Assembly: GCA_963422685.1 (NCBI GenBank)
Contig: OY730442.1
Location: 2,695,847 to 2,759,846 of the forward strand
Length of the DNA: 64,000 nucleotides
Source: Arenicellales bacterium
GTDB lineage: Bacteria > Pseudomonadota > Gammaproteobacteria > Arenicellales > Poriferihabitantaceae
Direction of reading: 5' to 3'
Both the position numbers and the translations under genes were made by a program. Within the stretch, counting starts at the first letter, position 1. Each line of letters starts with the position of its first letter. The notes beneath the pieces are model-generated. The model was given only the letters and a program-made list of their open reading frames with translations, did no database searches and was not told the DNA's origin. This document shows, piece after piece, positions 1 to 64,000 of this stretch.

Positions 1-294
1 TTTGTATCCAACCGAATTCTGGTGCCAATGATTAACGAGGCGATTTTTGCCCTGCATGAAGGCGTCTCCACCGCCGAGGCCATTGATGACATTCTAAAAT
101 TGGGTATGAACCACCCCATTGGGCCGCTGGCTCTGGCGGATTTGATTGGGCTGGATGTGTGCCTTGCGGTATTGGAAGTATTGCAGGACGGGATGGGTGA
201 CCCGAAATTTCGGCCATGTCCGTTGTTGAAAAAGATGGTGGATGCCAACTATCTCGGCCGCAAAACCGGAAAAGGATTTTATCAATATACCTGA
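1..294 (+). CDS. 3-hydroxyacyl-CoA / 3-hydroxybutyryl-CoA dehydrogenase, C-terminal part (5' end lies outside the window)
   Basis: The frame is open from nt 1 ([14 protein letters not shown]...). The tail ...[27 protein letters not shown]...[11 protein letters not shown] is the conserved 3HCDH C-terminal domain. Confidence 0.85.
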
Positions 295-313
295 ATACTG
301 TACGTAATCGCTA

Positions 314-1924
314 ATGCTGAAAGGTGGTTCGCTGGAAGAAATCCGCAATGGATTCAAATGGAATATTCCAGAGTTTTATAATATCGGTGTGGATGTCTGC
401 GACCGACTGGCGGCCACCTGTCCCGACCGGGTGGCGATCATTCATGACCATGGCGATTATCAGCAAACGTTCACTTACCAGCAGTTAAAGACCCGTTCCA
501 ATCAACTGACCAATCTACTCGCGGACTTGGGTATGAATCCGGGCGATCGGGTCGGGGTTTTACTCCCGCAAAACCCGTTTACAGCAATTTCCCACATCGC
601 CGTATACAAAATCGGCGGCATCGCGGTGCCATTGTTTACCTTGTTCGGCCGGGATGCGCTGCAATACCGTTTGCACGATTCTGCGGCCAGGATTGTGATT
701 ACCAATGCACAGGGCGCTGAAAAATTATCGGGCATTATTCACCAGTTACCGGCTCTGGCCCATATTCTATGTATCCAAAGTGATCAGTCGGGAACTATTG
801 ATCTGACCAGAGTAATGGACAACTACAGTGATGTTTGTCAGCCGTTAATGACCCGGGCGGATGATCCAGCGTTGATTATCTATACCTCAGGCACAACCGG
901 GAATCCCAAGGGTGCGCTGCATGCACATCGTACCCTGCCCGGGCATCTTCCCGGCGTGGAGATTAGCCATGATTTATTTCCCCGGCATGGCGACAAGATC
1001 TGGACGCCGGCGGACTGGGCCTGGATCGGCGGCCTGATGGACGTGTTAATGCCGGCACTGCATCATGGCATCCCCGTGGTATCCCGCCGTTTCGCTAAAT
1101 TCACCGGAGAGGCGGCCTTCGATTTGATAAATCGACATGGCATCCGCAATGCTTTTTTGCCGCCCACCGCGCTGAAGATGATGCGGGCCGTGAGTAAGGA
1201 AAAAAGCCGCATGGATAATCCCATGCGAACCATCGCCAGCGGCGGCGAAACGCTTGGTGCGGAGTTGCTGGTGTGGGGGCGAGAAACCTTCGGGCTGACA
1301 ATCAATGAATTCTATGGGCAAACCGAATGCAATATGATCGTGTCCTGCTGCGGGCGGCTGGTTCAACCCACTCCCGGCGTAATGGGGTTTGCTGTGCCAG
1401 GGCACGATGTTCAGATCATATCCGACGCCGGGGAAATTGTTCGAACCGGAGAAACCGGCAATATCGCGGTGCGGGCCCCGGACCCGGTGATGTTCCTGGG
1501 ATACTGGAATAATCCGCATAAAACCAACGAAAAATTTTCAGGTGACTGGATGCTGACCGGAGATAAAGGGGTCATGCAGGAAAATGGCGCGATAAAGTTT
1601 GTGGCGCGGGATGATGATGTGATTACTTCATCGGGATACCGCATCGGGCCGGGCGAAATCGAAGATTGCCTGCTCGGTCATGCGGCAGTGGAGATGGCCG
1701 CTGTGGTCGGCAAGCCGGATGCCATGCGCACGGAAATCGTAAAAGCGTTTATAAAATTGAGCCGGGGCTACGCGCCTTCCGAACAATTAATCGCGCAGAT
1801 TCAGCAACATATAAAGACCCGATTGTCTGCCCACGAATATCCCCGTGAAATTGAATTTGTTGATTCATTGCCGCAAACCACTACCGGAAAAATTATGCGT
1901 CGTTTGCTCAGAAATCGCGCTTGA
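314..1924 (+). CDS. AMP-forming acyl-CoA synthetase / ligase
   Basis: 536-aa ORF with the AMP-binding motif IIYTSGTTGNPKG, later YGQTE and GDxG...GR..D, and a C-terminal TTTGKIMRR. Substrate not assignable. Confidence 0.85.
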   Translation: MLKGGSLEEIRNGFKWNIPEFYNIGVDVCDRLAATCPDRVAIIHDHGDYQQTFTYQQLKTRSNQLTNLLADLGMNPGDRVGVLLPQNPFTAISHIAVYKIGGIAVPLFTLFGRDALQYRLHDSAARIVITNAQGAEKLSGIIHQLPALAHILCIQSDQSGTIDLTRVMDNYSDVCQPLMTRADDPALIIYTSGTTGNPKGALHAHRTLPGHLPGVEISHDLFPRHGDKIWTPADWAWIGGLMDVLMPALHHGIPVVSRRFAKFTGEAAFDLINRHGIRNAFLPPTALKMMRAVSKEKSRMDNPMRTIASGGETLGAELLVWGRETFGLTINEFYGQTECNMIVSCCGRLVQPTPGVMGFAVPGHDVQIISDAGEIVRTGETGNIAVRAPDPVMFLGYWNNPHKTNEKFSGDWMLTGDKGVMQENGAIKFVARDDDVITSSGYRIGPGEIEDCLLGHAAVEMAAVVGKPDAMRTEIVKAFIKLSRGYAPSEQLIAQIQQHIKTRLSAHEYPREIEFVDSLPQTTTGKIMRRLLRNRA

Positions 1925-2145
1925 TTATCTGCATTGCCCGTTCGCTTCCGGCCATTCTTTGCGTTGTAAATCTGCGCCCTGTTTCGGGGTTTGTAAATAT
2001 TGTTTGAGTTGACCCGGTCAAGTCGGTTTTTGTCTGGCAAGGCGAAGGGAGCGCGGTGTGGTCATTCCGTATAAGCGGGTGACATGGTTCTAATGTATTA
2101 GAGCAGTCTAGTTAAGAGATAATACTCAAACCTGGAGCAATTGAA

Positions 2146-2990
2146 ATGATTACAACAAAGAAGTACCTGAAAGAGAATTTAAGCTGGATGCCATTAGCTT
2201 GGTGCTGTACCAAAAGTACACCCGAGCCGAGGCGGCACGCAGTCTTCAAATCAACCCTGATTTGATTACCCGCTGGATACAAGAACACCAAGCCGACGAC
2301 TTAGGCCAAGCCTTTCGGGGTCAGGGTAAGCTGACCCCGCAGCAGAAGGAAGAGAATAAGCGCTTGAAACTGGAGAAAGAAGTGCTAAAAAAAGCGATGG
2401 TCTTCTTTGCCAGAGAAACGACGTGAAATACGCGTTTATCACCCAGCACAAGAAGACCTGACCACTTAGAGCTGATTGAAGCCGTCAAAGGCATTGCCAA
2501 AGCTTCCGATAATACTTAGGCCTTGAATGCGATGAGTTCCCCCGTTAGCCGCAATAAGGCCAGGAAATTGATGCAAGAAGCGGGCGTACAAGTCAAAAGC
2601 CGCAAGCAGTTCAAAGTCACGGCAAACAGTAACCATACCCAGCCTTTGTTTGACAATATATTGAACCGTGATTTTGCCCCTAAGGGCCTAAATCAGGCCG
2701 ATGTTCAGGATATGACTTACCTCTGGACACAACAAGGCTGGCTTTACCTGGCCACAGTGATTGACCTCTACCCAAGGCGTGTTGTTGGTTGGAGTATGAG
2801 TGCTGGAATGACGGCGCAGTTGGTTTGTGACGCATTAAAGATGGCAATCTGGCAGCGTCGTCCTGATGCGGGGCTCATCGTCCATTCTGACCGGGGTTCT
2901 CAATACGCGAACAAGGCTTACCACTTCGTTGGCAGCATGAATAGACCTGTAAGGATTGGTTTTCAAAGGGCTATTATCTCATAAGTTAAT
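2146..2990 (+). mobile_element. IS3-family insertion sequence remnant (orfA/orfB disrupted and 3'-truncated)
   Basis: orfA-like HTH (YTRAEAARSLQINPDLITRWIQEH...KRLKLEKEVLKKA) ends at an A7G slippery run (2387..2394). The orfB frame has stops, then an rve-core fragment (YLATVIDLYPRRVVGWSMS...HSDRGSQYANKAY) that stops short of the full domain. The 5' end is also frameshifted. Confidence 0.8.
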
Positions 2991-3074
2991 GGTTGGATTG
3001 AAGGGGAGTGTAAATGGCGGCTTATCCCAGTGAGGCCTACCGAACAAAATCATAAACTGACCCATAACTTGTTT

Positions 3075-3299
3075 CTAATCACCAATCGGCGGGGCCCATT
3101 TCTTCGCCATCTCATGCAGAGCCCGTTACAGTACCTTCATCACCGATTCGTCGTTGGGGAATGGCCGTCGGGTGTTGGTGAGTTTACGCAACGATGTATT
3201 CAACGATTCAATAGCATTCGGGGTGTCAATCACCTTGCGGACCGGCGGCGAGTAATCAAAGAACACGCTCAGTCGTTCCCGGTTATAAAGCTCAATATG
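3075..3299 (-). pseudogene. IS256-family (mutator-type) transposase, C-terminal fragment with an in-frame stop
   Basis: My reverse-strand translation reads HIELYNRERLSVFFDYSPPVRKVIDTPNAIESLNTSLRKLTNTRRPFPNDESVMKVL*RALHEMAKKWAPPIGD*. This matches the NAIESLN...R..FPN...K.LYLAL...KKW signature. In-frame stop at 3126..3128. Confidence 0.75.
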
Positions 3300-3871
3300 C
3301 TTTTGTTACGAGCATCAAGCCTGATGCCCAGGCCATGCGTACGGATACTAAATTGGGCTGGCTCTCAATTTCTTGCGTAAGAGCCAGGACTCCTGGTGCA
3401 TGACCCTCTGGCCAATTATCCTGGGGAAGTAAATCGTCGATGACGTAGATACCGCCGATTGGGAGCATATCAAGTACAAGCTCTAAATATGAAAACTTGC
3501 CTGGCCAGGCGTCCGCAAAAATGAAATCGTAGTACTGGCCTTCGTTCTTCTCAAGCCATGTGCCTCCATCTGCGCACACAAATTTAACCCGTGGGTCGTG
3601 ACCAAGATTTTAGTGCGATGCCTTGTGCTTCCGGATCGTTATCTACTGAGGTAAGCGTGGAGTTTCTATCCATCCCGCTGAGTATCCATGCGGCAGATAA
3701 GCCGATACCCGTACCAAGTTCCAGAAATTCCCCATTTGGTTTGGATGTGGATAGTGTTCTAAGTAATGATCCGGTCCTGGGATCAGATGCCATATCAAAG
3801 CCCATTGCCCGAGTATCGTTGATAATCGAATCAAGTGCTTCTGGATATTCGTAAATATAATGATCTTCCAT
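3292..3871 (-). pseudogene. Class I SAM-dependent O-methyltransferase split by a +1 frameshift in a homopolymer
   Basis: The two ORFs 3584..3871 (LELGTGIGLSAAW, SAM-binding motif I) and 3292..3579 (YDFIFADAWPGKF...GGIYVIDDLL) are halves of one gene. Removing one base from the T4 run at 3608..3611 gives a continuous ...GIALNLGHDPRVKFVCADGG... Confidence 0.75.
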
Positions 3872-3957
3872 GGTTCTCCTTGAGCTTTAACGCCCCGCAT
3901 TAGCGGCAAAGGGCGCGCGTAGCGGGCACTTTGTCCGACTGCATGCGCTTGTTATAT

Positions 3958-4116
3958 TTACCGCAACTCAATTTCAACAAAATGGAATTCGAAGTTATTT
4001 GCGTTAACCACATTATGCTCTATACCTTCTGGCCTGTAATACGAATGCCCAGCTTGCAGTTCAGCAATGCTATTACCTTTTGTGGTTTCAAGAAGCAAAT
4101 TGCCATTTATGGAGGA
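3958..4116 (-). pseudogene. Cupin-fold protein fragment (C-terminal half only)
   Basis: The reverse-strand frame reads ISSINGNLLLETTKGNSIAELQAGHSYYRPEGIEHNVVNANNFEFHFVEIELR*, which is cupin motif-2-like (G..........P.G..H...N). The upstream part is in other frames with stops, and there is no start codon. Confidence 0.35.
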
Positions 4117-4217
4117 AATTTACTATGGCATTTTAAGCATCACTGTCGCACTTCAAACTTGATACCAGGTGGCATATTCCTTTTTCCAGTGTGGCTGATT
4201 TTGGCCAATTCGTAAGT

Positions 4218-5078
4218 TCAGGATCGCGACCAAACCCGCGGGTATAGATCTGTTCCCGGGCGGTCACCCGGCTTGAGTCCGCGTTTTGTCATGATGGCGC
4301 TGTGATCCGGGTCCATCCCGCAGTTCCGGAACTTGATGCGTACGTCATCGCCCAGCCACTTGGTGGTAAAAACTCGCAAGTCGATGTCTTTATGCAGTCT
4401 GCCCGACCCGCCATGTATGATTCGGCTGTTGAAAACCACGCAGTCACCCGGTTGCATATCCCAGCTCACGACTCCAAAGCTTTCAGGATTGGCATCAATG
4501 TCAGGGAGTGCGGTTTCAGCCATGCCCGAGAAATCTACCTGATCAACCGCTGATTTGCCATCCGGATTCAGATCACCGAAGTTGTACTGGTAAAACACGG
4601 AGTCGAGTCGGTGAGAGCCCGGCACGTAGGCCAATGCGTTTTCTCGTTTGACCGGAACCAGCGGCATCCAAAACGTGCAAGTGTCATACCCCTCCACAGA
4701 CCAATAGGGCTCGTCCTGGTGCCAGGGCGTAGCAAACTGGCTACCCGGAGAGCGTACAAATACTGCATCGAAGTAGAAGTTGATATGTATCGACTTCATC
4801 AACTGGCCCGCAATTTGCGCGGCGGGCGAATCAAAAATAAATTGCCGGTACTCGTCAATACCCTGCCACGCCTGGCTATCCCAAAACATGGTACGTCCCT
4901 CGGTATCCCGATCCCACACACGAGAGCGGTCTGTTGGATTCTCGCAATTGGCGATCAACCCCTTATCCAGCAGATCAATCCATTTCAAGTCAAACAACTC
5001 CAGAAGCAGAACAACACCGTCTCGTTGATAGGTTGTAATCTCTTCTGATGTAATTGGACGGAGTGCATCACTGCTCAT
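4218..5078 (-). CDS. Phytanoyl-CoA dioxygenase (PhyH) family Fe(II)/2-oxoglutarate oxygenase
   Basis: 286-aa intact ORF with ATPWHQDEPYW (HxD iron ligands) and a distal IIHGGSG histidine, typical of the PhyH family. Confidence 0.75.
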   Translation of the reverse strand: MSSDALRPITSEEITTYQRDGVVLLLELFDLKWIDLLDKGLIANCENPTDRSRVWDRDTEGRTMFWDSQAWQGIDEYRQFIFDSPAAQIAGQLMKSIHINFYFDAVFVRSPGSQFATPWHQDEPYWSVEGYDTCTFWMPLVPVKRENALAYVPGSHRLDSVFYQYNFGDLNPDGKSAVDQVDFSGMAETALPDIDANPESFGVVSWDMQPGDCVVFNSRIIHGGSGRLHKDIDLRVFTTKWLGDDVRIKFRNCGMDPDHSAIMTKRGLKPGDRPGTDLYPRVWSRS

Positions 5079-5105
5079 AATAGTTTTATCTTAAAGATGA
5101 AATTT

Positions 5106-5411
5106 TTAAATACAAGATACCATCTCTCTACAATTGTCCACAAGGGGTATTATCCCATCTGCGGGCAATACGGTTGCTGGTGTTTCAAAACACCAATAAA
5201 TATGAATTGAGTTGCGTATCGCCGCTCCTAAAGCACTCATCTTGCTTTTTCCGCGCCGCGTCAAGCGCTGATACTGGGCTGCAATATCCGGGTTATACCG
5301 GGTGGCGACCAGCGCGGCCATGAACAGTTTCGCTCGTATGTGACTATTCCCGGCCTTCGAGATTCTCGCCCGACCGCTGACACTACTCCCCGACTCCATC
5401 TGTATCGGCAC
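5106..5411 (-). pseudogene. IS110-family transposase, C-terminal fragment
   Basis: ESGSSVSGRARISKAGNSHIRAKLFMAALVATRYNPDIAAQYQRLTRRGKSKMSALGAAIR matches the Transposase_20 (IS116/IS110/IS902) C-terminal domain. The N-terminal DEDD domain is absent. Confidence 0.75.
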
Positions 5412-5598
5412 CAGGCCTAAATACGCGGCACATTGCGAGACGTTTGTGAACCGACGAGCGACTTAATACACCGAGGGGACTTCTGAAAAGCGTCAAAAAC
5501 AATTGATATTGATAATTGCTGATTGATATTCGAGATTATCCTGTCTGCATTCGAGTTACTTTACGTTTCCAGTGCCCATTTCCATCCGTATTTCCCTA

Positions 5599-5730
5599 TT
5601 ACAGACGCACGCATTGTAGCGCCTGTAACTCTCTCCGGCACCAATACAGATTCGCCAGCGCAAATAGTGTAAAGAGCTGTGACGCATTTTTCTCGATTCC
5701 TCGGTAACGGGCTTTGGTATATCCCGAAAG
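5599..5730 (-). pseudogene. IS5-family transposase, extreme C-terminal fragment
   Basis: My reverse-strand translation reads SGYTKARYRGIEKNASQLFTLFALANLYWCRRELQALQCVRL*, the GY.K.RYRG..KN...LF.L.AL.NL tail of IS5-group transposases. The upstream part is degraded. Confidence 0.65.
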
Positions 5731-5879
5731 GCAGGCTCCCCCTTCGCCCAGGTGCGATTGCTTTTACCGTTGAATAAGTGAGCCGCTGGGCTGAGCTGCC
5801 TGCCGCGCCTCGCTTTACGATTGACCCGCCATGCTTAACTCTTTAACAGGCCTTTTGCTGATATTCCCTGACTGAATGA

Positions 5880-6160
5880 CTTCATCCGTTGGCGTCAATG
5901 CAGGTTCAGCCGCCAATTTCGTTCCAGCGGGTGCGCGAAATAACCCTGCTCAACCAGTTTTCGACAAACCGCACCGACTCAGTCCGGCAGGCCGCCCAGG
6001 CTGTGTTCGGCGGTCAGTTTCTTCGCGTTGTATCATAGCGGTAGCCGTAATGTTGAACCCGCCGTTTCAAGTCGTGAATCCAGCTTTCGGCATCCGCGTT
6101 TCCCAGTAAAGCCGTTTCTTCCGCTGGGTGAATAAAATCCGGGACATACCGCCCGCTGCC
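5880..6160 (-). pseudogene. AlkB-like 2OG-Fe(II) oxygenase, N-terminal fragment with in-frame stops
   Basis: RYVPDFIHPAEETALLGNADAESWIHDLKRRVQHYGYRYDTTRRN*LTAEHSLGGLPD*VGAVCRKLVEQGYFAHP follows the AlkB-family N-terminal pattern (...DLKRRVQHYGYRYDY...LP.W......L...G.F). It carries two stops and is truncated by the IS5 remnant. Confidence 0.6.
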
Positions 6161-6292
6161 CGCGAACGTCAGCCACCGCTCCTTGTGATGCAGACCCGAT
6201 AGCGGTGTGCTTGTCACCGTGTTGCAGGTTCTGCCGCATTCCTTGCATTGATACTGCCTGCCTGTTTGGGTGAATCGGCAATCTCTTTCCAA
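6161..6292 (-). pseudogene. IS1595-family transposase, N-terminal zinc-ribbon fragment
   Basis: CRFTQTGRQYQCKECGRTCNTVTSTPLSGLHHKERWLTFA resembles the IS1595/ISXO2 N-terminal Zn-ribbon region. It is fused in frame to the AlkB-like fragment inside ORF 6014..6292. Confidence 0.55.
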
Positions 6293-6359
6293 ATATCGAG
6301 CGCGTTTATGCTATTACCGCTTAGGCTATTACCTAGGGGATACGGTTACTGGCGGCCAG

Positions 6360-7208
6360 TTACGGTTTCTCGCCGCGCCGCAGGCGGGCTTCTATGTCAT
6401 CCAGGCACGGTATCAAATCGGCGATGCTGTCGATGACGTAGTGCGCGCCGCGTTGATACATGGTGGGGTAGATGCGATCACGGTGTTTTTGTTTGGCCGC
6501 TTCGGAATAGACATTCCACTGGTCCAGTTGGACCCCCACTTCATTACCGGAAATCGCCAGGCCGATCGCCCAGCACCCGGCATTCAGGCCTTCTTCAATC
6601 CCGGTCAGGGTGTCGTCGATTTTAACTACTGATTGCACGGGTGAAATATCCAGTTCCAGTAGGTTGCGCAATACCATATGCGGAAATGGGCGGCCGCGTT
6701 TTACATCGCCAGCGCCGAATGTGGCGTCGGGAATATAGCCCTGTCTGGCCGCATCCGCCTGGTTGATAGCGAGCATTCCTGGCAGATAGCCCGAAGTGGA
6801 GCCGATTTTATATCCACGTTTGCGGCATTCGACAATTACGTCCAGGGTGCCCGGGATCAATTGGGAATATTCCGACAGACAGGCCTCCTGCATGGGCACG
6901 AAGTCTGCAAACATTCGGTCCACGTCGGCATCGGTGGGCTCGACACCGTGTTTTTTCAGCCAGCGCCGACGCACGCCGGGAATTTCGCAAATCAAACCAA
7001 TATGAACTTTCTTGTGCGCACCCATGGGGATGCGCGCTTCCTCCAGACTGATGGGTACGCCCGCCTTCTCAAATACCTGGCAAAAAACCACCGCGGGCGC
7101 CATGCAGCCGAAATCCATGGTGGTTCCGGCCCAATCGAGGATAATGCATCGCAGTGGGCCGCGGTAAGCGCGGTTATAGGTAAATTCTCGTTCGTAGGTA
7201 AATTGCAT
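6360..7208 (-). CDS. phnX: Phosphonoacetaldehyde hydrolase (phosphonatase), HAD superfamily
   Basis: 282 aa. The N-terminus LRCIILDWAGTTMDFGCMAPAVVFCQVFEKAGVPISLEEARIPMG is the characteristic PhnX DxAGT nucleophile region with the cap lysine region. Length is typical. Confidence 0.85.
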   Translation of the reverse strand: MQFTYEREFTYNRAYRGPLRCIILDWAGTTMDFGCMAPAVVFCQVFEKAGVPISLEEARIPMGAHKKVHIGLICEIPGVRRRWLKKHGVEPTDADVDRMFADFVPMQEACLSEYSQLIPGTLDVIVECRKRGYKIGSTSGYLPGMLAINQADAARQGYIPDATFGAGDVKRGRPFPHMVLRNLLELDISPVQSVVKIDDTLTGIEEGLNAGCWAIGLAISGNEVGVQLDQWNVYSEAAKQKHRDRIYPTMYQRGAHYVIDSIADLIPCLDDIEARLRRGEKP

Positions 7209-7404
7209 TGTTGGGACGCTGCTGGTTAGGTGATAAAAGTGATCAGGCCATATAGCTTGTCACTGCAAATGACTGGCCCGGACCGGTGTAGGCGCACAGG
7301 TTATTGATAATATCATGCGCTAACAAATTGTTATTATTTATAGTTCGTATTGTCATGGTCAATAAAATGTCGTTTCTGTAAATTGTGCCCGAATAACCTC
7401 TTGT

Positions 7405-8412
7405 CTATTCAGACCAGCCAGAATAGTCATCCAGCTCGCTTTGCAGTTGCCGTTTGCGTTCGGGCCCAATAAATGCGGCATTGATCGCATTGTGTGAAAG
7501 TTGTATCAGGTCGGCTTTGCGCAAATTCAGGGAATCACTGACTGCGGCAAAATTTTCGTTCATGTAGCCGCCAAAATAAGCCGGGTCATCGGAATTAACC
7601 GTGACCATTAAGCCTTTGTCCAGCATCGTTTTCAAGGGATGTTTGCGCATATTTTCCACCACGCACAATCGCGTATTCGACAACGGGCACAGGGTCAAAG
7701 GCATTTTTTCCCGCACCAGTCTGTCCACCAGGGCCGGGTTCTGTAAACAGCTATTGCCATGATCAATGCGATTAACCTGCAACAAATCGAGTGCGCCGAT
7801 AATGTATTCGGGCGGCCCTTCCTCGCCCGCATGGGCGACACGGACATAGCCCTGGTTTCGCGCTTCGCGAAATACCTGTGCAAATTTTTCCGGCGGGTTG
7901 CCAAGCTCGCTGGAATCCAGCCCGATGCCGATAATTTTTTCCTTGTACGGTCGCGCCATTTCCAGCGTATCGAAGGCATCCTCCTGGTGCAGATGACGCA
8001 GCATACACATAATCACATTTGAACTCATTCCAAACGCCTGCTGTGCGGCTTGCAGCGCATTGCAGATGCCTTCAATGGCAGTTGCAAATGCGATGCCACG
8101 GCTGGTATGCCCCTGGGGATCGAAAAAGATTTCGGTGTGCCGAACATTTTGCCCATGAATGCGGCATAGATAGGCCCAAGTTAAATCGTAAAAATCCTGC
8201 TCGGTTTGCAGGACATTCATACCCTGATAATAAATATCAAGAAAATCCTGTAATTTTTTGAAAGAATAGGCTTTTTTGAGATCTTCAACCTCGCGATAGG
8301 GCAGGGTAATACCGTTGCGCCCGGCCAGTTTGAGCATCAATGCCGGTTCAAGCGTTCCCTCTATATGGCAATGCAGTTCGACTTTCGGCAGGTTTTGTAT
8401 AAAATTTTTCAT
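7405..8412 (-). CDS. Adenosine/adenine deaminase family metallohydrolase
   Basis: MKNFIQNLPKVELHCHIEGTL (HxH zinc motif), ...HAGE..., ...SDDP... The start was moved to the internal ATG at 8412, because the longer ORF start at 8484 adds a non-homologous 24-aa leader. Confidence 0.85.
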   Translation of the reverse strand: MKNFIQNLPKVELHCHIEGTLEPALMLKLAGRNGITLPYREVEDLKKAYSFKKLQDFLDIYYQGMNVLQTEQDFYDLTWAYLCRIHGQNVRHTEIFFDPQGHTSRGIAFATAIEGICNALQAAQQAFGMSSNVIMCMLRHLHQEDAFDTLEMARPYKEKIIGIGLDSSELGNPPEKFAQVFREARNQGYVRVAHAGEEGPPEYIIGALDLLQVNRIDHGNSCLQNPALVDRLVREKMPLTLCPLSNTRLCVVENMRKHPLKTMLDKGLMVTVNSDDPAYFGGYMNENFAAVSDSLNLRKADLIQLSHNAINAAFIGPERKRQLQSELDDYSGWSE

Positions 8413-8489
8413 GATCGGGTGTTCTAGCTTCCACCGCACTTTAGCTGTTTTTCCATCTGTTGGATAAACTGGCAACCGCAGCACGCCCG

Positions 8490-9371
8490 CTAACCAATTC
8501 GTTTTCCTTGTGTTCGTTCAGCATCCGGCTTCCAGTCAGGCGGTCTAAATATAAAACTCAGCGCGTCGCTGATGTTACGGGCCTGCCACACATCCTTGGT
8601 TATCTGCCAAAACTCGTGAATATTGATGATCACCGGATTCGACGTCCGAATCGGTGTGGTGATGCCATAAACAACCTTTCCATCCTCACTTTTATAGGTG
8701 CCAAACAAACGGTCCCATACCATCAGTATGCCGCCATAATTCTTGTCGTGATATTGTTTGTTGGAACCATGATGTACCCGATGAGCCGATGGGGTGTTAA
8801 AAAACCGGTCAGCCCAAGCGAGTTTGCCGATTTTCTCTGTGTGAATCCAGGTTTGATACAGCACCACAATGGATAAAGCGATGATGGTTTGAATGGCGCT
8901 GAATCCAACCAGCACCATCGGTACAAAAAACAGCCATTCTATGGCGCCTTCAATCCAGGCCAGTCGCAAGCCGGTGGTCAGATTAAATTCTGGCGAAGAA
9001 TGATGAACGCTGTGGTAGGCCCAAAGAATACGAACCCGATGTTCGCACCGGTGCATCCAGTAGTACGTCAAATCCGCCGCCAACAAAGCCATAATCCAGC
9101 TCCACCACGTTTCCTGAATTGTAGTAAAGGCAAAGGACTGGGTGATAAACAAGCCGAGCACGAATACCAGTCCATAAAGGGTTCGTTCAAGCAGATGATT
9201 TCCTGTGGCGATGGCGAAGTTAGCGGCTGATTCCTTAATGTCAGTGCGTTTTTTTATATAGAAGTCCCAGGCCGTTTCGCCAAGTATAACCACAAGAAAG
9301 GCCAACCCGATTATCTCCATCACCCGAAAGGAAGCGGAGAATGCGGCAAATTGCTGATCAATATAGTCCAT
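8490..9371 (-). CDS. Fatty acid hydroxylase / sterol desaturase family membrane di-iron oxygenase
   Basis: 293 aa with multiple TM segments and histidine boxes HRCEH, HSVHH and HRVHH. Confidence 0.75.
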   Translation of the reverse strand: MDYIDQQFAAFSASFRVMEIIGLAFLVVILGETAWDFYIKKRTDIKESAANFAIATGNHLLERTLYGLVFVLGLFITQSFAFTTIQETWWSWIMALLAADLTYYWMHRCEHRVRILWAYHSVHHSSPEFNLTTGLRLAWIEGAIEWLFFVPMVLVGFSAIQTIIALSIVVLYQTWIHTEKIGKLAWADRFFNTPSAHRVHHGSNKQYHDKNYGGILMVWDRLFGTYKSEDGKVVYGITTPIRTSNPVIINIHEFWQITKDVWQARNISDALSFIFRPPDWKPDAERTQGKRIG

Positions 9372-9519
9372 ATCGAATTTATCTTACTGTTTTCTGGAAT
9401 GAAATAAAGGCATCAGATGAAACTGGCGATATAAGTCAAATTAATCCAGCCCCATCAGCATCTTACAATCATTTCCGCGTTCCCGGCAGCGCATCGCCGA
9501 GCCGCAGTTTTCTCACCCA

Positions 9520-10221
9520 TCAGTCCATTATCAGCCTGCGTTTCGTACTGCGGTGCTCAATCCAGCGGAAAAATCCGATAATAATCCCGGCCAGACAGAG
9601 GTATATCCCGGCAACCAGCAGCAATGGTTCATAAATCCGATAAGTTTCCTGGCGCACCATACTGCCCACGCCATAAACATCGAAAACCGTTATGGTTGCG
9701 GCCAAAGGTATGGATTTGAGCGTTAATATGAATTCCCCGGCCAGCGTCGGCAAAACATTTTGCACTGCCCGGGGAAACCAGATTCGCCATAACAGGGTAA
9801 ATGGATTCATACCAAATGCGCGAGCGGCCTCAAGCTCACCCTTGTTGACACTCTTAAATGCCCCGCGCATGACTTCCCCGGAATAACCGGCCACACTGAT
9901 GGTAAATGCAAACACCGCATAAGGAAATGCATCCCGCAGTGCCGGCCAGATAAAACTCTCGCGTATGCCCGGAATAAACGGAAATATTGAACCTAGCCCA
10001 TAATAGATCAACCAGAGTTGGATCAGTAGTGGAGTGCCCCGGACCACGGTGCAAAACCCTTGCGCGCATAACGCCAGCGCTTTTGGGCCAGTGACCTGCA
10101 CCAGACCTACCGGGGTGGCCAGAATCATGCCGAAGGTGATGGACAAAATCAATAATTTGATCGTAATCCACAGGCCCTCGACAAATTTCGGCGTATATTC
10201 GGCGACCCAATACCATTCCAT
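9520..10221 (-). CDS. Polar amino-acid ABC transporter permease (HisM-like)
   Basis: 233 aa, BPD_transp_1-type with the EAA loop region ...GELEAARAFGMNPFTLLWRIWFPRA... Confidence 0.85.
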   Translation of the reverse strand: MEWYWVAEYTPKFVEGLWITIKLLILSITFGMILATPVGLVQVTGPKALALCAQGFCTVVRGTPLLIQLWLIYYGLGSIFPFIPGIRESFIWPALRDAFPYAVFAFTISVAGYSGEVMRGAFKSVNKGELEAARAFGMNPFTLLWRIWFPRAVQNVLPTLAGEFILTLKSIPLAATITVFDVYGVGSMVRQETYRIYEPLLLVAGIYLCLAGIIIGFFRWIEHRSTKRRLIMD

Positions 10222-10245
10222 AGCGAACAGACCTGCCGGAAAGTG

Positions 10246-10983
10246 CTATACAAGATCGGGCTGGCCACGTCGATATCGACGTTCCAGCAATCGGAACAAC
10301 GCATTGGAAATCAGGCTGACGCATAGATAAATACATCCAGCCGCCAGATAAAACATCAGATATTCTTTGGTCGCACCGGCCGCCTGCCGGGTGGTCAGGG
10401 CCAGCTCGCTCAGGCCGACCACGGCCAGCAGCGCAGTATCTTTGGTGACGATCAACCACAGATTGGCAAGGCCAGGTAACGCCAGTGGAATCATGGCGGG
10501 GATGATGATGCGGCGGTGTCTGGTCAGCCAAGACATGCCGCAGGCTTTGGCTGCTTCAATTTGCCCCACAGGCACCGCCAGCATTGCCCCGCGTATGACT
10601 TCTATGGAATACGCGCCTTGCACGAAACCCAGTACGTAGATTCCGGCCACCAGGGCATTGATATCCACCCGCGCATACCCTAGGGATTCCAATACCCCAT
10701 TCAACAAATCCGGTCCGGCATAAAACAGCAATAGAATCAGCACCAGTTCGGGTATGGCACGGCCGAGCGTGGTATAGATTTCAAATGACCAGCGCAGGAT
10801 TGGCCCGCCGTAAATTTTACCGAGTGCGCCACTCAGTCCAATCAACAGGCCAAGTGCATACGCACCGAACGCAATTTGCAGACTCAAACCCAGTCCTTGC
10901 AATAAATTGCCGCCCCACCCCGGCGGCGAAAAGGCGAGTAAATCCAGTCCTGAAGGCGTCACGGTAAAACCGGCCCAAGACAA
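10246..10983 (-). CDS. Polar amino-acid ABC transporter permease (HisQ-like)
   Basis: 245 aa with ...GQIEAAKACGMSWLTRHRRIIIPAM... (EAA motif). Adjacent to its sister permease. Confidence 0.85.
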   Translation of the reverse strand: MSWAGFTVTPSGLDLLAFSPPGWGGNLLQGLGLSLQIAFGAYALGLLIGLSGALGKIYGGPILRWSFEIYTTLGRAIPELVLILLLFYAGPDLLNGVLESLGYARVDINALVAGIYVLGFVQGAYSIEVIRGAMLAVPVGQIEAAKACGMSWLTRHRRIIIPAMIPLALPGLANLWLIVTKDTALLAVVGLSELALTTRQAAGATKEYLMFYLAAGCIYLCVSLISNALFRLLERRYRRGQPDLV

Positions 10984-11091
10984 AACCCAGCCTGTGAGCT
11001 ATTCAAGGCAGGCAGGATTTGCAGGGTTGAACCGGAACGATCATGCGCATTAACAATGACCGCTCCGGCCCAATCAATATAAGTTAATAAA

Positions 11092-11877
11092 TTATTCTCC
11101 GCCGTAAATGTCGAAGTTAAAATATCTCTCCGAAATGGCGTTGAAGGTACCGTCAGCGCGAATCTGCGCGATAGCCGCATTAAATCGCGCTTTCAGCTCG
11201 GTATCTTCCTTACGCATCCCGCCGCCAACACCCGGGCCAAACACCGCAACGTCGTTGAGTTCTCCGGCGATTTCACAACAGGCGCCGCTTTCACTATTGA
11301 GGAACGGCTGCATGGCCAGCGAATCACCCACCACCGCGTCCACCCGGCCGGCCACCAAATCCTGGTTATGCTCATCAAAAGTTGCATAGGTTTTCAGGCT
11401 CGCCGCCGTATCGGCATAATGCTTGGAAACATAGTTTTCATGGGTAGTAGAGACCTGTACACCGACAATCTTTCCGCTCACACTGGCGGGTGAACCATCA
11501 ATGCCGGCGCCTTTTGGCGCCACGATTACCGCAGGGGTGTTGTAGTATTTGTCCGAAAAATCGATGGTTTTCATGCGCTCCTCAGTGATCGACATGGACG
11601 ACACGATCACATCGAATTTTTTCGCCATCAGCGCCGGAATGATGCCATCCCACGCCACTTCGACCCACTCACACTGCTCGCCCATTGCGGCGCAGATTGC
11701 GTCAGCGATTTCAATCTCCCAGCCTTCCCATACACCGGACGCATTCTTTTCCGCAAACGGAGGATAGGGTTCAGCCGCAACACCCAGCTTAAGCGCGTAG
11801 GCATTCGAACCGAGCAAGCAGACCGCAAGCACGGCCCCGATCATTAACCGGGTAAAATTTTTCATAGTCGTTCTCAT
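11092..11877 (-). CDS. Periplasmic amino-acid-binding protein (SBP family 3)
   Basis: 261 aa with a signal peptide (MKNFTRLMIGAVLAVCLLGSNAYA) and a PBP2-type body (...DVIVSSMSITEERMKTIDFSDKYY...). The start may be the second ATG. Confidence 0.85.
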   Translation of the reverse strand: MRTTMKNFTRLMIGAVLAVCLLGSNAYALKLGVAAEPYPPFAEKNASGVWEGWEIEIADAICAAMGEQCEWVEVAWDGIIPALMAKKFDVIVSSMSITEERMKTIDFSDKYYNTPAVIVAPKGAGIDGSPASVSGKIVGVQVSTTHENYVSKHYADTAASLKTYATFDEHNQDLVAGRVDAVVGDSLAMQPFLNSESGACCEIAGELNDVAVFGPGVGGGMRKEDTELKARFNAAIAQIRADGTFNAISERYFNFDIYGGE

Positions 11878-11942
11878 GTTGAATAGTTTTAAATTAAAGT
11901 GTTAAAAAATCCGCGTTGATTAAATTTGATCAAAACCGGAAT

Positions 11943-12761
11943 CTAACCAACCGAGCGTACAAAATTGCGGCAGCGCTCGCTTTCCGCTTCCTTGAATACC
12001 CGCTGCGGCGATCCTTCTTCTTCCACTCGACCATTATGCAGGAATATCACATGGGATGAAACATTGCCGGCAAAATTCATCTCATGGGTTACCATAATCA
12101 TGGTTCGACCTTCTTCCGCCAGGTCGCGAATCACCTTGAGCACCTCGCCCACAAGCTCGGGGTCCAGCGCCGAAGTCGGCTCATCAAACAACAATGCGCT
12201 CGGTTCAATGGCCAGCGCCCGGGCGATGGCCACCCGTTGCTGCTGCCCGCCGGAAAGCACTGCCGGATACTGATTGCGTTTTTCCCATAACCCGACTTTT
12301 TGCAAAAGCGCATCGGCGCGTTCGATGGCTTCGCTTTTTTTAAGTTTTAAAACATGCACCGGCGCTTCGATTACATTCTGCAAAACAGTCATGTGCTCCC
12401 ACAGATTGAAACCCTGAAACACCATGCCAAGCTGGGTACGAATACGTTCGATCTGACGCATATTTACCGGCACCAGATCGCCGGTTTTGCTTTTCCTGAA
12501 TTCCAGTAATTCGCCATTGATCGAGATATTGCCCGAGGTTGGATTCTCCAAAAGATTAAGACATCGCAAAAAAGTGCTTTTCCCGGAACCGCTTGCGCCA
12601 ATGATAGACACCACATCACCCTCCCGGGCTCGCAGCGATACCCCTTTAATCACCTCAAGCGAACCAAATGATTTGTAGAGATCATTCACTTCAATCGTAG
12701 CAGTGGCTTCAATAGTAGCAGTGGATGCCGCAGCATCTTTGGTATCGTTCACAGCGCTCAT
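11943..12761 (-). CDS. Polar amino-acid ABC transporter ATP-binding protein (HisP-like)
   Basis: Walker A GASGSGKST, signature LSGGQQQRVAIARAL, Walker B LLFDEPTSALD, H-loop MVTHEM. Confidence 0.9.
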   Translation of the reverse strand: MSAVNDTKDAAASTATIEATATIEVNDLYKSFGSLEVIKGVSLRAREGDVVSIIGASGSGKSTFLRCLNLLENPTSGNISINGELLEFRKSKTGDLVPVNMRQIERIRTQLGMVFQGFNLWEHMTVLQNVIEAPVHVLKLKKSEAIERADALLQKVGLWEKRNQYPAVLSGGQQQRVAIARALAIEPSALLFDEPTSALDPELVGEVLKVIRDLAEEGRTMIMVTHEMNFAGNVSSHVIFLHNGRVEEEGSPQRVFKEAESERCRNFVRSVG

Positions 12762-12985
12762 TGGTCTTTATGGTCGGGCCTTGACGGTTGGCATTATACG
12801 GCTGGTTTAATGCAATACCGAAACATTTTTCACCCACCGCATTCCCCAGGGGCGCGATGCGTCGGGTTGCTGCACGATTTTGCAATATCAAACAGGAATT
12901 GTGGTGGCCTGAATGCACGGCGGGTTACAATCACCTGATTGATACGCTGTATTTCCGATTCACGTTTTGCCGGGAAGAACCTGAG

Positions 12986-14935
<1,950 letters not shown>

Positions 14936-14960
14936 ATATGAACCGTATACAGACAGAGAA

Positions 14961-16151
14961 ATGATCATGCAGAAAAAACAGGTTGTGGTGGCGAGTGGTG
15001 TGCGCACAGCGGTTGGCAGTTTTGGCGGTAGTTTAAAAAATCACAGTCCGGCCCAACTCGGCGCGGCGGTGGTTGCCGAAGCGGTTAGGCGCGTCGGCAT
15101 CAATGGGCAAGCCGTAGGCCACTGCGTCATCGGCCAAGTCATTCATACCGAAGCGCAGGATATGTACCTGTCCCGGGTGGTCGCGCTGCGCGGCGGGCTG
15201 CACCATAAAACGCCGGCGGTAACGGTTAATCGATTGTGCGGCAGCGGGATGCAGGCCATCGTTACCGCGGCCCAGCAAATACAACTGGGGATGTGTCATA
15301 CCGCAGTAGCGGGCGGCGTTGAAGTGATGAGCAGGGGCGGGTATGTGGCCACTGGCGCACGTTTCGGCAATCGTCTGGGCGATGGGAAATTGATCGACAT
15401 GATGCTGTCTGCGCTGCATTGCCCCATTGAACATTGCCATATGGGAATTACCGCAGAAAATATCGCGGAAAAGTGGGATATCAGTCGTGCGCAGCAGGAT
15501 GAACTTGCCCTGGTCAGTCATCAGCGCGCCCAGAATGCAATCGAACAGGGTTATTTCAAGTCGCAAATTTTGCCCATCGAAGTCAAATCCGGCAGGGACA
15601 GCATAATGTTTGCCCGGGACGAACACGTTCGCTTCGACGCCAGACTGGAAGATATGGCAAAACTGAAACCGGTATTCAAGCAGGACGGCACGGTTACCGC
15701 AGGCAATGCTTCCGGTATTAACGATGGCGCGGCGGCGGTGGTATTGATGGATAGTGAACACTGTGAATCTTTGCAGATAAAAGCCCGGGCGAAATTGATC
15801 AAATACGCTTATGCCGGGGTTGAACCCGGATACATGGGTATCGGGCCGGTGCCGGCGGTTGAAAACCTGTTTGCAGAAACTGAATTTTCGGTCAGGGATA
15901 TTGATGTCTGGGAAGTCAACGAGGCATTCGCCGCCCAGGCAATTGCGGTAGCGCGGGAGCTTGACATTCCTGCGGATAAACTGAATCCCAATGGCAGCGG
16001 CATCTCGCTGGGGCATCCGATAGGCGCAACCGGCGTGGTGATAACAGAAAAAGCCCTTTCCGAACTTGAGCGCACCGGCGGAAAATATGCGGTGGTCACC
16101 ATGTGTATCGGCGGCGGTCAGGGCATCGCGGCACTGTTTGAAAAAATCTGA
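14961..16151 (+). CDS. Acetyl-CoA C-acetyltransferase (thiolase II)
   Basis: 396 aa: VVVASGVRTAVGSFGGSLK, active-site NRLCGSGMQA, C-terminal ...NGSGISLGHPIGATG...CIGGGQGIA. Confidence 0.92.
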   Translation: MIMQKKQVVVASGVRTAVGSFGGSLKNHSPAQLGAAVVAEAVRRVGINGQAVGHCVIGQVIHTEAQDMYLSRVVALRGGLHHKTPAVTVNRLCGSGMQAIVTAAQQIQLGMCHTAVAGGVEVMSRGGYVATGARFGNRLGDGKLIDMMLSALHCPIEHCHMGITAENIAEKWDISRAQQDELALVSHQRAQNAIEQGYFKSQILPIEVKSGRDSIMFARDEHVRFDARLEDMAKLKPVFKQDGTVTAGNASGINDGAAAVVLMDSEHCESLQIKARAKLIKYAYAGVEPGYMGIGPVPAVENLFAETEFSVRDIDVWEVNEAFAAQAIAVARELDIPADKLNPNGSGISLGHPIGATGVVITEKALSELERTGGKYAVVTMCIGGGQGIAALFEKI

Positions 16152-16393
16152 AAATCTTCTGAAAATTCAGCCCGGGCACTCAATGGATTGCGGGCGCCTG
16201 AGCTTGCCCGGGTGATCGTAGGGGCCAATCCATTGAATCTTCCCCGCACGCAATTGAATATAATAAGGCGCCGTCCATTCATGGCGCGGATAACCAGGAG
16301 GTGCCCGGAAACATTCCCGGCTATAGTGCGGGTGAACGGGATGCACTGCCACAACAGGATATTATTTAGACAGCAGAAAAAGGCCTGACCATT

Positions 16394-17380
16394 ATGATTT
16401 TTGGAAAGAAACCCAAACCACAGACGACTTGCAGCCAAACCAGTACAACGACATCGGCGACGGACCGGCAAAGTATGGAAAACACGCGCATACTGTCCAG
16501 TCTGGCCCGGGATTACCTCAAAGAGAAAAAATCTCGGCGACGCTGGGGGCTATTCATAAAATTACTCGTACTGGGTTATATCATCGCCACAACCGTAGCC
16601 TACTTTGTCACCACCGACGAAATTATTTCCAGAGAACACACCGCAGTTGTGGAATTAACGGGCATTATTGGCGCGGACGCGGTATCGGCCAGCTCGATAA
16701 ACCGAAGTTTGACGAATGCTTTTGCCGCCGAATCTTCGGTTGCCGTGATTCTCAAAATCAACAGCCCGGGCGGGACGCCGGTACAAGCCGCGCAAATTAA
16801 TGCAGAAATTGGCCGCCTGAAGCGCCTCTATCCAGACAAACCGGTGTATGCCGCCATCACCGACATCTGCGCATCGGGCGGGTATTATATTGCGGTGGCT
16901 GCTGACCAGATTTTTGCCCATCCTGCGAGTATTATCGGTTCGATTGGCGTGCTGATGAATGGTTTTGGATTCGTTGAGGCAATGGACAAACTGGGAGTTG
17001 AGCGCAGACTGATTACGGCGGGAGAGAATAAAGGGATTCTCGACCCGTTCAGTCCGGTTTCACTGGCCCACGAATTACACGTAAAATCGGTACTGAATGA
17101 TGTTCATCAACAATTTATCGATGCGGTCAAGCAGGGAAGAGGGGCGCGTTTAAAAGATGATCCTGAATTATTCAGCGGATTATTCTGGAGCGGTGAAAAA
17201 GCCAGGAAATTAGGTTTGATTGACCAGTTCGGCAGCGCAAAACAAATTGCGCACGAGATCATCGGTGCAGAAAAGCTGGTTGATTACAGCTATCACCCAT
17301 CATTTATCGATTTATTTGCGCAAGGAATCGGGGCGTCCATCTCGAATACCATTATGGGCCGTGCTTTGCAGATACAGTGA
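16394..17380 (+). CDS. sppA: Signal peptide peptidase SppA, 36K type (S49 family)
   Basis: N-terminal TM (WGLFIKLLVLGYIIATTVAYFV), INSPGG, and ASGGYYIA carrying the catalytic Ser. The exact start is uncertain. Confidence 0.8.
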   Translation: MIFGKKPKPQTTCSQTSTTTSATDRQSMENTRILSSLARDYLKEKKSRRRWGLFIKLLVLGYIIATTVAYFVTTDEIISREHTAVVELTGIIGADAVSASSINRSLTNAFAAESSVAVILKINSPGGTPVQAAQINAEIGRLKRLYPDKPVYAAITDICASGGYYIAVAADQIFAHPASIIGSIGVLMNGFGFVEAMDKLGVERRLITAGENKGILDPFSPVSLAHELHVKSVLNDVHQQFIDAVKQGRGARLKDDPELFSGLFWSGEKARKLGLIDQFGSAKQIAHEIIGAEKLVDYSYHPSFIDLFAQGIGASISNTIMGRALQIQ

Positions 17381-17451
17381 TAGTTATATTCAAGTCATAC
17401 TTTTAAATTAGATTTTAACTATTTGATTTTCATTTTTCTTTTCTTAAATAT

Positions 17452-18612
17452 ATGACCGAAACAGAAAAAATCCTGGGCAAATTAATCGCTTATCCCACCG
17501 TCAGCCGGGACAGCAATCTGGAATTGATCCAATATATTGCGTCATATTTATATGGATTTGGCATCCAATCCGAGCTGACCTATAACGATGAAAAAACCAA
17601 GGCGAATTTATACGCCGTGTTTGGGCCCGGCAAGACCGGCGGGGTGATGTTATCCGGGCATTCTGATGTAGTGCCGACGGATGGACAGGATTGGACAGTG
17701 GAGCCATTTGCATTGCTGCACAGGGAAGACCGGTTATATGGGCGAGGTACAACAGACATGAAGGGGTTTATCGCGTCGGTTTTAGCCATGGTGCCCGCAG
17801 CCCTGGCACGTAATTTGACTCATCCTGTCCACCTGGCGTTTTCCTACGATGAAGAAATCGGTTGTGTTGGGGTTGGTCGGATGATTGAACTGCTTGCATC
17901 TGCACAGCAGCGGCCGGGTTTTTGTATCATTGGCGAACCAACGTCGTTACAGGTGGCCATCGCGCACAAAGGGAAAACCGGTGCTGTTTGTAGATGCCAC
18001 GGCGTTGAAGCGCATTCTGCTCTAGCAGCCAGTGGGTTAAATGCCATTTATCTGGCCACAGAAATGATAAACGCAATCCGCGATATTCAGCAGGGCCTCA
18101 TCGTCAACGGTATGCACGATGAGGACTTTGGTGTGCCGTATTCGACCCTCCATGTGGGCATTATTGAGGGTGGTACGGCATTGAACATTATTCCCAATGC
18201 GTGTGAATTTAAATTTGAAATCAGAAATTTGAAATCAGATGATCCGATGGCGATCATGGCGCGCGTGCGCACAGCGGGTAAGCGCATTGCAGACCGCTAC
18301 AAGGCTGATTTTCCCCGGGCAGGCATCGATATTGAAATATTCAATCAATACCCGGCGTTAGATACCGCAGCGGACGCGGAGGTTGTCGGTTTTGTCCAGG
18401 GACTGGTGGAAAACAAACCGCCGGTCAAACTGGATTTCGGAACAGAGGGAGGGTTGTTCCAGACGCGGTTGAATGTGCCCACAGTGGTATGCGGCCCAGG
18501 GTCAATGCGGCAGGGCCATAAGCCAGACGAGTTTATTTTGCAATCCGAGCTTGAACGCTGTGACAGGTTTTTGGCGGCTTTATTGGACCGGCTTTCTGAT
18601 CAGGGCCGGTAA
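17452..18612 (+). CDS. argE: Acetylornithine deacetylase-type M20 peptidase
   Basis: 386 aa: LIAYPTVSRDSNLELIQYI..., SGHSDVVP, RGTTDMKG, and the ...GEPT... metal ligand pattern of the ArgE/DapE family. Confidence 0.75.
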   Translation: MTETEKILGKLIAYPTVSRDSNLELIQYIASYLYGFGIQSELTYNDEKTKANLYAVFGPGKTGGVMLSGHSDVVPTDGQDWTVEPFALLHREDRLYGRGTTDMKGFIASVLAMVPAALARNLTHPVHLAFSYDEEIGCVGVGRMIELLASAQQRPGFCIIGEPTSLQVAIAHKGKTGAVCRCHGVEAHSALAASGLNAIYLATEMINAIRDIQQGLIVNGMHDEDFGVPYSTLHVGIIEGGTALNIIPNACEFKFEIRNLKSDDPMAIMARVRTAGKRIADRYKADFPRAGIDIEIFNQYPALDTAADAEVVGFVQGLVENKPPVKLDFGTEGGLFQTRLNVPTVVCGPGSMRQGHKPDEFILQSELERCDRFLAALLDRLSDQGR

Positions 18613-19301
18613 CCGAAAATAAAAGAATCCCCGATATAGACGAGATTATTGACGCGCTATTGTTGGCGCATCATCTGGTTGAGGTGAGCCGCCAGTTTAA
18701 TGCTGTGGTCAGTCAATCCGAAGTTGATGCCATTGCATTGAGTACGTATTGTGGTGCTGCGTTGACTTGATTTAGGGCCAACTGAAAGATGATCTGGTCG
18801 AAAATTGTCTATTCCAGTGATGACTGGTGGGCGGCTTAACCAGATTTCTAAAGGTTCTGAGTCCTCATTACCATTGGATGTTACCCCAGGGCTGGAAAAT
18901 CCGGACGCCATCGGCCCGCACTTTGCGACCACCGCCATCCTTATCCACGCTGCCGACGCAGTTGGATTGGGTCAGTAAATGGCTGGGTTAAAGAGTCGGA
19001 TAACAGGCTTGATGCTGAAATATATGCCACGTCGTGAGTGATGGGTTATCTGAATGCGATGGAGAAAGATCGCGATCAGCACTTCGGCGATGCGATGCAG
19101 GATTTATCAACCCCGGGAATTGAATCGCCAATGGCTGAATCACCATAAGGGCGCCGGTATGCCGGATATCTTGGCGCAGGGATTGGGCGATAGCGCGAAG
19201 ACTGGAAAATTCTGGTTGGCTGTCAAAGATTGCAGGGCAGAACGGGAGATTGGCAGGCGGTTAAATCCTGCAATGCGCAGAGGTTGTTGAATATGGATCG
19301 C

Positions 19302-19979
19302 TCACAGGTCGCCGGGCACGCCATAAGAAGGCGCACCAATCGGGTTAATCGCACGGGTCAGATAATCCTGCATCTGCGGTTGGTAGCGTGTCCAGATTTC
19401 CCGCAAACCAACCACCGCACAGGTATCGTGCCAGTCCACCCGCAAGTCCACCAACGGGAAAGGCTGTTTATCTACCACCAGCAGCGCCGCAGAATGTACC
19501 TCGCCCTGTTCACCACCGGCGTCCAGACCGGCTTGCAGTGCATTCAGTAATCGCTCGGCAAGATGGCAGTGGGTATGGGCTGTGAATGCCGCCGTCATGG
19601 CATCCGGCACGCCCTGATGCGATAACAGATTGCCCGCTGCGAGGCAATTTTTTTGCGTTGACTGAGAATGGATACCGAGAATATTGTCACCCGTGTGGCA
19701 GGCGATGTTGCCGGCATTATCTATCACCGCAAGTTGTCGAAATTCACCATGCTGCAAGCCATCCAACACCGCTGCCAGAGCCTGATTTGCGGATTTGCCC
19801 AGGGCCAGTTGATCCAGCAATGCCGGGCCCAGTGCGGGGTCGGTTATATTCTGGGTCGCCGCCGCACCCACCCCCGCTCTGGCATGGGGGCAGCGAGCAC
19901 CAACGCAAATACTTGAGGTGGTGATGGCTACTCCGAACATTCCTGTTTGTTCGCACCGACCAATGATTGAAAATGTCAC
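19302..19979 (-). CDS. DUF1028-family (Ntn-hydrolase-like) protein
   Basis: The N-terminus MTFSIIGRCEQTGMFGVAITTSS...ATQNITDPALGP is typical of DUF1028 (N-terminal MTFSI...). 225 aa. Confidence 0.65.
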   Translation of the reverse strand: MTFSIIGRCEQTGMFGVAITTSSICVGARCPHARAGVGAAATQNITDPALGPALLDQLALGKSANQALAAVLDGLQHGEFRQLAVIDNAGNIACHTGDNILGIHSQSTQKNCLAAGNLLSHQGVPDAMTAAFTAHTHCHLAERLLNALQAGLDAGGEQGEVHSAALLVVDKQPFPLVDLRVDWHDTCAVVGLREIWTRYQPQMQDYLTRAINPIGAPSYGVPGDL

Positions 19980-19983
19980 AGGA

Positions 19984-20403
19984 TCAGCTTGCAGGAATGA
20001 CTGCGGTGACTTCGATTTCCATCAGCCATTCCGGCCGGGCCAGTCCACTGACGATTAACCCAGTAGAAACCGGGTAGACGCCTTTCAACCATTTGCCGAT
20101 GGCCTGATAGACGTCATCGCGATAACGGCGGTCGGTAATATAAACCTGTATCCGGCAAATATGGCTGAGCTCTGAACCTGCTTCCAGCAGCAATTGTTCC
20201 ACATTTTTCATGGCTTGATCGGCCTGGCTGTAAGCATCCGCATCGACCAGGCTTGCAAACCTGTCAATTTCCTGACCGACTTGACCGCGCACAAAAACCA
20301 GGGTGCCGCTGGCTTTAACCAACTGGCACAAATCGTTATCCAGGTTTTGATCCGGGTAGGTCTGTTTGGTATTGAATTTACGGTAACGCTGATGTGTCGT
20401 CAT
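19984..20403 (-). CDS. RidA/YjgF/UK114 family (reactive enamine/imine deaminase-like)
   Basis: 139 aa with ...VFVRGQVG... and ...ARPEWLMEIEVTAV... at the C-terminus, typical of the RidA fold. Confidence 0.7.
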   Translation of the reverse strand: MTTHQRYRKFNTKQTYPDQNLDNDLCQLVKASGTLVFVRGQVGQEIDRFASLVDADAYSQADQAMKNVEQLLLEAGSELSHICRIQVYITDRRYRDDVYQAIGKWLKGVYPVSTGLIVSGLARPEWLMEIEVTAVIPAS

Positions 20404-20470
20404 ATTAATTACCCGAATAATTACCAGGATATCGGAGCGAAAAAATCGGTAATCGAATCAGCATAGGGCA

Positions 20471-21628
20471 TCACAGCGCCTTGCCATAAAGGTTTCGCGC
20501 CAGATACTGGGTGAACTCATGATTCTGCTGTTCAAGCCAGCACAACGGGCCAGGGCCGGACAAGGGGGAATGAACGCCTTTATACAGGCCCTCAATAACG
20601 AACCGATCTTCCTCATTGACCTGATCGAGGATGTCGCTGACCTCATTGATTAAAGTCTGCTTGTCTGCCGTGGCCGCCAGTACTTCCGGTGCTATCGCCG
20701 CGCCATACCGGATGTAAATCTGCCCGGTACCTTTCGGCTGTATCGAGATATACCACAGGTGGTCGGGCGCAAGAATATAAAAATGGTTTGGGAAAACGCC
20801 GATTAGAAAGGAAGTATTTCGCTGCTCCCCGGCCAGGTGCCGGTTATCTTCATGCGCCCGCCCGATGCGTGCGCCATAGGACTTGGTGAAAGTCTGGTAG
20901 GTAAAAGCCCGGTTCGGCGGATTTTCCGAAAATCGTGTTTCATCCACCGTCAAATGTTTGCCTACCGTGGTGCTGTGGGTAACGGGTAAATGATAGCCTT
21001 CAATAAAATTTTCTACCAATTGCTTCCAGTTCCCGGTCCAGACATAATCCTGTTGCACCACATTGACGTAGTCGGACATTCTATATTCGTGAACAATGTC
21101 ATACAGTTCTTGCAACTGGTCCTGCACCGGCGCGATATCCTGGTCCAAGGTGACATAAACCCAACCTTCCCAGACTTCACAACGAATTTCAGGCAAGACA
21201 AAATCTTTGACATTAAAACGGGGATTGTCGTGCATATGCGGTGCGCCGATCAGACGGCCCTGTATATCGTAGGTCCAGCCGTGATAGGGGCAGATGATTT
21301 TTTCACAGCTCCCCGAGTTTTCAAGCAGCCGCATCATACGGTGCAGGCAGACATTCGAAAATGCAGAAATCTCCCCGGATTTCTGGCGCATCACCGTAAC
21401 GGGCTGATACGCAAGGTGATGAGTCAGATAGTCACCCGGATTCGGGATTGAATCGGCCCGCCCGGCGCAGACCCATTGTTTGTAAAATATTTCCTTTTCT
21501 TCCAGGCGCAGGAATGCTTCCGAGGTATAGACTTCTTTTGGCAATCCGCTGGCCTGATTCAGCGGTTTTTCAGATAAATCCTTCAATTTATCCAGCAAAT
21601 CATCAAGTTGTGGTGACTTGTCCGACAT
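20471..21628 (-). CDS. Rieske [2Fe-2S] non-haem iron oxygenase, alpha subunit (GbcA/CntA/Stc2-like class)
   Basis: Rieske motif CLHRMMRL...CPYHGWTYD, and a catalytic domain with EGYHLPVTH. No reductase or beta subunit is adjacent. Confidence 0.8.
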   Translation of the reverse strand: MSDKSPQLDDLLDKLKDLSEKPLNQASGLPKEVYTSEAFLRLEEKEIFYKQWVCAGRADSIPNPGDYLTHHLAYQPVTVMRQKSGEISAFSNVCLHRMMRLLENSGSCEKIICPYHGWTYDIQGRLIGAPHMHDNPRFNVKDFVLPEIRCEVWEGWVYVTLDQDIAPVQDQLQELYDIVHEYRMSDYVNVVQQDYVWTGNWKQLVENFIEGYHLPVTHSTTVGKHLTVDETRFSENPPNRAFTYQTFTKSYGARIGRAHEDNRHLAGEQRNTSFLIGVFPNHFYILAPDHLWYISIQPKGTGQIYIRYGAAIAPEVLAATADKQTLINEVSDILDQVNEEDRFVIEGLYKGVHSPLSGPGPLCWLEQQNHEFTQYLARNLYGKAL

Positions 21629-22112
21629 GGCAATCCGACTGATTTATGGCAAAAGTATTGATAAATGAATGGTAACCATGCTATCGGTTTTTTAATTTTA
21701 TTGTCAATTGAACTGAACGGAACATGGTTAAAAACCGGAGCTTTTTATGACTGATTCTGTGGTCGAAAATAACCAGGCACCACACCATAATAGCAGTCTC
21801 CATGCGGTTTTAACAGATTATTAATGGCGGTTGTGTCGGCAGCAAGCAGAACTGCCCGCTTTTAGTTTCCGTATTGGTTCTGAAAACCGCAGGCCGCCCT
21901 TATGCTCCCCATGGCAGGCCTGTTTGAATTTCATCGACCTGCTTTTCTGTGGGTATTCTGTCCGCTTGATCATACTGAAATCTCCAGATAAACAAGGGGT
22001 ATAAACCGGATATATACGTACTGCCAACACCGCCGGTTCCCATGCGACCGGGTTTGCACGAACCCGAACACCATGATTTAAGCTATAACTTTATGGTGTA
22101 TATTTTGATGCA

Positions 22113-22153
22113 AATATAGTCTATTGACTAGGGTATGTACTTTATGGTATATA
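22113..22153 (+). promoter_or_regulatory. Putative sigma70-type promoter with an overlapping palindromic box (box 1) upstream of the tagged ABC/hydantoinase operon
   Basis: AATATAGTCTATTGACTAGG (22113..22132) contains the palindrome ATAGtCTAT and -35 TTGACT (22124..22129). An 18-nt spacer follows, then TATATA (22148..22153). A near-identical copy lies at 44306..44346 on the minus strand. Confidence 0.5.
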
Positions 22154-22270
22154 AACTCCTTCCTGTGAGAGGGGTATCCGTTGCAGTTCATTTCAATTTG
22201 GCCGGACGGAGTACTTTTCATACCACATTAGGATTACTACTAATTGAACATCCTACGTAAGGAGAATATT

Positions 22271-23446
22271 ATGACGACGAGAGAAACGTTTCGGCTGATT
22301 TTGTTTTTTACATTCTCGCTTGGTTTGTCCACTACGGCCTTTTCAGAGGGTCTCGATGAAATTCCTGCTGACACCCGCGCCAGGGTCTACAATCCTGACT
22401 TGATGGACCCGGCCCAGCCACTCGAAGCCAGCATCTACCGAAACTGGAAAACCGACCGCAAGCCGCCCTGGACCATTGGTTATGCAAGTACCTATGCGGG
22501 TAATACCTGGCGCAAGGGGGCGATGGCCAGGCTGCTGAGCGAAGTATTGCCCAAGTGGCAGGCGCTTGGCCTGGTTGATGACATTATCGTTACCCAGTCT
22601 AATCTGAAAGACTCGCTACAAATCCAGCAAATGAGACAATTGGTTGATCAGGGTGTGGACGCCATTATCATCTGCTGTTCAAACCCGACTGCGTTGAACC
22701 AGACAATCAAATACGCTTACGAAAAAGGGGTTCCAACATTTTCATTTACCGGTTACGTCACCTCGCCATACGCGATTAATTCGTCGGTGAATTACCACCA
22801 GGCCGGTTATGAAATCGGTCGATGGATGGCTGAAGAAATTGGCGAAAAAGGCAATGTGCTGGTTATCGAAGGCATCCCCGGGGCATCTGCATCGGATTCC
22901 CAGAATGCTGGCGTGCTGGATGGTCTGGCGCAGTCTCCTGATATAAAACTGGTCGGAAATATCGCACATATGTGGACATCACAAGTCGGTCAGGCTGAGG
23001 TTCAGAAGTGGCTGGCGACTCACCCGCAGCAGTTGGATGGCATCGCGGTACAATCATCTGGTGAGACGGGTGTGTTGCAGGCATTATTACAATCGGGCCG
23101 GGATATTCCGCCCATCTCCATTGGCGGCGAACTGGGCGCTTTGTGTTACTGGCGTAACAATCCGGATTACATCAGTGCCGCGATTCAGACCTGGCCTCCG
23201 GGGGATGATATTGAACTTGGCTGGAACATCATGATGCGCACCATGCAGGGCCAGGGGCCGAAGATTCAATCTATTCTGGTTCCCACTGTCAAGTCCAGTT
23301 TCGACGACATCAAGGCATTGCTTGATGAGAACTGTGACCGCAATTCAACCGATTGGCTGCATGTTGGCATTGATGTCTGGGGCGGAACGAATTACCTGGA
23401 TCAATTTTTTATGAATCCTGCGGACCCGGCAGATTACAAACCTTAA
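22271..23446 (+). CDS. CUT2-type (sugar-like) ABC transporter periplasmic binding protein, PBP1 fold
   Basis: AAGGAG RBS at 22259..22264, and signal peptide MTTRETFRLILFFTFSLGLSTTAFSEG. The body shows the Peripla_BP pattern (...VDAIIICCSNPTAL..., ...GNVLVIEGIPGASASD...). The ORF-track start at 22244 is less likely. Confidence 0.8.
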   Translation: MTTRETFRLILFFTFSLGLSTTAFSEGLDEIPADTRARVYNPDLMDPAQPLEASIYRNWKTDRKPPWTIGYASTYAGNTWRKGAMARLLSEVLPKWQALGLVDDIIVTQSNLKDSLQIQQMRQLVDQGVDAIIICCSNPTALNQTIKYAYEKGVPTFSFTGYVTSPYAINSSVNYHQAGYEIGRWMAEEIGEKGNVLVIEGIPGASASDSQNAGVLDGLAQSPDIKLVGNIAHMWTSQVGQAEVQKWLATHPQQLDGIAVQSSGETGVLQALLQSGRDIPPISIGGELGALCYWRNNPDYISAAIQTWPPGDDIELGWNIMMRTMQGQGPKIQSILVPTVKSSFDDIKALLDENCDRNSTDWLHVGIDVWGGTNYLDQFFMNPADPADYKP

Positions 23447-23481
23447 GATTTAGATAGCGTGAATAAATCAGTGCTGGAGTA

Positions 23482-25314
23482 ATGAATAGCGGAAACGGTG
23501 TAGTATTAAAGGGGCACGATGAAAGCATCTTCGGCGAACCGCCGGCGGTGCTTTCTTCGTTTGCGGGGGAGCTCTATGTCAAGGACGTACACAAGACGTT
23601 TGGCGTGACCAAAGCGCTGAATGGTTGTTCGTTCAGTGCAAATTTTGGAGAAATTCACGCCATTGTCGGCGGCAACGGCTGCGGCAAGAGTACGCTGGCC
23701 AAAGTGCTTTCCGGTGTCCTGCCGATGGACTCAGGCAAACTTTCAATTTTGGGTCATCATCCCACTTCACCCTCCGAAGCCCGCAATACAGGCATTGCAA
23801 CGGTATTTCAGGAAATCATGATTGCTGATCAAGCCACTATCGTGGATAACCTGTTTATCGGCGCTGACGGCTTCTGGACCAGGGCCCTATCGGCCAGAGA
23901 AAAGCGGGACAAAGCGCAGGTATTGATGAAGGAATTGACAGGCGGGGAGATGGACTTGCTCAGGCCAGCGGGCGATTTACCGCTGAGCATCAAAGCATGG
24001 ATTACCATTGGCCGCGCATTGTTGTGCGAGCCGAAGGTTTTAATCCTGGATGAATCATCAGCCGCGCTTGATTTCGATTCCACCGAACGTTTATTTACCA
24101 AAATGCGTGCACTGCGCGGTCAGGGCGTTGCAATCATCATTGTCACCCACCGCATAGCGGAATTAATCAGAATCAGCGACCGGGCCACCGTCATGCGTGA
24201 CGGGCGCGATGTCGGCGTTCTGGAAAAAAGTGAGATCACCGAACCAAACCTGTTGAGTCTGATGACTGGCAGGAATGACGCTACCGAAACCTCTGCGGAG
24301 CACGCGCACAGGACAGCGAGTCGAGAAGTGGTGCTGAAAACCAGCCGCTTAAAAGTGTGGCCCGAAAGCGACCCGATTGATTTTGCGATACTGAAAGGCG
24401 AAATCGTCGGCATTACCGGTCTAGATGGTCATGGTCAGGACGATTTTGTGCGCATTCTGGCCGGGATTGCACAGGCAAGCGAAGGATACCCCGAGATTAG
24501 GGCGGATGGCTCCAATGACTACGTTGCAATAAGAAATCTTGAACAGGCAAAAGACCACGGCATTGCATTCGTGTCCGGTGATCGAAAGCGTGAAGGCATT
24601 CTGCCCAACCTGAGCATATTCGAGAATTTATTGATTCCGTTGTACCGCAGCAATTCACGGCTGCCTGGGGTCAGGTTTATCGACTGGCAAGGGCTGTCAG
24701 ACGTGTTCGATTGGGAAGTGGGGCGGCTGTCGATTAAAACCGGCGCCCAATCCAATCTCATCACATCATTAAGCGGCGGCAATCAACAAAAAGTAATCAT
24801 CGGCCGTTCCTTTGCGTTACATCCGAAAATACTGATATTAAACGACCCGGCCCGTGGCATTGATGTGGACACCAAGCGCGACCTGTACAGGCACTTGCGC
24901 GAGTTTGCCAGCGAAGGGAATTCCGTGGTTTACATGTCCAGCGAACTGGAAGAATTTATCGGCTTTTGCTCCCGGGTTGTGGTGTTTCGCCACGGCAGTA
25001 TTTTTAAAACCTTTGTGGATGCGGATGTAGAGCCGGTTGGTATTTTAGAAGGCATGTTCGGCAGGGCCGGCGGTACGCAGCCATACACTGGCAGCAATCC
25101 GTCTGCCACCCGCAAAGACAGCGATAAGGGCAATAGCGCACAGCCGGCCACATTCCACTCTCCTTGCCGACAGAACGCGAATACCATCGATTCGCCTAAA
25201 CCACAACCTCTGACCGGCGATGACGTCTCCCATATCAGGATAGTGGATTTCGACCATGCTCCCGAACCGCTGACAACTGACCGCGGCAAGATGAAAATCT
25301 CTTACTTTGATTAA
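23482..25314 (+). CDS. CUT2-type ABC ATPase (two fused NBDs) with an 83-aa C-terminal linker plus conserved tail
   Basis: NBD1: GGNGCGKST, LILDESSAALD, IVTHR. NBD2: LSGGNQQKV, LILNDPARGIDV. The canonical fold ends near ...ILEGMFG (about nt 25062). A low-complexity linker follows, then LTGDDVSHIRIVDFDHAPEPLTTDRGKMKISYFD. Confidence 0.85.
   Translation: MNSGNGVVLKGHDESIFGEPPAVLSSFAGELYVKDVHKTFGVTKALNGCSFSANFGEIHAIVGGNGCGKSTLAKVLSGVLPMDSGKLSILGHHPTSPSEARNTGIATVFQEIMIADQATIVDNLFIGADGFWTRALSAREKRDKAQVLMKELTGGEMDLLRPAGDLPLSIKAWITIGRALLCEPKVLILDESSAALDFDSTERLFTKMRALRGQGVAIIIVTHRIAELIRISDRATVMRDGRDVGVLEKSEITEPNLLSLMTGRNDATETSAEHAHRTASREVVLKTSRLKVWPESDPIDFAILKGEIVGITGLDGHGQDDFVRILAGIAQASEGYPEIRADGSNDYVAIRNLEQAKDHGIAFVSGDRKREGILPNLSIFENLLIPLYRSNSRLPGVRFIDWQGLSDVFDWEVGRLSIKTGAQSNLITSLSGGNQQKVIIGRSFALHPKILILNDPARGIDVDTKRDLYRHLREFASEGNSVVYMSSELEEFIGFCSRVVVFRHGSIFKTFVDADVEPVGILEGMFGRAGGTQPYTGSNPSATRKDSDKGNSAQPATFHSPCRQNANTIDSPKPQPLTGDDVSHIRIVDFDHAPEPLTTDRGKMKISYFD
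25210..25311 (+). other. Shared C-terminal tail, copy 1 (on the ABC ATPase)
   Basis: LTGDDVSHIRIVDFDHAPEPLTTDRGKMKISYFD* aligns with the tails at 25842..25958 and 29989..30087. Confidence 0.8.
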
Positions 25315-25331
25315 CAGGCATTGAATAACAA

Positions 25332-25961
25332 ATGGCATCGAAAACAAATCAAAAAGCACCGGCGGATGGTCAGAACTTCACCGACCGCGATACAGTGCAT
25401 TTTGAAACGCTCATGAATTCGTTTGATGTCAATACCGGTGTGCATGCTGAACGCCAGGATGAAAACAAGGAATCACCACGAATGGCTGTCCCGGACGAAT
25501 TTCCGTATACCGGGAGCGATATCCTTGAGTTTCAAAAGTTGATGGCTTCCAGTAACGCACCGGGGAATATGCGCAATACCGGTCCACTGTCTAGTGGTAA
25601 AGTTTCAAATAACACCAGTTATACCGAGGATGACAACCATTTTTTCGATGCGTTAGGGTCATTCGACTGGAGAGCGGGCCCAAACGCCGGGACAACGAGC
25701 TCCGCCAATCCGCCAAAACGGCAGGCGCCAACACCCGACACCGTCAAGTATTCCCGGCAAGACCTGGAAATATTTGCCAGGTTAATGCCCGGCGCGGCAG
25801 GCAGCAGGGAGTACGCCACCAGTAAGCCCGATGCGGCGCCGATACATATTGATAGAGACGTTGGCCATATCAGAATTGTTGATTATGACAAGCAGCGGCT
25901 GGCCGATTCGAAGCGCAAAAATCGTCCGCATATCGACATGAAAATTCATTATTTCGACTAA
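25332..25961 (+). CDS. Low-complexity repeat protein with the shared C-terminal tail (candidate scaffold)
   Basis: 209 aa with no recognisable enzymatic domain. It has four in-register [FY][TS]xxDxxxFxxL[MG] motifs and ends in the same tail as its neighbours. In-frame conservation of the tail argues that it is a real CDS despite a weak RBS. Confidence 0.7.
   Translation: MASKTNQKAPADGQNFTDRDTVHFETLMNSFDVNTGVHAERQDENKESPRMAVPDEFPYTGSDILEFQKLMASSNAPGNMRNTGPLSSGKVSNNTSYTEDDNHFFDALGSFDWRAGPNAGTTSSANPPKRQAPTPDTVKYSRQDLEIFARLMPGAAGSREYATSKPDAAPIHIDRDVGHIRIVDYDKQRLADSKRKNRPHIDMKIHYFD
25377..25787 (+). repeat. Four protein-level short-motif repeats inside ORF 25332..25961
   Basis: FTDRDTVHFETLM (25377..25415), YTGSDILEFQKLM (25506..25544), YTEDDNHFFDALG (25620..25658) and YSRQDLEIFARLM (25749..25787). 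Spacing is 43, 38 and 43 aa. Confidence 0.8.
25842..25958 (+). other. Shared C-terminal tail, copy 2 (on the repeat protein)
   Basis: IHIDRDVGHIRIVDYDKQRLADSKRKNRPHIDMKIHYFD*. Confidence 0.8.
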
Positions 25962-25966
25962 CTCCC

Positions 25967-28063
25967 ATGCAGAAATCAACCCTGGGCACACAATACCGAC
26001 TAGGCATTGATGCGGGAGGCACCTTTACCGACTTTGTGCTTGCCGACCAGATGGCTGGCACGGTTAACATTTACAAAGCGTTGTCCACACCCGGCAATCC
26101 GACCGAAGCGATCCGGGACGGGTTGCAACTTATCTCGGAAGATTTGGGTGTCACAGCAAAAGATGTCATTTCACAATGCGATTTATGTATCAACGGCACC
26201 ACAGTTGGGCTCAACGCATTAATTCAGCACAAAGGGGCAAAGGTCGGCCTGATTACCACCGCAGGCCATGAGGATTCCATCGAAATACGGCTGGGTCACA
26301 AAGAGGACGGCTATCGATACGACCCTGAGTATCCCCCGGCGGTGATGTTGGTGCCGCGATACTTGCGGTGCGGTGTGCGCGAACGGGTTGTTTCCAACGG
26401 CAGGATCAAAACCGGGATGCAGGAGGAGGACGTCCGCGACGCTTGCCGAATGTTTCAGGAGGAGGGCGTTGAGGCGGTGGCGATTTCATTCATCTGGTCT
26501 GTGCTGAACCCGGCCCATGAAATCCGCGCGGCAGAAATCGTGCGTGAAATGCTGCCGGATGTGATCCTCACCGTGGGTAGCGAGCTCTACCCGCAAATAC
26601 GCGAATACACGCGAACCTCCACTGCCATCACCAATGCTTATCTTGCGCCGATTATTAAAACCTATGTCAATTCAATAGACAACTATTTCAATGAGCTCGG
26701 CGCGATCAATCCGGTTCGTTATTTTCAGTCCAACGGCGGCCTGGCCATTGGCCAGGCAATGACCGACCGGTCCGTATACGCAATCAATTCCGGGCCGGCC
26801 TCTGCCCCTCAGGCGGCCCTTGCGATATGTGCGCCTTTTGGTCACCGGAATGCCATCACCGTAGACATGGGTGGAACATCGTTTGATATTACCCTGGCCC
26901 GGGACGGTGTTACCAACCTCAACAAGAATATCGATTTTCTGCGTTACCGCATCGGCGTGCCGATGATTCAGGTAGAAACCCTGGGGGCAGGCGGCGGTTC
27001 AATCGGTTGGATCGATGAAATGGGGTTGTTACAAATGGGGCCGCAAAGCGCGGGATCAGATCCCGGTCCGGCCTGCTATGACCGCGGCGGCACCGAGCCC
27101 ACGGTGTCAGATGCAAACCTGGTTCTGGGTTATTTGAATCCGGCTGGTCTGGTCGGCGGCCGTCTGCCATTGAACTACGACAAATCCTGTCAGGTGATTG
27201 AAGAAAAAATTGCCCGTCCATTGAATATTTCAGTGGAAAAGGCCGCTTACGGTATGTTTACCATCGTCAATAACAACATGGTCAATGGCATTCGCCGGGT
27301 TTCCGTGGAGCGTGGATATGATCCGCGGGATTTCGTGCTGGTTGCGGCGGGCGGCGCCACCGGCGCGCATATAACCGCATTGGCAACGGAAATGGGTATC
27401 GATACTGTGATCGCGTCCAAACTGAGTTCTGGCCTTTGTGCATACGGACAGATTATTGCGGACGTCAAGTATAATTATATGGCGACCATTCCAGTGCGAC
27501 TGGAAGGCAATGAGACCTATGTCCGCATTAATGCGCTGTATGATGATATAGAAACCAGAGGCATCGATCATTTAAAGTCCGACGGTTTTGCCGAATCGGA
27601 CATCGATATCAAACGCAGCATGGAAATGCGTTATGTCGGGCAGATTCACGAATGTACCGTAGACATCGAATCCTTCGAGATCAACGCGCAGACAATTGAG
27701 CAGATTAAAAATGCGTTTCATGATCGCCACGAACAGTTATTCACCTATTCCGAGCGGCATAACCCGGTCGAACTGGTGAATATCGAAAGCACGCTCTATG
27801 GGCGGGTGGCGCGACCCAATCCGGCGGAACTTGACAGCGGCCCGGCAGTGGAGAATGCGCTAAGCGGACAGCGTGATTTGATTTTTTCCGATGATGCCAG
27901 ACCCGTCCGCGTGCCGGTTTATGACGGCGCAAAAATTGGCGCCGGCAGTCAGCTTACCGGCCCTGCGGTGGTTGAAGAAGAAACCGCGACCTACGTTATT
28001 CAGCCGGACTGGCAAATTGCGCTGCACAAAAGCGCATCATACGTGATTACCCGGGTGCGTTAA
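25967..28063 (+). CDS. Hydantoinase A / oxoprolinase family, ATP-binding subunit (HyuA-like)
   Basis: 698 aa: YRLGIDAGGTFTDFVL (ASKHA-fold phosphate-1), ...TVDMGGTSFDI..., ...LGAGGGSIGW... Typical of the Hydant_A_N and Hydantoinase_A domains. Confidence 0.88.
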   Translation: MQKSTLGTQYRLGIDAGGTFTDFVLADQMAGTVNIYKALSTPGNPTEAIRDGLQLISEDLGVTAKDVISQCDLCINGTTVGLNALIQHKGAKVGLITTAGHEDSIEIRLGHKEDGYRYDPEYPPAVMLVPRYLRCGVRERVVSNGRIKTGMQEEDVRDACRMFQEEGVEAVAISFIWSVLNPAHEIRAAEIVREMLPDVILTVGSELYPQIREYTRTSTAITNAYLAPIIKTYVNSIDNYFNELGAINPVRYFQSNGGLAIGQAMTDRSVYAINSGPASAPQAALAICAPFGHRNAITVDMGGTSFDITLARDGVTNLNKNIDFLRYRIGVPMIQVETLGAGGGSIGWIDEMGLLQMGPQSAGSDPGPACYDRGGTEPTVSDANLVLGYLNPAGLVGGRLPLNYDKSCQVIEEKIARPLNISVEKAAYGMFTIVNNNMVNGIRRVSVERGYDPRDFVLVAAGGATGAHITALATEMGIDTVIASKLSSGLCAYGQIIADVKYNYMATIPVRLEGNETYVRINALYDDIETRGIDHLKSDGFAESDIDIKRSMEMRYVGQIHECTVDIESFEINAQTIEQIKNAFHDRHEQLFTYSERHNPVELVNIESTLYGRVARPNPAELDSGPAVENALSGQRDLIFSDDARPVRVPVYDGAKIGAGSQLTGPAVVEEETATYVIQPDWQIALHKSASYVITRVR

Positions 28064-28065
28064 CC

Positions 28066-30090
28066 ATGCCGGAAGTCGATCCAATCACACTATCCGTGGT
28101 TCGCGGGATTCTGGAAACCACCCAGCGGGAAATGACCCTGGCGCTTGAAAAAACCGGGCGATCCAGCGTATTTAACCTGGCCCATGACTATTCCACGGCC
28201 ATGTTCAACGCCACTCCTGAAATGATCATGCAGGGCCAGGACATACCCATTCACCTGGGTTCGTTGATGCCTGCGATGAAAGCGGTGGCCGGTTATTTTG
28301 GCGACGACCTTCATCCAGGTGATTTGCTGCTGCACAACGACCCGGAATACAAGGGCAGCCATATTCTCGATATGTGCATGTACAAGCCGGTTTTTTATAA
28401 AGGCGAACACATATTCTGGACGGTATGTAAAGGACACCTGACCGATATTGGCGGGCCGGTACCGGCCGGTTACAACCCGGATGCCAGAGAGATTTACGCC
28501 GAAGGGCTGCGTGTGCCCCCCATCAAACTATGGGACAAGGGTAAGCCCCGGGAAGACATACTGAATATGCTGCTGACCAATATGCGGGCGCGGCGCGACC
28601 AGGAGGGCGATTTCAATGCCCTGATTGGCGCTTGTCAGGTTGGCGAACGCAATCTGCTTAATATGCTGGATAAATACGGTATTGAGCAAGTCCGGCTGTG
28701 CATTGATGAATTGCTGTCCATGGCGGACCGTCACATGCGCTCACTGATCAGGCAGGTGCCCGACGGCAGTTTCTCGGGCACCGCGATTCTGGAAGATGCC
28801 GGCCATGGTTTCGGCGACATAGAAATCACCGCGAATCTGACCATTACCGGCGACACCTGCCGGATTGATATCACCAGTCCACCCCAGGTGCCCTATTTCA
28901 TCAACTCCTATGAAGGCAATTCCTATTCCGGTGTGTATCTGGGAGTGATGATGTTTGCCCAGCTTCCGCCGCCATATAATGAAGGTCTGTACCGGTGCGT
29001 CACCGTAAACATGGGGGAAAAGGGGACATTGTGCAATGCGGCCGAACCGGCGCCCCACGTTAATTGTACAACTACCCCGATGGAAACCCTGACCGATGCA
29101 GTGCGTCTGGCCTTTGAGCAGGCCGCGCCAGACAAAGTGAGTGCATCATGGGGGCATACCAATGGCTGCAACATTGCCGGATGGGATTCACGAACCAATG
29201 AAGAATATGTCACTATGGTGCTGGCAACACTTATTTCTGGTGCCGGGGCGACTCCGCAACAGGACGGCTGGCATGCCTGTGGGCCGCAGTCCTGTTTCGG
29301 CGCGCTGACTTCGGGTGATGTTGAATTGCTTGAGCATTCTTATCCGATCATTATTCATCGTTACAATCTGATGACCGATTCCGGCGGTGCGGGAAAATTT
29401 CGCGGAGGGTCGGGAACCTGTTGGGAGGTTGAGCCGATGGATGAACCGATGACCTTCGTGATGTTTGGCGAAGGCCGTCGTTTACCGGCAATGGGTGCGG
29501 CGAACGCGCGCTCAACCATGATCGAGCCCAAAGTCGGTCGGGTCGAATTTACCCGGAACGGTAATGTCGAAATCGTTCGCAAAAACGTCATTGCCACCAT
29601 TCAGCCAGGCGAAACCGCAACCAATAAAAATCCGGGCGGCGGCGGCTATGGCGACCCGTTTGACAGGCCCATCGACAAAGTCATCCAGGATGTAAAAAAC
29701 CGGCTGGTTTCAATCGAAGGCGCTCGGGAAGATTATGGGGTTGTGATCAAGAATGCCGAAACCCTTGAGGCGGATAACCCGGCCACCACCGCGCTGCGCA
29801 GCAATCAATTGCGTCACAAAATGACTGCGCCTGCTGCCATTTCTGGCGCTGACCAGGCCGTTAAATTAGCTCCCGCACCGGTTTCATCGGTGAATATTGA
29901 TCGCCCTGGCGCGGGCGATGTGGCAACAAACCGCAAACCCGGTGACAGGGAGTCGTACAAACAGGGGGGCAACGCCGCTCCAAAACCGTTGACTGGCGCG
30001 GACGTGGGCTTTATTCGAATTGTTGATTTTGATAAACAGGAATCATCCGGCAGGAAAAATAAAAAGAATATGAAAATCCGCTATTTCTGA
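28066..30090 (+). CDS. Hydantoinase B / oxoprolinase family subunit (HyuB-like) with an approximately 88-aa C-terminal linker plus conserved tail
   Basis: DPITLSVVRGILETTQREM..., ...SGGAGKFRGGSG..., ...GGGGYGDPFDRP...REDYGVV is a complete Hydantoinase_B domain. It is followed by a Pro/Ala/Gly-rich linker and LTGADVGFIRIVDFDKQESSGRKNKKNMKIRYF. Confidence 0.88.
   Translation: MPEVDPITLSVVRGILETTQREMTLALEKTGRSSVFNLAHDYSTAMFNATPEMIMQGQDIPIHLGSLMPAMKAVAGYFGDDLHPGDLLLHNDPEYKGSHILDMCMYKPVFYKGEHIFWTVCKGHLTDIGGPVPAGYNPDAREIYAEGLRVPPIKLWDKGKPREDILNMLLTNMRARRDQEGDFNALIGACQVGERNLLNMLDKYGIEQVRLCIDELLSMADRHMRSLIRQVPDGSFSGTAILEDAGHGFGDIEITANLTITGDTCRIDITSPPQVPYFINSYEGNSYSGVYLGVMMFAQLPPPYNEGLYRCVTVNMGEKGTLCNAAEPAPHVNCTTTPMETLTDAVRLAFEQAAPDKVSASWGHTNGCNIAGWDSRTNEEYVTMVLATLISGAGATPQQDGWHACGPQSCFGALTSGDVELLEHSYPIIIHRYNLMTDSGGAGKFRGGSGTCWEVEPMDEPMTFVMFGEGRRLPAMGAANARSTMIEPKVGRVEFTRNGNVEIVRKNVIATIQPGETATNKNPGGGGYGDPFDRPIDKVIQDVKNRLVSIEGAREDYGVVIKNAETLEADNPATTALRSNQLRHKMTAPAAISGADQAVKLAPAPVSSVNIDRPGAGDVATNRKPGDRESYKQGGNAAPKPLTGADVGFIRIVDFDKQESSGRKNKKNMKIRYF
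29989..30087 (+). other. Shared C-terminal tail, copy 3 (on hydantoinase B)
   Basis: LTGADVGFIRIVDFDKQESSGRKNKKNMKIRYF*. Confidence 0.8.
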
Positions 30091-30099
30091 TTTGCAGAC

Positions 30100-32364
30100 A
30101 TGAGTGCGACCAATAGCCATCAATCAGCCACGGCGATCAGTATGACGGGTTCCAAAGAATCCGGCTCTGGCGCCAATACGTATCTAATGGTGCCGATGTT
30201 TATCTTTTTCGCATTACTGATTTTTGCTGTGATTCGAGGCCCTAACCTGATCTCTGGTTCGGGTATTGGCAGCGCAGTGATCGTGGTGGCGCCATTAATA
30301 CTGGCGACCTACGCTTTGACCATCATTGTTATGGCGGGCCGAGCGGGAGTGGATCTTTCAATCGGTCCGCTCATTGGCTTTATCAATGTGGGCATGATTC
30401 AGTTGTTTGCGGTCGGATTCATGGAATCGCCCATCGCCTTTTTCCTGTATGCCATGGGTGTGGGTATCGCCTATCAGGTATTACAGGGGTTGATTATTAT
30501 TTTTGTACGGGTACAGCCGATAATCGTTTCGTTGAGCGGCTATCTTACCCTAGTGGGTCTGAACCTCATTATCATGCCCCGGCCCGGCGGTGTGGCGCCG
30601 GACTGGATGTTCCCCTGGGGCAGTGGCACCACGATTTTTTCAGCGATGCTGGTAATACTGGTACTGGCCACCATCGCCTGGTACATCATCGCCCGATCGG
30701 CATTTTTCGGCCACTTGCGCTTGATGGGTTCGGATGAACGCGCAGCCTATACCAGCGGTGTGCGCATTAATCTGGTGCGTCTGGGGGCGCATGCAATCGG
30801 CGGTGTCTATGCCGGACTTGCGGCGATTGCGTTTACTTCCCTGATCAGTTCCGGTGACCCGACCCAGGGCACGACCTATACCCTGATGGCCGTAACCGCG
30901 CTGGTGCTGGGTGGTGCCAACCTCGCTGGCGGGCGCGGCAGCGCGTTTGGCTCCTTGCTGGGCGCGTTGAATATCTATTTGATCACTTATGTCCTGTCAA
31001 CCTTCAACTTCGGCATGGTGCAGAGCTTTGTCACCGATATGGCCTATGGAGTAATGCTGGTTGTCTCATTATTGATCAGCGTGGTCGTGCCGCACATGCA
31101 AAAGCATATACGCAACCTGTCACCCTTTATGTTCTTTGTGATACTGCTAACCATTACGCTTGGTGTGATTATTCATACCGCTATGGACCAGGTCATGCAA
31201 CCACTGGCCGGGGCATCGTCTTCATCCTTTGTCATACTGGCCGATGGTGGTGTCGCACAGGCAAGCGGCGCAGCGGCCGGGGCGTCCTATTCTCCGGGAA
31301 CCTATATTCTTTTTATCATCATCGGCATCGTTGCTGTGGCCTACGCATTGCGCGTGTTATTCAAATATCCTAAAACACCGATGATCGCTTTTATGGCCGT
31401 CATGGCCATCGCCGCGCTCGGTTTGATTTTCAATCCCGACTCCCCGGTCGAACCCAATGCAGCGACGATGGAGCAGACGGCGCCCAGTGAACTGGATGCG
31501 TATACGCCGACGTTCTTCGCTATGGAAACCGTGGATGCAGTTACCAATACGCGGGATGCCGCCAATCTGGTTGTTCATACCACCTACGCCATGCTCACCA
31601 TGATCGGCGTAGTATTACTGGCTTCATTGATCATTCTCGTTATGCTGCCCCAGGTCAGGGTTCGCATCAAGCGCATGGCCCTGGTTCTGTTTGCCGCAGC
31701 AGTCGCGGTGATTGCGGTGGGGGCGTTATTCTTTGAGGACTTCGAAAAGGGTTATTTGGCCAGCAATCTTTCCGGGGAAATATATGCGGTGATTTTAGTG
31801 GGCGTCGGTTTGTTCACGCTGACGGCGCCTTTGGTGCACAACAGGCTCAGTAATATTTCCAGTATATTTATCGTGCTGATCGGTGTGCTGGCGATAATTT
31901 CCGTATACTTTTTTACTGAACCTGCCGGCAATATGGATGACATCAGCGCCTCCGGCTCAGCAAGCGCTTCGCCTGTATTCGCATCGGCCGCAGAGTCGGC
32001 GCACCCTCCTGTGGCCGAATATGCCGGCCCGGTGCGAGTAAATGTGGATGCTCCCGGGATGGCGGTGCACACACAATTAGCATATTGCGCATTCATTATC
32101 GTGCTGCTGCATATATTTCTGAGCATCGCCATGGGTGAAAACAGCTTTCGCAGCTTCTGGCGCATCTGGTATATCCCCGTTCTGGCCGCATTGGTGTGGG
32201 GTGGTTTGTTTTATGCTATTGGGGTTGCGCTGTGGCAGATTGTCGCGGTGGCCGCTGTGGCCATACTTTCCGCCCCCAACGTTATGCATATTATCAGCAC
32301 CTACAGAAGCAAACAGGGCCGCGATATTTCGCTCAGCCGGATGGGCCATCATGACAGAGCCTAG
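30100..32364 (+). CDS. CUT2-type ABC permease (BPD_transp_2) fused to an approximately 415-aa extra polytopic C-terminal region
   Basis: Residues 30-335 resemble RbsC/AraH-type permeases (...MAGRAGVDLSIGPLIGF..., ...LGGANLAGGRGSAFGSLLGAL...). Residues 340-754 (nt 31117..32364) add many hydrophobic segments and Ala/Ser/Gly-rich loops with no family I recognise. Confidence 0.8.
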   Translation: MSATNSHQSATAISMTGSKESGSGANTYLMVPMFIFFALLIFAVIRGPNLISGSGIGSAVIVVAPLILATYALTIIVMAGRAGVDLSIGPLIGFINVGMIQLFAVGFMESPIAFFLYAMGVGIAYQVLQGLIIIFVRVQPIIVSLSGYLTLVGLNLIIMPRPGGVAPDWMFPWGSGTTIFSAMLVILVLATIAWYIIARSAFFGHLRLMGSDERAAYTSGVRINLVRLGAHAIGGVYAGLAAIAFTSLISSGDPTQGTTYTLMAVTALVLGGANLAGGRGSAFGSLLGALNIYLITYVLSTFNFGMVQSFVTDMAYGVMLVVSLLISVVVPHMQKHIRNLSPFMFFVILLTITLGVIIHTAMDQVMQPLAGASSSSFVILADGGVAQASGAAAGASYSPGTYILFIIIGIVAVAYALRVLFKYPKTPMIAFMAVMAIAALGLIFNPDSPVEPNAATMEQTAPSELDAYTPTFFAMETVDAVTNTRDAANLVVHTTYAMLTMIGVVLLASLIILVMLPQVRVRIKRMALVLFAAAVAVIAVGALFFEDFEKGYLASNLSGEIYAVILVGVGLFTLTAPLVHNRLSNISSIFIVLIGVLAIISVYFFTEPAGNMDDISASGSASASPVFASAAESAHPPVAEYAGPVRVNVDAPGMAVHTQLAYCAFIIVLLHIFLSIAMGENSFRSFWRIWYIPVLAALVWGGLFYAIGVALWQIVAVAAVAILSAPNVMHIISTYRSKQGRDISLSRMGHHDRA

Positions 32365-32376
32365 GCAAAAAATTAA

Positions 32377-33786
32377 ATGAAAAGAGCGACCTATTCATTT
32401 TACAAGTGGCTTGGTTGCATAATCGCCGCAATGGTTGCCGGGGTCAGCGCGATTCTAGGCTGGATAGATGGGGCACCCATGCAGCACATCGTGTTTTACG
32501 CTATGGCCATCTTCGCATTAATTCTTTGGGGATGGCATCACTGCTCGGTACGCTGGATATATCGATCAGACGAAATTGCGGTCAGCACCACGCAACACCA
32601 GCCGGATGCGGCCACCGGCCAGGCCGATGAAGAATATCAGCCAAGCTTTGTGCGTACACTGATTGCCGGAAACAAGAGCGGCGCATGGGGTTTGTTGGCG
32701 CTGGTTATCGCATTCATTGCCAGCGCATTCGTCGTGGATGATTTTTTTCAATGGCGCAATATCATCTCGGTACTGGTATTTATTGCCTTTATTATTATGG
32801 CCTTTATTCTCAATAAACGAATCAAGACCAACAAAAGCGCATTCATCGGCATCGTTGTATTGATCGGGCTGTTCGTGATTGGATCGCTGGTAGTTGAAGG
32901 TTTTCTGTCCATCCTGAACATCAAATCCATGCTGGTGTTTGCCTCGTTTCTGGGTTTGGCCTGTATCGGACAAACCCTGGTTGCGTTGCTGGGCGGGCTG
33001 GATTTGTCCATACCTTTTGTCATCGGTTCATCCAATATTGGCCTGATGTATTTGCTCACCCTGGGCACGCCGCCATGGATCGCATTTATCGCAATCCTGC
33101 TGGTCGGCGCGGGGATTGGTTTTATAAACGGCATGTTGAGTTTTCGTTTGCAGGGCCAGGCGCTGATCCTGACCTTGGGAGTCGGTTTTGCGGTTTCCGG
33201 CGGCACCCAGATTCTCACCAGCATCGGCACTGCATTCGGCGGTAATGTATTCGGAGTGGTGCCCAAATGGTTGTCTAATATCGCTGCCATGAATGGCGTG
33301 TTTTTCGGATTAGAGTTTCCGCCAGTGGTTATTATCTGGGTTCTCGCCGCAATTATCCTGATTATCGGATTGCGCAATACCATCTGGGGAAGGCATCTGT
33401 ACGCCCTTGGCGGCAGTCGTATTTCAGCAAAGCGTCTGTCCATATCGGAACGCGGTTACTGGGTCGGTATGTACAGCATCAGCGGCTGTGTATCGGCGTT
33501 CACTGGTGCCCTGCTGCTGGGATGGAGCGGCGGCGGATTTATCGGCGTAGGCGATCAATATCTATTCATGACCCTGGCGGCCGTAGTGGTGGGCGGCACT
33601 TCCCTGCTGGGCGGCTGGGGCGGTTATGGCTTCACCGTGATTGGTGTACTGGTTTTGCAAGTGCTGACATCATTTCTGGTCGGTATAGGGCTGGATTATG
33701 AAAGTCAGCAATTCGTATTCGGGTTGCTCATTCTACCCATGGTGGCATTGTATGCGCGCTCGCCGCATATACGCACACAGATCTAG
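32377..33786 (+). CDS. CUT2-type ABC permease with an approximately 150-aa extra N-terminal membrane region
   Basis: The C-terminal 320 aa are BPD_transp_2-like (...LLGGLDLSIPFVIG..., ...VVGGTSLLGGWGGYGFTVIG...). The N-terminal 150 aa (nt 32377..32826) hold about 4 hydrophobic segments and an acidic loop not seen in the control permease 44378..45421. Confidence 0.8.
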   Translation: MKRATYSFYKWLGCIIAAMVAGVSAILGWIDGAPMQHIVFYAMAIFALILWGWHHCSVRWIYRSDEIAVSTTQHQPDAATGQADEEYQPSFVRTLIAGNKSGAWGLLALVIAFIASAFVVDDFFQWRNIISVLVFIAFIIMAFILNKRIKTNKSAFIGIVVLIGLFVIGSLVVEGFLSILNIKSMLVFASFLGLACIGQTLVALLGGLDLSIPFVIGSSNIGLMYLLTLGTPPWIAFIAILLVGAGIGFINGMLSFRLQGQALILTLGVGFAVSGGTQILTSIGTAFGGNVFGVVPKWLSNIAAMNGVFFGLEFPPVVIIWVLAAIILIIGLRNTIWGRHLYALGGSRISAKRLSISERGYWVGMYSISGCVSAFTGALLLGWSGGGFIGVGDQYLFMTLAAVVVGGTSLLGGWGGYGFTVIGVLVLQVLTSFLVGIGLDYESQQFVFGLLILPMVALYARSPHIRTQI

Positions 33787-33876
33787 CCCCAGTACAAATC
33801 AGAATTTTTTCATGGATGTGGGGAAGTGCGCAGAGCCGCAACAATACAATAATAGTGAAGCTCTTAAATATGTGGA

Positions 33877-34284
33877 TCAACGGTATTCTGCCAGTAAATC
33901 GGCGATGCGCTTTAAAAATATTGCATGTTCGCTCGCTTCTTCAGAAGAAAAGGATTCCTTGAGGATTTTCACGGGTTGTCCGCGTACTCCCGGGCAGATG
34001 CCGATACGGTAGTCTTCATGCCGGCGTTTGCATACGGTTATGTACTTGCCTGCCATCGGTTGACGACGGAATTTATCCAGTACCGTGATTAAATCCTTAC
34101 TGTGTTCAATCGGCGGTCTGCCGTTTCCCGGAGGCCCGGCCACAGGATTCGCTTTATGTTCAGCGATCAGCCGGTTACGGGTTGCCGCGTCAGTCAGCAG
34201 GGGCAATACATGGGTCCGGGTGATGTAGTCGTCGGTGCTGGTGCGCCCCTGGTCAGTTTGCACGCCGGTTGGTTTATTTAGCAT
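33877..34284 (-). CDS. N,N-dimethylformamidase small (alpha) subunit-like protein
   Basis: 135 aa. ...AEHKANPVAG...LDKFRRQPMAGKYITVCKRRHEDYRIGICPG...FSSEEASEHAIFLKRIADL follows the pattern I recall for the DMFase small subunit (...F.MQP.FG.YYI...W..YRI...F.TEEEAMHAVFLRRI.D). It lies downstream of the large-subunit homologue. Confidence 0.55.
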   Translation of the reverse strand: MLNKPTGVQTDQGRTSTDDYITRTHVLPLLTDAATRNRLIAEHKANPVAGPPGNGRPPIEHSKDLITVLDKFRRQPMAGKYITVCKRRHEDYRIGICPGVRGQPVKILKESFSSEEASEHAIFLKRIADLLAEYR

Positions 34285-34323
34285 TGTTTCGCCTCATTTG
34301 TTCAAATATCTGCGCGGATCGGT

Positions 34324-34692
34324 TCAAGTACATCGACACGGCGCTGATTCGCCGCGCACTTGTTTGATGCGGCGCGCTTCACGCTGCGCCAGTTCCGGTG
34401 TGGGAAAGCGCTTGTCTGCAAATAATATGATTGGCTTTATCCGGTCCGCATTGAGTTGGCCCACACACCATTCTTTATCCGGTTTGGTGCATACCACCAT
34501 GTAGGCGCCTGGAATGGGGCCATAGCGCCGATTGTTCAGTACAAACAGGCATTCAGCCAAATTGTTAAGTTTATCCACGTCCAGTTGACTCAATGCGGCC
34601 ATTTCCAGCTCATTGGGCGACACCAATGCCGCTCCCATCACTTCTTTACCCTGGGGTCGTTGCATCATCGGCGGTGATTGATTGTCTGGCAT
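34324..34692 (-). CDS. Divergent paralogue of the DMFase small-subunit-like protein
   Basis: 122 aa. GAYMVVCTKPDKEWCVGQLNADRIKPIILFADKRFPTPELAQREARRIKQV aligns with GKYITVCKRRHEDYRIGICPGVRGQPVKILKESFSSEEASEHAIFLKRI of the neighbour. Confidence 0.5.
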   Translation of the reverse strand: MPDNQSPPMMQRPQGKEVMGAALVSPNELEMAALSQLDVDKLNNLAECLFVLNNRRYGPIPGAYMVVCTKPDKEWCVGQLNADRIKPIILFADKRFPTPELAQREARRIKQVRGESAPCRCT

Positions 34693-34731
34693 ATTTACTA
34701 TCGCCTGATCATTATAATTGCGGCTGGGTGA

Positions 34732-37089
34732 CTAGGGCAGGGGGCCGTCTTTGAGAAACCCTTTGATGGTATTTTCGAGAATACGGGAGACGTTATTGTT
34801 GTAGTTGTTATGGGAAAGACTGCCGCACCAGGAAAGTGAACCGGGTGCGAACAGCGCACCGTCGTTCGGAGTTTTATAATAAATCATGTCAGCGCGAACC
34901 TGTGGGTTTTCAGTGCCGCCGCCATAATAACCGCGGACGGAGAAATGTATCTCCTCGTTCACTTGCAGCATGAGATTGGTGTGGCCTTCGGAACGCGCCA
35001 GCAAATAGGCATTGTGCGGCGTACCGAATTCCAGATCATAACGATCAAGTTCAAGGCCTGCGGCGCCGCCGCCGACCAGACCAAAGTCTCCGATTATTTC
35101 ATCTTCGCCGACACCTTCGAAAATCCAGGCGCATTCTGGTCTCTTGCTGTCCGCTTCACGGCGGTAATACGAGGACACATCAAAGCCGTAAGCGGTAAAC
35201 GTCAATCCGCATACCTTGCTTGGTATGCGCCCGCGTGCCCGCCACATTCCACCGAACTTTCCATCAAAGGCATTATTATATTCGCCTGGATTTGCCGTCC
35301 ATGCCCGAGTGCCTGCCTCACCTTTGCGCACTTCGATAATATTGTCATTGTCCGGGTGGTATTCGCTGACCCAGTAAAATCCGTCCGCACCCAGATATAT
35401 CCAGCGTCCGCCTCCGAGTTGATAGGACTCGTAGGCGGCATACATTTTTTCCGACGTGTATTCAGGATGGCTGCCGGTCAACACCGTTCTATACCGATTA
35501 AGCATTCCCACCCCTTCGCGATGCAGATCTTCATCGGTATGCACATCAAAATCGAAGCCTGTTTGTTCCAGCCAGTCGGTGAGATGCAAATCGCCGTTAA
35601 GCTGCCATAACGATGGCGACAGCCAGTGACGATACTTGGGTCGCATATTCAATATCGGGCGCAGGCGCGATGAGTAGCATACGCCACTGCCGTCTGAGTG
35701 CAGCGAGTAGGTAGACAAGCCGTATTCCCTATGTTCATTCAAATACAGGTCTGAAGGGGACAACACCGGGACTTTGCCCGCCAGCAATTGCGCGACCACC
35801 GAATTGGTGCCCAGGTTGTCGTTGGAATACGCCATGTAACTGTTGGTCGGTAAAATCAACGCCAGTCTGGATGTGGTCGTGCCTTGGGGCGGGCGAACAA
35901 CAAACGGAATAAAATCTTCGGTATCAGCAGAATCATCGCCGCCGATACGTAACCGGGCGGCATAAACCCCGCTTTTCAAACCTTCCGGCACGGTAAATTC
36001 AAAATCCATGTCCCAGCGAGCATCGTCGATATCGTCGTCATGGAAATGAATCGCGCCGTATTCATCGGGCCGGTGATGGTAGACAATCTCATCCCCGGTC
36101 CAGTTGAAACCGGTCATCGCTCTGGCCGGCAGGTTGATCGCATGACCATTGAGTATGTTCGGCGAGGTGTCGATAATATAAGTGGATGCGATGTTTGTAG
36201 TGATATTGGCGTGGAAATCCCACGCGCCGACAACATCATTCCGCAGCTCCGCCGCACAGCCCTCAAAGCCCCGTGCCAGCGCCTCAATCTCGGATTTGGA
36301 CAGCGCTCGACGGCAGAGTCTGGGGCGGTCGATTTTGCCGTTATAGACATGGGTTTGCTCCGGCAGCTCGACGGGCTGAGTCGCTTCCCTGTAATGTGCG
36401 CCGAAAATTGCTCTACCCGATCTTTCCTGCAAAGTTGAGGCGGCCATCAGCAAAGGCGCATCATTTATGCCGGGGAGCATACTGTTAGTTGCTTCCACCA
36501 CAGCAGTGGTTTCATCTCCGGGATGCAACAGCGACATACCCAGGCCGCCATTGGTAGCGGTGACCACGGGTTCCTGATACAACGTGACTCGACCACTTTG
36601 TTCATCAAAAGTCGCCGCTGCCAAATACCAGACTTTGCGCATCAGTTTCTTGTCGCTGGACAGGTTCATTACCAGTCCCCTACCGTCGCCAATCTCCAGG
36701 CTCAGGCAACCGCTATGGTCTATAAATAATCCATACCCGCATTTATTCTGCTCTGTCCATTTGGTGAGAATACCCTGCCTGCCCTTATCCGGTGTGGTTG
36801 GAAAAATGTAGGCTTGCAGGGTAAAACTCTGGACATTCAGGCGCTCGTCCTGAGGAATGATGATATAGGAACCGCCGTGAATTCTCTGGTTTCTGCCCGC
36901 ATAGGTTGTGTTGCAGGACGCGGTGATTTCCTCTTCCTTGTAGCCCGGTCCTTGCGGGTTGGTGTCGCCGTGGATTAAACGAACAATATGCGCATCATAG
37001 GATTCCTGCTCCTCGGAATTCACATAGAACTTGATGTTATCTCCAGGACAAACAGAATACTTGTCACTGTATCCGGTAATTCGTAACAT
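34732..37089 (-). CDS. N,N-dimethylformamidase large (beta) subunit family amidohydrolase
   Basis: Blocks match my recollection of DMFase: MLRITGY...VRLIHGDTNPQGPGYKEEE, DARWDMDFEFTVPEGLKSGVYAA, GLSTYSLHSDGSGVCYSSRLRPILNMRPKYR, VLTGSHPEY, GLVGGGAAGLELDRYDLEFGTP and NNVSRILENTIKGFLKD. The start was set at the ATG at 37089, because the ORF-track start overlaps the upstream SSS gene. Confidence 0.8.
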   Translation of the reverse strand: MLRITGYSDKYSVCPGDNIKFYVNSEEQESYDAHIVRLIHGDTNPQGPGYKEEEITASCNTTYAGRNQRIHGGSYIIIPQDERLNVQSFTLQAYIFPTTPDKGRQGILTKWTEQNKCGYGLFIDHSGCLSLEIGDGRGLVMNLSSDKKLMRKVWYLAAATFDEQSGRVTLYQEPVVTATNGGLGMSLLHPGDETTAVVEATNSMLPGINDAPLLMAASTLQERSGRAIFGAHYREATQPVELPEQTHVYNGKIDRPRLCRRALSKSEIEALARGFEGCAAELRNDVVGAWDFHANITTNIASTYIIDTSPNILNGHAINLPARAMTGFNWTGDEIVYHHRPDEYGAIHFHDDDIDDARWDMDFEFTVPEGLKSGVYAARLRIGGDDSADTEDFIPFVVRPPQGTTTSRLALILPTNSYMAYSNDNLGTNSVVAQLLAGKVPVLSPSDLYLNEHREYGLSTYSLHSDGSGVCYSSRLRPILNMRPKYRHWLSPSLWQLNGDLHLTDWLEQTGFDFDVHTDEDLHREGVGMLNRYRTVLTGSHPEYTSEKMYAAYESYQLGGGRWIYLGADGFYWVSEYHPDNDNIIEVRKGEAGTRAWTANPGEYNNAFDGKFGGMWRARGRIPSKVCGLTFTAYGFDVSSYYRREADSKRPECAWIFEGVGEDEIIGDFGLVGGGAAGLELDRYDLEFGTPHNAYLLARSEGHTNLMLQVNEEIHFSVRGYYGGGTENPQVRADMIYYKTPNDGALFAPGSLSWCGSLSHNNYNNNVSRILENTIKGFLKDGPLP

Positions 37090-37117
37090 GGTTTTTTCCC
37101 CGAATAATCGCCTTGAA

Positions 37118-39058
37118 TTAATATTTTGAGCCACTGGCAACTCTTTCGATTTCCCGTTCTGGAACAGTGGACATCTCCATTTTGCAGGCCAGATACCAAA
37201 TCATGCCTACGCCCAGCGCCCACCAGATAATCTGCCATGCCCAGATCGATGGCATACCCAGATTCCAGGCCGGATATCCTGCATCGGGCTCACCGAAAAG
37301 TACATTGCCAAGCACCGCACCGGGACCGATCGCAAAAAACATCCACACCAGTACGATGACTGCGGCGACGGATTTTGACCAGCGTCTGTGTCTCGTCAAT
37401 GAACCGTATTCTTTAAGAAAATCGTGCACCTGGCTGCGTCGCGGCCGGTGCACATCGTTGCGCCCCATAGCCGAAACGATGAGGCAGACCAGGATATTCA
37501 AAAACATACCCCATGCGGCAGAATGTATGGTCCAGGGCCAACGCCCCCAGGGCAGCGAATCCGCTGCGAGCTTCTGCCCCAGAGGTTCGGTCATGACCAC
37601 AGCAATCAGACCGGCAATCAAACCCAGGGTGGCAGCCTGTCGCGTGATCCAGGGAAACCATGTCACAGCAAGCAGCGACGGCCACAGTTGAAACCCAAAG
37701 GCAATGGCAAGACTGCCAAGCAGTATGGTAGCTTCCATTGAATAGGTGGCGATCAGCATGGCGGCCAGAAATACCAGCCCGGTACACAGCCGACCCACCC
37801 GCTTTTGTTTTTCATGATTCGCGTCAGGCTGGATATAGCGTTTATAAATATCCCGGGTCAAAATACTGCCAGTGGCGGCCATAAATGCACCGGCCGTTGC
37901 CTGTAACGCCGCAATGGCACAGACTGCAAACACCCCTATTAGCCAGGGCTGTTTGTCACCGATCAGTTTTATGTAGTGCACTGCCAGGGAGTTTCTTTCA
38001 TGGCCAGCCAGTACGGGTAGTATCTGCGCGGTGGCGATGTCGGCTTCATTGACTTGGGCATTGGCGCCCAGCAAATGTGCGCTAACACCCATCAAGGTGG
38101 AAAATACAAGCATGATGATCCCGGCGCAAAACGCGGCCCCCCAAACTTGATGGATGACGAATCCGCGTGGCGACTGGCTTGCAAAGCCCCACATGGAAAT
38201 AGCGGGCGAAGCCTGAATTCCCATTATCGACATCATAAAAGTCAGGCACATGATGGCTGTCCAGGGGCCGCCAGAAGGCGATTCGACACCGATTCCGGCG
38301 GTCCATTGAATTACCCCCGGGATGGCAAAGTATCCCGGGAAATTTCCACCGCCTGAACCATTCGTATTGCCCCACAAGCCCGGCAAGTTCTGTGCGATGC
38401 GTGCCAGACCTCTGTTCAGAGAGTCGAATCCCCCGGCCGTTTCCAGGGCAAATGTGCCGAGTACAACCACGCCAAAGGCAAACAATACGCACTGTACCAC
38501 AGCGATTTTCGCCACAGCCTGCATACCCCCAGTGGTACAGTACAGCAATACGAAGCCCGATAATACCCACATGGCAGCGTCACGGGATATGGTTTGATCG
38601 GTCAACTCACCGATCAAAAACCCGGATGCACCGAATAGCATGGCGGCAAATGGCACACCGAACAACAGCGCGATACCGACGGATACGATACGCAGCGCAT
38701 TGCCGCCAAAATAGTCTGCAAACATTTCGCCGCACGTCATATATCCAAATCGTCGCCCCAGCATCCACTGGCGTTTGAGGAGTACCACACCCGCTAACGC
38801 CACGGCTATGCCGTAAAAGGATGTATTAACGAATTGAAAGCCATCACGAAATACTAAACCGGGGTGCCCCATAAACGCCCAGCCTGCCAAGGTCACCGCA
38901 GTGATGGCAAGAGAAAATACCCAGGGCGAAAGCTGTCGGCCGGCAAGAAAAAAATCGCTGGCGGTGTGTGCCCGACGCAGCGCACGGATACCCCAGAAGA
39001 AACAATATGCCCAGTAAAGCAGCAAAAACAGCAGCAGCCAGATGGTGCTGTGGGTCAT
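37118..39058 (-). CDS. Sodium:solute symporter (SSS) family transporter
   Basis: 646 aa, about 13-14 hydrophobic segments, with an SSF-type N-terminus (LLLYWAYCFFWGIRALRRAHTASDFFLAGRQLSPW). It ends 28 nt before the amidase start. Confidence 0.8.
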   Translation of the reverse strand: MTHSTIWLLLFLLLYWAYCFFWGIRALRRAHTASDFFLAGRQLSPWVFSLAITAVTLAGWAFMGHPGLVFRDGFQFVNTSFYGIAVALAGVVLLKRQWMLGRRFGYMTCGEMFADYFGGNALRIVSVGIALLFGVPFAAMLFGASGFLIGELTDQTISRDAAMWVLSGFVLLYCTTGGMQAVAKIAVVQCVLFAFGVVVLGTFALETAGGFDSLNRGLARIAQNLPGLWGNTNGSGGGNFPGYFAIPGVIQWTAGIGVESPSGGPWTAIMCLTFMMSIMGIQASPAISMWGFASQSPRGFVIHQVWGAAFCAGIIMLVFSTLMGVSAHLLGANAQVNEADIATAQILPVLAGHERNSLAVHYIKLIGDKQPWLIGVFAVCAIAALQATAGAFMAATGSILTRDIYKRYIQPDANHEKQKRVGRLCTGLVFLAAMLIATYSMEATILLGSLAIAFGFQLWPSLLAVTWFPWITRQAATLGLIAGLIAVVMTEPLGQKLAADSLPWGRWPWTIHSAAWGMFLNILVCLIVSAMGRNDVHRPRRSQVHDFLKEYGSLTRHRRWSKSVAAVIVLVWMFFAIGPGAVLGNVLFGEPDAGYPAWNLGMPSIWAWQIIWWALGVGMIWYLACKMEMSTVPEREIERVASGSKY

Positions 39059-39121
39059 ACTGGACTCCCATTGATCGAGTTGGCCATGTGATCAATACGC
39101 TTTGTGCACCGCGACAGCCCG

Positions 39122-39883
39122 CTAGACAATTTGTTTTGGGGCCTGGGGGACCCGGGCCCAGAATTTCGGGTCATGCCCATAGAATATTCGCGCCCCGGCT
39201 TTTTCCAGCTTGCGCAGCAGCAACAGCGAATCAAGCATTTGGCTGCGATTATGAACCAGATGCGGCAGGTGCAGATTGGTCAGAGTTTCTTTTAAGTAAC
39301 AGGCATCAGCGGATAATATGATGTCACCAGAATCCAGGCGAACCTTCAGTGACTGGTGACCCGGAGTGTGGCCGAAGGTCGGTAGAGTGACTATGCGCCC
39401 ATCTCCGAACAAATCGTGTTCGCCGTTGACTTTCTGCACCAGATGACCATGATCATAATCCGCAGGAGCGTAGCCATTGGCTTTAATACATTCCGGGGTC
39501 TGCCCTGCTTCCCATTCGCGTTGTTGAATAATTATTTTGGCGTTTGGAATCAATTCATTACCGCCCGTATGATCAAAGTGCAGGTGTGAGTTAACCAGGT
39601 ATTCGATTTTATTCGCTTCGATATCCAGTTGTTGCAGACGTGACTTTATGTCCTCGCCCTGACGAAATTCAACACTAAAAAGATCCGCCAGAAATCCTAT
39701 CCTGCTGCGTGGATCATGCTGGCAGTGGGGATGCAGCCCGGTATCGAACAACACCTGACCGCGCGGGTGATCAACCAGATAAGCCGGCACCGGGAACCGA
39801 ATTCTGCCGGCTTTGCCGGCAAGCATCATGTTCAGCCCGGAGGTCAGCCAGCCGCAGGTCATGGCGTATACTTTTATGGACAC
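39122..39883 (-). CDS. Metallo-beta-lactamase fold hydrolase (AHL-lactonase-like subgroup)
   Basis: 253 aa with NSHLHFDHTGGN (HxHxDH), followed by the ...GHTPGH... and ...GHD... metal ligands. Confidence 0.75.
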   Translation of the reverse strand: MSIKVYAMTCGWLTSGLNMMLAGKAGRIRFPVPAYLVDHPRGQVLFDTGLHPHCQHDPRSRIGFLADLFSVEFRQGEDIKSRLQQLDIEANKIEYLVNSHLHFDHTGGNELIPNAKIIIQQREWEAGQTPECIKANGYAPADYDHGHLVQKVNGEHDLFGDGRIVTLPTFGHTPGHQSLKVRLDSGDIILSADACYLKETLTNLHLPHLVHNRSQMLDSLLLLRKLEKAGARIFYGHDPKFWARVPQAPKQIV

Positions 39884-39938
39884 GCAACGCCCTGATTCTT
39901 GCTGTTACTATCGGTCTGCAAACGCAGTAACACCGTGG

Positions 39939-40793
39939 TTATCCGTCGGTGCGTTCACGAATGATACGCAGCGCCTCTTTAAGATAGACCCGAAACACAT
40001 CGTAGTTTTCGCTCATCGGAAAATGGCCAATATCGTCCATCTCGATATAGACTCCGCCCCGTATCCGGCGTGCGGTATTTTCGGTGGCCTCAGGGGGAGT
40101 GAGGTAATCGTAGGTGCCGGTCATCATGATTACCGGGCATTTTCGACCCTGGATGTTTTGCAGTTCATCGCGCAGGTCGTGGTCAACGGAATAAAAGTAC
40201 AGATCTCCTTTGAACGCTTCTGACCCTTGGGTGTAATAGTGCCAGGTCAGCCAGCGATCCATTTCCGGCGATTGCGGTGCCATTAAATCCCACACACCGC
40301 TGCCACAAACCTGGGCCGCATTGGCGTGCGGATGGCGCCACCAATCCAGATAAAATCCTGGCGCATAGTCAGCCGCTTCTACCGGGATCACTGCCTTGAA
40401 TCGATCTGGCCGCCGCAGTGCAAGTTGTAATGCGACATTTCCGCCAAATGATGAGCCCATAAAAATCGGCTCCTTCAGCTCCAGCGCGTCACATAATCTG
40501 AGTATGAAATTACAATAGTGATCGGCGGTAAGTTTATATTCCTGTTTCCACCACTCGGTGTTATGGGGCGGGTCTGATTTTCCATGTCTGGGCAAGTCGT
40601 AGGCAATGACGTTGTAATGTTTTGTGATTTCTGCGTCTTCAAGCAGACCACGCCACTGGTGATTATGGCATCCGGCAGTGTGTTGACAGATGAGCGGCTG
40701 TCCCCGGCCATTATGTAGATAGAACACTTTGTACTCCTGACCATCAACATCAATTGTTACGTAGCGGCCGGTAACGGGGGAATGTTTTACCAT
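39939..40793 (-). CDS. Alpha/beta-fold hydrolase
   Basis: 284 aa with the nucleophile elbow MGSSFGG and a C-terminal ...DDIGHFP... histidine. Confidence 0.75.
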   Translation of the reverse strand: MVKHSPVTGRYVTIDVDGQEYKVFYLHNGRGQPLICQHTAGCHNHQWRGLLEDAEITKHYNVIAYDLPRHGKSDPPHNTEWWKQEYKLTADHYCNFILRLCDALELKEPIFMGSSFGGNVALQLALRRPDRFKAVIPVEAADYAPGFYLDWWRHPHANAAQVCGSGVWDLMAPQSPEMDRWLTWHYYTQGSEAFKGDLYFYSVDHDLRDELQNIQGRKCPVIMMTGTYDYLTPPEATENTARRIRGGVYIEMDDIGHFPMSENYDVFRVYLKEALRIIRERTDG

Positions 40794-40845
40794 TTTTTTG
40801 TTCCTGGAAACGCTGTTTCAGTAGGGTTGTCTGGCGAGGTCTGCA

Positions 40846-41235
40846 TCACACGGGAACGCCGCTTTTGCGCAATAGTTCAAATTGCACGGTAAAATTACGG
40901 AGATTCTGCATAAGTACCAGATGATTACCCTCAATCTTCAGGTCCTTGCGAAAACTTGCCGACCAGATACCGTGATACATTGGTTTCGGCACAGGTTGGG
41001 AAAACTCCCGCCAGGTTGCCGCTGAGGCCCGCAGTGCGAAATCATACGCATCCAGCGGCCCGGGGTCCGTGTTAATATTTTTTATCTTGCCGTCGTGCAT
41101 TTCTATAATGAACCTGCAATCGGTCATGTCAAACATAAACGAGCAGGTGTAGTACTTCGCCATTGCGCCGATGGTTTCATCGCTATTTGTCAGGTTTGCG
41201 TACTTATCTGCCCAGGTTTTAGGGTCTTGCTTCAT
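40846..41235 (-). CDS. SCP2 sterol-carrier-like small protein (tentative)
   Basis: 129 aa. The pattern ...FMFDMTDCRFIIEMHDGKI...ALRASAATWREF...LKIEGNHLVLMQNL resembles SCP2 domains. Assigned from pattern only. Confidence 0.4.
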   Translation of the reverse strand: MKQDPKTWADKYANLTNSDETIGAMAKYYTCSFMFDMTDCRFIIEMHDGKIKNINTDPGPLDAYDFALRASAATWREFSQPVPKPMYHGIWSASFRKDLKIEGNHLVLMQNLRNFTVQFELLRKSGVPV

Positions 41236-41353
41236 AATTCAATATTCTTCAATAACGTGACTGACCGCTGGCTTGTGTGCGATCTGGCACCATTGGCAAG
41301 CCCTGGCCATCCCGGGAACATGTGTCAGCCTGAAAATCATTATTAACTGTTGT

Positions 41354-43399
41354 TTAACTATTCTGCGGCTTCCCGGCGGACTTTGTCGTATTCGACCGGG
41401 TTGATGTACTCTGATCGGTGATTTCCTTGTCATAGCCACCCAGAATATTGCTGATGTTACTGATCTCTCCTGGTGACATGCCGATTTCCTGCAACAGATT
41501 ATCAACAAATGGCATTTGTGCACGGTAACGCAGCGCCGAGTTCACAACGTTATCTGCCAGACTGCTGCCCGGCGTATCATCGCCTTTTCTTGGTCTATCC
41601 CCGCTGCCGCCAGCGCCCTGGGGATGTCCATCGCTGAATCCGGGCATCCCGTTGACTTCCAGAATCTTGATAGCGTCAATGTTCTGCATTGGTTTCACCG
41701 CTTCCCGGATGATGGATTCAAGATTGCTCGCCAGTTGCATACGCAATGCACTGCGGCGACTGGCGTCGCTGCGCATATTCTCTGCCTCATTAAGCTGTCG
41801 CTTGCCAGCCGCCTCTACTTCATAACGCAGCCTGGTCGCCAACGAAGCAAACTTTTCGGCCTGCTCCCGGTCTGCGGACGCTGTTTTTTCGGCTTTGGCC
41901 AGCGTAGTCAGTTGAATCGCTTCGCGCTCCACCTGCTGGGCGGCATGAATCAGCTCGACGGCTTTTTTACGTTCTGCAATTTCCAGTTCACGCACTGAAG
42001 CAACTTTCTCCTCAGCGTCTGCGACTTGAGCGTGCGCCTGTTGTTCTTCGGTATTTGCCTGCAACACTTCCAGCGATTTTTTGGTAACCGCCAGATTGCG
42101 ATCCTGCTCTTCTATCTGCAATATCTTGAGTTTTTCGATTTCCTGGGCTTTGGTCTTTCGCTCATTTTCGATTCGAATCGCGTCAAGATTCCGCTGTTGC
42201 ACTATTTGCGCTTTTTTCACTTCTTCCCGGGCGCGGATCTGTGCTTGTTCGCCTTCCTGAAAACGCACTGCTTCCTGGGTCACCACATCCGCTTTCTGCT
42301 TTGCTCTGCGCACCGCAATTTCTTCCTGCTGCTGTAAGTGTACAAATTCATTTTCTTTTGCGATTTCGAGCGATCGGATGTCCGCTTCCAGGTTCTTCTG
42401 TTGAATCTGGATTTCGGTTTCTTTTTCGATCTGGTTGCGTAATCTGCGCCGTTCTTCGATTTCCAGGGTTAGTTTGTGATCGCGCAATGAACGTTCAACA
42501 TCAACAGCCTGTTCATAGCAGATGCGTGCTTTTTCAATTTCTTCATCGGCTTTTATCTGCGCTTCTTCGGCCTTGCGCTCCTGGTTGGCGCGCTCCACAG
42601 ACATTTCGGTGCGTTCTTTGGCGCGCTGTTTTTCTATATCTCTTTGTTGGGCAAGACGAGAAAATTCACTTTCTTTTTCAATGCCCAGCGCTCTTTTTTC
42701 TGCTTCCAGGTTTTTGTTGCGAATCTGAATCCGGGTGTCCTGTTCAATGTCGTTGCGTTTTTTCTTGCGCAGTTCAATTTGCTCGGTCAATTGGGTGAGA
42801 CCTTCTGCATCAAACGCATTGGATGGGTTGAATACTTCCAGGGCGGCCTGATCCAGGCCGGTCAGAGAAACCGCTTCAAGCTCAAGCCCGGTTTGACCTA
42901 ATGAATCTTCTACCAGCGCTTTGACCGACTTGACATAGTCGCCCCGATGTTCCTGCATTTCGTCCATGCTCATCTGCGCCGCAACAATCCCCAGGGCATC
43001 GACAAACCGGCCTTCCACCAATTCACGCAGGCTTTCCGGTTCCAGCGTACGTTTTCCAAGCGATCGCGCCGCTGTGGATACTGCTTCCCGGGTCGGCGTA
43101 ACGCGCACATAAAACTCCGCCACCAGTTCAACGCGCATTCGGTTTCTGGTGATCAGGGATTTGTCGCCGCCGCGCCGGACTTCAATGCGTAATGTGCGCA
43201 TGCCCACGGTGGTTATATTATGGATAATCGGCAATACGAAGGCGCCACCGCTAATTACAACCTTTTCACCACCGAGGCCACTGCGCACAAACGAGACTTC
43301 TTTGGAAGAGCGACGGTATAACCAGTGTAATAGATAAACTACGATAGCAATCGCAAGCCCAATCAGGATGATTACCGCAATAATGTCTGCACCGGTCAT
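41354..43399 (-). CDS. Flotillin / SPFH (band 7) family membrane-scaffold protein, YqiK-like
   Basis: N-terminal TM (IIAVIILIGLAIAIVVYLL), an SPFH domain (...VVISGGAFVLPIIHNITTVGMRTLRIEV...), and a long E/K/Q/R coiled coil with a tandem ~100-aa duplication. AGGAG RBS. Confidence 0.85.
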   Translation of the reverse strand: MTGADIIAVIILIGLAIAIVVYLLHWLYRRSSKEVSFVRSGLGGEKVVISGGAFVLPIIHNITTVGMRTLRIEVRRGGDKSLITRNRMRVELVAEFYVRVTPTREAVSTAARSLGKRTLEPESLRELVEGRFVDALGIVAAQMSMDEMQEHRGDYVKSVKALVEDSLGQTGLELEAVSLTGLDQAALEVFNPSNAFDAEGLTQLTEQIELRKKKRNDIEQDTRIQIRNKNLEAEKRALGIEKESEFSRLAQQRDIEKQRAKERTEMSVERANQERKAEEAQIKADEEIEKARICYEQAVDVERSLRDHKLTLEIEERRRLRNQIEKETEIQIQQKNLEADIRSLEIAKENEFVHLQQQEEIAVRRAKQKADVVTQEAVRFQEGEQAQIRAREEVKKAQIVQQRNLDAIRIENERKTKAQEIEKLKILQIEEQDRNLAVTKKSLEVLQANTEEQQAHAQVADAEEKVASVRELEIAERKKAVELIHAAQQVEREAIQLTTLAKAEKTASADREQAEKFASLATRLRYEVEAAGKRQLNEAENMRSDASRRSALRMQLASNLESIIREAVKPMQNIDAIKILEVNGMPGFSDGHPQGAGGSGDRPRKGDDTPGSSLADNVVNSALRYRAQMPFVDNLLQEIGMSPGEISNISNILGGYDKEITDQSTSTRSNTTKSAGKPQNS

Positions 43400-43460
43400 A
43401 ATTTCATGCTCCTAACTTGTTCTGTCGGCGACCATTTTTCACTGAAAATAAATAATAATG

Positions 43461-44159
43461 TCATGAATTCACTCGCGAATCGTTTATTGCAGCCCGATAG
43501 ATCACGAAACCGAAGATAATTTTGTTCAAAAAATCCGCGAGGTTGTAGATGATATTCAAACTATTGGTATCCACACCACCGCCCAGGTGTTCGATAAAAT
43601 AGCCGAGCGGATAAATTGCCCAGCCGATGGTGACAATCAGCCGTAAGCCGTTAAACGCCAGATGGGTGGCGTCGTTTCCGCTGTGCGCATTAACCCGGCC
43701 AGCTTCGCCCATATACAACTCACCCAGAATATACAGCCAGCCAACCAGCCCAATCAGAAAACCAAGGGTGGCGCTCATATAACCCGCCGCGCCGAGAAAT
43801 TCGCCAATGACCATCACCAGTGAACCTATCAGCAGTCGCCAGAATAACGCTGTGGAAGCCCTGGTTACCGCAGTGAGCACCACATAAAACAGAACCACCT
43901 GCATTGGATGGGTAAGCACCCAGTCAATGTATCGCAAAATTATCGGGGCGGAACCTGTGTCCATCCACATCTCTTTGGTGTAGTGATAATGGATCGCGGA
44001 GACCAGCATGACTACACCCAGCAGTGTCATTGTTGTATGCCATCTACCGGTCACCTTATTTCTTTCCAACAGGAAAAAAATGGTCGCGCCGATCAGGGCT
44101 ATGGACAACAGCCAGAATGAACCGCCGACAACATCAGTGGGTAACAGCGTCTCGTTCAT
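43461..44159 (-). CDS. Microbial (type I) rhodopsin, proteorhodopsin-like, with Leu at the proton-donor position
   Basis: 232 aa, colinear with proteorhodopsin as I recall it: SFWLL..., IHYHY (His75 equivalent), RYIDWVLTHPMQVVLFY (Asp97 and Thr101 equivalents present, Gln at tuning site 105, Leu at 108), and IYNLADFLNKIIFG (Asp227 and retinal Lys231 equivalents). Confidence 0.88.
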   Translation of the reverse strand: MNETLLPTDVVGGSFWLLSIALIGATIFFLLERNKVTGRWHTTMTLLGVVMLVSAIHYHYTKEMWMDTGSAPIILRYIDWVLTHPMQVVLFYVVLTAVTRASTALFWRLLIGSLVMVIGEFLGAAGYMSATLGFLIGLVGWLYILGELYMGEAGRVNAHSGNDATHLAFNGLRLIVTIGWAIYPLGYFIEHLGGGVDTNSLNIIYNLADFLNKIIFGFVIYRAAINDSRVNS

Positions 44160-44305
44160 GAAATATCAAATGTCTTGTTTTATTTTTATAACTGATTTCA
44201 TCGGGATAGCCGGTGGATAAACGATTGATCCCTTTCCGCCGGGGCGGAATTTGCCAGATCTGCAATCAGGTTAATGCCACCCGCATCTGGCTTAATGACT
44301 GGCAA

Positions 44306-44346
44306 TATATATCATTAGTTATAGATCCTGGTCAATAGTCTATATT
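44306..44346 (-). promoter_or_regulatory. Putative sigma70-type promoter with a palindromic box (box 2) upstream of the rhodopsin-led block
   Basis: The minus strand reads AATATAGACTATTGACCAGG-15 nt-TATATA. This is identical at 18 of 20 positions to box 1, with the same spacing, and sits about 145 nt upstream of the rhodopsin ATG. Confidence 0.5.
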
Positions 44347-44377
44347 CTTAATACAAGCATATCCTAAAGTTATAATT

Positions 44378-45421
44378 CTAGGGCTGTTCGCTCATCGTCA
44401 GAATCAGTTGCTGGCGAAAATTGTCAGCAATAATTGCCACAATCAAAAGCATGCCGATGGCCACCATTTGCAGATAAGAGTTGATACGCAGAAGATTCAT
44501 GCCGTTTTGGACCAGGATGATGAATACTGCTCCCAGCACGACGTTTGAAAGACGCCCCACACCGCCGAACAGACTCACCCCGCCGATGGCACATGCGGCG
44601 ATGGAAAGCAGAGGATAATTTGCGCCGATATTGGATTCCCCGCTTTCGAGCCGCGCGGTCAGCAGCAAGGCCGCGATGCCGGTAATCACTGAAGAAATAA
44701 TGTAGGCGCCAAGCAGATAGAAGCGCGTATTGATTCCAGAAAGGCCGGCGGCCCGTATGTTGCCGCCGATGGCGTATAAATATCGCCCCATGGGTGTCCA
44801 GTTAATGAATATATACATCACAGCGATGCACAGTACGGTAATCCATACCGGCACGGCTATGCCGCCTATTTGACCGTAACCAAATACATTGGCGAATGAT
44901 TCCGGTACGCCATAGATCGGTGTTCCTCCGGTAATCGTCAGCGACAACCCAAATACGATGGACGACATGGCCAGCGTCATCACAAATGGTGGAACACGGA
45001 AAATTGCAACGCCGATGCCATTGATTGTACCGATACCTACACTGGCGCCAAGCCCGGCCAGACAACCAATAAACACGGATTCCCAGCCGGTGCCATAGCC
45101 GGACCACAGCGACACCATGGTCATTGATGATACGACAGATGTCATGGCCAGCATGACGCCAACCGAAAGATCCAGACCTGCTGTGAGCATGACCACCATC
45201 TGCGCCATCGCCACCAGAACCAGATAGGTGGACTGCCGGGAAATCCCGAACAGATTTCTCTCCGTCAGGAAATTTTCGTTAGTGAGTCCAAATCCGATTA
45301 CGGCGAGACCCAGAAACCAGGGCAACACTCCACCTTTTATAAATAATATGGATGCGGTTCGTTTTATTTTTACTACCGCACGTATTGATTTTTTATTCAT
45401 TAATGCACGCCTTTTGTTCAA
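44378..45421 (-). CDS. CUT2-type ABC permease (RbsC-like), ordinary size
   Basis: 347 aa of BPD_transp_2 (...LTAGLDLSVGVMLAM..., ...IGGVSLFGGVGRLSNVVLGA...). It has a 4-nt overlap with the upstream ATPase gene. Confidence 0.88.
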   Translation of the reverse strand: MNKRRALMNKKSIRAVVKIKRTASILFIKGGVLPWFLGLAVIGFGLTNENFLTERNLFGISRQSTYLVLVAMAQMVVMLTAGLDLSVGVMLAMTSVVSSMTMVSLWSGYGTGWESVFIGCLAGLGASVGIGTINGIGVAIFRVPPFVMTLAMSSIVFGLSLTITGGTPIYGVPESFANVFGYGQIGGIAVPVWITVLCIAVMYIFINWTPMGRYLYAIGGNIRAAGLSGINTRFYLLGAYIISSVITGIAALLLTARLESGESNIGANYPLLSIAACAIGGVSLFGGVGRLSNVVLGAVFIILVQNGMNLLRINSYLQMVAIGMLLIVAIIADNFRQQLILTMSEQP

Positions 45422-47034
45422 AAAAAATAATTCAGCAATGCCTGCTCTGTAAGGTTGTCCCGGGCCAGTTCAGTACACAGTTCACCACGGTGCATGACGT
45501 AGGCGCGGTGGGTTAAATTCACGATTTCCGACAAGTCGGATGAGATCAGCAAGACCCCGGCGCCGGCTTCGCACACATCCCGAATAAGGCGATATATCGA
45601 TGCCCGGGTACCGACATCAACCCCGACCGTGGGTTCATCGAGAATAAATAGCTTGACGTCTCGCACTAGACTCTTTGCCACCAGTACTTTTTGTTGATTG
45701 CCGCCCGAAAGATGTTCAAGCGATCTTTCAATACCAATCGGGTTCAGGCCCAATCGTCGCGCAACCTCGCCCACAATATCTCTCTCACTCCGCCGGTTTA
45801 ACAGCAGGCCGCTGGAAAATTTCGGCAATCCGAGCGAAGGCAGCGAAACATTTTCCCGAACGTTTTGTATCATTACCAGGCCTTCAACCCGTCTGTCGGA
45901 AGGTAGATACAACATCCCGCGATCCAGCATCGCACGGGGACTGAGATCGTTGATGCGCCGCGCACTGTCATAAACCGGATCATCCAGATACGCAATACGC
46001 CCGGTTCGTATTTTGTGCAGCCCAAAACACGCCCGACCAATTTCCGACTTTCCCGAACCTACGAGACCAGCAATACCAACCACCTCACCTGCGTGCACGT
46101 TAATCGACACATCACGGGCAACCTGATTGCTCAGGTTCAGCCATTTTATATCTAACAACAATCTGCCGGACTGCGTATTAATTTCTGGAAATATCTGTTC
46201 AATGCGGCGGCCGACGGTTAATTCCACCAGCTTTTCTTCGCTGGTGTCCGCAACGGACACCGTTGCAACCTGCCTACCATCACGCAAAATCGTAATTCGG
46301 TCGCTGATGCGGTAAATCTCATTGGTGCGATGGGTTATGTAGATGACGCCAATGCCTTCGTCCTTTAGCACTTCAATCATCGCATACAGACGATTCGCTT
46401 CATGCGCGGTCAATGAAGCAGTGGGCTCATCCAGAATCATGATAGATGGTTTGGTGCGAAAAGCCTTGGCAATCTCGACCATCTGCTGCTCTGCCCGGGA
46501 AAGGTGCATGACCTTTCTCTCGGGTATCAGCGCAAATCCCAGGCTGTTCAGTGTCTCACAGGCTCGCCGATGCAAACTGGCCTTGTCGAGAAACGGCCCG
46601 ACCAGTTGTTCGGAACCCAAAAATAAATTTTCCTCAACGGTGAGCTGGGGAATTAACGAAAACTCTTGAAATACTGCACTGATACCCAGCTCACGAGCGT
46701 GTTGAACCGAGCCAATTATCACTTCTTCGTCGTTCAGGAAAACCGTCCCTGAAGTCGGCCGAATAACTCCGGCAATAATTTGGATGAGTGTCGATTTGCC
46801 CGCGCCGTTTTCTCCAAACAAAGCATGCACCTCACCCGAACACACATCGAAATTCACGCGATCCAGCGCCAGAGTGTCGGGGAAATATTTGGAAATATTT
46901 TCAAGTCGCAGCAACGGTCTGGTGCGGGCTTTGTTCGGCTTCGATACCAAACCCTCCTGGTGGCGGATTTTCACACTTTGCTGCCTCTTGTCGGTTTGCG
47001 GGTGCTGTATAGTTGTTGATGCCAGCGCATTCAA
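45418..47034 (-). CDS. CUT2-type ABC ATPase (two canonical NBDs), no tail
   Basis: GENGAGKST / LSRAEQQMVEIAKAF / MILDEPTASL, and GLVGSGKSE / LSGGNQQKV / FILDEPTVGVD. It ends ...LLNYFF. Confidence 0.9.
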   Translation of the reverse strand: MNALASTTIQHPQTDKRQQSVKIRHQEGLVSKPNKARTRPLLRLENISKYFPDTLALDRVNFDVCSGEVHALFGENGAGKSTLIQIIAGVIRPTSGTVFLNDEEVIIGSVQHARELGISAVFQEFSLIPQLTVEENLFLGSEQLVGPFLDKASLHRRACETLNSLGFALIPERKVMHLSRAEQQMVEIAKAFRTKPSIMILDEPTASLTAHEANRLYAMIEVLKDEGIGVIYITHRTNEIYRISDRITILRDGRQVATVSVADTSEEKLVELTVGRRIEQIFPEINTQSGRLLLDIKWLNLSNQVARDVSINVHAGEVVGIAGLVGSGKSEIGRACFGLHKIRTGRIAYLDDPVYDSARRINDLSPRAMLDRGMLYLPSDRRVEGLVMIQNVRENVSLPSLGLPKFSSGLLLNRRSERDIVGEVARRLGLNPIGIERSLEHLSGGNQQKVLVAKSLVRDVKLFILDEPTVGVDVGTRASIYRLIRDVCEAGAGVLLISSDLSEIVNLTHRAYVMHRGELCTELARDNLTEQALLNYFF

Positions 47035-48264
47035 TCAGTCCACGGAAAATTTCGGTATCCACCCCGTCGGCGCCAGGGTTGTGGCGGTATTGAATTCTGC
47101 AACCGTCTCCGGCGTCACAATAATAAACGGAGGCTGGACGTGCTCAATCAAACGGCCGGTATGGTTAAATTCCGGCCGACCACCAGTGGCCATACCTTTA
47201 TTTTCCAGCAGCCTCACGGCCTGATCAATCGCGACCCGCGCCTGGGTGATCATTTGATCGGATGGCGCCATTGCAACGGCACCACGCTTCAGGAATATGT
47301 GCATACCCGGGGTGTAATAATACGCCACCAATTTGATTTGCTTTTCCAGATTGCGCTCCCTGATTGCGCCAACAGCACCTTCAATGGTGGTCGCCGTGCC
47401 AACGATAAAGTCGAGTTCGACATTTTCCCCGGAGGTCATCGTTTGCAAAATATTTTCGACTAATTCCAACTGTATGGCTTTACCGGTATCGCCCCACCTG
47501 GTCTCCAGTATCTCCACATCTGTACCCTCTACTGCTGCGTGGCAGCCCTTGTCGCCGGCAACCGACCAACCAGCGCCGGGCGGCCCGGGAAACCATACAA
47601 CCTTGACCCTGCCGGTTCTGGTTTGAGGCTGATCGACGACCCACTTGCATGAAACGTAGCCCATGCTATAGAAGCTCTGCAACGAATTGGCGTCCACCGC
47701 CGTGTTGATTCCCGTAATAATAACCACTACCGGAACGCCTTTTGCGCGAATCACATCGATTTGTTTGGCATTGCCGTCGCTGGAAATGGGCGCAATAACC
47801 AACGCTTCTGCGCCGTTGGCGATGCAGTCTTCAACCTGGTTTAGCTGCCTTTCCAGATTGGTATAACCGCCTGCCTCGACCAGTGTTATTTTTTGCCCGA
47901 GGCGTTTTCCTTCGGAAATAATGCCATAGGCAACACCGGCAAAGTAGGAGTCTTTCATGTGGGGGAAAGACACGCATATATGGTGTTTTTCTGCTACTTC
48001 GGCCAGCATCAACGGCACATAATCCACCAGGTCCAGCTTCGCTAACTGGTTTCGTGGATCTGTCCAACAGGTCACATCCCCATCCGTGCACGCAGGATTG
48101 TATACATGAATCCTGGTCGGCCACCACTGCGCATCCTGCGCCGATGCGGACAAAGTCAACATCATTCCTGCCAACAATATACCAGCCGGCATCGTTGTCA
48201 GAATCAATGGTAACTTTTTCACACTCTTGCTCTCCCGATATACATTTGATTTTATACTGAACAA
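47035..48264 (-). CDS. Periplasmic binding protein, PBP1 (sugar/TorT-like) family
   Basis: Signal peptide ...KKLPLILTTMPAGILLAGMMLTLSASAQD and a Peripla_BP-like body. The true start may be the GTG at 48222, preceded by GGGAG. Confidence 0.75.
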   Translation of the reverse strand: MFSIKSNVYRESKSVKKLPLILTTMPAGILLAGMMLTLSASAQDAQWWPTRIHVYNPACTDGDVTCWTDPRNQLAKLDLVDYVPLMLAEVAEKHHICVSFPHMKDSYFAGVAYGIISEGKRLGQKITLVEAGGYTNLERQLNQVEDCIANGAEALVIAPISSDGNAKQIDVIRAKGVPVVVIITGINTAVDANSLQSFYSMGYVSCKWVVDQPQTRTGRVKVVWFPGPPGAGWSVAGDKGCHAAVEGTDVEILETRWGDTGKAIQLELVENILQTMTSGENVELDFIVGTATTIEGAVGAIRERNLEKQIKLVAYYYTPGMHIFLKRGAVAMAPSDQMITQARVAIDQAVRLLENKGMATGGRPEFNHTGRLIEHVQPPFIIVTPETVAEFNTATTLAPTGWIPKFSVD

Positions 48265-48427
48265 CTCTCATTGCCGTATAGATTGGTTTGTCGGGTTTGC
48301 GAACGGATACACAGAGTCGGTAAACTATGCGGTGTCCGCCCGAGACATAATAACGGCATACAGGAATCAGTATCAGGCTATTGTCTGCACATAAATTCTT
48401 CTTCAACGCAATGATACTTTTAAAAAC

Positions 48428-49120
48428 ATGACAGGCACGGCTGGCGAAAAGGCAAAGGAACAATCCGGTTTACGAATTGTGATTGCCGATGATCACGCAT
48501 TGGTGCGGGGCGGGTTGGCATTATTGATCGATATGGCCTCCCCTGGCGCGGAAGTTTTGCACGCCAACAGCCTCGGGCAGGTAACCGATATTCTTTCGCA
48601 AAAAGGCGCAATTAACCTTTTGCTGCTGGATCTCATGATGCCGGGCATGGAGGGGGAGGCGGGTTTAAAAACCATTTGCAGCTCCTGGCCGGATGTGCCC
48701 GTGATCATTGTCTCGGTCAAAGAAGACATCCACTCCATTCGACAATGCCTCGCAGCCGGCGCGATGGGCTATCTCCCCAAGACCTCCAGATCCAATATTA
48801 TAGTCAGCGCCATTCGATTGGTACTGGAGGGCGGCATATACATTCCGCCGCATGTTTTGCAACTGGACAAAAGTCAATCAGATCATAATCTGAACCCCCC
48901 GGGGTCGGTGTCGGAAAACGCTTTGACCCGTCGGCAGCTACAGGTGCTTGAGCTTATCGAATCCGGCAAATCCAACAAAGCAATTGCCGGCGAGTTAGGG
49001 TTGTCCACGGGCACTGTGAAAATGCACGTTTCCGGGATTTTCAAAAAACTGAACATAGCAAGTCGTACCGAAGCAGTGGCCGTTTACTCCAGGTTAAAGA
49101 AAAGTATCGGGCAACCGTGA
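48428..49120 (+). CDS. Response regulator, NarL/FixJ (LuxR HTH) family
   Basis: REC domain (RIVIADDH...LLLLDLMMPGM...) plus a C-terminal LuxR HTH (LTRRQLQVLELIESGKSNKAIAGELGLSTGTVKMHVSGIFKKL). Confidence 0.88.
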   Translation: MTGTAGEKAKEQSGLRIVIADDHALVRGGLALLIDMASPGAEVLHANSLGQVTDILSQKGAINLLLLDLMMPGMEGEAGLKTICSSWPDVPVIIVSVKEDIHSIRQCLAAGAMGYLPKTSRSNIIVSAIRLVLEGGIYIPPHVLQLDKSQSDHNLNPPGSVSENALTRRQLQVLELIESGKSNKAIAGELGLSTGTVKMHVSGIFKKLNIASRTEAVAVYSRLKKSIGQP

Positions 49121-49142
49121 ATCTGGTCCTGTCTTGTGATGT

Positions 49143-51209
49143 TTATGACATGCCTGTGGAGTCGGCCTGAGAGCCGGGCCCGGGGGCTGTCATATGAGAA
49201 ATCAGTGCGCGCAGTCTGGCGGGTTGCACTGGTTTACACATCACCTGATAGCCCTGATTAGCGATGTCTCTTATGTGGCTTTCCTGTACATCTCCGGTAA
49301 CAATCACAGTGGGAATCGCATGTCCAATCATCAGTTGAACCCGACTGGCGACCTCAACTCCCTGGGTTCCGCCGGGTAATCGATTATCGGCAACAATGAT
49401 GTCAGGTGGTTTTGTACTTTGCTCTCCAACAATATCAATCACTTCATCCATGTTTCGACCTGTGACCACATGGCAGCCCCAGGATTCCAGGAGCTGCCGG
49501 GTCGCTTTCAAAACCTCCATATCATCTTCTATGAGCAGAACCCGTCTGCCCGATAAGCCATGAATCAGGTTTTCCAGGATGCCGGTTTCCGCCGCCTGAC
49601 CAGGCAGATTTTTACCGCCTGCAACCAATACGGCGAATCGCGACCCACTTCCAACCATAGAATCGCACTCGATTTCATGCGATAAGCACGCGGCCAGGCG
49701 TTTGGCGATGGCCAGCCCTAGCCCCAGACCCTTGCTTCGGTCTCGCTCCTCGTTATGGATTTGATGAAAATCTTCGAAAATGGCCAGGGTCTGGTCATCA
49801 GGGATTCCCCAGCCAGTATCCCAGACTTCAATTGAAATACTGCTGCCTCGCCGACGCACGCCAATCAATATCCGCCCTTGCCGGGTATAGCGTATGGCGT
49901 TTGACATGAAGTTGCCGAGAATTCGTTCCAGTAAAACCGGATCACTGCGTACCGATGCACTCGAAGGTATCAGTCGAAAATCCAGTTTCTTTTGTTTCGC
50001 GGCGGGTGCAAATTCCCGAAAAACCCGGCCCAGCAATTCCATAACGGGGAAGTCTTTATAACTGGGCTCTATCGCCCCGGCTTCGAGTTGCGAGACATCC
50101 AGCAGCGCACTCAGCAGTCGCGCCGTAGAGATGGAAACTGCATCGATGTCATCGACAATCGCCAGCGACTCTTGATCCACGGTTTTCTGGCGCAGCGCTG
50201 TTATGTACATCTGCATGGCATGCAGTGGCTGGCGCAGGTCGTGGCTGGCGGCTGCCAGAAACATGGATTTGGCCCGGTTCGCCTGCTCGGCTTCTTCTTT
50301 CGCGTCACGAAGGTCCTGGCCCTGGCGCCATAAATCGTGCTTTAACCGGTTGAAACTGCGGCCCATGCGCCCCAGTTCGTCCCGCCGCGCCATAAGCCCT
50401 TTTTCAAATTCAGATTCTTCGACCTGGAACATCGCGGTGAAAGCATTGATGGTGTCGGTGAGTAATTGCAAAGGCCTGGAGATGTTTTTTCTGATAATCA
50501 GCAGCAGCATCGCAATAAAAAAAATAACCGCGGCTAACAAGGTTAAAATGATAAAACCAGTCGCAATTCGCTTAACATAGACCGCATGTCTGATTGACTC
50601 TTGCCGTATTATTTCGAGCCGGGCGGTTAAATCTGCGAGTTTGTCCATCAATGTCATTTCGCTGCTTCGAATGTGCTCCAGAATTTCCAGTTCCATTGAA
50701 AATGAACGATCTTCAATTTGTTGCAGCAGATTGCGTACCAGCCGGTCATAAATTTGCGTCGCACGCCGCAGGCTAAAAAGCGCCTGCAATAGATCTTCGC
50801 TGTTCAAGGACAAGATATTTTCGTTCGCATCCTGCTGCACCACTGATTTTCGAATGAACTTTTCCGTGGACTCAATGCTTTTCTGTATTTCCTTCCCGCT
50901 ATCCAGATAACCCGAGCGCACACCGGGATTGATCGTGTCAATATGGTTGCCGTCGGCCGTTTGCGTAGCGCCAATGATAATTTCTTTGGTACTCAGGCGC
51001 TGATTCAATATCTGTGACCGGATATTTTCGATGGACAGGTGCAACGGCAAGGTAACTTCTGCGATCCGATCGACCTGGTCGCCAACATGGCGCAATTGTG
51101 AAATGGCAACAAGCGCCACGAAGCAAAACCCAACCACTTCAATCACAATCAAAGTAAATACTTTCTGATCCAGAGAAAATCGATTGAACGTTTTCTTTAT
51201 GCCCTGCAC
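49143..51209 (-). CDS. Hybrid sensor histidine kinase (TM-sensor-TM, HisKA, HATPase_c, REC)
   Basis: H-box FLAAASHDLRQPL, the N and G boxes (...GNFMSNAIRYT..., ...DTGWGIP..., ...GLGLGLAI...), and a C-terminal receiver (VLLIEDD...IIVADNRLPG). Confidence 0.88.
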   Translation of the reverse strand: MQGIKKTFNRFSLDQKVFTLIVIEVVGFCFVALVAISQLRHVGDQVDRIAEVTLPLHLSIENIRSQILNQRLSTKEIIIGATQTADGNHIDTINPGVRSGYLDSGKEIQKSIESTEKFIRKSVVQQDANENILSLNSEDLLQALFSLRRATQIYDRLVRNLLQQIEDRSFSMELEILEHIRSSEMTLMDKLADLTARLEIIRQESIRHAVYVKRIATGFIILTLLAAVIFFIAMLLLIIRKNISRPLQLLTDTINAFTAMFQVEESEFEKGLMARRDELGRMGRSFNRLKHDLWRQGQDLRDAKEEAEQANRAKSMFLAAASHDLRQPLHAMQMYITALRQKTVDQESLAIVDDIDAVSISTARLLSALLDVSQLEAGAIEPSYKDFPVMELLGRVFREFAPAAKQKKLDFRLIPSSASVRSDPVLLERILGNFMSNAIRYTRQGRILIGVRRRGSSISIEVWDTGWGIPDDQTLAIFEDFHQIHNEERDRSKGLGLGLAIAKRLAACLSHEIECDSMVGSGSRFAVLVAGGKNLPGQAAETGILENLIHGLSGRRVLLIEDDMEVLKATRQLLESWGCHVVTGRNMDEVIDIVGEQSTKPPDIIVADNRLPGGTQGVEVASRVQLMIGHAIPTVIVTGDVQESHIRDIANQGYQVMCKPVQPARLRALISHMTAPGPGSQADSTGMS

Positions 51210-51221
51210 CGTGTTTTTGCT

Positions 51222-54101
51222 TTATTCGGTTTTATCCTGTGTGGCATGATTTCTGCGATTGGCAGAGGCCGCTGGTAACAAAGCCCGCAAATATGCCCCG
51301 GTATAGGATTGCCTGACCCTGGCGACTTGTTCCGGTGTTCCGCTGGCGACGATTTCACCGCCGCCATCGCCGCCTTCCGGGCCCATATCCAGTATCCAGT
51401 CGGCGGTTTTAATCACATCCAGATTGTGCTCAATGACCAGAACCGTGTTGCCGTGATCGCGCAGACGGTGGAGTACGGTCAGCAATTGCCGGATGTCATA
51501 AAAATGGAGGCCGGTGGTGGGCTCATCCAGCACATACAGCGTTCGGCCGGTATCACGTTTTGACAGCTCTCTGGAGAGTTTTACCCGTTGGGCCTCGCCT
51601 CCGGACAGTGTGGTGGCGCTTTGTCCGAGCGTGATATATCCGAGCCCGACATCAAGCAGGGTGTCCAGTTTGCGCTTTATGACCGGTATGGCTGAAAAGA
51701 ATTCTGCGGACTCTTCCACCGTCATTTGCAATACTTCGCTGATATTTCTTCCCTTGTATCGAATATCCAGCGTTTCCCGGTTATACCGTTCGCCTTTGCA
51801 GACATCGCAGGGAACATAAATATCCGGTAAAAAGTGCATCTCCACCCGAATCAGTCCATCCCCATGGCAGGCTTCGCAGCGCCCTCCCTTTACGTTAAAA
51901 GAGAATCGCCCGGGTTTATATCCTCTGGCCCTGGATTCCTGGGTGTTGGAAAACATATCGCGAATGTGGGTGAATAATCCGGTGTAGGTTGCCGGGTTTG
52001 ATCTGGGTGTGCGGCCGATCGGGCTTTGATTGATCGAAATAATTTTGTCGAAGTGGTCAAGTCCGAAAATGGACGTATAGGGCTGTGGTTTTGCCCGTAC
52101 CAGATTTAACTGACCAGCGACGGCTGGATACAATGTTCCGTTGACCAGGGTGGATTTGCCAGACCCGGAAACCCCGGTTATACACGTGAGCAGGCCGACC
52201 GGAATTTTTGCATGGAGATTTTTCAGATTGTTGCCGGTGGCGTTTATTACTTCCAGAATGCGCTCCGGGTGTGGTGCAGTGCGGGTGGCGGGAACCGGAA
52301 TTTTTTCTTTTCCGCTCAGGAATGAACCGGTTATGGAGTCGGCATTGTTGATCACGGCGCCCGGCCCGCCCTGCGCCACAATCGAACCGCCGTGCTTGCC
52401 GGCGCCCGGGCCGATATCCACCACGTAATCGGCGCTGCGAATGGCCTCTTCATCGTGTTCCACCACGATAACAGTGTTACCCAGATCGCGCAGATGAAAC
52501 AAGGTTTTCAGGAGCCGGGCATTATCCCGTTGATGCAGTCCGATGGATGGTTCGTCCAGCACATACATAACGCCGACCAGACCAGAGCCGATTTGCGATG
52601 CCAGCCGTATGCGTTGGGCTTCTCCGCCAGACAATGTTTCCGCCGCGCGGGATAACGATAAATAATTCAATCCGACGTTGATCAAAAATCCGAGGCGGCC
52701 CTTGATTTCCAGGGCGATTTTTTGTGCGATTTCGGCCCGCCGACCGGTTAAATCGAGTTTTTCAAAAAAATCCAGGGTTTTGCCTACGGGCAGTTTTGTT
52801 AATCCGTGTATGGTTTGACCCTGGATAAATACATGCCGCGCGGCGCTTCGCAATCGGCTGCCGTTGCAGCTTCCACATACTTTTGTACTCATATATCGTG
52901 ATAAATCTTCCCGCGCGGCGGAAGATTCTGTCTCATGGTATCGTCGATTGTAATTGTTGATCACGCCTTCAAAGGCGTGTTTCTTTTCAAATTTACGCCC
53001 GGGACGGGTGTATACAAAATTGATTTGCTCGGCTCCACTACCGTAAAAAATAATCCGTTTGTGCTCGGCGCACAGCGATTGGAACGGCGCATCGATATCA
53101 AATCCATAATGCCGGGCCAGGCAGCAGAGCTGGGTGTAGTAATACGCGCCGCGGCGATCCCAACCGGGTATTGCGCCGGCGGATAACGACAGTCCGGCGT
53201 CGGTCAGAATGCGCTCCGGGTCAAAGAATTGTCGTATCCCGAGTCCGTCGCAATCCTCGCACGCCCCGACCGGGTTATTAAAAGAAAACAATCTGGGTTC
53301 CAGTTCATCCAGGCTGTAACCACAGTACGGGCAGGCAAATTTACTGGAAAACAGCAGGGTATGTTGAACCTTGTTGTCGGCGTCCAGCAGGGTTACTTTT
53401 GCGGTGCCATCGGTCATACTTAATGCAGTTTCAAAAGATTCTGACATACGCTGTTGATTTTCTTGTCGAACTGCCAGGCGATCAACAATGACGGCTATGT
53501 CGTGCTTATAGCGTTTATCCAGCCTGGGCGGATTGTCCAGTTCGCAGGTCCTGCCATTGATTATGGCCCGTATATAGCCCTGGGAATGCAGTTCCCCGAG
53601 CAACTGGTGAAATTCGCCCTTGCGGTTTTTAACCACCGGCGCGAGCAGCATCAGACGGGTTCCTTCGGGCTGCTCCATAATCTGATCAACCATCTGGCTG
53701 ATGGTTTGTGCTTGCAGCGTAACATCATGATCCGGGCATTTTGGATCGCCTATGCGTGCGAATAACAACCGCAGGTAATCGTATATTTCCGTTACCGTAC
53801 CCACCGTAGACCGCGGATTATGCGAGGAAGACTTTTGCTCGATACTGATGGCCGGCGACAGTCCTTCGATCATATCCACATCCGGTTTTTCCATCATCGA
53901 CAGAAACTGTCGGGCATAGGTGGACAGCGATTCCACATATCTTCTTTGCCCTTCGGCGTAAATGGTATCGAATGCCAAAGAAGATTTTCCAGAGCCGGAT
54001 AATCCGGTGATGACGATGAGTTTATCTCGGGGGAGGTCTAAATCCACGGACTTTAAATTGTGGGTTCTGGCCCCGCGAATTTGAATTTTATCGATAGTCA
54101 C
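51222..54101 (-). CDS. uvrA: Excinuclease ABC subunit A
   Basis: 959 aa: [48 protein letters not shown]..., two ABC modules and zinc-finger cysteines. Confidence 0.97.
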
Positions 54102-54219
54102 AGCAATCCGGTTTCAAAAAGCAAACCTGATACTATACGCGCCCATTGACTGTACAGAAATAATTAATTGCCGGTACGTCTGATGTATTGGAGCCAGGCT
54201 GCACGCACAGTTTAAAAAC

Positions 54220-55482
54220 ATGGATATGAAGCAAAGTACCCTGAACAGCCCCATGCTGCCCGCCGAGAGAAGGGCGGTATTTTCCCTGGCCGGCATTTTT
54301 TCCCTGCGTATGTTCGGTTTGTTCATGCTGCTGCCGGTGCTGGCAATCCATGCTGATGAGTTGCCGGACTCCACGCCATTACTGCTTGGACTGGCACTGG
54401 GTATCTATGGATTGACCCAGGCGCTGTTTCAAATACCGCTGGGGTTGTTATCGGACCGCATTGACCGCAAGCGCGTCATCGCTGGCGGATTAGTGGTATT
54501 TGCCCTGGGCAGCGTGATAGCGGCGTTGTCCGATTCCATTCATGGTTTGATTATCGGCCGGGCGGTGCAGGGAGTGGGTGCCGTTTCAGCGGCGGCTCTG
54601 GCGCTGAATGCGGATTTGACCCGGAATGAGCAGCGCACCAAGGCCATGGCCATCATCGGGATCAGCATCGGCTTTACTTTTTTGATGTCTTTAATCCTGG
54701 CGCCCGTGTTGCAAAGTCATATCCGGGTGAGTGGTTTGTTCTGGGTTGTCGCGGTGCTGGCGCTGGTGGCGATTGTGGTGCTGTATACCGTGGTTCCAGA
54801 CGCCAGGCCGGGCATGGATGATGATGAATCTGCCATCCGGCAGCGCTTGACCACCGCAGTAACAACCCCACAGCTAATGCAGCTTAATCTTGGCATCATG
54901 GTTTTGCATCTGGTTCTGACGGCCTTTTTTTTAGTCCTGCCAACGGTTCTGGTGACTAAAAGCGGGCTGGCGCTGCCCCAGCACTGGAAGTTGTATACGC
55001 CAATATTGTTGCTATCCGTGGTCGGAATGGCGCCGTTTGTTATGGCCGGAGCAAAACAGCAGAGCATAACCGGCGCTTATCGAACAGCCATTTTTTTACT
55101 CTTCATTTCATTCGCTGCACTGGTCATCCGTCCGTGGGGCCGGTGGATTGGAATTGATTCTGACTGGCCAGGGATGATGCTGTCGCTGGTTTTATTTTTT
55201 AGCGCCTTTAATGCGCTGGAATCCATTCTTCCGTCTTTGGTATCACAAATTGCGCCGGCTGCCTGCAAGGGTACGGCGATGGGGGTGTACAACACCTTTC
55301 AGTTCAGCGGGATATTTTTCGGCGGGTTGCTGGGCGGATTCATAGCGGGTGGTTATGGCAGTGCCGGGGTTTTTGTATTTTGTGGTGCGGCTGCGCTGGC
55401 CTGGTTAATCATGAGTTGTATTGCCGATAAATTTAAACTACCGGACTCCAGGGTTATCGAACAGGGCTGCAGCCCGGATTAA
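54220..55482 (+). CDS. MFS transporter
   Basis: 420 aa, 12 hydrophobic segments, and the MFS loop motif GLLSDRIDRKRV. Confidence 0.85.
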   Translation: MDMKQSTLNSPMLPAERRAVFSLAGIFSLRMFGLFMLLPVLAIHADELPDSTPLLLGLALGIYGLTQALFQIPLGLLSDRIDRKRVIAGGLVVFALGSVIAALSDSIHGLIIGRAVQGVGAVSAAALALNADLTRNEQRTKAMAIIGISIGFTFLMSLILAPVLQSHIRVSGLFWVVAVLALVAIVVLYTVVPDARPGMDDDESAIRQRLTTAVTTPQLMQLNLGIMVLHLVLTAFFLVLPTVLVTKSGLALPQHWKLYTPILLLSVVGMAPFVMAGAKQQSITGAYRTAIFLLFISFAALVIRPWGRWIGIDSDWPGMMLSLVLFFSAFNALESILPSLVSQIAPAACKGTAMGVYNTFQFSGIFFGGLLGGFIAGGYGSAGVFVFCGAAALAWLIMSCIADKFKLPDSRVIEQGCSPD

Positions 55483-55627
55483 ACTGGCTTGCCTGTCTGA
55501 TTGGCCGGTTGATAGAATGGAGCCGTTCAAGGGAATTGAGGAAGTGGGTATTTCCCACGGCAAAATGATGCTTTTCCCGAATAACGTCTAATTTTTTAAA
55601 CATACTCAGTCCTTAAGGAGATCAACA

Positions 55628-56107
55628 ATGTCAAGAGGTATTAACAAAGTTATACTAATTGGAAATCTCGGCCGCGACCCGGAAATCCGTTATACCGCCG
55701 CTGGCGCGGCCGTGGCGAATGTGACCATAGCCACCAGCGAATCCTGGAAAGACAAAACCACCGGCGAGCCACAGGAGCGAACCGAGTGGCATCGGGTGGT
55801 GTTCTTCCGCCGCTTGGCAGAAGTTGTCGGTGAGTATCTGAAAAAAGGCTCGCAAGTTTACGTCGAAGGCCGCCTGCAAACCCGCAAATGGCAGGACCAA
55901 AGCGGGGCAGACCGATACAGTACCGAAATTGTTGCCGACCAAATGCAAATGCTTGGCAGCCGGGGCGGCGGGAACGTGACTTCTAGCGATACCGGTTTTG
56001 CCTCGTCCGCACCGGCTGACAATCCATCTGACGCGGCGAACAGGGCCGCGCCCGCAGGCAAACCCGCTAGTGTCGCCGATGATTTTGACGACGATATCCC
56101 GTTTTGA
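55628..56107 (+). CDS. ssb: Single-stranded DNA-binding protein
   Basis: [23 protein letters not shown]...TEWHRVVFF..., a Gly/Pro-rich tail and the C-terminal DDDIPF. Confidence 0.97.
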
Positions 56108-56265
56108 TTGATCAGGACACCGTCCTGGCGGGAGTGAACGGCAGGTGAAAACATCAACTGTTGAGTTTTTTATAATTTCTGATTCGAGTTTATTTAGGCC
56201 GTGTGTTGTCATTGCCTTGATCAGGCTTATTCCGATACTGGTTTCCGACAGGCCGCAAATAGTCA

Positions 56266-56904
56266 ATGATTGATTTTAAACAACTCAGGCAACAATATTC
56301 TGACGCCGGAATCAGCAAGGATTCTGTTAGTAAAAACCCCTTTGACCAGTTCAGGCTGTGGTTTGATCAAGCGTTGGACTGCGGCATTGCAGAGCCGAAT
56401 GGGTTTAGCCTGTGCACGGTCTCCAATGACGCGAAGCCCAGCCAGAGAACAGTGCTGATGAAGTCCTATGATAAACACGGTTTTATTTTTTACACGAACT
56501 ACAACAGCCGAAAAGGCCGGCAATTAGCGGAAAATAACGCGGTATCCATGCTGTTTCCCTGGTATGAGCTACATCGCCAGATAAACATTGAAGGCACCGC
56601 TGTTCGAGTTGGCGCAAAACAATCAGCCGCGTATTTTCACTCCAGGCCCCGCGGCAGCCAGGTCGGCGCCTGGGCTTCGCGTCAAAGTGCGGTAATCGCG
56701 TCACGGCAGGCGCTGGTGAGGCAAAAGCAGGAAATAGAACATCGGTTCGGCGATGGTGAACTGCCTTGGCCTGATTTTTGGGGAGGCTATCGGGTGGAGC
56801 CTAGTCGATTCGAGTTTTGGCAGGGTCGAACTCACCGGCTGCATGACAGAATTATTTACAATCGATTAGATGACGACTGGGAAATCCAGCGTCTTTCGCC
56901 CTGA
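56266..56904 (+). CDS. pdxH: Pyridoxamine 5'-phosphate oxidase
   Basis: 212 aa: ...RTVLMKSYDKHGFIFYTNYNSRKG..., ...FEFWQGRTHRLHDRIIY... and the C-terminal ...RLSP. Confidence 0.93.
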   Translation: MIDFKQLRQQYSDAGISKDSVSKNPFDQFRLWFDQALDCGIAEPNGFSLCTVSNDAKPSQRTVLMKSYDKHGFIFYTNYNSRKGRQLAENNAVSMLFPWYELHRQINIEGTAVRVGAKQSAAYFHSRPRGSQVGAWASRQSAVIASRQALVRQKQEIEHRFGDGELPWPDFWGGYRVEPSRFEFWQGRTHRLHDRIIYNRLDDDWEIQRLSP

Positions 56905-57543
56905 CAGCGGAAAAAGAAATGGCTGAAAAAGTGCAGGAATTGCGCGTTTTCGCCGGCAGTGTTTTAGTCTGTAACTGTGGGATTGTGCGCTGTTGCAATG
57001 TTTCGACTGTAATTTCAAGGCTTTCCTGTGAAACCAGATCATCCCGGAGGCGTTGTTTTCTGGTTTGACCTCGACGTTATTCAAAATCCGTTCAGACCAT
57101 TCCGGTTTGTTGCTTGCCAACTCTTGTCGGCCTTATCCAGTAATGTTTCTGTCTGTTTCCCCAGCCCGGCTATCGTTCTGATATTTGTTATACTTATATA
57201 AAGTAACATATTATATAAATACTATATCCAATTGTAATTATTATAATTATTTTTCTTGTTCAATATTATCTCCAACCAGGACCGCGAGCATCTGAAAATT
57301 CAAAACAACTACGTTTTCTTATCCAAAGTGGGCAAAGGAAATGTGGAATAGTCATAGTGCAAGCAAACGGCCGGCTCGGAAGCTCCTGTTTGGTTGGTAA
57401 ATTATCTCTGTATGCCAATGACCGGAAAATCGATTAACGGGCGATTAATATTGCCGGTAACCGCAACTTGTTATCTATAAAGTCTTGTTATACCCTTCGC
57501 CGCGTTTGGGGGTCAGTGAGTGAGACAGCCGCAAAATTTCTGT

Positions 57544-57634
57544 GGAGAGGTGTCTGAGTGGTTGAAAGAGCACGCCTGGAAAGTGTGTATACGTGAATAG
57601 CGTATCGAGGGTTCGAATCCCTCCCTCTCCGCCA
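57544..57634 (+). tRNA. tRNA-Ser (anticodon GGA)
   Basis: Acceptor stem GGAGAGG/CCTCTCC, anticodon loop CTGGAAA, a long variable arm TATACG...CGTAT, T-arm GAGGG-TTCGAAT-CCCTC, discriminator G, and encoded CCA. Confidence 0.95.
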
Positions 57635-58230
57635 TGCAACCCGCATTCAATATTGCTGGAAAGTGGATTGATAAAAAACTCGCTCCCCTGCGCATTCCCC
57701 TCATTTTCAGTTAGAGCAAACGGAAATGCTCTGACACGGCGGGGACAGTTCCGCGCCTGCCGCCCGACATTTGCTTTCACTGACTCTCTCCATGATCGAA
57801 ATTCTCCGCGACTGATCTTGGGAAGCATACCCATCAAGCGCTGTTGCTGCGCTTATTTAATACATTTAAAACAATATATTATAGAATAGTTTTAATTTTT
57901 TAGATTACCATACTCATCGCCGCAAAATGTCACTGAAAAACTCTGGTTCAGATTGCCTTCATGATTCAATTTAATGGCTGGTTTCATGCGCTCATCTTTG
58001 TCTGGCATCGCATGAACCGCCTTACCCCGTCTGAAGATGAAAGATTAAGGATACGACCAGAAAAAGAACATATCAATTACATTGGGATAAAGTTCAAGAA
58101 GAAAGATAAAAACTTTATTCTGATTTACTTGCAGCGAGATTAATAAAAAATCCCGCATACTGGAGGTTTACCTGGCACTGATGAAGGCTGTACAAATCCG
58201 CCTTTTGGTGTGGATGGACTGGATGTCTGA

Positions 58231-58989
58231 CTATACAGCGCAGCCTAATATCAAAACCGCCATGCCGTCCAGCCGCGCCTTGGTCTTTTCCCAGCCGGGC
58301 ATTACCTGCTGCATCAGCCGGTAAAATCGCTTGCTGTGGTTGTGTTCGGCGATATGGCAAAGCTCGTGCAGAATCACGTAGTCGATACATTCGCGCGGCG
58401 CTTTCACCAGATGCGGGTTCAGCGTCAGCCGGCCATTGGGTGAGCAGCTTCCCCATCGGGTCTGCATGGTGAGGATGTGCAGCGGTGGTTTGTCGTCAAC
58501 CCACAGGGCCTGTTCCAGCATGGCGTCCAGGCGCCCGGTAAACATGTCTTTGGCACGGGTTTTGTACCAGTCGGTGAGCAGTTGTTGGACCCTGCCCGCC
58601 GATTTGTGGCGAACCCTTACCTCCAGCCGGCCGCGCAGCAGCTTGACGCCCTGAACCTCATCCGGCGCTTCGATCACCTTTAGCAGATATTGCTTCCCAA
58701 GGTAGTAGTGGCTTTCACCGCTGATATACTTGCGGGGTGTAATGTGCTCCAGTTGCTTGCGGAAGTCTCGCAGTTGCGCATAGATCCAGCGACCACGCTT
58801 TTTTACGGCGCTCAGTACCGCATCGTCGTTTACCTGTTCCGGGGCGGATACTGTAATCCGGCAGTCGGGATGCACCTTGATCAATACCCGATTCGTTCCC
58901 TGAATACGGGGCCAGCACTCAAAGGCGATGCGCTCATCGCCATAGGTAAAACTCATCATCCGTGCTGCCGGCTTAATGGGCGCATTCAT
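58231..58989 (-). CDS. DUF45 / YgjP-like zinc metallopeptidase (M48 family)
   Basis: HELCHIAEHNHSKRFY (HExxH). The start ATG at 58989 overlaps the hsdR stop in an ATGA. The ORF-track start at 59076 would lie inside hsdR. Confidence 0.8.
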   Translation of the reverse strand: MNAPIKPAARMMSFTYGDERIAFECWPRIQGTNRVLIKVHPDCRITVSAPEQVNDDAVLSAVKKRGRWIYAQLRDFRKQLEHITPRKYISGESHYYLGKQYLLKVIEAPDEVQGVKLLRGRLEVRVRHKSAGRVQQLLTDWYKTRAKDMFTGRLDAMLEQALWVDDKPPLHILTMQTRWGSCSPNGRLTLNPHLVKAPRECIDYVILHELCHIAEHNHSKRFYRLMQQVMPGWEKTKARLDGMAVLILGCAV

Positions 58990-61900
58990 GATGCACTCAG
59001 CCCCACACGGGTGATTTGTACAATCATCTCCACAACCTTCTTGGCCTGAGTGATGCCGCCGCCGATGGCTTTGCATTCCCTGAACATCATCGGCAGCAGT
59101 TTCTTGCGGATATCGGCTTCAATGTTTTGCGGATTGATGGAGTTTTCCGCCACGGCGGTTGCCACTGCGGCATCGACGGCAAAGGCGGCGGCTACCCATT
59201 TATCCTGTATCTGTGGGTCATTGATGGCAAACACTTGCGGCAGATTTTTCTTAAACACGCCAAAGTAAGCCTGGGCCTGGCGGTTGTCTGCAAAGGTATC
59301 GGGAATATCGTTCAGGCGGCGCGCCTGCACCTGGTCTTCAAACTCGCGGAACAGCAGGTATTGTTTCAGCGGGTGGTGAAATAATTTCTCTGCTTCTGCA
59401 ATGGCCTGACGCAGCAGTTTGGAGAAGGCTTCCCGGGCGTAAGGGTCAGCGCGCAGGTCTTGCTCAATTGTTCGGGTGATGCGGGTTTTGATGATGTCGG
59501 TTTCGTTGCGGGTTTTCTCCTCGCTCCAGTCTTCCGGTGCTGGCTGCTGACCCATCCCGATCAGGTCGTACACGCCATCGGGTTCTTTCACCTCAACCCC
59601 CACCACGTGCCTGTCCAGCAGTTTCTTCACCTGCTCGGCGTATTCGTCGTAGTTGATGCGCTCACCAGCATCCTGCTGTACCAACTGGCGCAGACCGGAG
59701 AACTGTTTAATCGTTTCTTTATAGTGGTTGCGGTCGCCGTCAGTAAAGCTCTTGTCTGCAAAGAAGGCTGCCGATTGCAGGGCCACTTTCAGGCAACTGG
59801 CGAATGTGGTCAGTGCTTCGTAGAAGTCTTCGCGCACCTTGAGGTGTACGTCCACCAGTTCACCGTTTTCCTCTTTAATACGGGGTACCAGCACCCGACG
59901 CAGTTGCTCGATGTCGTTCCTGTTCTTCACACCATCGAAAATCGCCCACAGATTCTTACAGAGCTGCGGCAGGCGTTTGTACTCGGTGCGCATCTGCTTG
60001 TAGAGGCCGGTAATATCATTGATGTCGTAACCGCCCTGGGTGCGGGAGGCGAGATCCTGATATTGCCGGATGGTGGTATCCAGCTCGGCCAGAATGCCGC
60101 GATAGTCGATCAGCAAGCCGAACTTCTTCTTGGGATGCAGGCGGTTGACCCGCGCAATCGCCTGGATCAGGCTGTGCTCCTTTAGCGGTTTGTCGATATA
60201 GAGTACGGTGTTCTTTGGTTCATCAAAGCCGGTCAGCAGCTTGTCCACCACAATCAGCAGTTTCAGGGCATCGTCTTGGTCGAAGCGCTCGATCAGGCGC
60301 CTGGTATAAGTCGGTTCGTCTTGTGAGCCGACGTTCTCCTGCCACCACCGAGTAACTGCCGGCACAGCCGCTTCATCCACGGCGGTATTACCTTCGCGAG
60401 TATCCGGCGGGCTCATCACCACAGCCGACTCAAACAACCCGGCCTCGTCCAGATACTGTTTGTACTTGACGGCAGAAGCCTTGCTGTCGCAGGCCAACTG
60501 GCCTTTTAAGCCGGCGTCGACGTTGTGCGCGAAGTGGTTGACAATATCCAGCGCAATCAGGCGAATGCGGTCGTCAGCACGGTATACCTGGCCTGTTCCG
60601 GCGAACTTGTGTTTCAGGTCGGCTTTTTGCTCGTCGCTCAGGCCTTCGGTAATACGCTCGAACCAGCGATCAATGGCCCGCTCATTCACGTCCAGGTCGG
60701 GAATGCGTTCCTCATACAGCAGCGGCGTTACTGCCCGGTCTTCCGCCGCACGCTGCATGGTGTAAGCGTGCACAATAGGACCGAACTTGTTAGTGGTTTT
60801 GTCATTCTTCAGCAACGGGGTGCCGGTAAAGGCCACAAACGCCGCATTGGGCAGCGCCTGCTTCATGCGGACGTGGTTTTCACCGCCCTGGCTGCGGTGG
60901 CCTTCATCAATCAGCACAATGATGTCAGAACCGGTATTCACGCACTCCGGCAATTTGGTAGCAGTATTGAATTTTTGAATCAGCGAAAAGATGATGCGCT
61001 CAGTGCCCTGGCCTATCTGTTCGGCCAGGCGTTTGCCGGACGTGGCCATCGCTGCCTGTTTGTCTTTTTTGTTGGACAACTCACCGCCGGAGGTAAAGGT
61101 CTTGCTGATCTGGTTTTCCAGGTCTACCCGGTCGGTAACCACCACAATACGGCACTGCCTGAGGGATTCGTGCAGAATCAGCGCCTTGCTCAGAAACACC
61201 ATGGTAAACGACTTGCCCGAACCCGTGGTGTGCCAGATCACACCACCTTCGCGACCCCCGTCCGGGCGTTTGGCATGGATGCGCTCAATCAGGCGTTTTA
61301 TGCCGAACACCTGCGGATAACGGGCCACAATCCTGCCGGCCTTCTTGTCGAACAGAGTGAAGTAGCGGGTCATCTCCAGCAGGCGGGCGGGTGACAGCAG
61401 ACTGATTAATATCTGATCCTGTCCGGTTACGGCCAGTTCACCTTCAGCGATTAGATTCTGGTACCAGTCCAGGTCCGCTGCTGGGCGGTGGCTGAACAGG
61501 TTATTGCTCTGATTTTCTGAAAGCTTTTGATTCTTTATAGCGTACATCTCGGCATCTAAAATGTCTTCTTCCCGCCAGGTTGCCCAGAACCTGGCCGGGG
61601 TGCCACAAGTGCCATAGCGACCTTCGTTGCCATTGATGGACAGCAGCAACTGGCTGTAGGCAAACAGCAGCGGGATTTCATCAGGGCGCTGATTACGCAG
61701 GCTTTGTGAAATACCTTCGTCAATCGTCGGGCCTTTTTTCGCATTGCCATCGGGCCGCTTGGCCTCAATCACCGCCAGCGGAATGCCATTGACAAAGCAA
61801 ACGATATCCGGCCTGCGCGTGCCCTGATATGAAGAGCCGGCACCACCAGAACGAGTAACGCGGAACTCTTCGGTAAACACAAAGCGGTTATTGCCCGGGC

Positions 61901-62282
61901 TCTGCCAGTCAATTACGGCAACGGTAGGGCTGGCTTTTTTGCCATCCACAAACTCCGTGACGGAAATGCCGTAGAGCAAATGGTTGTAGAGCTTCTCATT
62001 GGCCATCAGCAAACCTTCGTTCAGGGCCGGGCTGCATACCTCGGCGATCAGATTATCAATAGCTCTTGCGGATAGCGGGTACGCCCGTCCGCCAAAGGTG
62101 AAGGTGCGTTTTTCAAGCTCGGTACGCAGAATCTGACGCAGAACCACTTCGTCCTGCCTGCCGCCACGGGCGGCCAGAGCCTGTTCAGGAGAAAGGAATG
62201 ACCAGCCCAGATTGGTTAATAACGCCAGCGCCGGGAGCTTGGCGCTGTATTCTTCCTGGAATTTGGGTGTGTGTTGAGCCAT
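58986..62282 (-). CDS. hsdR: Type I restriction enzyme, R (endonuclease/helicase) subunit
   Basis: 1098 aa: the N-terminal HsdR_N nuclease region (...RPDIVCFVNGIPLAVIEAKR...), an SF2 helicase with TGSGKS and a DEGHRS (DEAH-like) box, and ...QAIARVNR... Confidence 0.92.
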   Translation of the reverse strand: MAQHTPKFQEEYSAKLPALALLTNLGWSFLSPEQALAARGGRQDEVVLRQILRTELEKRTFTFGGRAYPLSARAIDNLIAEVCSPALNEGLLMANEKLYNHLLYGISVTEFVDGKKASPTVAVIDWQSPGNNRFVFTEEFRVTRSGGAGSSYQGTRRPDIVCFVNGIPLAVIEAKRPDGNAKKGPTIDEGISQSLRNQRPDEIPLLFAYSQLLLSINGNEGRYGTCGTPARFWATWREEDILDAEMYAIKNQKLSENQSNNLFSHRPAADLDWYQNLIAEGELAVTGQDQILISLLSPARLLEMTRYFTLFDKKAGRIVARYPQVFGIKRLIERIHAKRPDGGREGGVIWHTTGSGKSFTMVFLSKALILHESLRQCRIVVVTDRVDLENQISKTFTSGGELSNKKDKQAAMATSGKRLAEQIGQGTERIIFSLIQKFNTATKLPECVNTGSDIIVLIDEGHRSQGGENHVRMKQALPNAAFVAFTGTPLLKNDKTTNKFGPIVHAYTMQRAAEDRAVTPLLYEERIPDLDVNERAIDRWFERITEGLSDEQKADLKHKFAGTGQVYRADDRIRLIALDIVNHFAHNVDAGLKGQLACDSKASAVKYKQYLDEAGLFESAVVMSPPDTREGNTAVDEAAVPAVTRWWQENVGSQDEPTYTRRLIERFDQDDALKLLIVVDKLLTGFDEPKNTVLYIDKPLKEHSLIQAIARVNRLHPKKKFGLLIDYRGILAELDTTIRQYQDLASRTQGGYDINDITGLYKQMRTEYKRLPQLCKNLWAIFDGVKNRNDIEQLRRVLVPRIKEENGELVDVHLKVREDFYEALTTFASCLKVALQSAAFFADKSFTDGDRNHYKETIKQFSGLRQLVQQDAGERINYDEYAEQVKKLLDRHVVGVEVKEPDGVYDLIGMGQQPAPEDWSEEKTRNETDIIKTRITRTIEQDLRADPYAREAFSKLLRQAIAEAEKLFHHPLKQYLLFREFEDQVQARRLNDIPDTFADNRQAQAYFGVFKKNLPQVFAINDPQIQDKWVAAAFAVDAAVATAVAENSINPQNIEADIRKKLLPMMFRECKAIGGGITQAKKVVEMIVQITRVGLSAS

Positions 62283-62325
62283 GGTAATTTTTCTTTAACC
62301 TTTGTTACCTGAGGTGCAGCATGAG

Positions 62326-63996
62326 TTATCGTTTAAGAACCGAGTTATTGTCAAAACCGGGCGGCAAGTGTTTGAAAATGTCTTTTTCTCCTGGCTTGGT
62401 CCTGAACTGGAATTCTCTCAAGGCAGCAATATCTACTTTCGTTGTCAGAACACTGGGGTTTTCACCACCTTTGACATAAAGCATGGTTTTGCTATCCGTT
62501 TTGGTGGGTCTCAAAACGCAAGAACCACCATACTGAGAGGTGTTTACCTGTACGGTATAGCAATGCAGATCCCTCACTATTGATTCAAGTATATGCTGGT
62601 AGTAATTGGTATCCTTATTCCAAACACAAGCAAAGAGCAGGTCGATTTCAGATCTGAAAAGCACTCTGTGGGTAATGTCGGACAATTCAAAACAGTTGTA
62701 GGTGGAAAAACTCACGCCCCGCCAGCTAACCTTATGATAGTAGGCTTTGGGCTTAATCGACTCGTGACCCGCTTCAAGCCTTAGCGAGTTAATCAGGTCT
62801 AGCTCGTCCGGTGCATAGTGGTTTTTAATACGAGCAAGAGCTGTACAAGACTTGTATTTGTTGGACACCTTAAACGGGAGCGCCTCAATCATCAGATTGT
62901 ATGCCACTTTGTTATCTACAACCCAATGCTCAAGCCCGAATACGATTGCGATTTGGTGCCTTCTTGCGAAAGCCAGCATAAATGGCAGCCAGCTAACAGG
63001 TATCGCGACTTCCGGCATAACCAAAATATCCACCTTTTCTTTGATGGTAGAGTTTAGGAGTTGATAAAGATTCTTTTGTCTCGTAAAGCTGACATTTGGT
63101 TTTTGGTCCGTGCGCAATGCTGCTTTGATATCATTTTCGCTTACAACCAGGTTGGCAATTGCCAGCTTAATCTTGTTTGTGTTTTCTTTTTTTCCTATAG
63201 AGTATTTTGCTTTAATTATCTCTTTTTTGGGGCCAGAAATCTTATTAAATTTGACGGGAAAGTCTTCGTAAAAATTTCGTTTTTTGTAATTTATAAGAGA
63301 ACATTTAAACCATCTATTAAGACTCTTATTCGATGTCAGATTGTGAGAAATATCGAACAACTGCCATTCGTCGTAGTGGATAAAACGTGGAGACAAATTA
63401 ACTTTATTATCATCCAGGCTAATATCTGACTCTGATATAAACGTAGCCTCGTCAGTCAAATCTCCCGTATAGTTAGAGTAGTTCGCCAGTGGCCAGGCAA
63501 CCAGGTGATGTCGGATTAGATTTGAAGCTCTAAAGTTCCAGGCAAAATTGTGAATGTCCGAGTTCCATTTCGTGATAAAACCCAATTTCGATTTTTTAGA
63601 ATGAAACGCCTTTCGAAAATTATCTCCATTGGAATCTGAATTATCCTGAGTAGGATCAGTAATATCAAGAAGACCAACTGATATAGCCAGAGACAAACGG
63701 TTGTAATGACTCAAATTACGTCGAAGCTCTCCTGTAAGAACGTCGAGCACGATGTTGCCTTCCAGCGTCATGCCACAGATTTTTTCTATCTCACCATCAA
63801 GGTATCGGAAAAAATCGTCAATAAAAGATCCCTCACTGGTGATCAAGGCGTACTGATAGACCTTTTCCCAAAGTCGACTATACTGGAGCGCATTTTGCCC
63901 TTTGAAAAAGCAAGCTAGTTGGGGAAGAACGGTATTTTTTTTGTTTAGCTTACATAGCCTGTGGGCGGTTATGTGGTTTGAAAGATACTTGACCAA
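62326..63996 (-). CDS. Hypothetical protein with a C-terminal carbon-nitrogen hydrolase (nitrilase-superfamily)-like domain. The 5' end may extend past the window.
   Basis: The C-terminal ~250 aa follow the CN-hydrolase order: KLAIANLVV, ILVMPEVAIP (Glu), ARIKNHYAP (Lys), TYNCFELSD (Cys), and YTVQVNTSQYGGSCVLRP. The N-terminal ~300 aa are unassignable. The gene is markedly AT-rich. Confidence 0.55.
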   Translation of the reverse strand: MVKYLSNHITAHRLCKLNKKNTVLPQLACFFKGQNALQYSRLWEKVYQYALITSEGSFIDDFFRYLDGEIEKICGMTLEGNIVLDVLTGELRRNLSHYNRLSLAISVGLLDITDPTQDNSDSNGDNFRKAFHSKKSKLGFITKWNSDIHNFAWNFRASNLIRHHLVAWPLANYSNYTGDLTDEATFISESDISLDDNKVNLSPRFIHYDEWQLFDISHNLTSNKSLNRWFKCSLINYKKRNFYEDFPVKFNKISGPKKEIIKAKYSIGKKENTNKIKLAIANLVVSENDIKAALRTDQKPNVSFTRQKNLYQLLNSTIKEKVDILVMPEVAIPVSWLPFMLAFARRHQIAIVFGLEHWVVDNKVAYNLMIEALPFKVSNKYKSCTALARIKNHYAPDELDLINSLRLEAGHESIKPKAYYHKVSWRGVSFSTYNCFELSDITHRVLFRSEIDLLFACVWNKDTNYYQHILESIVRDLHCYTVQVNTSQYGGSCVLRPTKTDSKTMLYVKGGENPSVLTTKVDIAALREFQFRTKPGEKDIFKHLPPGFDNNSVLKR

Positions 63997-64000
63997 CTCC

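Follow-up and report, generated by a model that had tools for sequence, protein, structure and literature searches.

A conserved promoter-like module shared by the two halves of a flotillin-associated rhodopsin gene cluster in a sponge-associated Arenicellales bacterium

Two convergent gene blocks in the 64-kb stretch of DNA analyzed here (the window) each begin with a closely similar box. On balance we take the two boxes to be paralogous copies of a promoter-operator module of about 75 bp that heads both convergent halves of a flotillin-associated rhodopsin (FAR) cluster. The two operons are probably switched on together, perhaps via a sensor system encoded next door. The pattern AATATAGNCTATTGACNAGG, searched with up to three mismatches, has exactly two matches in the window, at 22113-22132 on the plus strand and at 44346-44327 on the minus strand; the chance expectation is 0.03, and none of 100 shuffled sequences reached two. 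Both boxes have the coordinates and sequences given in the original prediction, and a recount returned its figures for the upstream element (18 of 20 positions identical), the common 15-nt gap, and the identical TATATA hexamers. Overall, 32 of 42 aligned positions are the same, where the original prediction had 32 of 41. The CTATTGAC octamer occurs nowhere in the window outside the two boxes. The similarity spans about 75 nt (22083-22157 versus 44376-44304) and takes in an upstream word, which reads TATAACTTTATGG at 22084 and TATAACTTTAGG at 44374.

Four parts make up each copy of the module. The distal word, TATAACTTTAkG, lies about 37 nt 5' of the core and roughly at -75 relative to the predicted start. 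The core, ATAGnCTAT, runs directly into a TTGAC -35 element. The proximal word, (TATAAC/GTAC)TwwATGrTATATA, fills the 18-nt spacer and closes in the fourth part, the extended -10-like TGnTATATA. The distal and proximal words are spaced 51 bp apart in both copies. On the plus strand, module 1 consists of the distal word O1 TATAACTTTATGGTGTATAT (22084..22103), the core box AATATAGTCTATTGACTAGG (22113..22132), and the proximal word O2 GTATGTACTTTATGGTATATA (22133..22153). Its palindrome ATAGTCTAT (22116-22124) runs into the -35-like TTGACT (22124-22129), and the TG (22145-22146) and TATATA (22148-22153) make up the extended -10-like end. The 10-mer ACTTTATGGT of O1 comes back 51 nt downstream in O2, with 14 of 18 positions identical at that spacing. 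Module 2, on the minus strand, consists of O1 TATAACTTTAGGATATGC (44357..44374), which begins 3 nt past the stop codon of the upstream permease gene and lies 51 nt 5' of the TATAACT in its O2, the core box AATATAGACTATTGACCAGG (44327..44346), and O2 CTATAACTAATGATATATA (44306..44324). Here too the ATAGnCTAT palindrome (ATAGACTAT, 44343-44335) meets TTGAC, in the -35-like TTGACC (44335-44330), and is followed by TG (44314-44313) and TATATA (44311-44306). The repeat of distal and proximal words stands out only in window box 1 and in the related locus L002 and is weaker in L012; in window box 2 it is based on a hand alignment.

Module 1 precedes the ABC1/caprolactamase block (22271..33786, plus strand), annotated from Pfam and NCBIfam, which encodes the binding protein SBP1, a double ATPase, a 209-residue protein of no known family, CapA-like and CapB-like proteins, and two permeases. 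The original prediction had labeled the enzyme pair a hydantoinase, but it scores as caprolactamase CapA/CapB, at 1208 and 1103 bits, both over the 1000-bit NCBIfam cut-off. Module 2 precedes the nine-gene FAR block (33877..44159, minus strand), annotated from Pfam and a PDB match, which encodes a FArhodopsin, a flotillin, a 129-residue protein, an alpha/beta hydrolase, an MBL hydrolase, an SSS symporter, a DMFase large subunit, and two DMF_alpha-like proteins; DMF_alpha was assigned to orthologs of these small proteins. The flotillin open reading frame (43399..41354, minus strand) carries Band_7 and Flot domains and is separated by 61 nt from the rhodopsin gene on the same strand, an adjacency that holds in all relatives. 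The Pfam accessory families of the FAR cluster that were found are SSF, DMFA2_C, Abhydrolase, Lactamase_B, and BPD_transp_2. Pfam and NCBIfam bore out the predicted gene content of both blocks, except that the 129-residue protein, at the sterol-carrier position and described as SCP2-like, matched no Pfam or NCBIfam family. The gaps between genes agree with the description, as does the tail-to-tail meeting of the two blocks at 33786/33877.

The window rhodopsin matches PDB 9r21, "flotillin-associated rhodopsin," over residues 1-229 with an E value of 6e-126. Structures of FArhodopsin are available (PDB 9r21/9r23), and its residues H84 and E120 were shown to stop retinal binding (bioRxiv 10.1101/2025.04.29.651185). 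The window protein retains both residues as well as the Schiff-base lysine position, and because of H84 and E120 its description as a light-responsive protein is doubtful. The link that the original prediction drew between rhodopsin, flotillin, transporter, and amidase genes was already known. Rhodopsin, flotillin, sterol-carrier protein, symporter, DMFase, and hydrolases are linked in the FAR cluster, described from Pelagibacterales, HIMB59, and Pseudothioglobus, the last with a LuxR regulator and a hybrid kinase (Haro-Moreno et al., bioRxiv 10.1101/2023.01.04.522823). That paper contains no promoter or operator analysis (neither "promoter" nor "operator" occurs in it even once), so the cis module common to the two blocks adds new information.

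The boxes resemble sigma70-type promoters with an imperfect -10, and their activity and start sites are predicted here from sequence. The -35 elements, TTGACT in box 1 and TTGACC in box 2, each match TTGACA at five of six positions, and TTGAC is invariant in all eight box-type promoters. A TG lies one base 5' of the -10 in both boxes (TGGTATATA and TGATATATA) and is invariant 16 nt past TTGAC in the same eight, all of which retain TTGAC-N16-TGnYA. At the 18-nt spacing, TATATA has the A at position 2 and lacks the T at position 6, a position that varies among orthologs (A, C, T, or G; TATACC, CATACT, TATTTG, and TAGTGT). A consensus promoter scanner called neither box because the T that it requires at position 6 is missing from TATATA. 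In L028 the word CTAATGATAG, part of the presumed extended -10, is doubled 23 nt apart, and the presumed -10 may therefore be a protein site instead. The leaders gave no Rfam match and no significant fold. Box 2 does precede a run of nine genes, as had been proposed, but not as the head of an isolated block: an ABC permease gene on the same strand has its stop codon 32 nt before the box, with no terminator called between, and the box would thus be an internal promoter of a longer co-directional array.

The module is under purifying selection, with box conservation far exceeding that of neutral 4-fold sites. The rhodopsin-promoter boxes of the window and of three relatives (L002, L003, and L010) are identical at 32 to 39 of 42 positions in pairwise comparison and at 34 to 39 of 42 (81 to 93%) when compared with the window, whereas the 4-fold degenerate sites of the gene adjoining the box are 36 to 55% identical to the window. 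Over the first 20 nt these boxes share 18 to 20 positions, and module 2 shares 19 or 20 with those of L002, L003, and L010. The SBP1 promoter boxes are identical to that of the window at 27 to 31 of 42 positions versus 28 to 46% at 4-fold sites. Conservation in relatives had been named in the original prediction as a check, and the 81 to 93% identity in orthologous rhodopsin promoters supports it; likewise, the box is not a generic repeat, being single copy in each matching related chromosome or contig. The leader varies in length from about 35 to about 280 nt across relatives, and the orientation of the box toward the gene is constant. A degenerate orthologous core, RGnCTATTGAC, was found in L012, L013, and L014, and the distal word is conserved in five of the eight promoters and absent from L010 and L014.

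Among 185,579 species genomes, a strict 18-base pattern had eight matches, three of which are in Poriferihabitaceae/Arenicellales records (1.0 to 2.7 Mb), one in each and upstream of the rhodopsin gene. A scan of 194 kb of related DNA with a 42-nt weight matrix returned the eight known sites and two weaker ones, both in intergenic DNA of the FAR clusters of L022 and L020, with no others. Outside the 64 kb of the window, its own genome may hold further sites or a regulator gene. The words of the module are also found in more distant relatives, again at the same classes of gene. All seven ATAGNCTAT sites in 243 kb fall in SBP1, FAR, or kinase-SBP1 intergenic regions; about 10 of 14 TATAACTWW matches lie in FAR-cluster promoter regions, the L028 SBP2 promoter among them; and in L022 the sole independent exact match to WACTTTAKGRT is 40 nt from the sole independent CTATTGAC box. 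The arrangement of the blocks also differs among relatives. In L020 and L028 the ABC1 genes and the FArhodopsin, flotillin, and SSS genes form a single co-directional array in which the rhodopsin gene has no box. In L026/L027 the rhodopsin box was lost after rearrangement, and no ortholog of the regulator discussed below was found for their 1.43-Mb contig among the best 120 matches.

The statement that no regulator gene lies inside the 22 kb is literally correct but incomplete, as a regulator, a kinase, and a TorT-like protein are encoded just past box 2. Directly upstream of module 2 is the ABC2 operon (44378..48264, minus strand; Pfam), made up of genes for the TorT-like binding protein SBP2 (47035-48264), an ATPase (45418-47034), and a permease (44378-45421), an arrangement that is syntenic in L002 and L003. 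SBP2 scores 274.5 bits with the TorT model NF008185 (cut-off, 200) and 211.7 bits with TIGR02955, below that model's cut-off of 310. Next to the operon are genes for a NarL/LuxR-family response regulator (48428..49120, plus strand; Pfam Response_reg and GerE), whose best NCBIfam scores, 129 bits for ErdR and 111 bits for NarL, are both under cut-off, and for a hybrid sensor histidine kinase (49143..51209, minus strand; Pfam HAMP, HisKA, HATPase, and REC), which is near the NahK/ErcS and TorS families at scores under the NCBIfam cut-offs. The genes for the TorT-like protein, kinase, and regulator are found 4 kb past box 2, and of the six related genomes with a readable neighborhood, five keep them in synteny; the set adjoins the cluster in the window, L002, L003, L020, L022, and L028. 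The recognition helix of the regulator, TGTVKMHVSGIFKKL, is invariant but for one K/R change in the five genomes that have the box or its words together with an orthologous regulator, and it differs in L020 and L022, whose boxes are degenerate. Because HTH domains as a rule change little, this invariance is weak evidence. The box is absent from the regulator-SBP2 intergenic regions. Tentatively, we put forward the NarL/LuxR response regulator of the cluster as the candidate cognate regulator of the module.

The model that we favor, with modest confidence, is that the two blocks have co-regulated sigma70-type promoters under one transcription factor, with the cluster response regulator as a candidate for that role. 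RNA polymerase carrying the housekeeping sigma factor would initiate a few nucleotides past TATATA, with predicted leaders of about 110 nt for the ABC1/caprolactamase operon and about 140 nt for the operon running from FArhodopsin and flotillin to DMFase. One sequence-specific transcription factor would bind the non-sigma words of both modules, and because it recognizes both, the two operons would be co-regulated. Upstream of this, ligand on the TorT-like periplasmic binding protein would cause the adjacent hybrid kinase to phosphorylate the NarL/LuxR response regulator, which may act at a site abutting or overlapping the -35, as for the LuxR-family CrbR/ErdR. As to the direction of control, elements that overlap the -35 and -10 are equally compatible with repression and activation. 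Co-regulation is the interpretation that fits best, because the boxes are real, selected, and at the head of both blocks, and it is favored by conservation that beats neutral sites, by the single-copy box, and by the joint arrays of L020 and L028. To this extent the single regulon of the original prediction is supported, whereas its light-responsive part is doubtful.

Co-regulation would also stand if the direct regulator were not the adjacent two-component system but a repressor encoded elsewhere, for example of the GntR/HutC, TetR, or RHH type, an alternative that we regard as fairly unlikely. Such a repressor would bind the core and proximal word over the -35 and -10, possibly looping to the distal word 51 bp away, and would be released by a substrate of the amide/lactam pathway. 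The conserved non-sigma words do lie exactly over the -35, spacer, and -10, which are classical repressor positions, and one word appears twice in both window modules, 51 bp or about five helical turns apart. The near-consensus -35 and the TG extension look like an activator-independent promoter, and the lack of the box between the regulator and SBP2 genes points the same way. ATATAGAC agrees at seven of eight positions with the HutC-type core GTMTAKAC. However, no repressor was found in the 64-kb window, where the response regulator and kinase were the only regulatory proteins among 50 ORFs scanned, and in relatives no conserved repressor gene lies beside the SBP1 gene. The LuxR-type response regulator is the only regulator that travels with the cluster, and a palindrome of 9 bp falls short of what a typical HTH dimer needs.

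Less probable still, and in our judgment unlikely, is that a single strong and essentially constitutive promoter is present twice, the boxes being alike through common descent and RNA polymerase constraints (-35, TG, -10, and upstream A/T-rich contacts) with no dedicated transcription factor. The promoter would have been copied when an ancestral single array was split by inversion. L020 and L028 keep such a single array, by which the split arrangement and second promoter copy would be derived; TTGAC, TG, and TA are among the best-conserved columns; and window box 1 is nearer to the rhodopsin-type boxes (32 of 42) than to its own orthologs (27 to 31 of 42), which fits copying or gene conversion. 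But ATAG.CTA and the A after the -35, which have no known sigma70 role, are equally conserved, ATAGnCTAT persists in L028 without an adjacent TTGAC, the distal word is kept at about -75 in five of eight promoters and recurs in other FAR-cluster promoters, and CTATTGAC is missing from every other promoter in the window. It is very improbable that the boxes are no promoters at all and are explained by a short repeat dispersed in the genome, by the end of a mobile element, or by coincidence in AT-rich intergenic DNA. The window does hold insertion sequence fragments (rve, 2523-2984; Transposase_20, 5106-5411), and the promoter scanner called neither site; against this stand the 0.03 matches expected, conservation far over neutral, the constant orientation of one copy per matching related chromosome or contig with the same genes behind it, repeat searches that found no flanking inverted or direct repeats and no more copies, and leaders that have neither an Rfam match nor a significant fold. 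Nor do the two copies in the window, the single copy in each of three related records (1.0 to 2.7 Mb), and the lack of extra copies in the 194-kb weight-matrix scan fit a REP- or MITE-like dispersed repeat, which would have many copies per genome at unrelated sites.

FArhodopsins are widespread in abundant marine bacteria, bind no retinal, and have a long-sought function, for which the published hypothesis is still linked to light. A module that couples FArhodopsin and flotillin to a transporter/caprolactamase operon points instead to chemical control, as does a sensor system that travels with the cluster. More speculatively, FArhodopsin and flotillin could be structural parts, unrelated to light, of a chemically induced membrane-microdomain "metabolon" for amide/lactam uptake and hydrolysis, one regulon that the dedicated TorT-like/kinase/LuxR-type system would switch on through the shared module. 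It could comprise the ABC transporter, the ATP-dependent caprolactamase-type lactamase, the DMFase-like amidase, and the symporter, and the system could sense a host- or seawater-derived nitrogenous compound. If so, the inducer would reveal the function of these retinal-free proteins. An operator common to two operons is an ordinary genomic phenomenon; here it is a useful handle on FArhodopsin function, giving DNA with which to probe for the regulator, a binding protein on which ligands can be screened, and two promoters for reporters.

Compared with the published FAR clusters, the window encodes a close homolog of the solved Pseudothioglobus FArhodopsin with a same-strand flotillin next to it, a small protein at the sterol-carrier position, a sodium symporter, an N,N-dimethylformamidase, alpha/beta hydrolases, and translocators, and, like that of Pseudothioglobus, a LuxR regulator and a hybrid kinase. 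The published hosts are free-living plankton, whereas the window host is a sponge-associated member of the Arenicellales ("Ca. Poriferihabitaceae"), and the window adds caprolactamase-type CapA/CapB inside an ABC operon and the TorT-like binding protein.

The CrbS/CrbR (MxtR/ErdR) regulon, with its ACTU motif (PMC5715377; bioRxiv 10.64898/2026.09.07.749794), likewise pairs a LuxR/NarL-family response regulator with a hybrid kinase and has a short 3-4-3 element that touches the sigma70 -35 from upstream and is common to several catabolic and transport operons. The CrbR/ErdR site, (G/T)AC-N4-GTC, lies at -52 to -36, right before the -35 (PMC5715377), and the window AATATAGnCTAT ends on the first T of TTGAC, just upstream of the predicted -35. 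The Pseudomonas alloputida example TAGACGATTGTC equals the window TAGACTATTGAC at 10 of 12 positions. However, the window core, G(A/T/C)C-TATT-GAC, has equal geometry with a right half-site of GAC and not GTC, and so differs from the ACTU inverted repeat. The opposite strand has GAC-yAGG-GTA (equivalent to TAC-N4-GTC) after the -35 in five of nine box-type promoters, at 22126-22135 in the window, where KACNNNNGTC is not enriched (29 matches versus 32 expected). The window module has extra distal and proximal words, the only domains of the kinase are HAMP, HisKA, HATPase, and REC, with no SLC5/STAC domain, and the response regulator was rejected as an ErdR ortholog (129 bits versus a cut-off of 390). 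As in the TMAO-sensing TorT/TorS/TorR system of E. coli, a TorT-like periplasmic binding protein is encoded beside a hybrid sensor kinase. Here, however, the response regulator is of the NarL/LuxR (GerE) type rather than the OmpR type, the kinase scores 202 and 132 bits on TorS models with cut-offs of 676 and 982, and no CTGTTCATAT-like tor-box decamers lie near the modules. Unlike TorT, SBP2 is encoded ahead of an ABC ATPase and permease, and it may therefore also have a role in transport.

Two intergenic regions in the window carry closely similar promoter-like boxes, one at 22113..22153 on the plus strand (box 1) and one at 44346..44306 on the minus strand (box 2), and re-reading the window bore out both, with the sequences originally given for them. 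When the 64 kb was searched with AATATAGNCTATTGACNAGG, allowing up to three mismatches, the sole matches were at 22113-22132 (+) and 44346-44327 (-). Only 0.03 matches would be expected, and in 100 shuffles a count of two was never reached. The octamer CTATTGAC has no further occurrence in the 64 kb beyond the two boxes. The similarity is longer than the original prediction had it, with about 75 nt alike when the upstream regions were aligned (22083-22157 against 44376-44304). Within that stretch lies a distal word that had not been listed, TATAACTTTATGG at 22084 and TATAACTTTAGG at 44374, and in both copies a related word occurs 51 nt downstream of it, covering the spacer and TATATA. Box 1 shows an exact repeat of ACTTTATGGT, with 14 of 18 positions identical at a spacing of 51, and box 2 has TATAACT twice, at 44374 and 44323. 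We refer to the full unit as a module, consisting of the distal word (TATAACTTTAkG), a core ATAGnCTAT fused to TTGAC (-35), and a proximal word over a spacer ending in TGnTATATA.

Module 1 precedes a plus-strand block (22271..33786) containing an ABC system, ABC1, with its binding protein SBP1 encoded at 22271-23446, and module 2 precedes nine genes on the minus strand (44159..33877), rhodopsin first. The gene list of the original prediction was borne out by Pfam. The A/B pair read as a hydantoinase scores as caprolactamase CapA/CapB (1208 and 1103 bits, NCBIfam cut-off 1000), and the gene for a 129-aa SCP2-like protein is present, but the product matched no Pfam or NCBIfam family. A 209-aa protein, whose gene (25332-25961, +) separates the ABC ATPase gene from the CapA-like gene, likewise had no Pfam or NCBIfam match; it occupies the same position in all relatives (198 to 211 aa), even in those that lack the caprolactamase pair. 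The listed open reading frame for the DMFase large subunit starts at TTG and shares 23 nt (37118-37140) with the end of the symporter gene, and its true start is probably downstream, since the orthologues are 785 aa long versus 802 aa in the window.

Among proteins of solved structure, the best match to the rhodopsin (43461-44159, -) is the "flotillin-associated rhodopsin" of Pseudothioglobus (PDB 9r21; E = 6e-126), a close homologue that scores 422 bits over 229 residues. The assembly of rhodopsin, flotillin, sterol carrier, symporter, DMFase, and hydrolase genes is the flotillin-associated rhodopsin (FAR) gene cluster, already published (bioRxiv 10.1101/2023.01.04.522823). Both H84 and E120 are kept in the window rhodopsin. 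Because in the Pseudothioglobus protein these two residues were shown to keep retinal from binding (bioRxiv 10.1101/2025.04.29.651185), its earlier description as a light-responsive protein is doubtful, and it is a predicted retinal-free FArhodopsin.

Box 2 had been placed at the head of a gene run, and the FAR block does follow it, but that block is not isolated. The distal word of module 2 begins 3 nt past the stop codon (44378) of the ABC permease gene that precedes it on the same strand, and a consensus promoter/terminator scan called no terminator between this permease and box 2. The permease is part of a second ABC operon, ABC2 (44378..48264, -), with a TorT-like binding protein, SBP2, which is encoded at 47035-48264 and scores 274.5 bits (cut-off, 200). 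Flanking this operon are a divergent gene for a NarL/LuxR-type response regulator (48428-49120), in which D68 is the receiver aspartate, and a gene for a hybrid histidine kinase (49143-51209). It had been stated that no regulator gene lies inside the 22 kb spanned by the two blocks; a candidate regulator system sits just outside that span. No further regulator genes were found among 50 window ORFs scanned with Pfam, and a search of the 480-nt gap in front of box 1 for a LysR-type or other regulator gave no notable ORF. Module 1 is separated from a divergent gene for a Rieske oxygenase (20471-21628, -) by about 450 nt (21629-22083) that is gene-free and is not conserved in relatives, where the upstream neighbors all differ.

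The ABC systems flanking the cluster are paralogues, with 21 nt at 100% (complementary) in the ATPase genes (24775-24795 versus 45685-45705) and 36 nt at 78% in the permease genes (32935-32970 versus 45293-45328). The modules differ in their position relative to these systems, module 1 being upstream of one and module 2 being downstream of the other, and therefore the boxes are not simply parts of a duplicated transporter. Other features of the window are two IS fragments (an rve integrase core at 2523-2984 and the C terminus of an IS110-family transposase at 5106-5411), a tRNA gene (57544-57631), and a type I restriction R subunit gene with a YgjP-like metallopeptidase gene (58231-62282). Exact protein matches, together with the genome scan described below, assign the window to a metagenome-assembled genome of the Arenicellales/Candidatus Poriferihabitaceae that came from a sponge sequencing project.

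Conservation of the box in related genomes, which had been suggested as a check on the original prediction, was found at both rhodopsin and SBP1 promoters. The rhodopsin promoters of three related loci (L002, L003, and L010), with rhodopsin proteins 88 to 91% identical, contain the box with AATATAGACTATTGAC invariant, and the SBP1 gene promoters of three others (L012, L013, and L014) contain a more degenerate form. The skeleton common to the promoters is RGnCTATTGAC-N16-TGnYA. Identity of the 4-fold sites of the adjacent gene to the window served as the neutral measure. At rhodopsin promoters, 34 to 39 of 42 box positions were identical to the window (18 to 20 of the first 20 nt over all pairs), against 36 to 55% of the 4-fold sites; the SBP1 promoters gave 27 to 31 of 42 (13 to 17 of the first 20 nt over all pairs), against 28 to 46%. 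Because box identity exceeds that of the 4-fold sites, and because the leaders outside the box do not align and range in length from ∼35 to ∼280 nt, the box is under purifying selection. Box 1 (22113-22154 versus 44346-44305) matches the rhodopsin-type boxes at 32 of 42 positions versus 27 to 31 of 42 for the orthologous SBP1 boxes of L012, L013, and L014, a closeness that may stem from recent copying or from gene conversion between these promoters. The regulator is 65 to 68% identical between genomes with FArhodopsins ∼90% identical, which suggests strong constraint on the rhodopsin or cluster exchange between lineages.

A strict 18-base pattern gave eight matches in 185,579 species genomes. 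Three are in Poriferihabitaceae/Arenicellales records of 1.0 to 2.7 Mb, one match in each and upstream of rhodopsin, so that in these records the box is not scattered over many unrelated sites, the outcome originally named as speaking against a shared regulon; the other five, in unrelated organisms, are about the chance number. A 42-nt weight matrix applied to 194 kb of related DNA scored the eight known sites at 39 to 62 bits and found two more above 12 bits (shuffle maximum, 3.3), one upstream of an ABC ATPase gene in the L022 cluster and the other between the regulator and SBP2 genes of L020. A metagenome-wide scan with GNCTATTGACYRGGRTNTN8TGNTA yielded five matches, all unrelated and chance-like, and a core-only 16-mer matrix gave 15 extra matches scoring over 9 bits, as many as shuffled sequence would yield (6 to 22), and hence no sign of more sites in the DNA scanned. 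A search for the box in the regulator-SBP2 intergenic region returned an 11-of-15 resemblance alone (CATAGTTTACCGACT), not significant by weight matrix.

The words of the module could also be followed through rearranged clusters. In 243 kb of related DNA, all seven ATAGNCTAT sites are in SBP1, rhodopsin, or kinase-SBP1 intergenic regions, and about 10 of 14 matches to TATAACTWW are in FAR cluster promoter regions. Neither ACTTTAKG nor TATAACTWW is enriched overall, and this clustering is their sole informative feature. Among the TATAACTWW matches is TATAACTAATGATA in the SBP2 promoter of L028, a distant relative, with 14 nt identical to the box 2 proximal word. At L028 6182-6304 (-, towards SBP2), a region adjoining the response regulator gene, TATAACTAATGATAGG, the same word as the box 2 proximal element, is followed 23 nt downstream by a second CTAATGATAG; with this region, the promoter classes that have the motif would number three. 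The AT-richer L022 cluster has ACATACTTTA three times in its regulator-SBP1 divergent region, and ACATACTTTAGGAT comes 40 nt after the sole CTATTGAC box of that locus. A rearrangement in L026 has brought the rhodopsin block next to ribosomal protein genes (S6, S18, and L9) and a DUF4372 transposase fragment (L026 9341-10000); the block has lost the box, and the upstream ABC2 operon, regulator, and kinase are absent. The SBP1 promoter of that genome keeps CTATTGAC-N16-TGATACATT but not ATAG.

In L020 and L028, with SBP1 proteins 79 to 80% identical, one co-directional array with short gaps holds the FArhodopsin, flotillin, and SSS symporter genes together with the ABC1 genes, the caprolactamase pair being absent. 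There is no box in front of the rhodopsin, and the regulator and SBP2 adjoin the array, of which the ABC1 and rhodopsin blocks are probably co-transcribed. Since these loci have one co-directional array, the convergent layout of the window and its second promoter copy are derived, and we consider the single array the strongest argument that both window blocks may be co-regulated. The best reading, as in the original prediction, is that the two operons would share one regulon, with conservation of the box and the single array in relatives as comparative data for it.

TTGAC(T/C), an 18-nt spacer, and TGnTATATA can plausibly be read as an extended -10 promoter of the housekeeping type. TATATA lacks the usual T at hexamer position 6, which varies among orthologues, and a consensus promoter scan called neither box. 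CTAATGrTA, part of the assigned -10, occurs twice in the L028 SBP2 promoter, so the assigned -10 may be a protein-binding word. Three elements without a sigma factor role, ATAG.CTA, the A that follows the -35, and the distal word, equal the -35 in conservation, and such columns indicate that a putative sequence-specific factor acts at the module. As a recognition unit, the 14-bp palindrome TrGwC-TATT-GACyA was rejected; it is perfect in box 1 and L014, but its variable positions do not covary (three of eight promoters consistent by hand analysis). TTGACCA is what we take to be a RutR half-site, but the second half-site is absent, and a MerR-type promoter would have a spacer of 19 to 20 nt, not 18. 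To our knowledge, none of the IHF, sigma54, sigma32, and sigma28 consensus sequences fits the module. Rfam found a tRNA alone in the whole window, and folding of the two predicted leaders and the convergent junction (z-scores, -0.6, -0.6, and +0.5) gave no riboswitch, attenuator, or clear bidirectional terminator, the leaders folding no better than shuffled controls.

One regulator alone travels with the cluster, namely the LuxR-type response regulator, together with the hybrid kinase and TorT-like protein, a set found with the cluster in the window and in L002, L003, L020, L022, and L028. A LuxR protein and hybrid kinase are also in the Pseudothioglobus FAR cluster (bioRxiv 10.1101/2023.01.04.522823). 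The recognition helix of the regulator is invariant in five genomes with the box or its words and differs in L020 and L022, both of which have degenerate boxes, a pattern that agrees weakly with the cluster regulator as the candidate factor. Because the module words overlap the -35 and the -10, a serious rival reading is that the module promoters are controlled by a repressor whose gene lies elsewhere. The modules have no tor boxes nearby.

For the cluster regulator as candidate, the LuxR-family protein CrbR/ErdR offers a positional precedent, since it activates from a short (G/T)AC-N4-GTC element that directly adjoins the -35 on its upstream side, at -52 to -36 (PMC5715377). One Pseudomonas alloputida site, TAGACGATTGTC, differs from TAGACTATTGAC of the module at two of 12 positions. 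However, the window regulator scores far below the ErdR cut-off, the window kinase has no SLC5/STAC domain, the right half-site of the module is GAC where that of ErdR is GTC, and the loose CrbR/ErdR pattern is not enriched in the window; for these reasons, the system is not a member of the CrbR/ErdR regulon. Two operons sharing a promoter/operator are a familiar kind of arrangement, and the gene association is not new, having been published as the FAR cluster. The cis-regulatory module itself is new, not being described in the FAR cluster paper (bioRxiv 10.1101/2023.01.04.522823), and it provides an experimental entry point to FArhodopsin function.

Follow-up and report, generated by a model that had tools for sequence, protein, structure and literature searches.

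A putative docking motif shared by the C termini of an ABC importer ATPase, a predicted disordered protein and a caprolactamase subunit

Here we present an analysis of a bipartite peptide, …DVxxIRIVDFD – spacer – MKIxYF[D], which ends three consecutive proteins encoded in the window, the 64 kb stretch of DNA studied here: an ABC ATPase, a 209-aa ORF product and the caprolactamase subunit CapB. The comparative evidence suggests that this tail is a so far undescribed docking motif, short and modular, that probably tethers ring-opening enzymes, a disordered scaffold and the ATPase to one another. That the motif binds is something we infer from sequence comparison.

The tail consists of two copies of a strand-prone 7-residue unit, h-[KR]-[IV]-h-[DE/Y]-[FY]-D, the first directly preceded by a lead, [LI]TGxD[VI]xx, and the whole by a flexible linker of unconserved sequence. 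The three ORFs, all on the + strand, and their C termini are present precisely as first quoted in a sequence-only reading of the region. The ATPase (23482-25314) ends in …PLTGDDVSHIRIVDFDHAPEPLTTDRGKMKISYFD. Its body of tandem nucleotide-binding domains (residues 1-526; 23482..25059), recognized by Pfam and NCBIfam and confidently predicted by AlphaFold2, is followed by a Pro/Ser/Ala/Thr/Gln-rich, unconserved linker (residues 527-575; 25060..25206; pLDDT ~30), the lead and unit 1 (PLTGDDVSH-IRIVDFD; 25207..25254, from sequence and orthologue alignment), the spacer HAPEPLTTDRGK (25255..25290), which is not basic in this tail class, and the terminal unit MKISYFD with the stop codon (25291..25314). 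Since a control ATPase elsewhere in the window stops, with …LLNYFF, at the position aligned to residue 526, residues 527-610 constitute an extension.

The CapB/HyuB ORF (28066-30090), with the C terminus …PLTGADVGFIRIVDFDKQESSGRKNKKNMKIRYF, comprises the caprolactamase beta body (residues 1-574; 28066..29787), a flexible linker that is unconserved in an alignment of 11 CapB C termini (residues 575-640; 29788..29985), the lead and unit 1 (PLTGADVGF-IRIVDFD; 29986..30033), the basic spacer KQESSGRKNKKN (30034..30069) and, as identified from sequence and alignment, the terminal unit MKIRYF with the stop codon (30070..30090). Because both the NCBIfam caprolactamase-beta model NF050157 (1103 bits, residues 4-576) and the solved P. 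jessenii enzyme 6YRA_B (residues 3-574, E 3e-281), end at this point, CapB residues ~575-674 are extra. For both enzymes, then, the linker begins where the family stops, as had been proposed. The alpha subunit CapA/HyuA (25967..28063, +; Pfam; NCBIfam NF050156, 1208 bits against a cut-off of 1000 bits) has no tail.

The 209-aa ORF (25332..25961; C terminus …DRDVGHIRIVDYDKQRLADSKRKNRPHIDMKIHYFD), which had been proposed as a scaffold protein, is predicted to be intrinsically disordered and scaffold-like. AlphaFold2 (pTM 0.20) gives four isolated helices with pLDDT 85-89, joined by linkers below 50, and searches of Pfam, NCBIfam and further family collections returned no family match; the protein's own family has ~35 representatives at 50% identity. 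The helices correspond to four motifs that are also seen in the alignment: FTDRDTVHFETLM (25377..25415), with the consensus Y[ST]xxDxxxFxxLM, YTGSDILEFQKLM (25506..25544), YTEDDNHFFDALG (25620..25658) and YSRQDLEIFARLM (25749..25787). They precede the lead and unit 1 (DRDVGH-IRIVDYD; 25851..25889, sequence and alignment), a basic spacer, KQRLADSKRKNRPHID (25890..25937), in which AlphaFold2 places a short helix, and the terminal unit MKIHYFD with the stop codon (25938..25961).

No entry of Pfam, NCBIfam, PHROG, PADLOC or the PDB spans the tail, in agreement with the initial impression that it is not a named domain. A six-frame scan of the whole 64 kb found the three copies and no others; a looser pattern gave five matches in the tails and one spurious match, with 0.7 expected from shuffles. 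When 1.84 billion representatives were searched with a 44-column tail profile, 59 proteins passed E<=1e-3, of which 10 also passed E<=1e-10. The 59 comprise small proteins, fragments of CapB or of the ATPase that carry the tail, three sequences that are probably assembly chimeras, and four long repeat proteins; the two of these four that were inspected proved to be false positives. In these searches the motif is confined to this transporter system.

Some bacterial repeat elements insert similar in-frame peptides into unrelated genes, and a repeat finder did flag weak direct repeats at the three tails. On this precedent the tails might be functionless traces of a repetitive or mobile DNA element that had inserted at the ends of three genes; alternatively, their similarity might be due to chance. 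This explanation is effectively refuted already. Over their 18-39 nt the repeats share no more than 67-83% identity, flanking inverted repeats are absent, and third codon positions agree at 3/10 to 6/9 of the identical residues, with many synonymous differences; the codons first quoted, from which it had been concluded that there was no recent DNA duplication, were correct. Furthermore, the profile matches are highly significant, each protein has its own tail subclass, and the tails have been retained over long evolutionary times, together with ATPase bodies down to ~62% identity.

In all ten orthologous CapAB-containing operons (L003, L004, L005, L023, L024, L025, L026, L027, L028 and the window) both the ATPase and the CapB tail are kept. 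The small protein is encoded in nine of the ten, and a C-terminal unit was read in eight of these nine: two units in six operons, only the terminal unit detected in L024 and a single subterminal unit in L027; both units are visible in the small-protein tail of L004. L025 has tails on the ATPase and CapB and no small protein. The scaffold is thus dispensable in at least this one operon, and the constant core consists of the ATPase and CapB.

Approximately 59 ATPase orthologues retain the tail while their linkers diverge freely, in length (36-67 aa) as well as in sequence: column consensus over the 59 is 0.79 for the terminal 7-mer and 0.83 for the catalytic body, against 0.22 for the linker. 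The 11 CapB tails follow the same pattern of conserved tail versus divergent linker. Each tail also carries a signature of its protein that is stable across taxa, namely Ser at position 4 of unit 2 in the ATPase, and DVG[FY] without a final Asp in CapB, where all orthologues seen end in two aromatics (YF, rarely FF or FY). These signatures, the spacer charge classes and the synonymous-site differences indicate that the tails are orthologous and not copied. The presence of the ATPase and CapB tails in every orthologous operon with protein-specific signatures supports a docking tag. Residue covariation between these two tails of the same genome is weak: the R/K and D/E states each match at 8/10 loci in a tally made by hand, a result that lacks statistical significance and that phylogeny confounds.

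Two tail classes can be distinguished, class I, K[IV]SYF[DE] with a non-basic spacer, in the ATPase, and class II, K[IV][RKH][YF]F with a basic spacer, in the 209-aa protein and CapB. The "basic loop" of the sequence-only reading accordingly survives for the soluble carriers, whose spacers are always net positive (30/30 small proteins and 11/11 CapB, both with a mean of +3.4), but not for the ATPase, with 26 negative, 13 neutral and 20 positive spacers and a mean net charge of -0.1. These charges could be read as lipid targeting, in which the basic spacer and the aromatic C terminus (…KNKKNMKIRYF) would take the soluble proteins to the membrane with no protein partner, by contact with anionic lipids of a flotillin microdomain or of the inner membrane generally. 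The Ile-, Tyr- and Phe-rich terminus and the short helix predicted in the basic spacer would suit this, and the ATPase, already membrane-bound, would need no basic spacer. We nevertheless consider it unlikely: the conserved core is the 7-mer and not the basic spacer, ATPase 7-mers are kept even where the spacer is acidic or neutral, and the fusions described below, which take the place of tails, connect protein to protein, not to lipid. Acidic residues flanking the unit in relatives (EFDDD, EFGMEDD, EFGKDE) would moreover repel anionic lipids. Lipid binding may still play a secondary part in class II tails.

In Pelagibacteraceae and others, ~730-aa ATPases have the small protein's four helical motifs fused to their C terminus (small-protein family aligned to this region with hhalign: probability 99.4%, E 6e-22); both tails are absent and gene order is otherwise unchanged. 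Such clusters establish that the motif is not essential to the transporter as such. Relatives of the transporter that lack CapAB have a tailed ATPase followed by a ~110-aa disordered protein with five unit copies and disordered spacers, and in L017 the ATPase itself has gained these five copies by fusion, with no separate five-copy gene. An AttM-family lactonase (441 bits against a cut-off of 390), encoded in L018 and L019, has four unit copies in a 168-aa N-terminal extension. Like CapAB, this is a ring-opening enzyme bearing the unit; its copies are N-terminal and not C-terminal. It is in these five-copy proteins and the lactonase extension that the units have the acidic flanks. The position "always at the extreme C terminus" is thus true of the window, but relatives have internal and N-terminal 7-mers. 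Helical and strand motif types fill the same architectural position in different lineages.

The docking interpretation gains from the unit on a second ring-opening enzyme in a related cluster and from two independent "Rosetta-stone" fusions, in which the tails are gone where the partners are covalently joined. Covalent fusion substituting for tails suggests a linking and not a switching role, and it bears in this way on the idea of a common regulatory handle, by which one regulator (an inhibitor, kinase, adaptor or protease) would switch importer, caprolactamase and accessory protein jointly. Both tailed enzymes consume ATP, the motifs are disordered and exposed, and the cluster encodes its own LuxR-type regulator, hybrid histidine kinase and second ABC system, any of which would fit such control. 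Internal, N-terminal and 4-5-copy arrays are, however, atypical for degrons or single regulatory sites, and in the related loci compared no candidate regulator co-varies with motif presence; we regard a regulatory handle as improbable.

In AlphaFold2 single-chain models of the 209-aa protein and the ATPase, linkers and tails are unstructured and undocked, as expected if the motif binds in trans. The two units of a tail are not paired as a hairpin (pLDDT 45-79 there) and the spacers of ATPase orthologues range from 11 to 41 aa, so the proposed "two strands around a loop" cannot be taken as established. The first interpretation is thereby supported in part: the comparative evidence backs its core, a docking or co-assembly tag coupling the ATPase, the ring-opening enzyme and a scaffold at one membrane structure. 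The unit IKIVEF is self-complementary in an antiparallel i+j=7 register (read directly from the sequence, not computed).

That self-complementarity would also fit a special case of docking, many-to-many instead of with defined stoichiometry, in which units and, in other variants, helical motifs are homotypic stickers of a sticker-and-spacer condensate that clusters transporters at the membrane, with CapB and the lactonase as clients that one or two stickers recruit. Arrays of four to five identical short motifs with low-complexity spacers between them, a scaffold without a fold and two chemically different motif types in one architectural position are as such a condensate would have them. Against it, each window protein has only two units, a low valency, L025 lacks any scaffold, and AlphaFold2 finds no unit-unit pairing inside a chain; it seems rather unlikely, if a little less so than the preceding alternatives.

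The operon is part of a published but functionally unexplained gene cluster, that of the flotillin-associated rhodopsin (FAR); a membrane assembly organised by flotillin has been proposed for it. The cluster is widespread in marine bacteria. Its marker, the flotillin-associated rhodopsin (FArhodopsin; 43461..44159, -; PDB 9R21_A, E 6e-126; synteny), lies beside flotillin (41354..43399, -; Band_7 and Flot in Pfam), which synteny identifies as a conserved neighbour of the transporter, in line with its earlier nomination as a partner; flotillin is a candidate hub. The importer itself comprises, besides the ATPase, a periplasmic substrate-binding protein (22244..23446, +; Pfam Peripla_BP_4), 64-93% identical in related loci, and two permeases. 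Permease 1 (30100..32364, +) has a Pfam BPD_transp_2 core at residues 66-322 and a ~420-aa multi-pass C-terminal extension that is retained in all variants; permease 2 (32377..33786, +; Pfam, alignment) has a ~150-aa four-helix N-terminal extension with a conserved segment, SVRW[IV]Y..D, predicted to be cytoplasmic. Nothing was found that points to these extra regions as tail receptors, and they are equally present in motif-lacking variants.

The motif is placed at the tip of a disordered tether of 40-65 residues. Under the docking interpretation, the tails would join the ATPase, CapA/CapB (via CapB) and the disordered protein non-covalently into one assembly at the cytoplasmic face of this unusual ABC importer. 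Class I and class II tails might bind each other, perhaps as paired antiparallel strands, or might occupy neighbouring sites on one multivalent hub. The disordered protein, offering up to four helical binding motifs, would bring multivalency toward further partners in the flotillin/FArhodopsin membrane system. The enzyme would be kept no farther from the transporter than the tether reaches, and a neutral lactam, once imported, might then be hydrolysed at once to a charged product, a form of metabolic trapping or channelling.

The three C-terminal tails and their carriers, the ABC ATPase (23482-25314), the 209-aa ORF (25332-25961) and the caprolactamase beta subunit CapB (28066-30090), were recovered from the ORF list of 22000-34000 exactly as the sequence-only reading had described them. 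A 7-residue unit occurs twice in each tail, as IRIVDFD and as MKIxYF(D). The first occurrence follows a conserved lead, [LI]TGxD[VI]xx, and a non-conserved tether leads to the tail. In a strict six-frame scan these three tails were the only copies in the window; a looser 7-mer pattern gave six hits, five of them tail units and one spurious, against 0.7 in shuffled sequence, and missed the remaining tail unit, MKIRYF*, because it has no seventh residue. The codons quoted earlier were also right, with third positions differing at many identical residues, and a repeat finder reported the tails as weak direct repeats only (67-83% identity over 18-39 nt). The resemblance is thus one of protein sequence. 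The synonymous codon differences and the low repeat identity rule out a mobile-DNA origin, and the wider alternative, that the tails stem from mobile DNA or chance, is effectively refuted.

The claim that the extensions start where family members usually end was borne out by the CapB family model and by alignment of the untailed ATPase. Residues 4-576 of CapB matched the curated caprolactamase-beta model NF050157 (1103 bits; cut-off 1000), outside which the tail falls, and residues 3-574 matched the solved P. jessenii enzyme (6YRA_B, E 3e-281). By this full-length equivalog match CapB is assigned as a caprolactamase beta subunit (Hydantoinase_B), with ATP-dependent hydrolysis of caprolactam or a related lactam as the predicted activity. 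The end of the untailed ABC ATPase at 45418-47034 aligns to residue 526 of the tailed one. The latter contains two fused ABC_tran domains and is flanked by genes for BPD_transp_2 permeases and a Peripla_BP_4 binding protein, and on the strength of this fused pair and its permease and substrate-binding protein (SBP) neighbours it classifies as a CUT2-type (ribose/xylose-like) ABC importer component. No substrate specificity was assigned, because the best NCBIfam matches (YtfR, XylG, AraG) were far below cut-offs. Past residue ~526 neither Pfam nor NCBIfam gave a match to a folded domain, and AF2 pLDDT was about 30-50 over residues 529-610. As the earlier reading had supposed, the tail belongs to no named domain in the libraries searched: the tails, the 209-aa protein and the five-copy proteins described below had no significant match in Pfam, NCBIfam, PHROGs, PADLOC or PDB sequences.

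Conservation of the ATPase was measured on 59 tail-bearing orthologues, 62-77% identical to the window protein. The consensus fraction was 0.83 in the catalytic body, fell to 0.22 in the linker (36-67 aa) and 0.37 in the spacer between units (11-41 aa), and rose again to 0.79 in the terminal 7-mer (7 aa). Each carrier keeps its own tail signature across taxa. The ATPase tail ends in K[IV]SYF[DE] and that of the small protein (the 209-aa ORF and its homologues) in K[IV][RKH][YF]FD, while the CapB tail has DVG[FY] and two aromatic last residues (YF, rarely FF or FY), the final Asp being absent. The spacer carries a positive net charge in 30/30 small proteins and 11/11 CapB proteins (mean +3.4), whereas ATPase spacers may be acidic, neutral or basic (mean -0.1). 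These signatures and charges therefore define two classes of tail, class I (ATPase) and class II (CapB and small protein), and the "basic loop" of the earlier reading, which holds for the latter and fails for the former, is a feature of class II alone. Lipid targeting through the basic-aromatic terminus of class II would fit the net-positive spacers, but it is improbable given that other carriers flank the unit with acidic residues and that the conserved 7-mer is also found on the ATPase. Between ATPase and CapB tails, the R/K state at position 2 of unit 1 and the D/E state at position 5 each agree in 8/10 loci, correspondences that are not significant and are confounded by phylogeny.

The expectation of two strands around a loop found no support in the structural models. 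AF2 of the small protein gave neither strand pairing in the tail nor a hairpin, so that a stable hairpin is not supported by the prediction. The strand-like conserved units are not covered by any predicted helix. As regards a terminal membrane-targeting amphipathic helix of the MinD/FtsA type, a short helix appears in the basic spacer of the small protein alone, and the ATPase tails and five-copy proteins are not basic. For the ATPase, the nucleotide-binding domains (NBDs) were well modelled, with the linker at a pLDDT of about 30 and the tail undocked at 51 or less. Intramolecular docking was rejected: the full-length ATPase modelled by AF2 from 70 orthologues has an unstructured tail, which does not support the ATPase body as the receptor. 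An extra element after the last nucleotide-binding domain of an importer ATPase is also found in the MalK TOBE-like and MetN C2/NIL cases; those domains, however, are folded, comprise 80-130 residues, dimerise under the NBDs and bind regulators or substrate, whereas the tailed ATPase has a disordered tether and two 7-mers common to non-ABC proteins. A regulatory domain of the MalK/MetN type was discarded, since only ABC_tran was matched in Pfam and the tail region has low pLDDT.

A genome scan and exact look-ups yielded nine further operons (L003, L004, L005, L023, L024, L025, L026, L027 and L028), which have a gene order in common with the window: SBP, tailed ATPase, [small protein], CapA (caprolactamase alpha), tailed CapB, permease 1, permease 2. 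L003 and L005, which stand nearest to the window, are MAGs of Candidatus Poriferihabitaceae (Gammaproteobacteria, Arenicellales). All ten operons keep the ATPase and CapB tails, so that loss of the tail from orthologous operons, which the sequence-only reading had named as grounds for abandoning its proposal, was not seen. The small protein is more variable: most operons encode four helical motifs, L026 encodes two plus the tail, L027 two plus one near-terminal unit and two residues after it, and L025 has no small protein. As L025 nevertheless keeps the ATPase and CapB tails, the small protein is ruled out as an obligatory hub. The L026 operon is interrupted by an IS1595-family transposase gene (14450-15028), inserted after the tailed CapB and before permease 1.

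The three tails are too short as a query for a word-indexed protein search, which returned no candidates, and an exhaustive profile search was therefore needed. Homologues of the 209-aa ORF numbered one by word-indexed search and about 35 representatives by exhaustive profile search. When aligned, they share four conserved motifs, Y[ST]xxDxxxFxxLM, with unconserved spacers in between and the tail after the last. The four motifs coincide with four helices in the AF2 model, which has no globular fold (pTM 0.20) and consists of isolated helices (pLDDT 85-89) joined by disordered linkers; the 209-aa protein is thus modelled as disordered, multivalent and scaffold-like. The sole word-index homologue lies on a 965-bp metagenome scaffold (L002). 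In the region upstream of it (1-248) the last part of the ATPase gene can be read in two frames, …RPDDLL* and TPGLTTCSNTIRIRADFQ…, suggestive of a frameshift or of faulty assembly where the tail is encoded.

Several profile matches were set aside. Of four long proteins (P0009, P0017, P0053 and P0059), the two inspected, P0017 (tape-measure-like) and P0053 (an LRR kinase), were rejected as repeat-driven false positives. P0017 (1627 aa) consists in part of about 15 tandem repeats of GDVGHIEISLFERAQVE, which have DVGHIxI..F in common with the tail lead and reach E 1e-9 against the tail profile; we judged them unrelated. P0011, P0041 and P0057 were also excluded as carriers, in that unrelated N-termini are joined to the tail. 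Their N-terminal parts are, respectively, glycosyltransferase-like, MoaB/MogA and a lipoprotein with a haem c site, and all three are probably assembly chimeras. The junction in P0041 falls within GGTGLTGRDVT, a stretch that is similar to the LTGxDV lead of the tail and presumably native to MoaB.

Loci of the same transporter family that lack CapAB gave the strongest evidence that the unit acts as a connector, as judged from fusions that replace the tails. In these loci the SBP, ATPase and both permeases are 50-70% identical to their counterparts, and the tailed ATPase is followed by a protein of ~110 aa made of five copies of the unit, IKI[IV]EFD, with low-complexity spacers between copies and a DVGH lead at the third copy, as in the tail. 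In one such locus (L017) the ATPase itself carries the five copies as a fusion, and there is no separate five-copy gene. Two others (L018 and L019) encode an AttM-family lactonase (441 bits; cut-off 390) with four unit copies in a 168-aa N-terminal extension. Finally, in ATPases of ~730 aa, one of them attributed to Pelagibacteraceae by its source, the four helical motifs of the small protein are fused C-terminally and neither tail is present; profile-profile comparison of the small-protein family with the fused region recovered all four motifs in order (99.4% probability, E 6e-22), and gene order in the helix-fused loci is otherwise unchanged. From the split and fused forms it follows that the ATPase is always joined to a multi-motif disordered region, either covalently or via unit-bearing proteins. 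The helical motif was found nowhere else in any locus examined and is missing from the five-copy variants. Its candidacy as a CapAB-binding site was dismissed, Pelagibacteraceae-type clusters having the motifs without CapAB.

The arrays bear on two further alternatives. That the unit is a shared regulatory or proteolytic handle is very improbable, for it occurs in arrays and N-terminally. A many-to-many version of docking, a sticker-spacer condensate, is unlikely, the valency in the window being low.

At the junction between ATPase and helical repeats, the fused ATPases P0126-P0180 have a conserved duplicated segment, NVSKYNVSKYF (or ISDYF), and the short small protein of L027 (9862-10233) begins MSKYFKS; the K[IV]SYFD unit may have arisen from such a sequence or have left it behind as a relic. 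Behind the AttM-type lactonase, genes for an Fe-dependent alcohol dehydrogenase and an aldehyde dehydrogenase were observed (L019, 11101-13800; L020, 18760-19935). This arrangement recalls the attKLM gamma-butyrolactone pathway and hints that the cluster handles small lactones or lactams.

Functional analogues are the docking domains of PKS/NRPS systems, which keep partners in a defined order and include beta-hairpin domains that bind a short terminal peptide. There too, short terminal peptides on the products of consecutive genes stand in for a covalent link, and fused and split versions both exist. Split/fused pairs were found twice here, a functional correspondence from which we claim no family membership. 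PKS/NRPS docking domains are usually folded helical or hairpin modules joining the carrier and catalytic modules of one biosynthetic line, whereas here the peptide is borne by a transporter ATPase, by a catabolic enzyme and by a protein without fixed structure, the 7-mer also occurs in arrays, and there is neither sequence similarity nor a Pfam match. BMC encapsulation and encapsulin cargo peptides are likewise single peptides shared by proteins of different function within one operon; each is joined to its enzyme through a linker of low conservation, and the peptide directs its carriers to a common structure. The former, however, are terminal amphipathic alpha-helices of ~18 residues, as against strand-like 7-mers here, and the consensus of the encapsulin cargo-loading peptide is unrelated to that of the tail. 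Both systems need shell genes. Pfam scans found no BMC-H/BMC-P gene among 27 window ORFs (16394-62282) or in the lists for loci L020-L028, and no encapsulin (HK97-fold) shell family in the same window ORFs; the only cage-forming protein encoded near the tails is flotillin. The earlier view that the tail does not resemble known encapsulin or BMC peptides agrees with the absence of an AF2 helix over the units and of shell genes from these scans.

Also comparable in architecture are EPYC1 with the Rubisco-binding motif of the pyrenoid, CsoS2 and CcmM, in which a disordered scaffold bears repeated short helical or extended motifs and otherwise unrelated clients are recruited by sharing the scaffold's motif; these differ in organism and in their Rubisco target, the present system being membrane-associated and transporter-centred. 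Cohesin-dockerin assemblies also combine a common C-terminal docking module on enzymes with a scaffold bearing repeats, but are folded, extracellular, calcium-dependent and 60-150 residues long, as opposed to a cytoplasmic, disordered unit of 7 residues. Membership was rejected, the tails and small proteins having no Pfam match at E<=1. An amyloid signalling motif (HET-s/NWD2, bacterial BASS) was similarly discarded: no NLR/STAND or Bell-type partner was present, and the carriers are a transporter ATPase and catabolic enzymes.

The operon belongs to a flotillin-associated rhodopsin (FAR) gene cluster that is complete in the window, on both strands of 34732-51209. FArhodopsin (232 aa; 43461-44159, minus strand; 9R21_A, E 6e-126) lies beside flotillin (41354-43399, minus strand) and the conserved accompanying genes are present, the two features by which a FAR cluster is recognised. 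In the window the cluster also has an SSF symporter, a dimethylformamidase-like (DMFA2-like) protein, an alpha/beta hydrolase of 284 aa (39939-40793, minus strand; PcaD-like, below cut-off), an MBL/AttM-like lactonase, a second, untailed ABC system (44378-48264), a hybrid kinase and a LuxR-type regulator, and is syntenic with a Pelagibacteraceae-type locus. Taken as a set, these genes match the published FAR cluster. The FAR island of ~26 kb is known from SAR11, HIMB59, Pseudothioglobus and many freshwater bacteria (Haro-Moreno et al. 2023, PMC10308929). In that study its function is stated as unknown, and its companions include a sodium symporter, a dimethylformamidase-like protein, an alpha/beta hydrolase, a membrane translocator, LuxR and a hybrid kinase (PMC10308929). 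The "inner membrane translocator" of those authors is probably this ABC importer. In most related loci permease 2 is immediately followed by the FArhodopsin-flotillin block; in the window this block lies 8 kb downstream of permease 2 and is inverted, the inversion extending from FArhodopsin to SSF.

Neither the main text of PMC10308929 nor a 2025 preprint on the cluster (Kovalev et al., 10.1101/2025.04.29.651185) was found to describe the motif, the small disordered proteins or the fused ATPases. The words ABC, hydantoinase, C-terminal and disordered are absent from the former, and ABC, hydantoinase and transporter from the latter. Literature searches for the motif strings or for ABC/hydantoinase metabolons returned nothing relevant.

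Other neighbours deserve record. The 284-aa alpha/beta hydrolase is 87-92% identical across loci whose neighbouring genes are just 30-65% identical to those of the window (comparison of the window, L004, L008, L010, L017, L018, L019 and L027), a pattern indicative of extreme constraint or of recent transfer. All motif-bearing loci of sufficient extent have it, and it was not seen within the helix-fused loci L020 and L022; in L018 and L019, 3 nt separate it from the motif-bearing lactonase downstream. The hydrolase is a candidate hub. Permease 1 (30100-32364) has an extra C-terminal membrane region of ~420 aa and permease 2 (32377-33786) an extra N-terminal one of ~150 aa, both kept in all variants; the latter includes a conserved SVRW[IV]Y..D, predicted to be cytoplasmic and similar to the 7-mer. 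Upstream of the operon (16394-21628) are genes for an S49 peptidase with an NfeD-like N-terminal domain, an M20 peptidase, a DUF1028 protein and a Rieske ring-hydroxylating oxygenase alpha subunit. The S49 peptidase may be relevant to the flotillin system, because NfeD proteins are the usual partners of flotillin. On the other flank (51222-62282) are housekeeping or defence genes: UvrA, an MFS transporter, SSB, pyridoxamine-phosphate oxidase and a type I restriction R subunit.

We consider it fairly probable that the unit is a docking motif which brings a lactam-opening enzyme and a disordered scaffold to the importer, binding being inferred from the sequence patterns. Class I and class II tails would gather the partners at the cytoplasmic face of the importer, either by pairing directly in antiparallel register or by lying side by side on a multivalent hub of the FAR system. 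Read by eye, IKIVEF could be self-complementary in the antiparallel sense, with K2-E5, I1-F6 and I3-V4 contacts. The ATP-dependent ring-opening enzyme would thereby be kept within a ~50-residue tether of the transporter, and the rationale would be that a neutral, membrane-permeant lactam is converted to a charged amino acid immediately on entry; in L018 and L019 the lactonase would do likewise for a lactone.

A more specific proposal is that the 7-mer is a targeting peptide for a flotillin-bounded membrane compartment. The FAR flotillin would assemble into a cage or ring at the cytoplasmic side of the membrane, as eukaryotic flotillin has been shown to do (PMC11260169), and the motif would load the ATPase, caprolactamase, AttM lactonase and disordered scaffold into or onto it. 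We regard this as unlikely; if true, it would mean a membrane-attached "uptake-and-trap" nanocompartment in abundant marine and freshwater bacteria, and a concrete cargo-recruitment code for the FAR cluster and for bacterial flotillin.

The favoured docking interpretation has precedents in its general logic: terminal peptides also substitute for fusion or recruit clients in PKS/NRPS docking domains, in encapsulation peptides and in the Rubisco-binding motif of the pyrenoid. The motif itself, its carriers and its place in the FAR cluster are undescribed as far as the libraries and papers examined show. "Transport metabolons" of an importer and the first catabolic enzyme have often been postulated, and a molecular handle on them is rare. 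Here a sequence-recognisable unit of seven residues marks proteins that belong together, and natural fusions show the links replaced. The motif provides an experimental way into the FAR cluster, and scanning for the unit a way of finding further clients; if binding is direct, the unit would be a genetically encodable tag of very small size with which enzymes could be tethered to transporters.

Follow-up and report, generated by a model that had tools for sequence, protein, structure and literature searches.

The flotillin-associated rhodopsin (FAR) gene clusters defined by Haro-Moreno et al. 2023 (PMC10308929) are conserved in some of the most abundant marine bacteria, including SAR11, HIMB59 and Pseudothioglobus, and their function is openly stated to be unknown (PMC10308929; bioRxiv 10.1101/2025.04.29.651185). 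In such a cluster a proteorhodopsin-family paralogue lies immediately next to a flotillin gene on the same strand, accompanied by further conserved genes for a sugar-type ABC importer with oversized permeases, an SCP2-like 129-aa protein, a DMFase-like protein, a sodium symporter, an alpha/beta hydrolase and two small proteins of about 120-140 aa. Bacterial flotillins, or SPFH scaffolds, are thought to recruit transporters and enzymes to membrane microdomains (PMC10308929). Among the genes listed in Table S2 of that paper is SAR11-cds19 (AG-390-L03-C2-cds38), described only as a hypothetical protein with no prediction, found in SAR11 only. Outside of this setting, disordered multivalent organisers are exemplified by CsoS2, CcmM/M35 and EPYC1 of the carbon-fixing bodies, in which repeated short motifs sit on disordered spacers with a terminal anchoring element and the gene is encoded with its clients. 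Short terminal targeting peptides that follow a long flexible linker and are shared by functionally linked cargo proteins of different folds are found in the encapsulin cargo-loading peptides and the microcompartment encapsulation peptides, and the C-terminal scaffold of RNase E in the degradosome is a long disordered region with several short recognition segments for different partners.

Here, we report a conserved gene for a protein of the SAR11-cds19 type in a 64,000-nt stretch (the window) of an Arenicellales bacterium (assembly GCA_963422685.1, contig OY730442.1, positions 2,695,847 to 2,759,846 of the forward strand), and describe its motifs, its tail and the sharing of that tail with neighbouring proteins. 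The relevant features of the window are as follows.

22244..23446 (+), periplasmic substrate-binding protein (SBP) of the ABC importer (Pfam Peripla_BP_4), syntenic in all cassettes compared.
23482..25314 (+), RbsA/YtfR-type double-NBD ABC ATPase of 610 aa (two Pfam ABC_tran domains; the NCBIfam YtfR model covers residues 31-522 only).
25048..25311 (+), C-terminal extension of the ATPase (aa 523-610), a low-complexity linker ending in the tail LTGDDVSHIRIVDFD...KMKISYFD (tail about 25210-25311).
25332..25961 (+), the 209-aa protein under study, predicted to be disordered, with four predicted helical motifs and a C-terminal tail.
25377..25415 (+), motif 1, F16-TDRDTVHFETL-M28, in which T..D is read as a helix N-cap box and F, L and M as the hydrophobic face; D20, F24 and L27 are at least 94% conserved and the predicted helix spans 18-35.
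25506..25544 (+), motif 2, Y59-TGSDILEFQKL-M71, with Y59 97% and D63, F67 and L70 100% conserved; predicted helix 61-74, block pLDDT 86.
25620..25658 (+), motif 3, Y97-TEDDNHFFDAL-G109, with Y97, D101 and F105 100% conserved; predicted helix 99-110.
25749..25787 (+), motif 4, Y140-SRQDLEIFARL-M152, starting 70 residues from the C-terminus; predicted helix 142-151.
25851..25958 (+), C-terminal tail of the small protein (D174..D209), with two 7-residue strand units, IRIVDYD (25869-25889) and MKIHYFD (25938-25958), around a basic spacer.
25967..28063 (+), caprolactamase-type ATP-dependent lactamase alpha subunit (HyuA/CapA), without the tail (Pfam Hydantoinase_A; NF050156 at 1208 bits against a cutoff of 1000).
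28066..30090 (+), caprolactamase-type beta subunit (HyuB/CapB) of 674 aa (NF050157 at 1103 bits against a cutoff of 1000; the model ends at residue 576).
29794..30087 (+), C-terminal extension of CapB (aa 577-674), a disordered linker ending in the tail LTGADVGFIRIVDFD...NMKIRYF (tail about 29989-30087); canonical CapB lacks this 98-aa extension.
30100..32364 (+), permease 1 of 754 aa, with an RbsC-like core (Pfam BPD_transp_2, aa 66-322 only) and about 420 further residues that add extra transmembrane helices; the SAR11 orthologue is predicted to have 20 TM helices (Table S2 of PMC10308929).
32377..33786 (+), permease 2 of 469 aa, with an N-terminal extension of about 150 aa (BPD_transp_2 covers 182-453) and a cytoplasmic loop WHHCSVRWIYRSDEIAV; the SAR11 orthologue is predicted to have 14 TM helices.
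41354..43399 (-), flotillin of 681 aa (Pfam Band_7 and Flot), a candidate platform for the tails or the motifs.
43461..44159 (-), flotillin-associated rhodopsin (FArhodopsin-like) of 232 aa (Pfam Bac_rhodopsin, E = 2e-34).

The first-pass annotation of the sequence had described the small ORF as a low-complexity protein with four evenly spaced motifs and a shared C-terminal tail, and this observation was confirmed exactly. The ORF starts with ATG and cannot start earlier, since an in-frame TAA is found 6 nt upstream. The expression [FY]-[TS]-x-x-D-x-x-x-F-x-x-L-[MG] matches four times, with spacings of 43, 38 and 43 aa. In 200,000 composition-preserving shuffles 8 had one match and none had two or more, and the analytic expectation is 3.7e-5 matches per protein. 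N, S, T, G, P and D make up 44% of the residues, no Pfam or NCBIfam family was hit, and the gaps to the ATPase gene and to hyuA are 17 nt and 5 nt. In all six frames of the window the tail (IRIVD[FY]D ... MKIxYF[D]-COOH) occurs only at the C-termini of the ATPase, this ORF and HyuB/CapB. No clear Shine-Dalgarno sequence was seen upstream of the start, and translation is inferred from the conservation of the protein rather than shown directly.

An initial set of 16 homologues was extended to about 33 full-length ones, which share 22-37% identity. In the alignment of 33 sequences the mean frequency of the commonest residue was 0.26 in linkers, 0.59 in motifs and 0.64 in the tail, and apart from Met1 every position conserved at 80% or more is Y, D, F or L of a motif or lies in the tail. 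A lack of conservation of the motifs in homologues had been named beforehand as an outcome that would refute the annotation, and the family passes decisively. Exactly four motifs are found in 27 of 33 full-length members, the spacing is 30-48 aa, and the last motif starts 70 aa from the C-terminus in 22 of 33; the linkers vary freely in sequence while their lengths are constrained. AlphaFold (AF2), run with 16 sequences, gave four helices with block pLDDT 78-86 in a disordered chain with linkers below 50. The tail was not folded in this model (pLDDT 56-68, no strands), nor was a motif docked onto it.

The order SBP, ATPase with tail, small protein, CapA, CapB with tail, permease, permease recurs in alpha- and gammaproteobacterial MAGs, in the cassettes that we number L002, L003, L005, L007, L008 and L009. 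The ATPase extension and tail are found in L002, L003, L005, L007-L009, L012, L013 and L015, and the tail is conserved on CapB in L002, L003, L005 and L007. The composition of the cassette is modular, however. L013 has the ATPase tail and a five-motif small protein but no hydantoinase genes. In the SAR11-type cassette (L006 and the published SAG) CapAB is replaced by a PxpA / biotin carboxylase-carboxyltransferase (BC-CT) system, whose PxpC-like subunit ends in the tail, and in L006 the BC-CT linker carries two further motifs, which arise by chance with P about 2e-5. The L010, L011, L012 and L015 cassettes have, between a tail-bearing ATPase and permease 1, a protein of about 110 aa made of 5-6 strand units of the tail type and no helices; one such relative was predicted by AF2 to be fully disordered, which was uninformative. 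All 41 hits of the motif expression in 466,000 six-frame residues lie in these proteins, and a second, ordinary sugar-type ABC system in the same window (44378..48264) has neither tail nor small protein.

Every locus long enough to judge has the FArhodopsin and flotillin genes next to the cassette, and the same 232-aa rhodopsin gene follows permease 2 directly in L002, L003, L004, L005, L007, L008 and L013. In the window this block is inverted relative to the other loci. The rhodopsin and flotillin genes lie on the same strand with a 61-nt gap, and the accompanying genes that characterize FAR clusters are present: besides the ABC importer with its oversized permeases we found ORFs with DMFA2_C, SSF, Abhydrolase and Lactamase_B domains, a 129-aa ORF at 40846..41235, and 135-aa and 122-aa ORFs sharing long identical stretches with SAR11-cds06 and SAR11-cds08 of Table S2. 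SAR11-cds19 holds the same position as the small protein, between the sugar-type ABC ATPase and the 20-TM permease, and is a member of the same family, being 169 aa long with four Y-x-x-x-D-x-x-x-F-x-x-[LI] motifs and the tail IRVIDYS...KIKVVYFD. The motifs, the tail, its presence on the ATPase and the enzymes, and the homologues in Gamma- and other Alphaproteobacteria are not described in that paper. The family may be defined by four or five [FY]-[TSA]-x-x-D-x-x-x-F-x-x-[LIM] motifs 30-48 aa apart and a C-terminal hKhh[DY]FD ... hKhxYF[D] tail, encoded directly after the tail-bearing ATPase, and the protein of the window fulfils this definition. The family is rare, with 82 proteins found by the tail profile among 1.84 billion representative proteins, always with the tail at the extreme C-terminus.

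The resemblance to the other described systems is one of architecture. CsoS2 and CcmM, to which the first-pass annotation drew an analogy, share no sequence relationship with the small protein, which has no Pfam or NCBIfam hit, and no BMC, shell or Rubisco families were found among 45 window ORFs scanned; the clients here would be an ABC importer and ATP-dependent amide-cleaving enzymes. Likewise, no encapsulin or BMC shell gene was found in the window or among the Pfam labels of L005, L007, L008 and L013, the tail is a two-strand unit rather than a helix or a GSL-type peptide, and one of its carriers is a transporter ATPase that is already at the membrane. In contrast to the RNase E scaffold, the four segments are copies of one motif class, which suggests a repeated or oligomeric partner, and the protein has no catalytic domain at all. 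For flotillin, no binding motif of this kind is known, and the resemblance between the tail unit and the flotillin C-terminal strand NIDAIKILEVNG is not significant: the expected segments align by hhalign, but with a probability of 1.4%, so that it remains a lead only.

The best explanation, to which we assign a probability of roughly 0.5, is that the ORF is a genuine gene for an intrinsically disordered accessory protein of the sugar-type ABC importer of a FAR cluster, acting as a multivalent adaptor. In this view four short acidic amphipathic helices, each apparently N-capped by a [ST]-x-x-D box and presenting Y, F, L and M on one face, are equivalent sites that would bind a repeated or oligomeric partner. 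The tail of about 35 residues, with its two strand units (hKhh[D/Y]FD), would be a common docking tag, grafted through disordered linkers of 60-100 residues onto the ATPase and the lactamase beta subunit as well. It would bring the ATPase, the enzyme and the small protein to one site, either by strand pairing with each other or on a shared receptor. The net effect would be to hold the cytosolic ring-opening enzyme at the importer, so that an imported uncharged lactam is trapped at once. The analysis itself establishes that the gene is real, that the chain is predicted to be disordered with helical motifs, that selection acts on the motifs and the tail, that the modules are shared, and that the association is with the transporter and the FAR cluster. 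That the modules bind anything, what they bind, the ring-opening activity on any particular substrate and the metabolic purpose are all inferred; no partner could be identified, and the NCBIfam caprolactamase label says nothing about a marine substrate. The unfolded tail and undocked motif in the AF2 model, the prediction of the strand-unit-only relative as fully disordered, the lack of a clear Shine-Dalgarno sequence and the rarity of the family also stand against this explanation. The interpretation given by the first-pass annotation was thus supported in part: the multivalent organiser architecture holds, whereas the implied focus on HyuA and HyuB as partners is not supported, as the protein is found also in cassettes without hydantoinase genes, so that it belongs to the ABC transporter and the FAR cluster and not to the hydantoinase.

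These modules are the first sequence-level indication that proteins of the FAR cluster are physically assembled, and they name as participants the ATPase of the importer, a swappable ATP-dependent lactam-opening enzyme and a dedicated disordered adaptor, while supplying short peptides that can serve directly as baits for the receptor. If the tethering is real, it would be, to our knowledge, the first case of an ABC importer wired to its catabolic enzyme by shared docking tags, a form of metabolic trapping suited to scarce, membrane-permeant substrates. A more far-reaching possibility, not excluded but doubtful, is that the tail is an address label for the flotillin/FArhodopsin membrane platform. 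The cytoplasmic oligomer of flotillin, or the pentamer of the presumably retinal-less rhodopsin, would then be the receptor, and the four to five evenly spaced helices would clasp neighbouring subunits of that oligomer. The FAR cluster would in that case build a flotillin-bounded, membrane-attached metabolic unit in which an ABC importer and ATP-dependent amide-opening enzymes are held together by encapsulation-peptide-like tags and a disordered scaffold, giving the cluster and its "blind" rhodopsin a concrete, testable function.

Of the alternatives, a regulatory subunit of the transporter survives best, although we consider it unlikely. Tails and helices could bind the nucleotide-binding domains of the ATPase or the permease coupling sites and gate transport, for example by coupling import to the occupancy or ATP state of the downstream enzyme, instead of acting as a structural tether. 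The small protein and the ATPase tail are the invariant pair in every cassette type, including those with no enzyme gene in the cassette (L013, L010-L012, L015), and C-terminal regulatory appendages occur on the ABC importer ATPases of other systems, such as MalK and MetN. However, regulation does not explain why two unrelated cytosolic enzymes, CapB and a PxpC-like subunit, carry the same tail on long linkers, nor does it readily explain four to five equivalent motifs with constrained spacing. Less likely still is a phase-separating "sticker and spacer" scaffold, in which mutually binding tails and helices condense the ATPase, the enzymes and the small protein into a membrane-attached condensate. 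The disordered multivalent architecture, the acidic helices (charge 0 to -5), the basic tail spacer and the presence of the tail on three proteins of the operon are in line with this. On the other hand, the strand-unit-only relatives lack helices entirely, so that helix-to-tail binding cannot be obligatory, the spacers in ATPase tails are not basic, AF2 shows no contact between helix and tail, and SAR11 has 6 motifs but fewer tails, so that there is no simple matching of numbers.

A third subunit or assembly factor of the hydantoinase/caprolactamase, analogous to the small subunits of acetone carboxylase (gamma) or acetophenone carboxylase, is suggested by the position of the gene 5 nt upstream of capA here and directly upstream of capA in L001, L002, L003, L005, L007, L008 and L009. 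This is very unlikely and already largely refuted, since the family occurs in L013 with no hydantoinase genes within the 20 kb examined and in SAR11 clusters with a different enzyme system, and no Pfam match to any small subunit of the hydantoinase-type carboxylases was found. A chance ORF or low-complexity artefact, to which the lack of a family or structure match and of an obvious ribosome-binding site might point, is refuted by the about 33 full-length homologues that keep the reading frame, the length, four motifs and the tail, and by the chance expectation of 3.7e-5 for the motif pattern.

Further searches with the tail were of limited yield. A profile search of a word-indexed protein database returned only short fragments, as long tail-bearing proteins are hidden by candidate selection and, in the 50% representative library, by tail-less representatives, so that the other enzyme families carrying the tail could not be listed in this way. 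A metagenome scan gave a single locus, L014, which proved to be a false positive in a ThiF/E1-type Rossmann strand, GVGHIRIVDFDKVELSNLNRQ. PDB sequence searches with the tail and with the full family gave nothing significant, the best hits having E = 0.25 and 0.057.

Some narrower readings could also be set aside. The stretch PYTGSNPSA in the ATPase linker (25081..25107), proposed by the first-pass annotation as a degenerate motif start hinting at shared ancestry between linkers and small protein, is present but absent from the ATPase linkers of the orthologous cassettes L002, L003, L007, L013 and L015, and is most likely due to chance. Conserved strand-like loops of permease 1 (FVILADGG, FFAMETV, VRVNVDA) were considered as docking sites for the tail and rejected, as they are periplasmic by our reading of the sequence under the positive-inside rule. 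Membrane binding by the motif helices is disfavoured by their neutral to strongly acidic character (charge 0 to -5, hydrophobic moment 0.26-0.46), and a role of the tail as a polybasic membrane anchor by the acidic spacers of the ATPase tails and the strand-unit-only proteins. Finally, the apparent equality of motifs and tails in the window (one on the ATPase, two on CapB and one on the protein itself, making four) does not hold elsewhere, since SAR11 has 4 + 2 motifs and L013 has five motifs with only two tails.

ORF 25332..25961 (+) encodes a protein of 209 aa in which the pattern [FY][TS]xxDxxxFxxL[MG] matches four times, with spacings of 43, 38 and 43 aa, in exact agreement with the residues and nucleotides reported in the first-pass annotation. 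In 200,000 shuffles of the protein no shuffle had more than one match, and the analytic expectation is 3.7e-5 matches per protein. The residues N, S, T, G, P and D make up 44% of the sequence, neither Pfam nor NCBIfam recognises the protein, and the gaps to the flanking genes are 17 nt and 5 nt. In six-frame translations of the whole window the C-terminal tail (IRIVD[FY]D, a spacer, then MKIxYF[D]-COOH) was found only at the ends of three proteins, namely the ABC ATPase, this ORF and HyuB. The original observation is therefore confirmed in full. The one weak element was the stretch PYTGSNPSA in the ATPase linker, which had been taken as a hint of shared ancestry between the linkers and this protein. 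It is present at 25081..25107 but absent from the linkers of orthologous ATPases, and we treat it as chance.

The ORF is part of an operon in which seven genes run head to tail with gaps of 2-35 nt.

Genes of the operon, in order:
Periplasmic binding protein, Peripla_BP_4
ATPase, an RbsA/YtfR-like double ATPase
Small ORF, the 209-aa protein studied here
CapA, alpha subunit
CapB (HyuB), beta subunit
Permease 1, 754 aa
Permease 2, 469 aa

CapA and CapB pass the NCBIfam equivalog cutoffs for caprolactamase alpha and beta (1208 and 1103 bits, respectively, against 1000). The family models end at residue 522 of the ATPase and residue 576 of CapB, and each protein therefore has an extra low-complexity extension of about 90-100 residues that ends in the tail. 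In both permeases (30100..33786) the RbsC-like core is only part of the protein, and both are far larger than ordinary RbsC-type permeases. Permease 1 has about 420 extra C-terminal residues with some ten more hydrophobic segments and three long, conserved, apparently periplasmic loops, while permease 2 has an N-terminal extension of about 150 aa with a conserved cytoplasmic stretch, WHHCSVRWIYRSDEIAV.

A single-sequence search of 5.8 billion proteins found only one relative, P0002, at 36% identity, whose four motifs and tail align in register with those of the window protein. Genome and profile searches then raised the family to 16 members, and an exhaustive search with a profile of the tail added more, giving about 33 full-length members. 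Two odd carriers of the tail also turned up in the tail-profile search. One of the two proteins, P0090 (116 aa) and P0054 (262 aa), is a MoaB/MogA-like N-terminal half whose GGTGLTGRDVT runs straight into the tail, and the other is a glycosyltransferase-8-like N-terminus followed by one motif and the tail; these could be real fusions, or assembly or gene-call chimeras.

Conservation by region in the 33-sequence alignment (mean frequency of the commonest residue; mean entropy in bits):
Linkers: 0.26; 2.92
Motifs: 0.59; 1.65
Tail: 0.64; 1.52

Apart from Met1, every position conserved at 80% or more in this alignment is a motif Y, D, F or L or a tail residue. Exactly four motifs are found in 27 of 33 members, and one member has five. 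Motif starts are 30-48 aa apart, and the last motif starts exactly 70 residues from the C-terminus in 22 of 33. The four positions have their own flavours, for example SAFxYTESDxRAFDRLM at position 2 and GYTExDxRLFxELMxaDRF at position 3. This is the signature of short linear motifs in a disordered chain whose geometry matters. AF2 modelling with the 16-sequence alignment gave four helices (18-35, 61-74, 99-110 and 142-151; block pLDDT 78-86), while the linkers fell below 50, the tail was unstructured and of low confidence, and no helix contacted it. In our reading of the motif, which is an inference, [ST]-x-x-D is a helix N-capping box that fixes the helix start, and Y, F, L and M form a putative binding face. 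The helices are neutral to acidic.

The seven-gene cassette recurs in a Hyphomicrobiales MAG (locus L002), an Arenicellales MAG (L003) and several metagenomic contigs (L005, L007, L008 and L009), and in each the tail is present on the ATPase, the small protein and CapB. Three variants of the cassette were decisive for assigning the protein. First, locus L013 harbours the binding protein, the tail-bearing ATPase, a 276-aa small protein with five motifs and the tail, and both permeases, but no hydantoinase genes within the 20 kb examined. The locus of a Gammaproteobacteria MAG (L004) looks the same, although frameshifts make it harder to read: its small-protein gene (L004 1-1100) is split over three reading frames and its permease genes are also broken, which looks like homopolymer indel errors in a long-read assembly rather than decay, and five motifs and the tail can be read across the frames.

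Second, the SAR11-type cassette has a different enzyme set. Both locus L006 and the published SAG AG-390-L03 have PxpA, a biotin carboxylase-carboxyltransferase fusion, a PxpC-like carboxyltransferase and BCCP in place of CapAB, and the PxpC-like protein ends in the tail in both (in L006 the PxpC/KipA-like protein at 5024-5989, which is the next protein after the fusion). In L006 the fusion protein (3568-5016) carries two copies of the helical motif, YSDKDVKAFEKII and YTDKDLKEFENIV (motifs at nt 3964 and 4036), in the linker between its biotin-carboxylase part and its PxpB/KipI-like domain. Two or more matches arose in only 2 of 100,000 shuffles, but as the published SAG sequence is truncated before that linker, this point rests on L006 alone. 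The SAG also has the small protein itself, at 169 aa, with four motifs and the tail.

Third, on contigs L010 (798-1130), L011 (417-773), L012 (1483-1830) and L015 (1847-2173), all of them too short to show whether rhodopsin and flotillin are nearby, the protein between a tail-bearing ATPase and permease 1 belongs to a sister family of about 110 aa. These proteins consist only of five or six copies of the strand unit [IM]K[IV][IV]EFD with acidic or proline-rich spacers, have no helices, and are predicted by AF2 to be disordered. This shows that the tail is itself a tandem pair of one 7-residue unit (IRIVDFD and MKIRYFD). From these variants we conclude that the invariant core is the transporter plus a small disordered protein carrying strand units, that the helices are an added module, and that enzymes joining the cassette acquire the tail.

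A second, ordinary sugar-type ABC system in the same window (44378..48264), with a 347-aa permease and a 538-aa ATPase, has no tail and no small protein, which makes it a useful internal control. This system lies directly beyond the rhodopsin and, within 44378..51209, also includes a binding protein and is followed by a LuxR-type response regulator and a hybrid histidine kinase, a regulator pair that in other loci sits upstream of the FAR-cluster cassette. The motif pattern was fully specific, in that all 41 hits in 466,000 six-frame residues lie in the proteins described here.

In every locus long enough to judge, permease 2 is followed by a 232-aa rhodopsin and a flotillin, and in L002, L003, L004, L005, L007, L008 and L013 the rhodopsin follows permease 2 directly on the same strand. 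In the window the same block (34732..44159) lies about 8 kb away and is inverted relative to the ABC cassette.

Genes of the inverted block in the window:
43461..44159 (-), rhodopsin (FArhodopsin)
41354..43399 (-), flotillin
40846..41235 (-), 129-aa SCP2-like ORF
39939..40793 (-), alpha/beta hydrolase
39122..39883 (-), metallo-beta-lactamase
37118..39058 (-), sodium symporter
34732..37140 (-), DMFase-like protein

Two small ORFs of 135 and 122 aa, at 33877..34284 (-) and 34324..34692 (-), lie downstream of the DMFase-like gene. They have no Pfam match but share long identical stretches with SAR11-cds06 (mislabelled "inner-membrane translocator") and SAR11-cds08 of Table S2 in Haro-Moreno et al. 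2023 (PMC10308929), and they may be small subunits of the DMFase-like enzyme. The whole arrangement is the FAR gene cluster of that paper, whose Table S2 lists the SAR11 homologue of our ORF as "Hypothetical protein, none predicted, SAR11 only". Neither that paper nor the later cryo-EM preprint on the retinal-less FArhodopsin pentamer mentions the motifs or the tails, and both state that the function of the cluster is unknown.

The analysis itself establishes that the gene is real, that the chain is predicted to be disordered with four helices, that a tail is shared by three or more proteins of different folds, each on a long linker, that selection acts on the motifs, the tail and the spacing, and that the protein is associated with the transporter and the FAR cluster and not with the hydantoinase. 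Beyond this we move to inference: that the modules bind anything, and what they bind, is inferred from sequence alone. In this view the tail would be a docking tag that brings its carriers to one place, the four equivalent helices would bind a repeated or oligomeric partner, and the purpose would be to hold an ATP-dependent ring-opening enzyme at the importer. Both alternative enzyme sets belong to families that act on cyclic amides, the caprolactamase/5-oxoprolinase and the LamB/urea-carboxylase-like families. No receptor could be identified. Permease loops that look strand-like are periplasmic by the positive-inside rule, according to our reading of the sequence. The flotillin is predicted to face the cytoplasm, from its N-terminal TM segment followed by YRRSSKE, and carries a C-terminal strand, NIDAIKILEVNG, that resembles the tail unit, but the profile comparison was not significant. 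Flotillin and the rhodopsin pentamer remain the most attractive candidates because they are oligomeric and always present, although this is speculation.

Other explanations may be considered. A regulatory subunit of the transporter is possible, if unlikely, since it would explain the invariant pair of ATPase tail and small protein but not the tails on two unrelated enzymes. A sticker-spacer condensate scaffold is more doubtful still, being weakened by the relatives with no helices and by the absence of predicted helix-tail contact. A third subunit of the hydantoinase is improbable and largely refuted by L013 and SAR11, and a chance ORF is refuted by conservation.

Functionally, the architecture resembles CsoS2/CcmM/EPYC1-type scaffolds and cargo-targeting peptides, but membership in those families fails, as there is no sequence match and no shell genes lie in the window. 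The interpretation in the first-pass annotation, that of a candidate multivalent scaffold by analogy with the carboxysomal CsoS2/CcmM type, was supported only in part. The protein is a member of the family of the unannotated SAR11-cds19 protein of FAR clusters, and is read here as a disordered multivalent adaptor with an inferred shared docking tag, in a context where none has been described. The anatomy and conservation are solid and bear on an open question in marine microbiology, whereas binding and partners are still unproven.

Towards the ends of the window, an integrase-core (rve) fragment lies near the left end (2523..2984), and a type I restriction R subunit, a YgjP-like metallopeptidase and an unassigned 556-aa ORF lie at the right end (58231..63996); none of these is related to the finding. 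Upstream of the cassette and divergently oriented (19302..21628, -) are a Rieske/ring-hydroxylating oxygenase alpha subunit, a RidA (L-PSP) protein and a DUF1028 protein, and further left an M20 peptidase, an S49 peptidase, a thiolase and an acyl-CoA synthetase-like gene, which may belong to the downstream catabolism of the imported compound.
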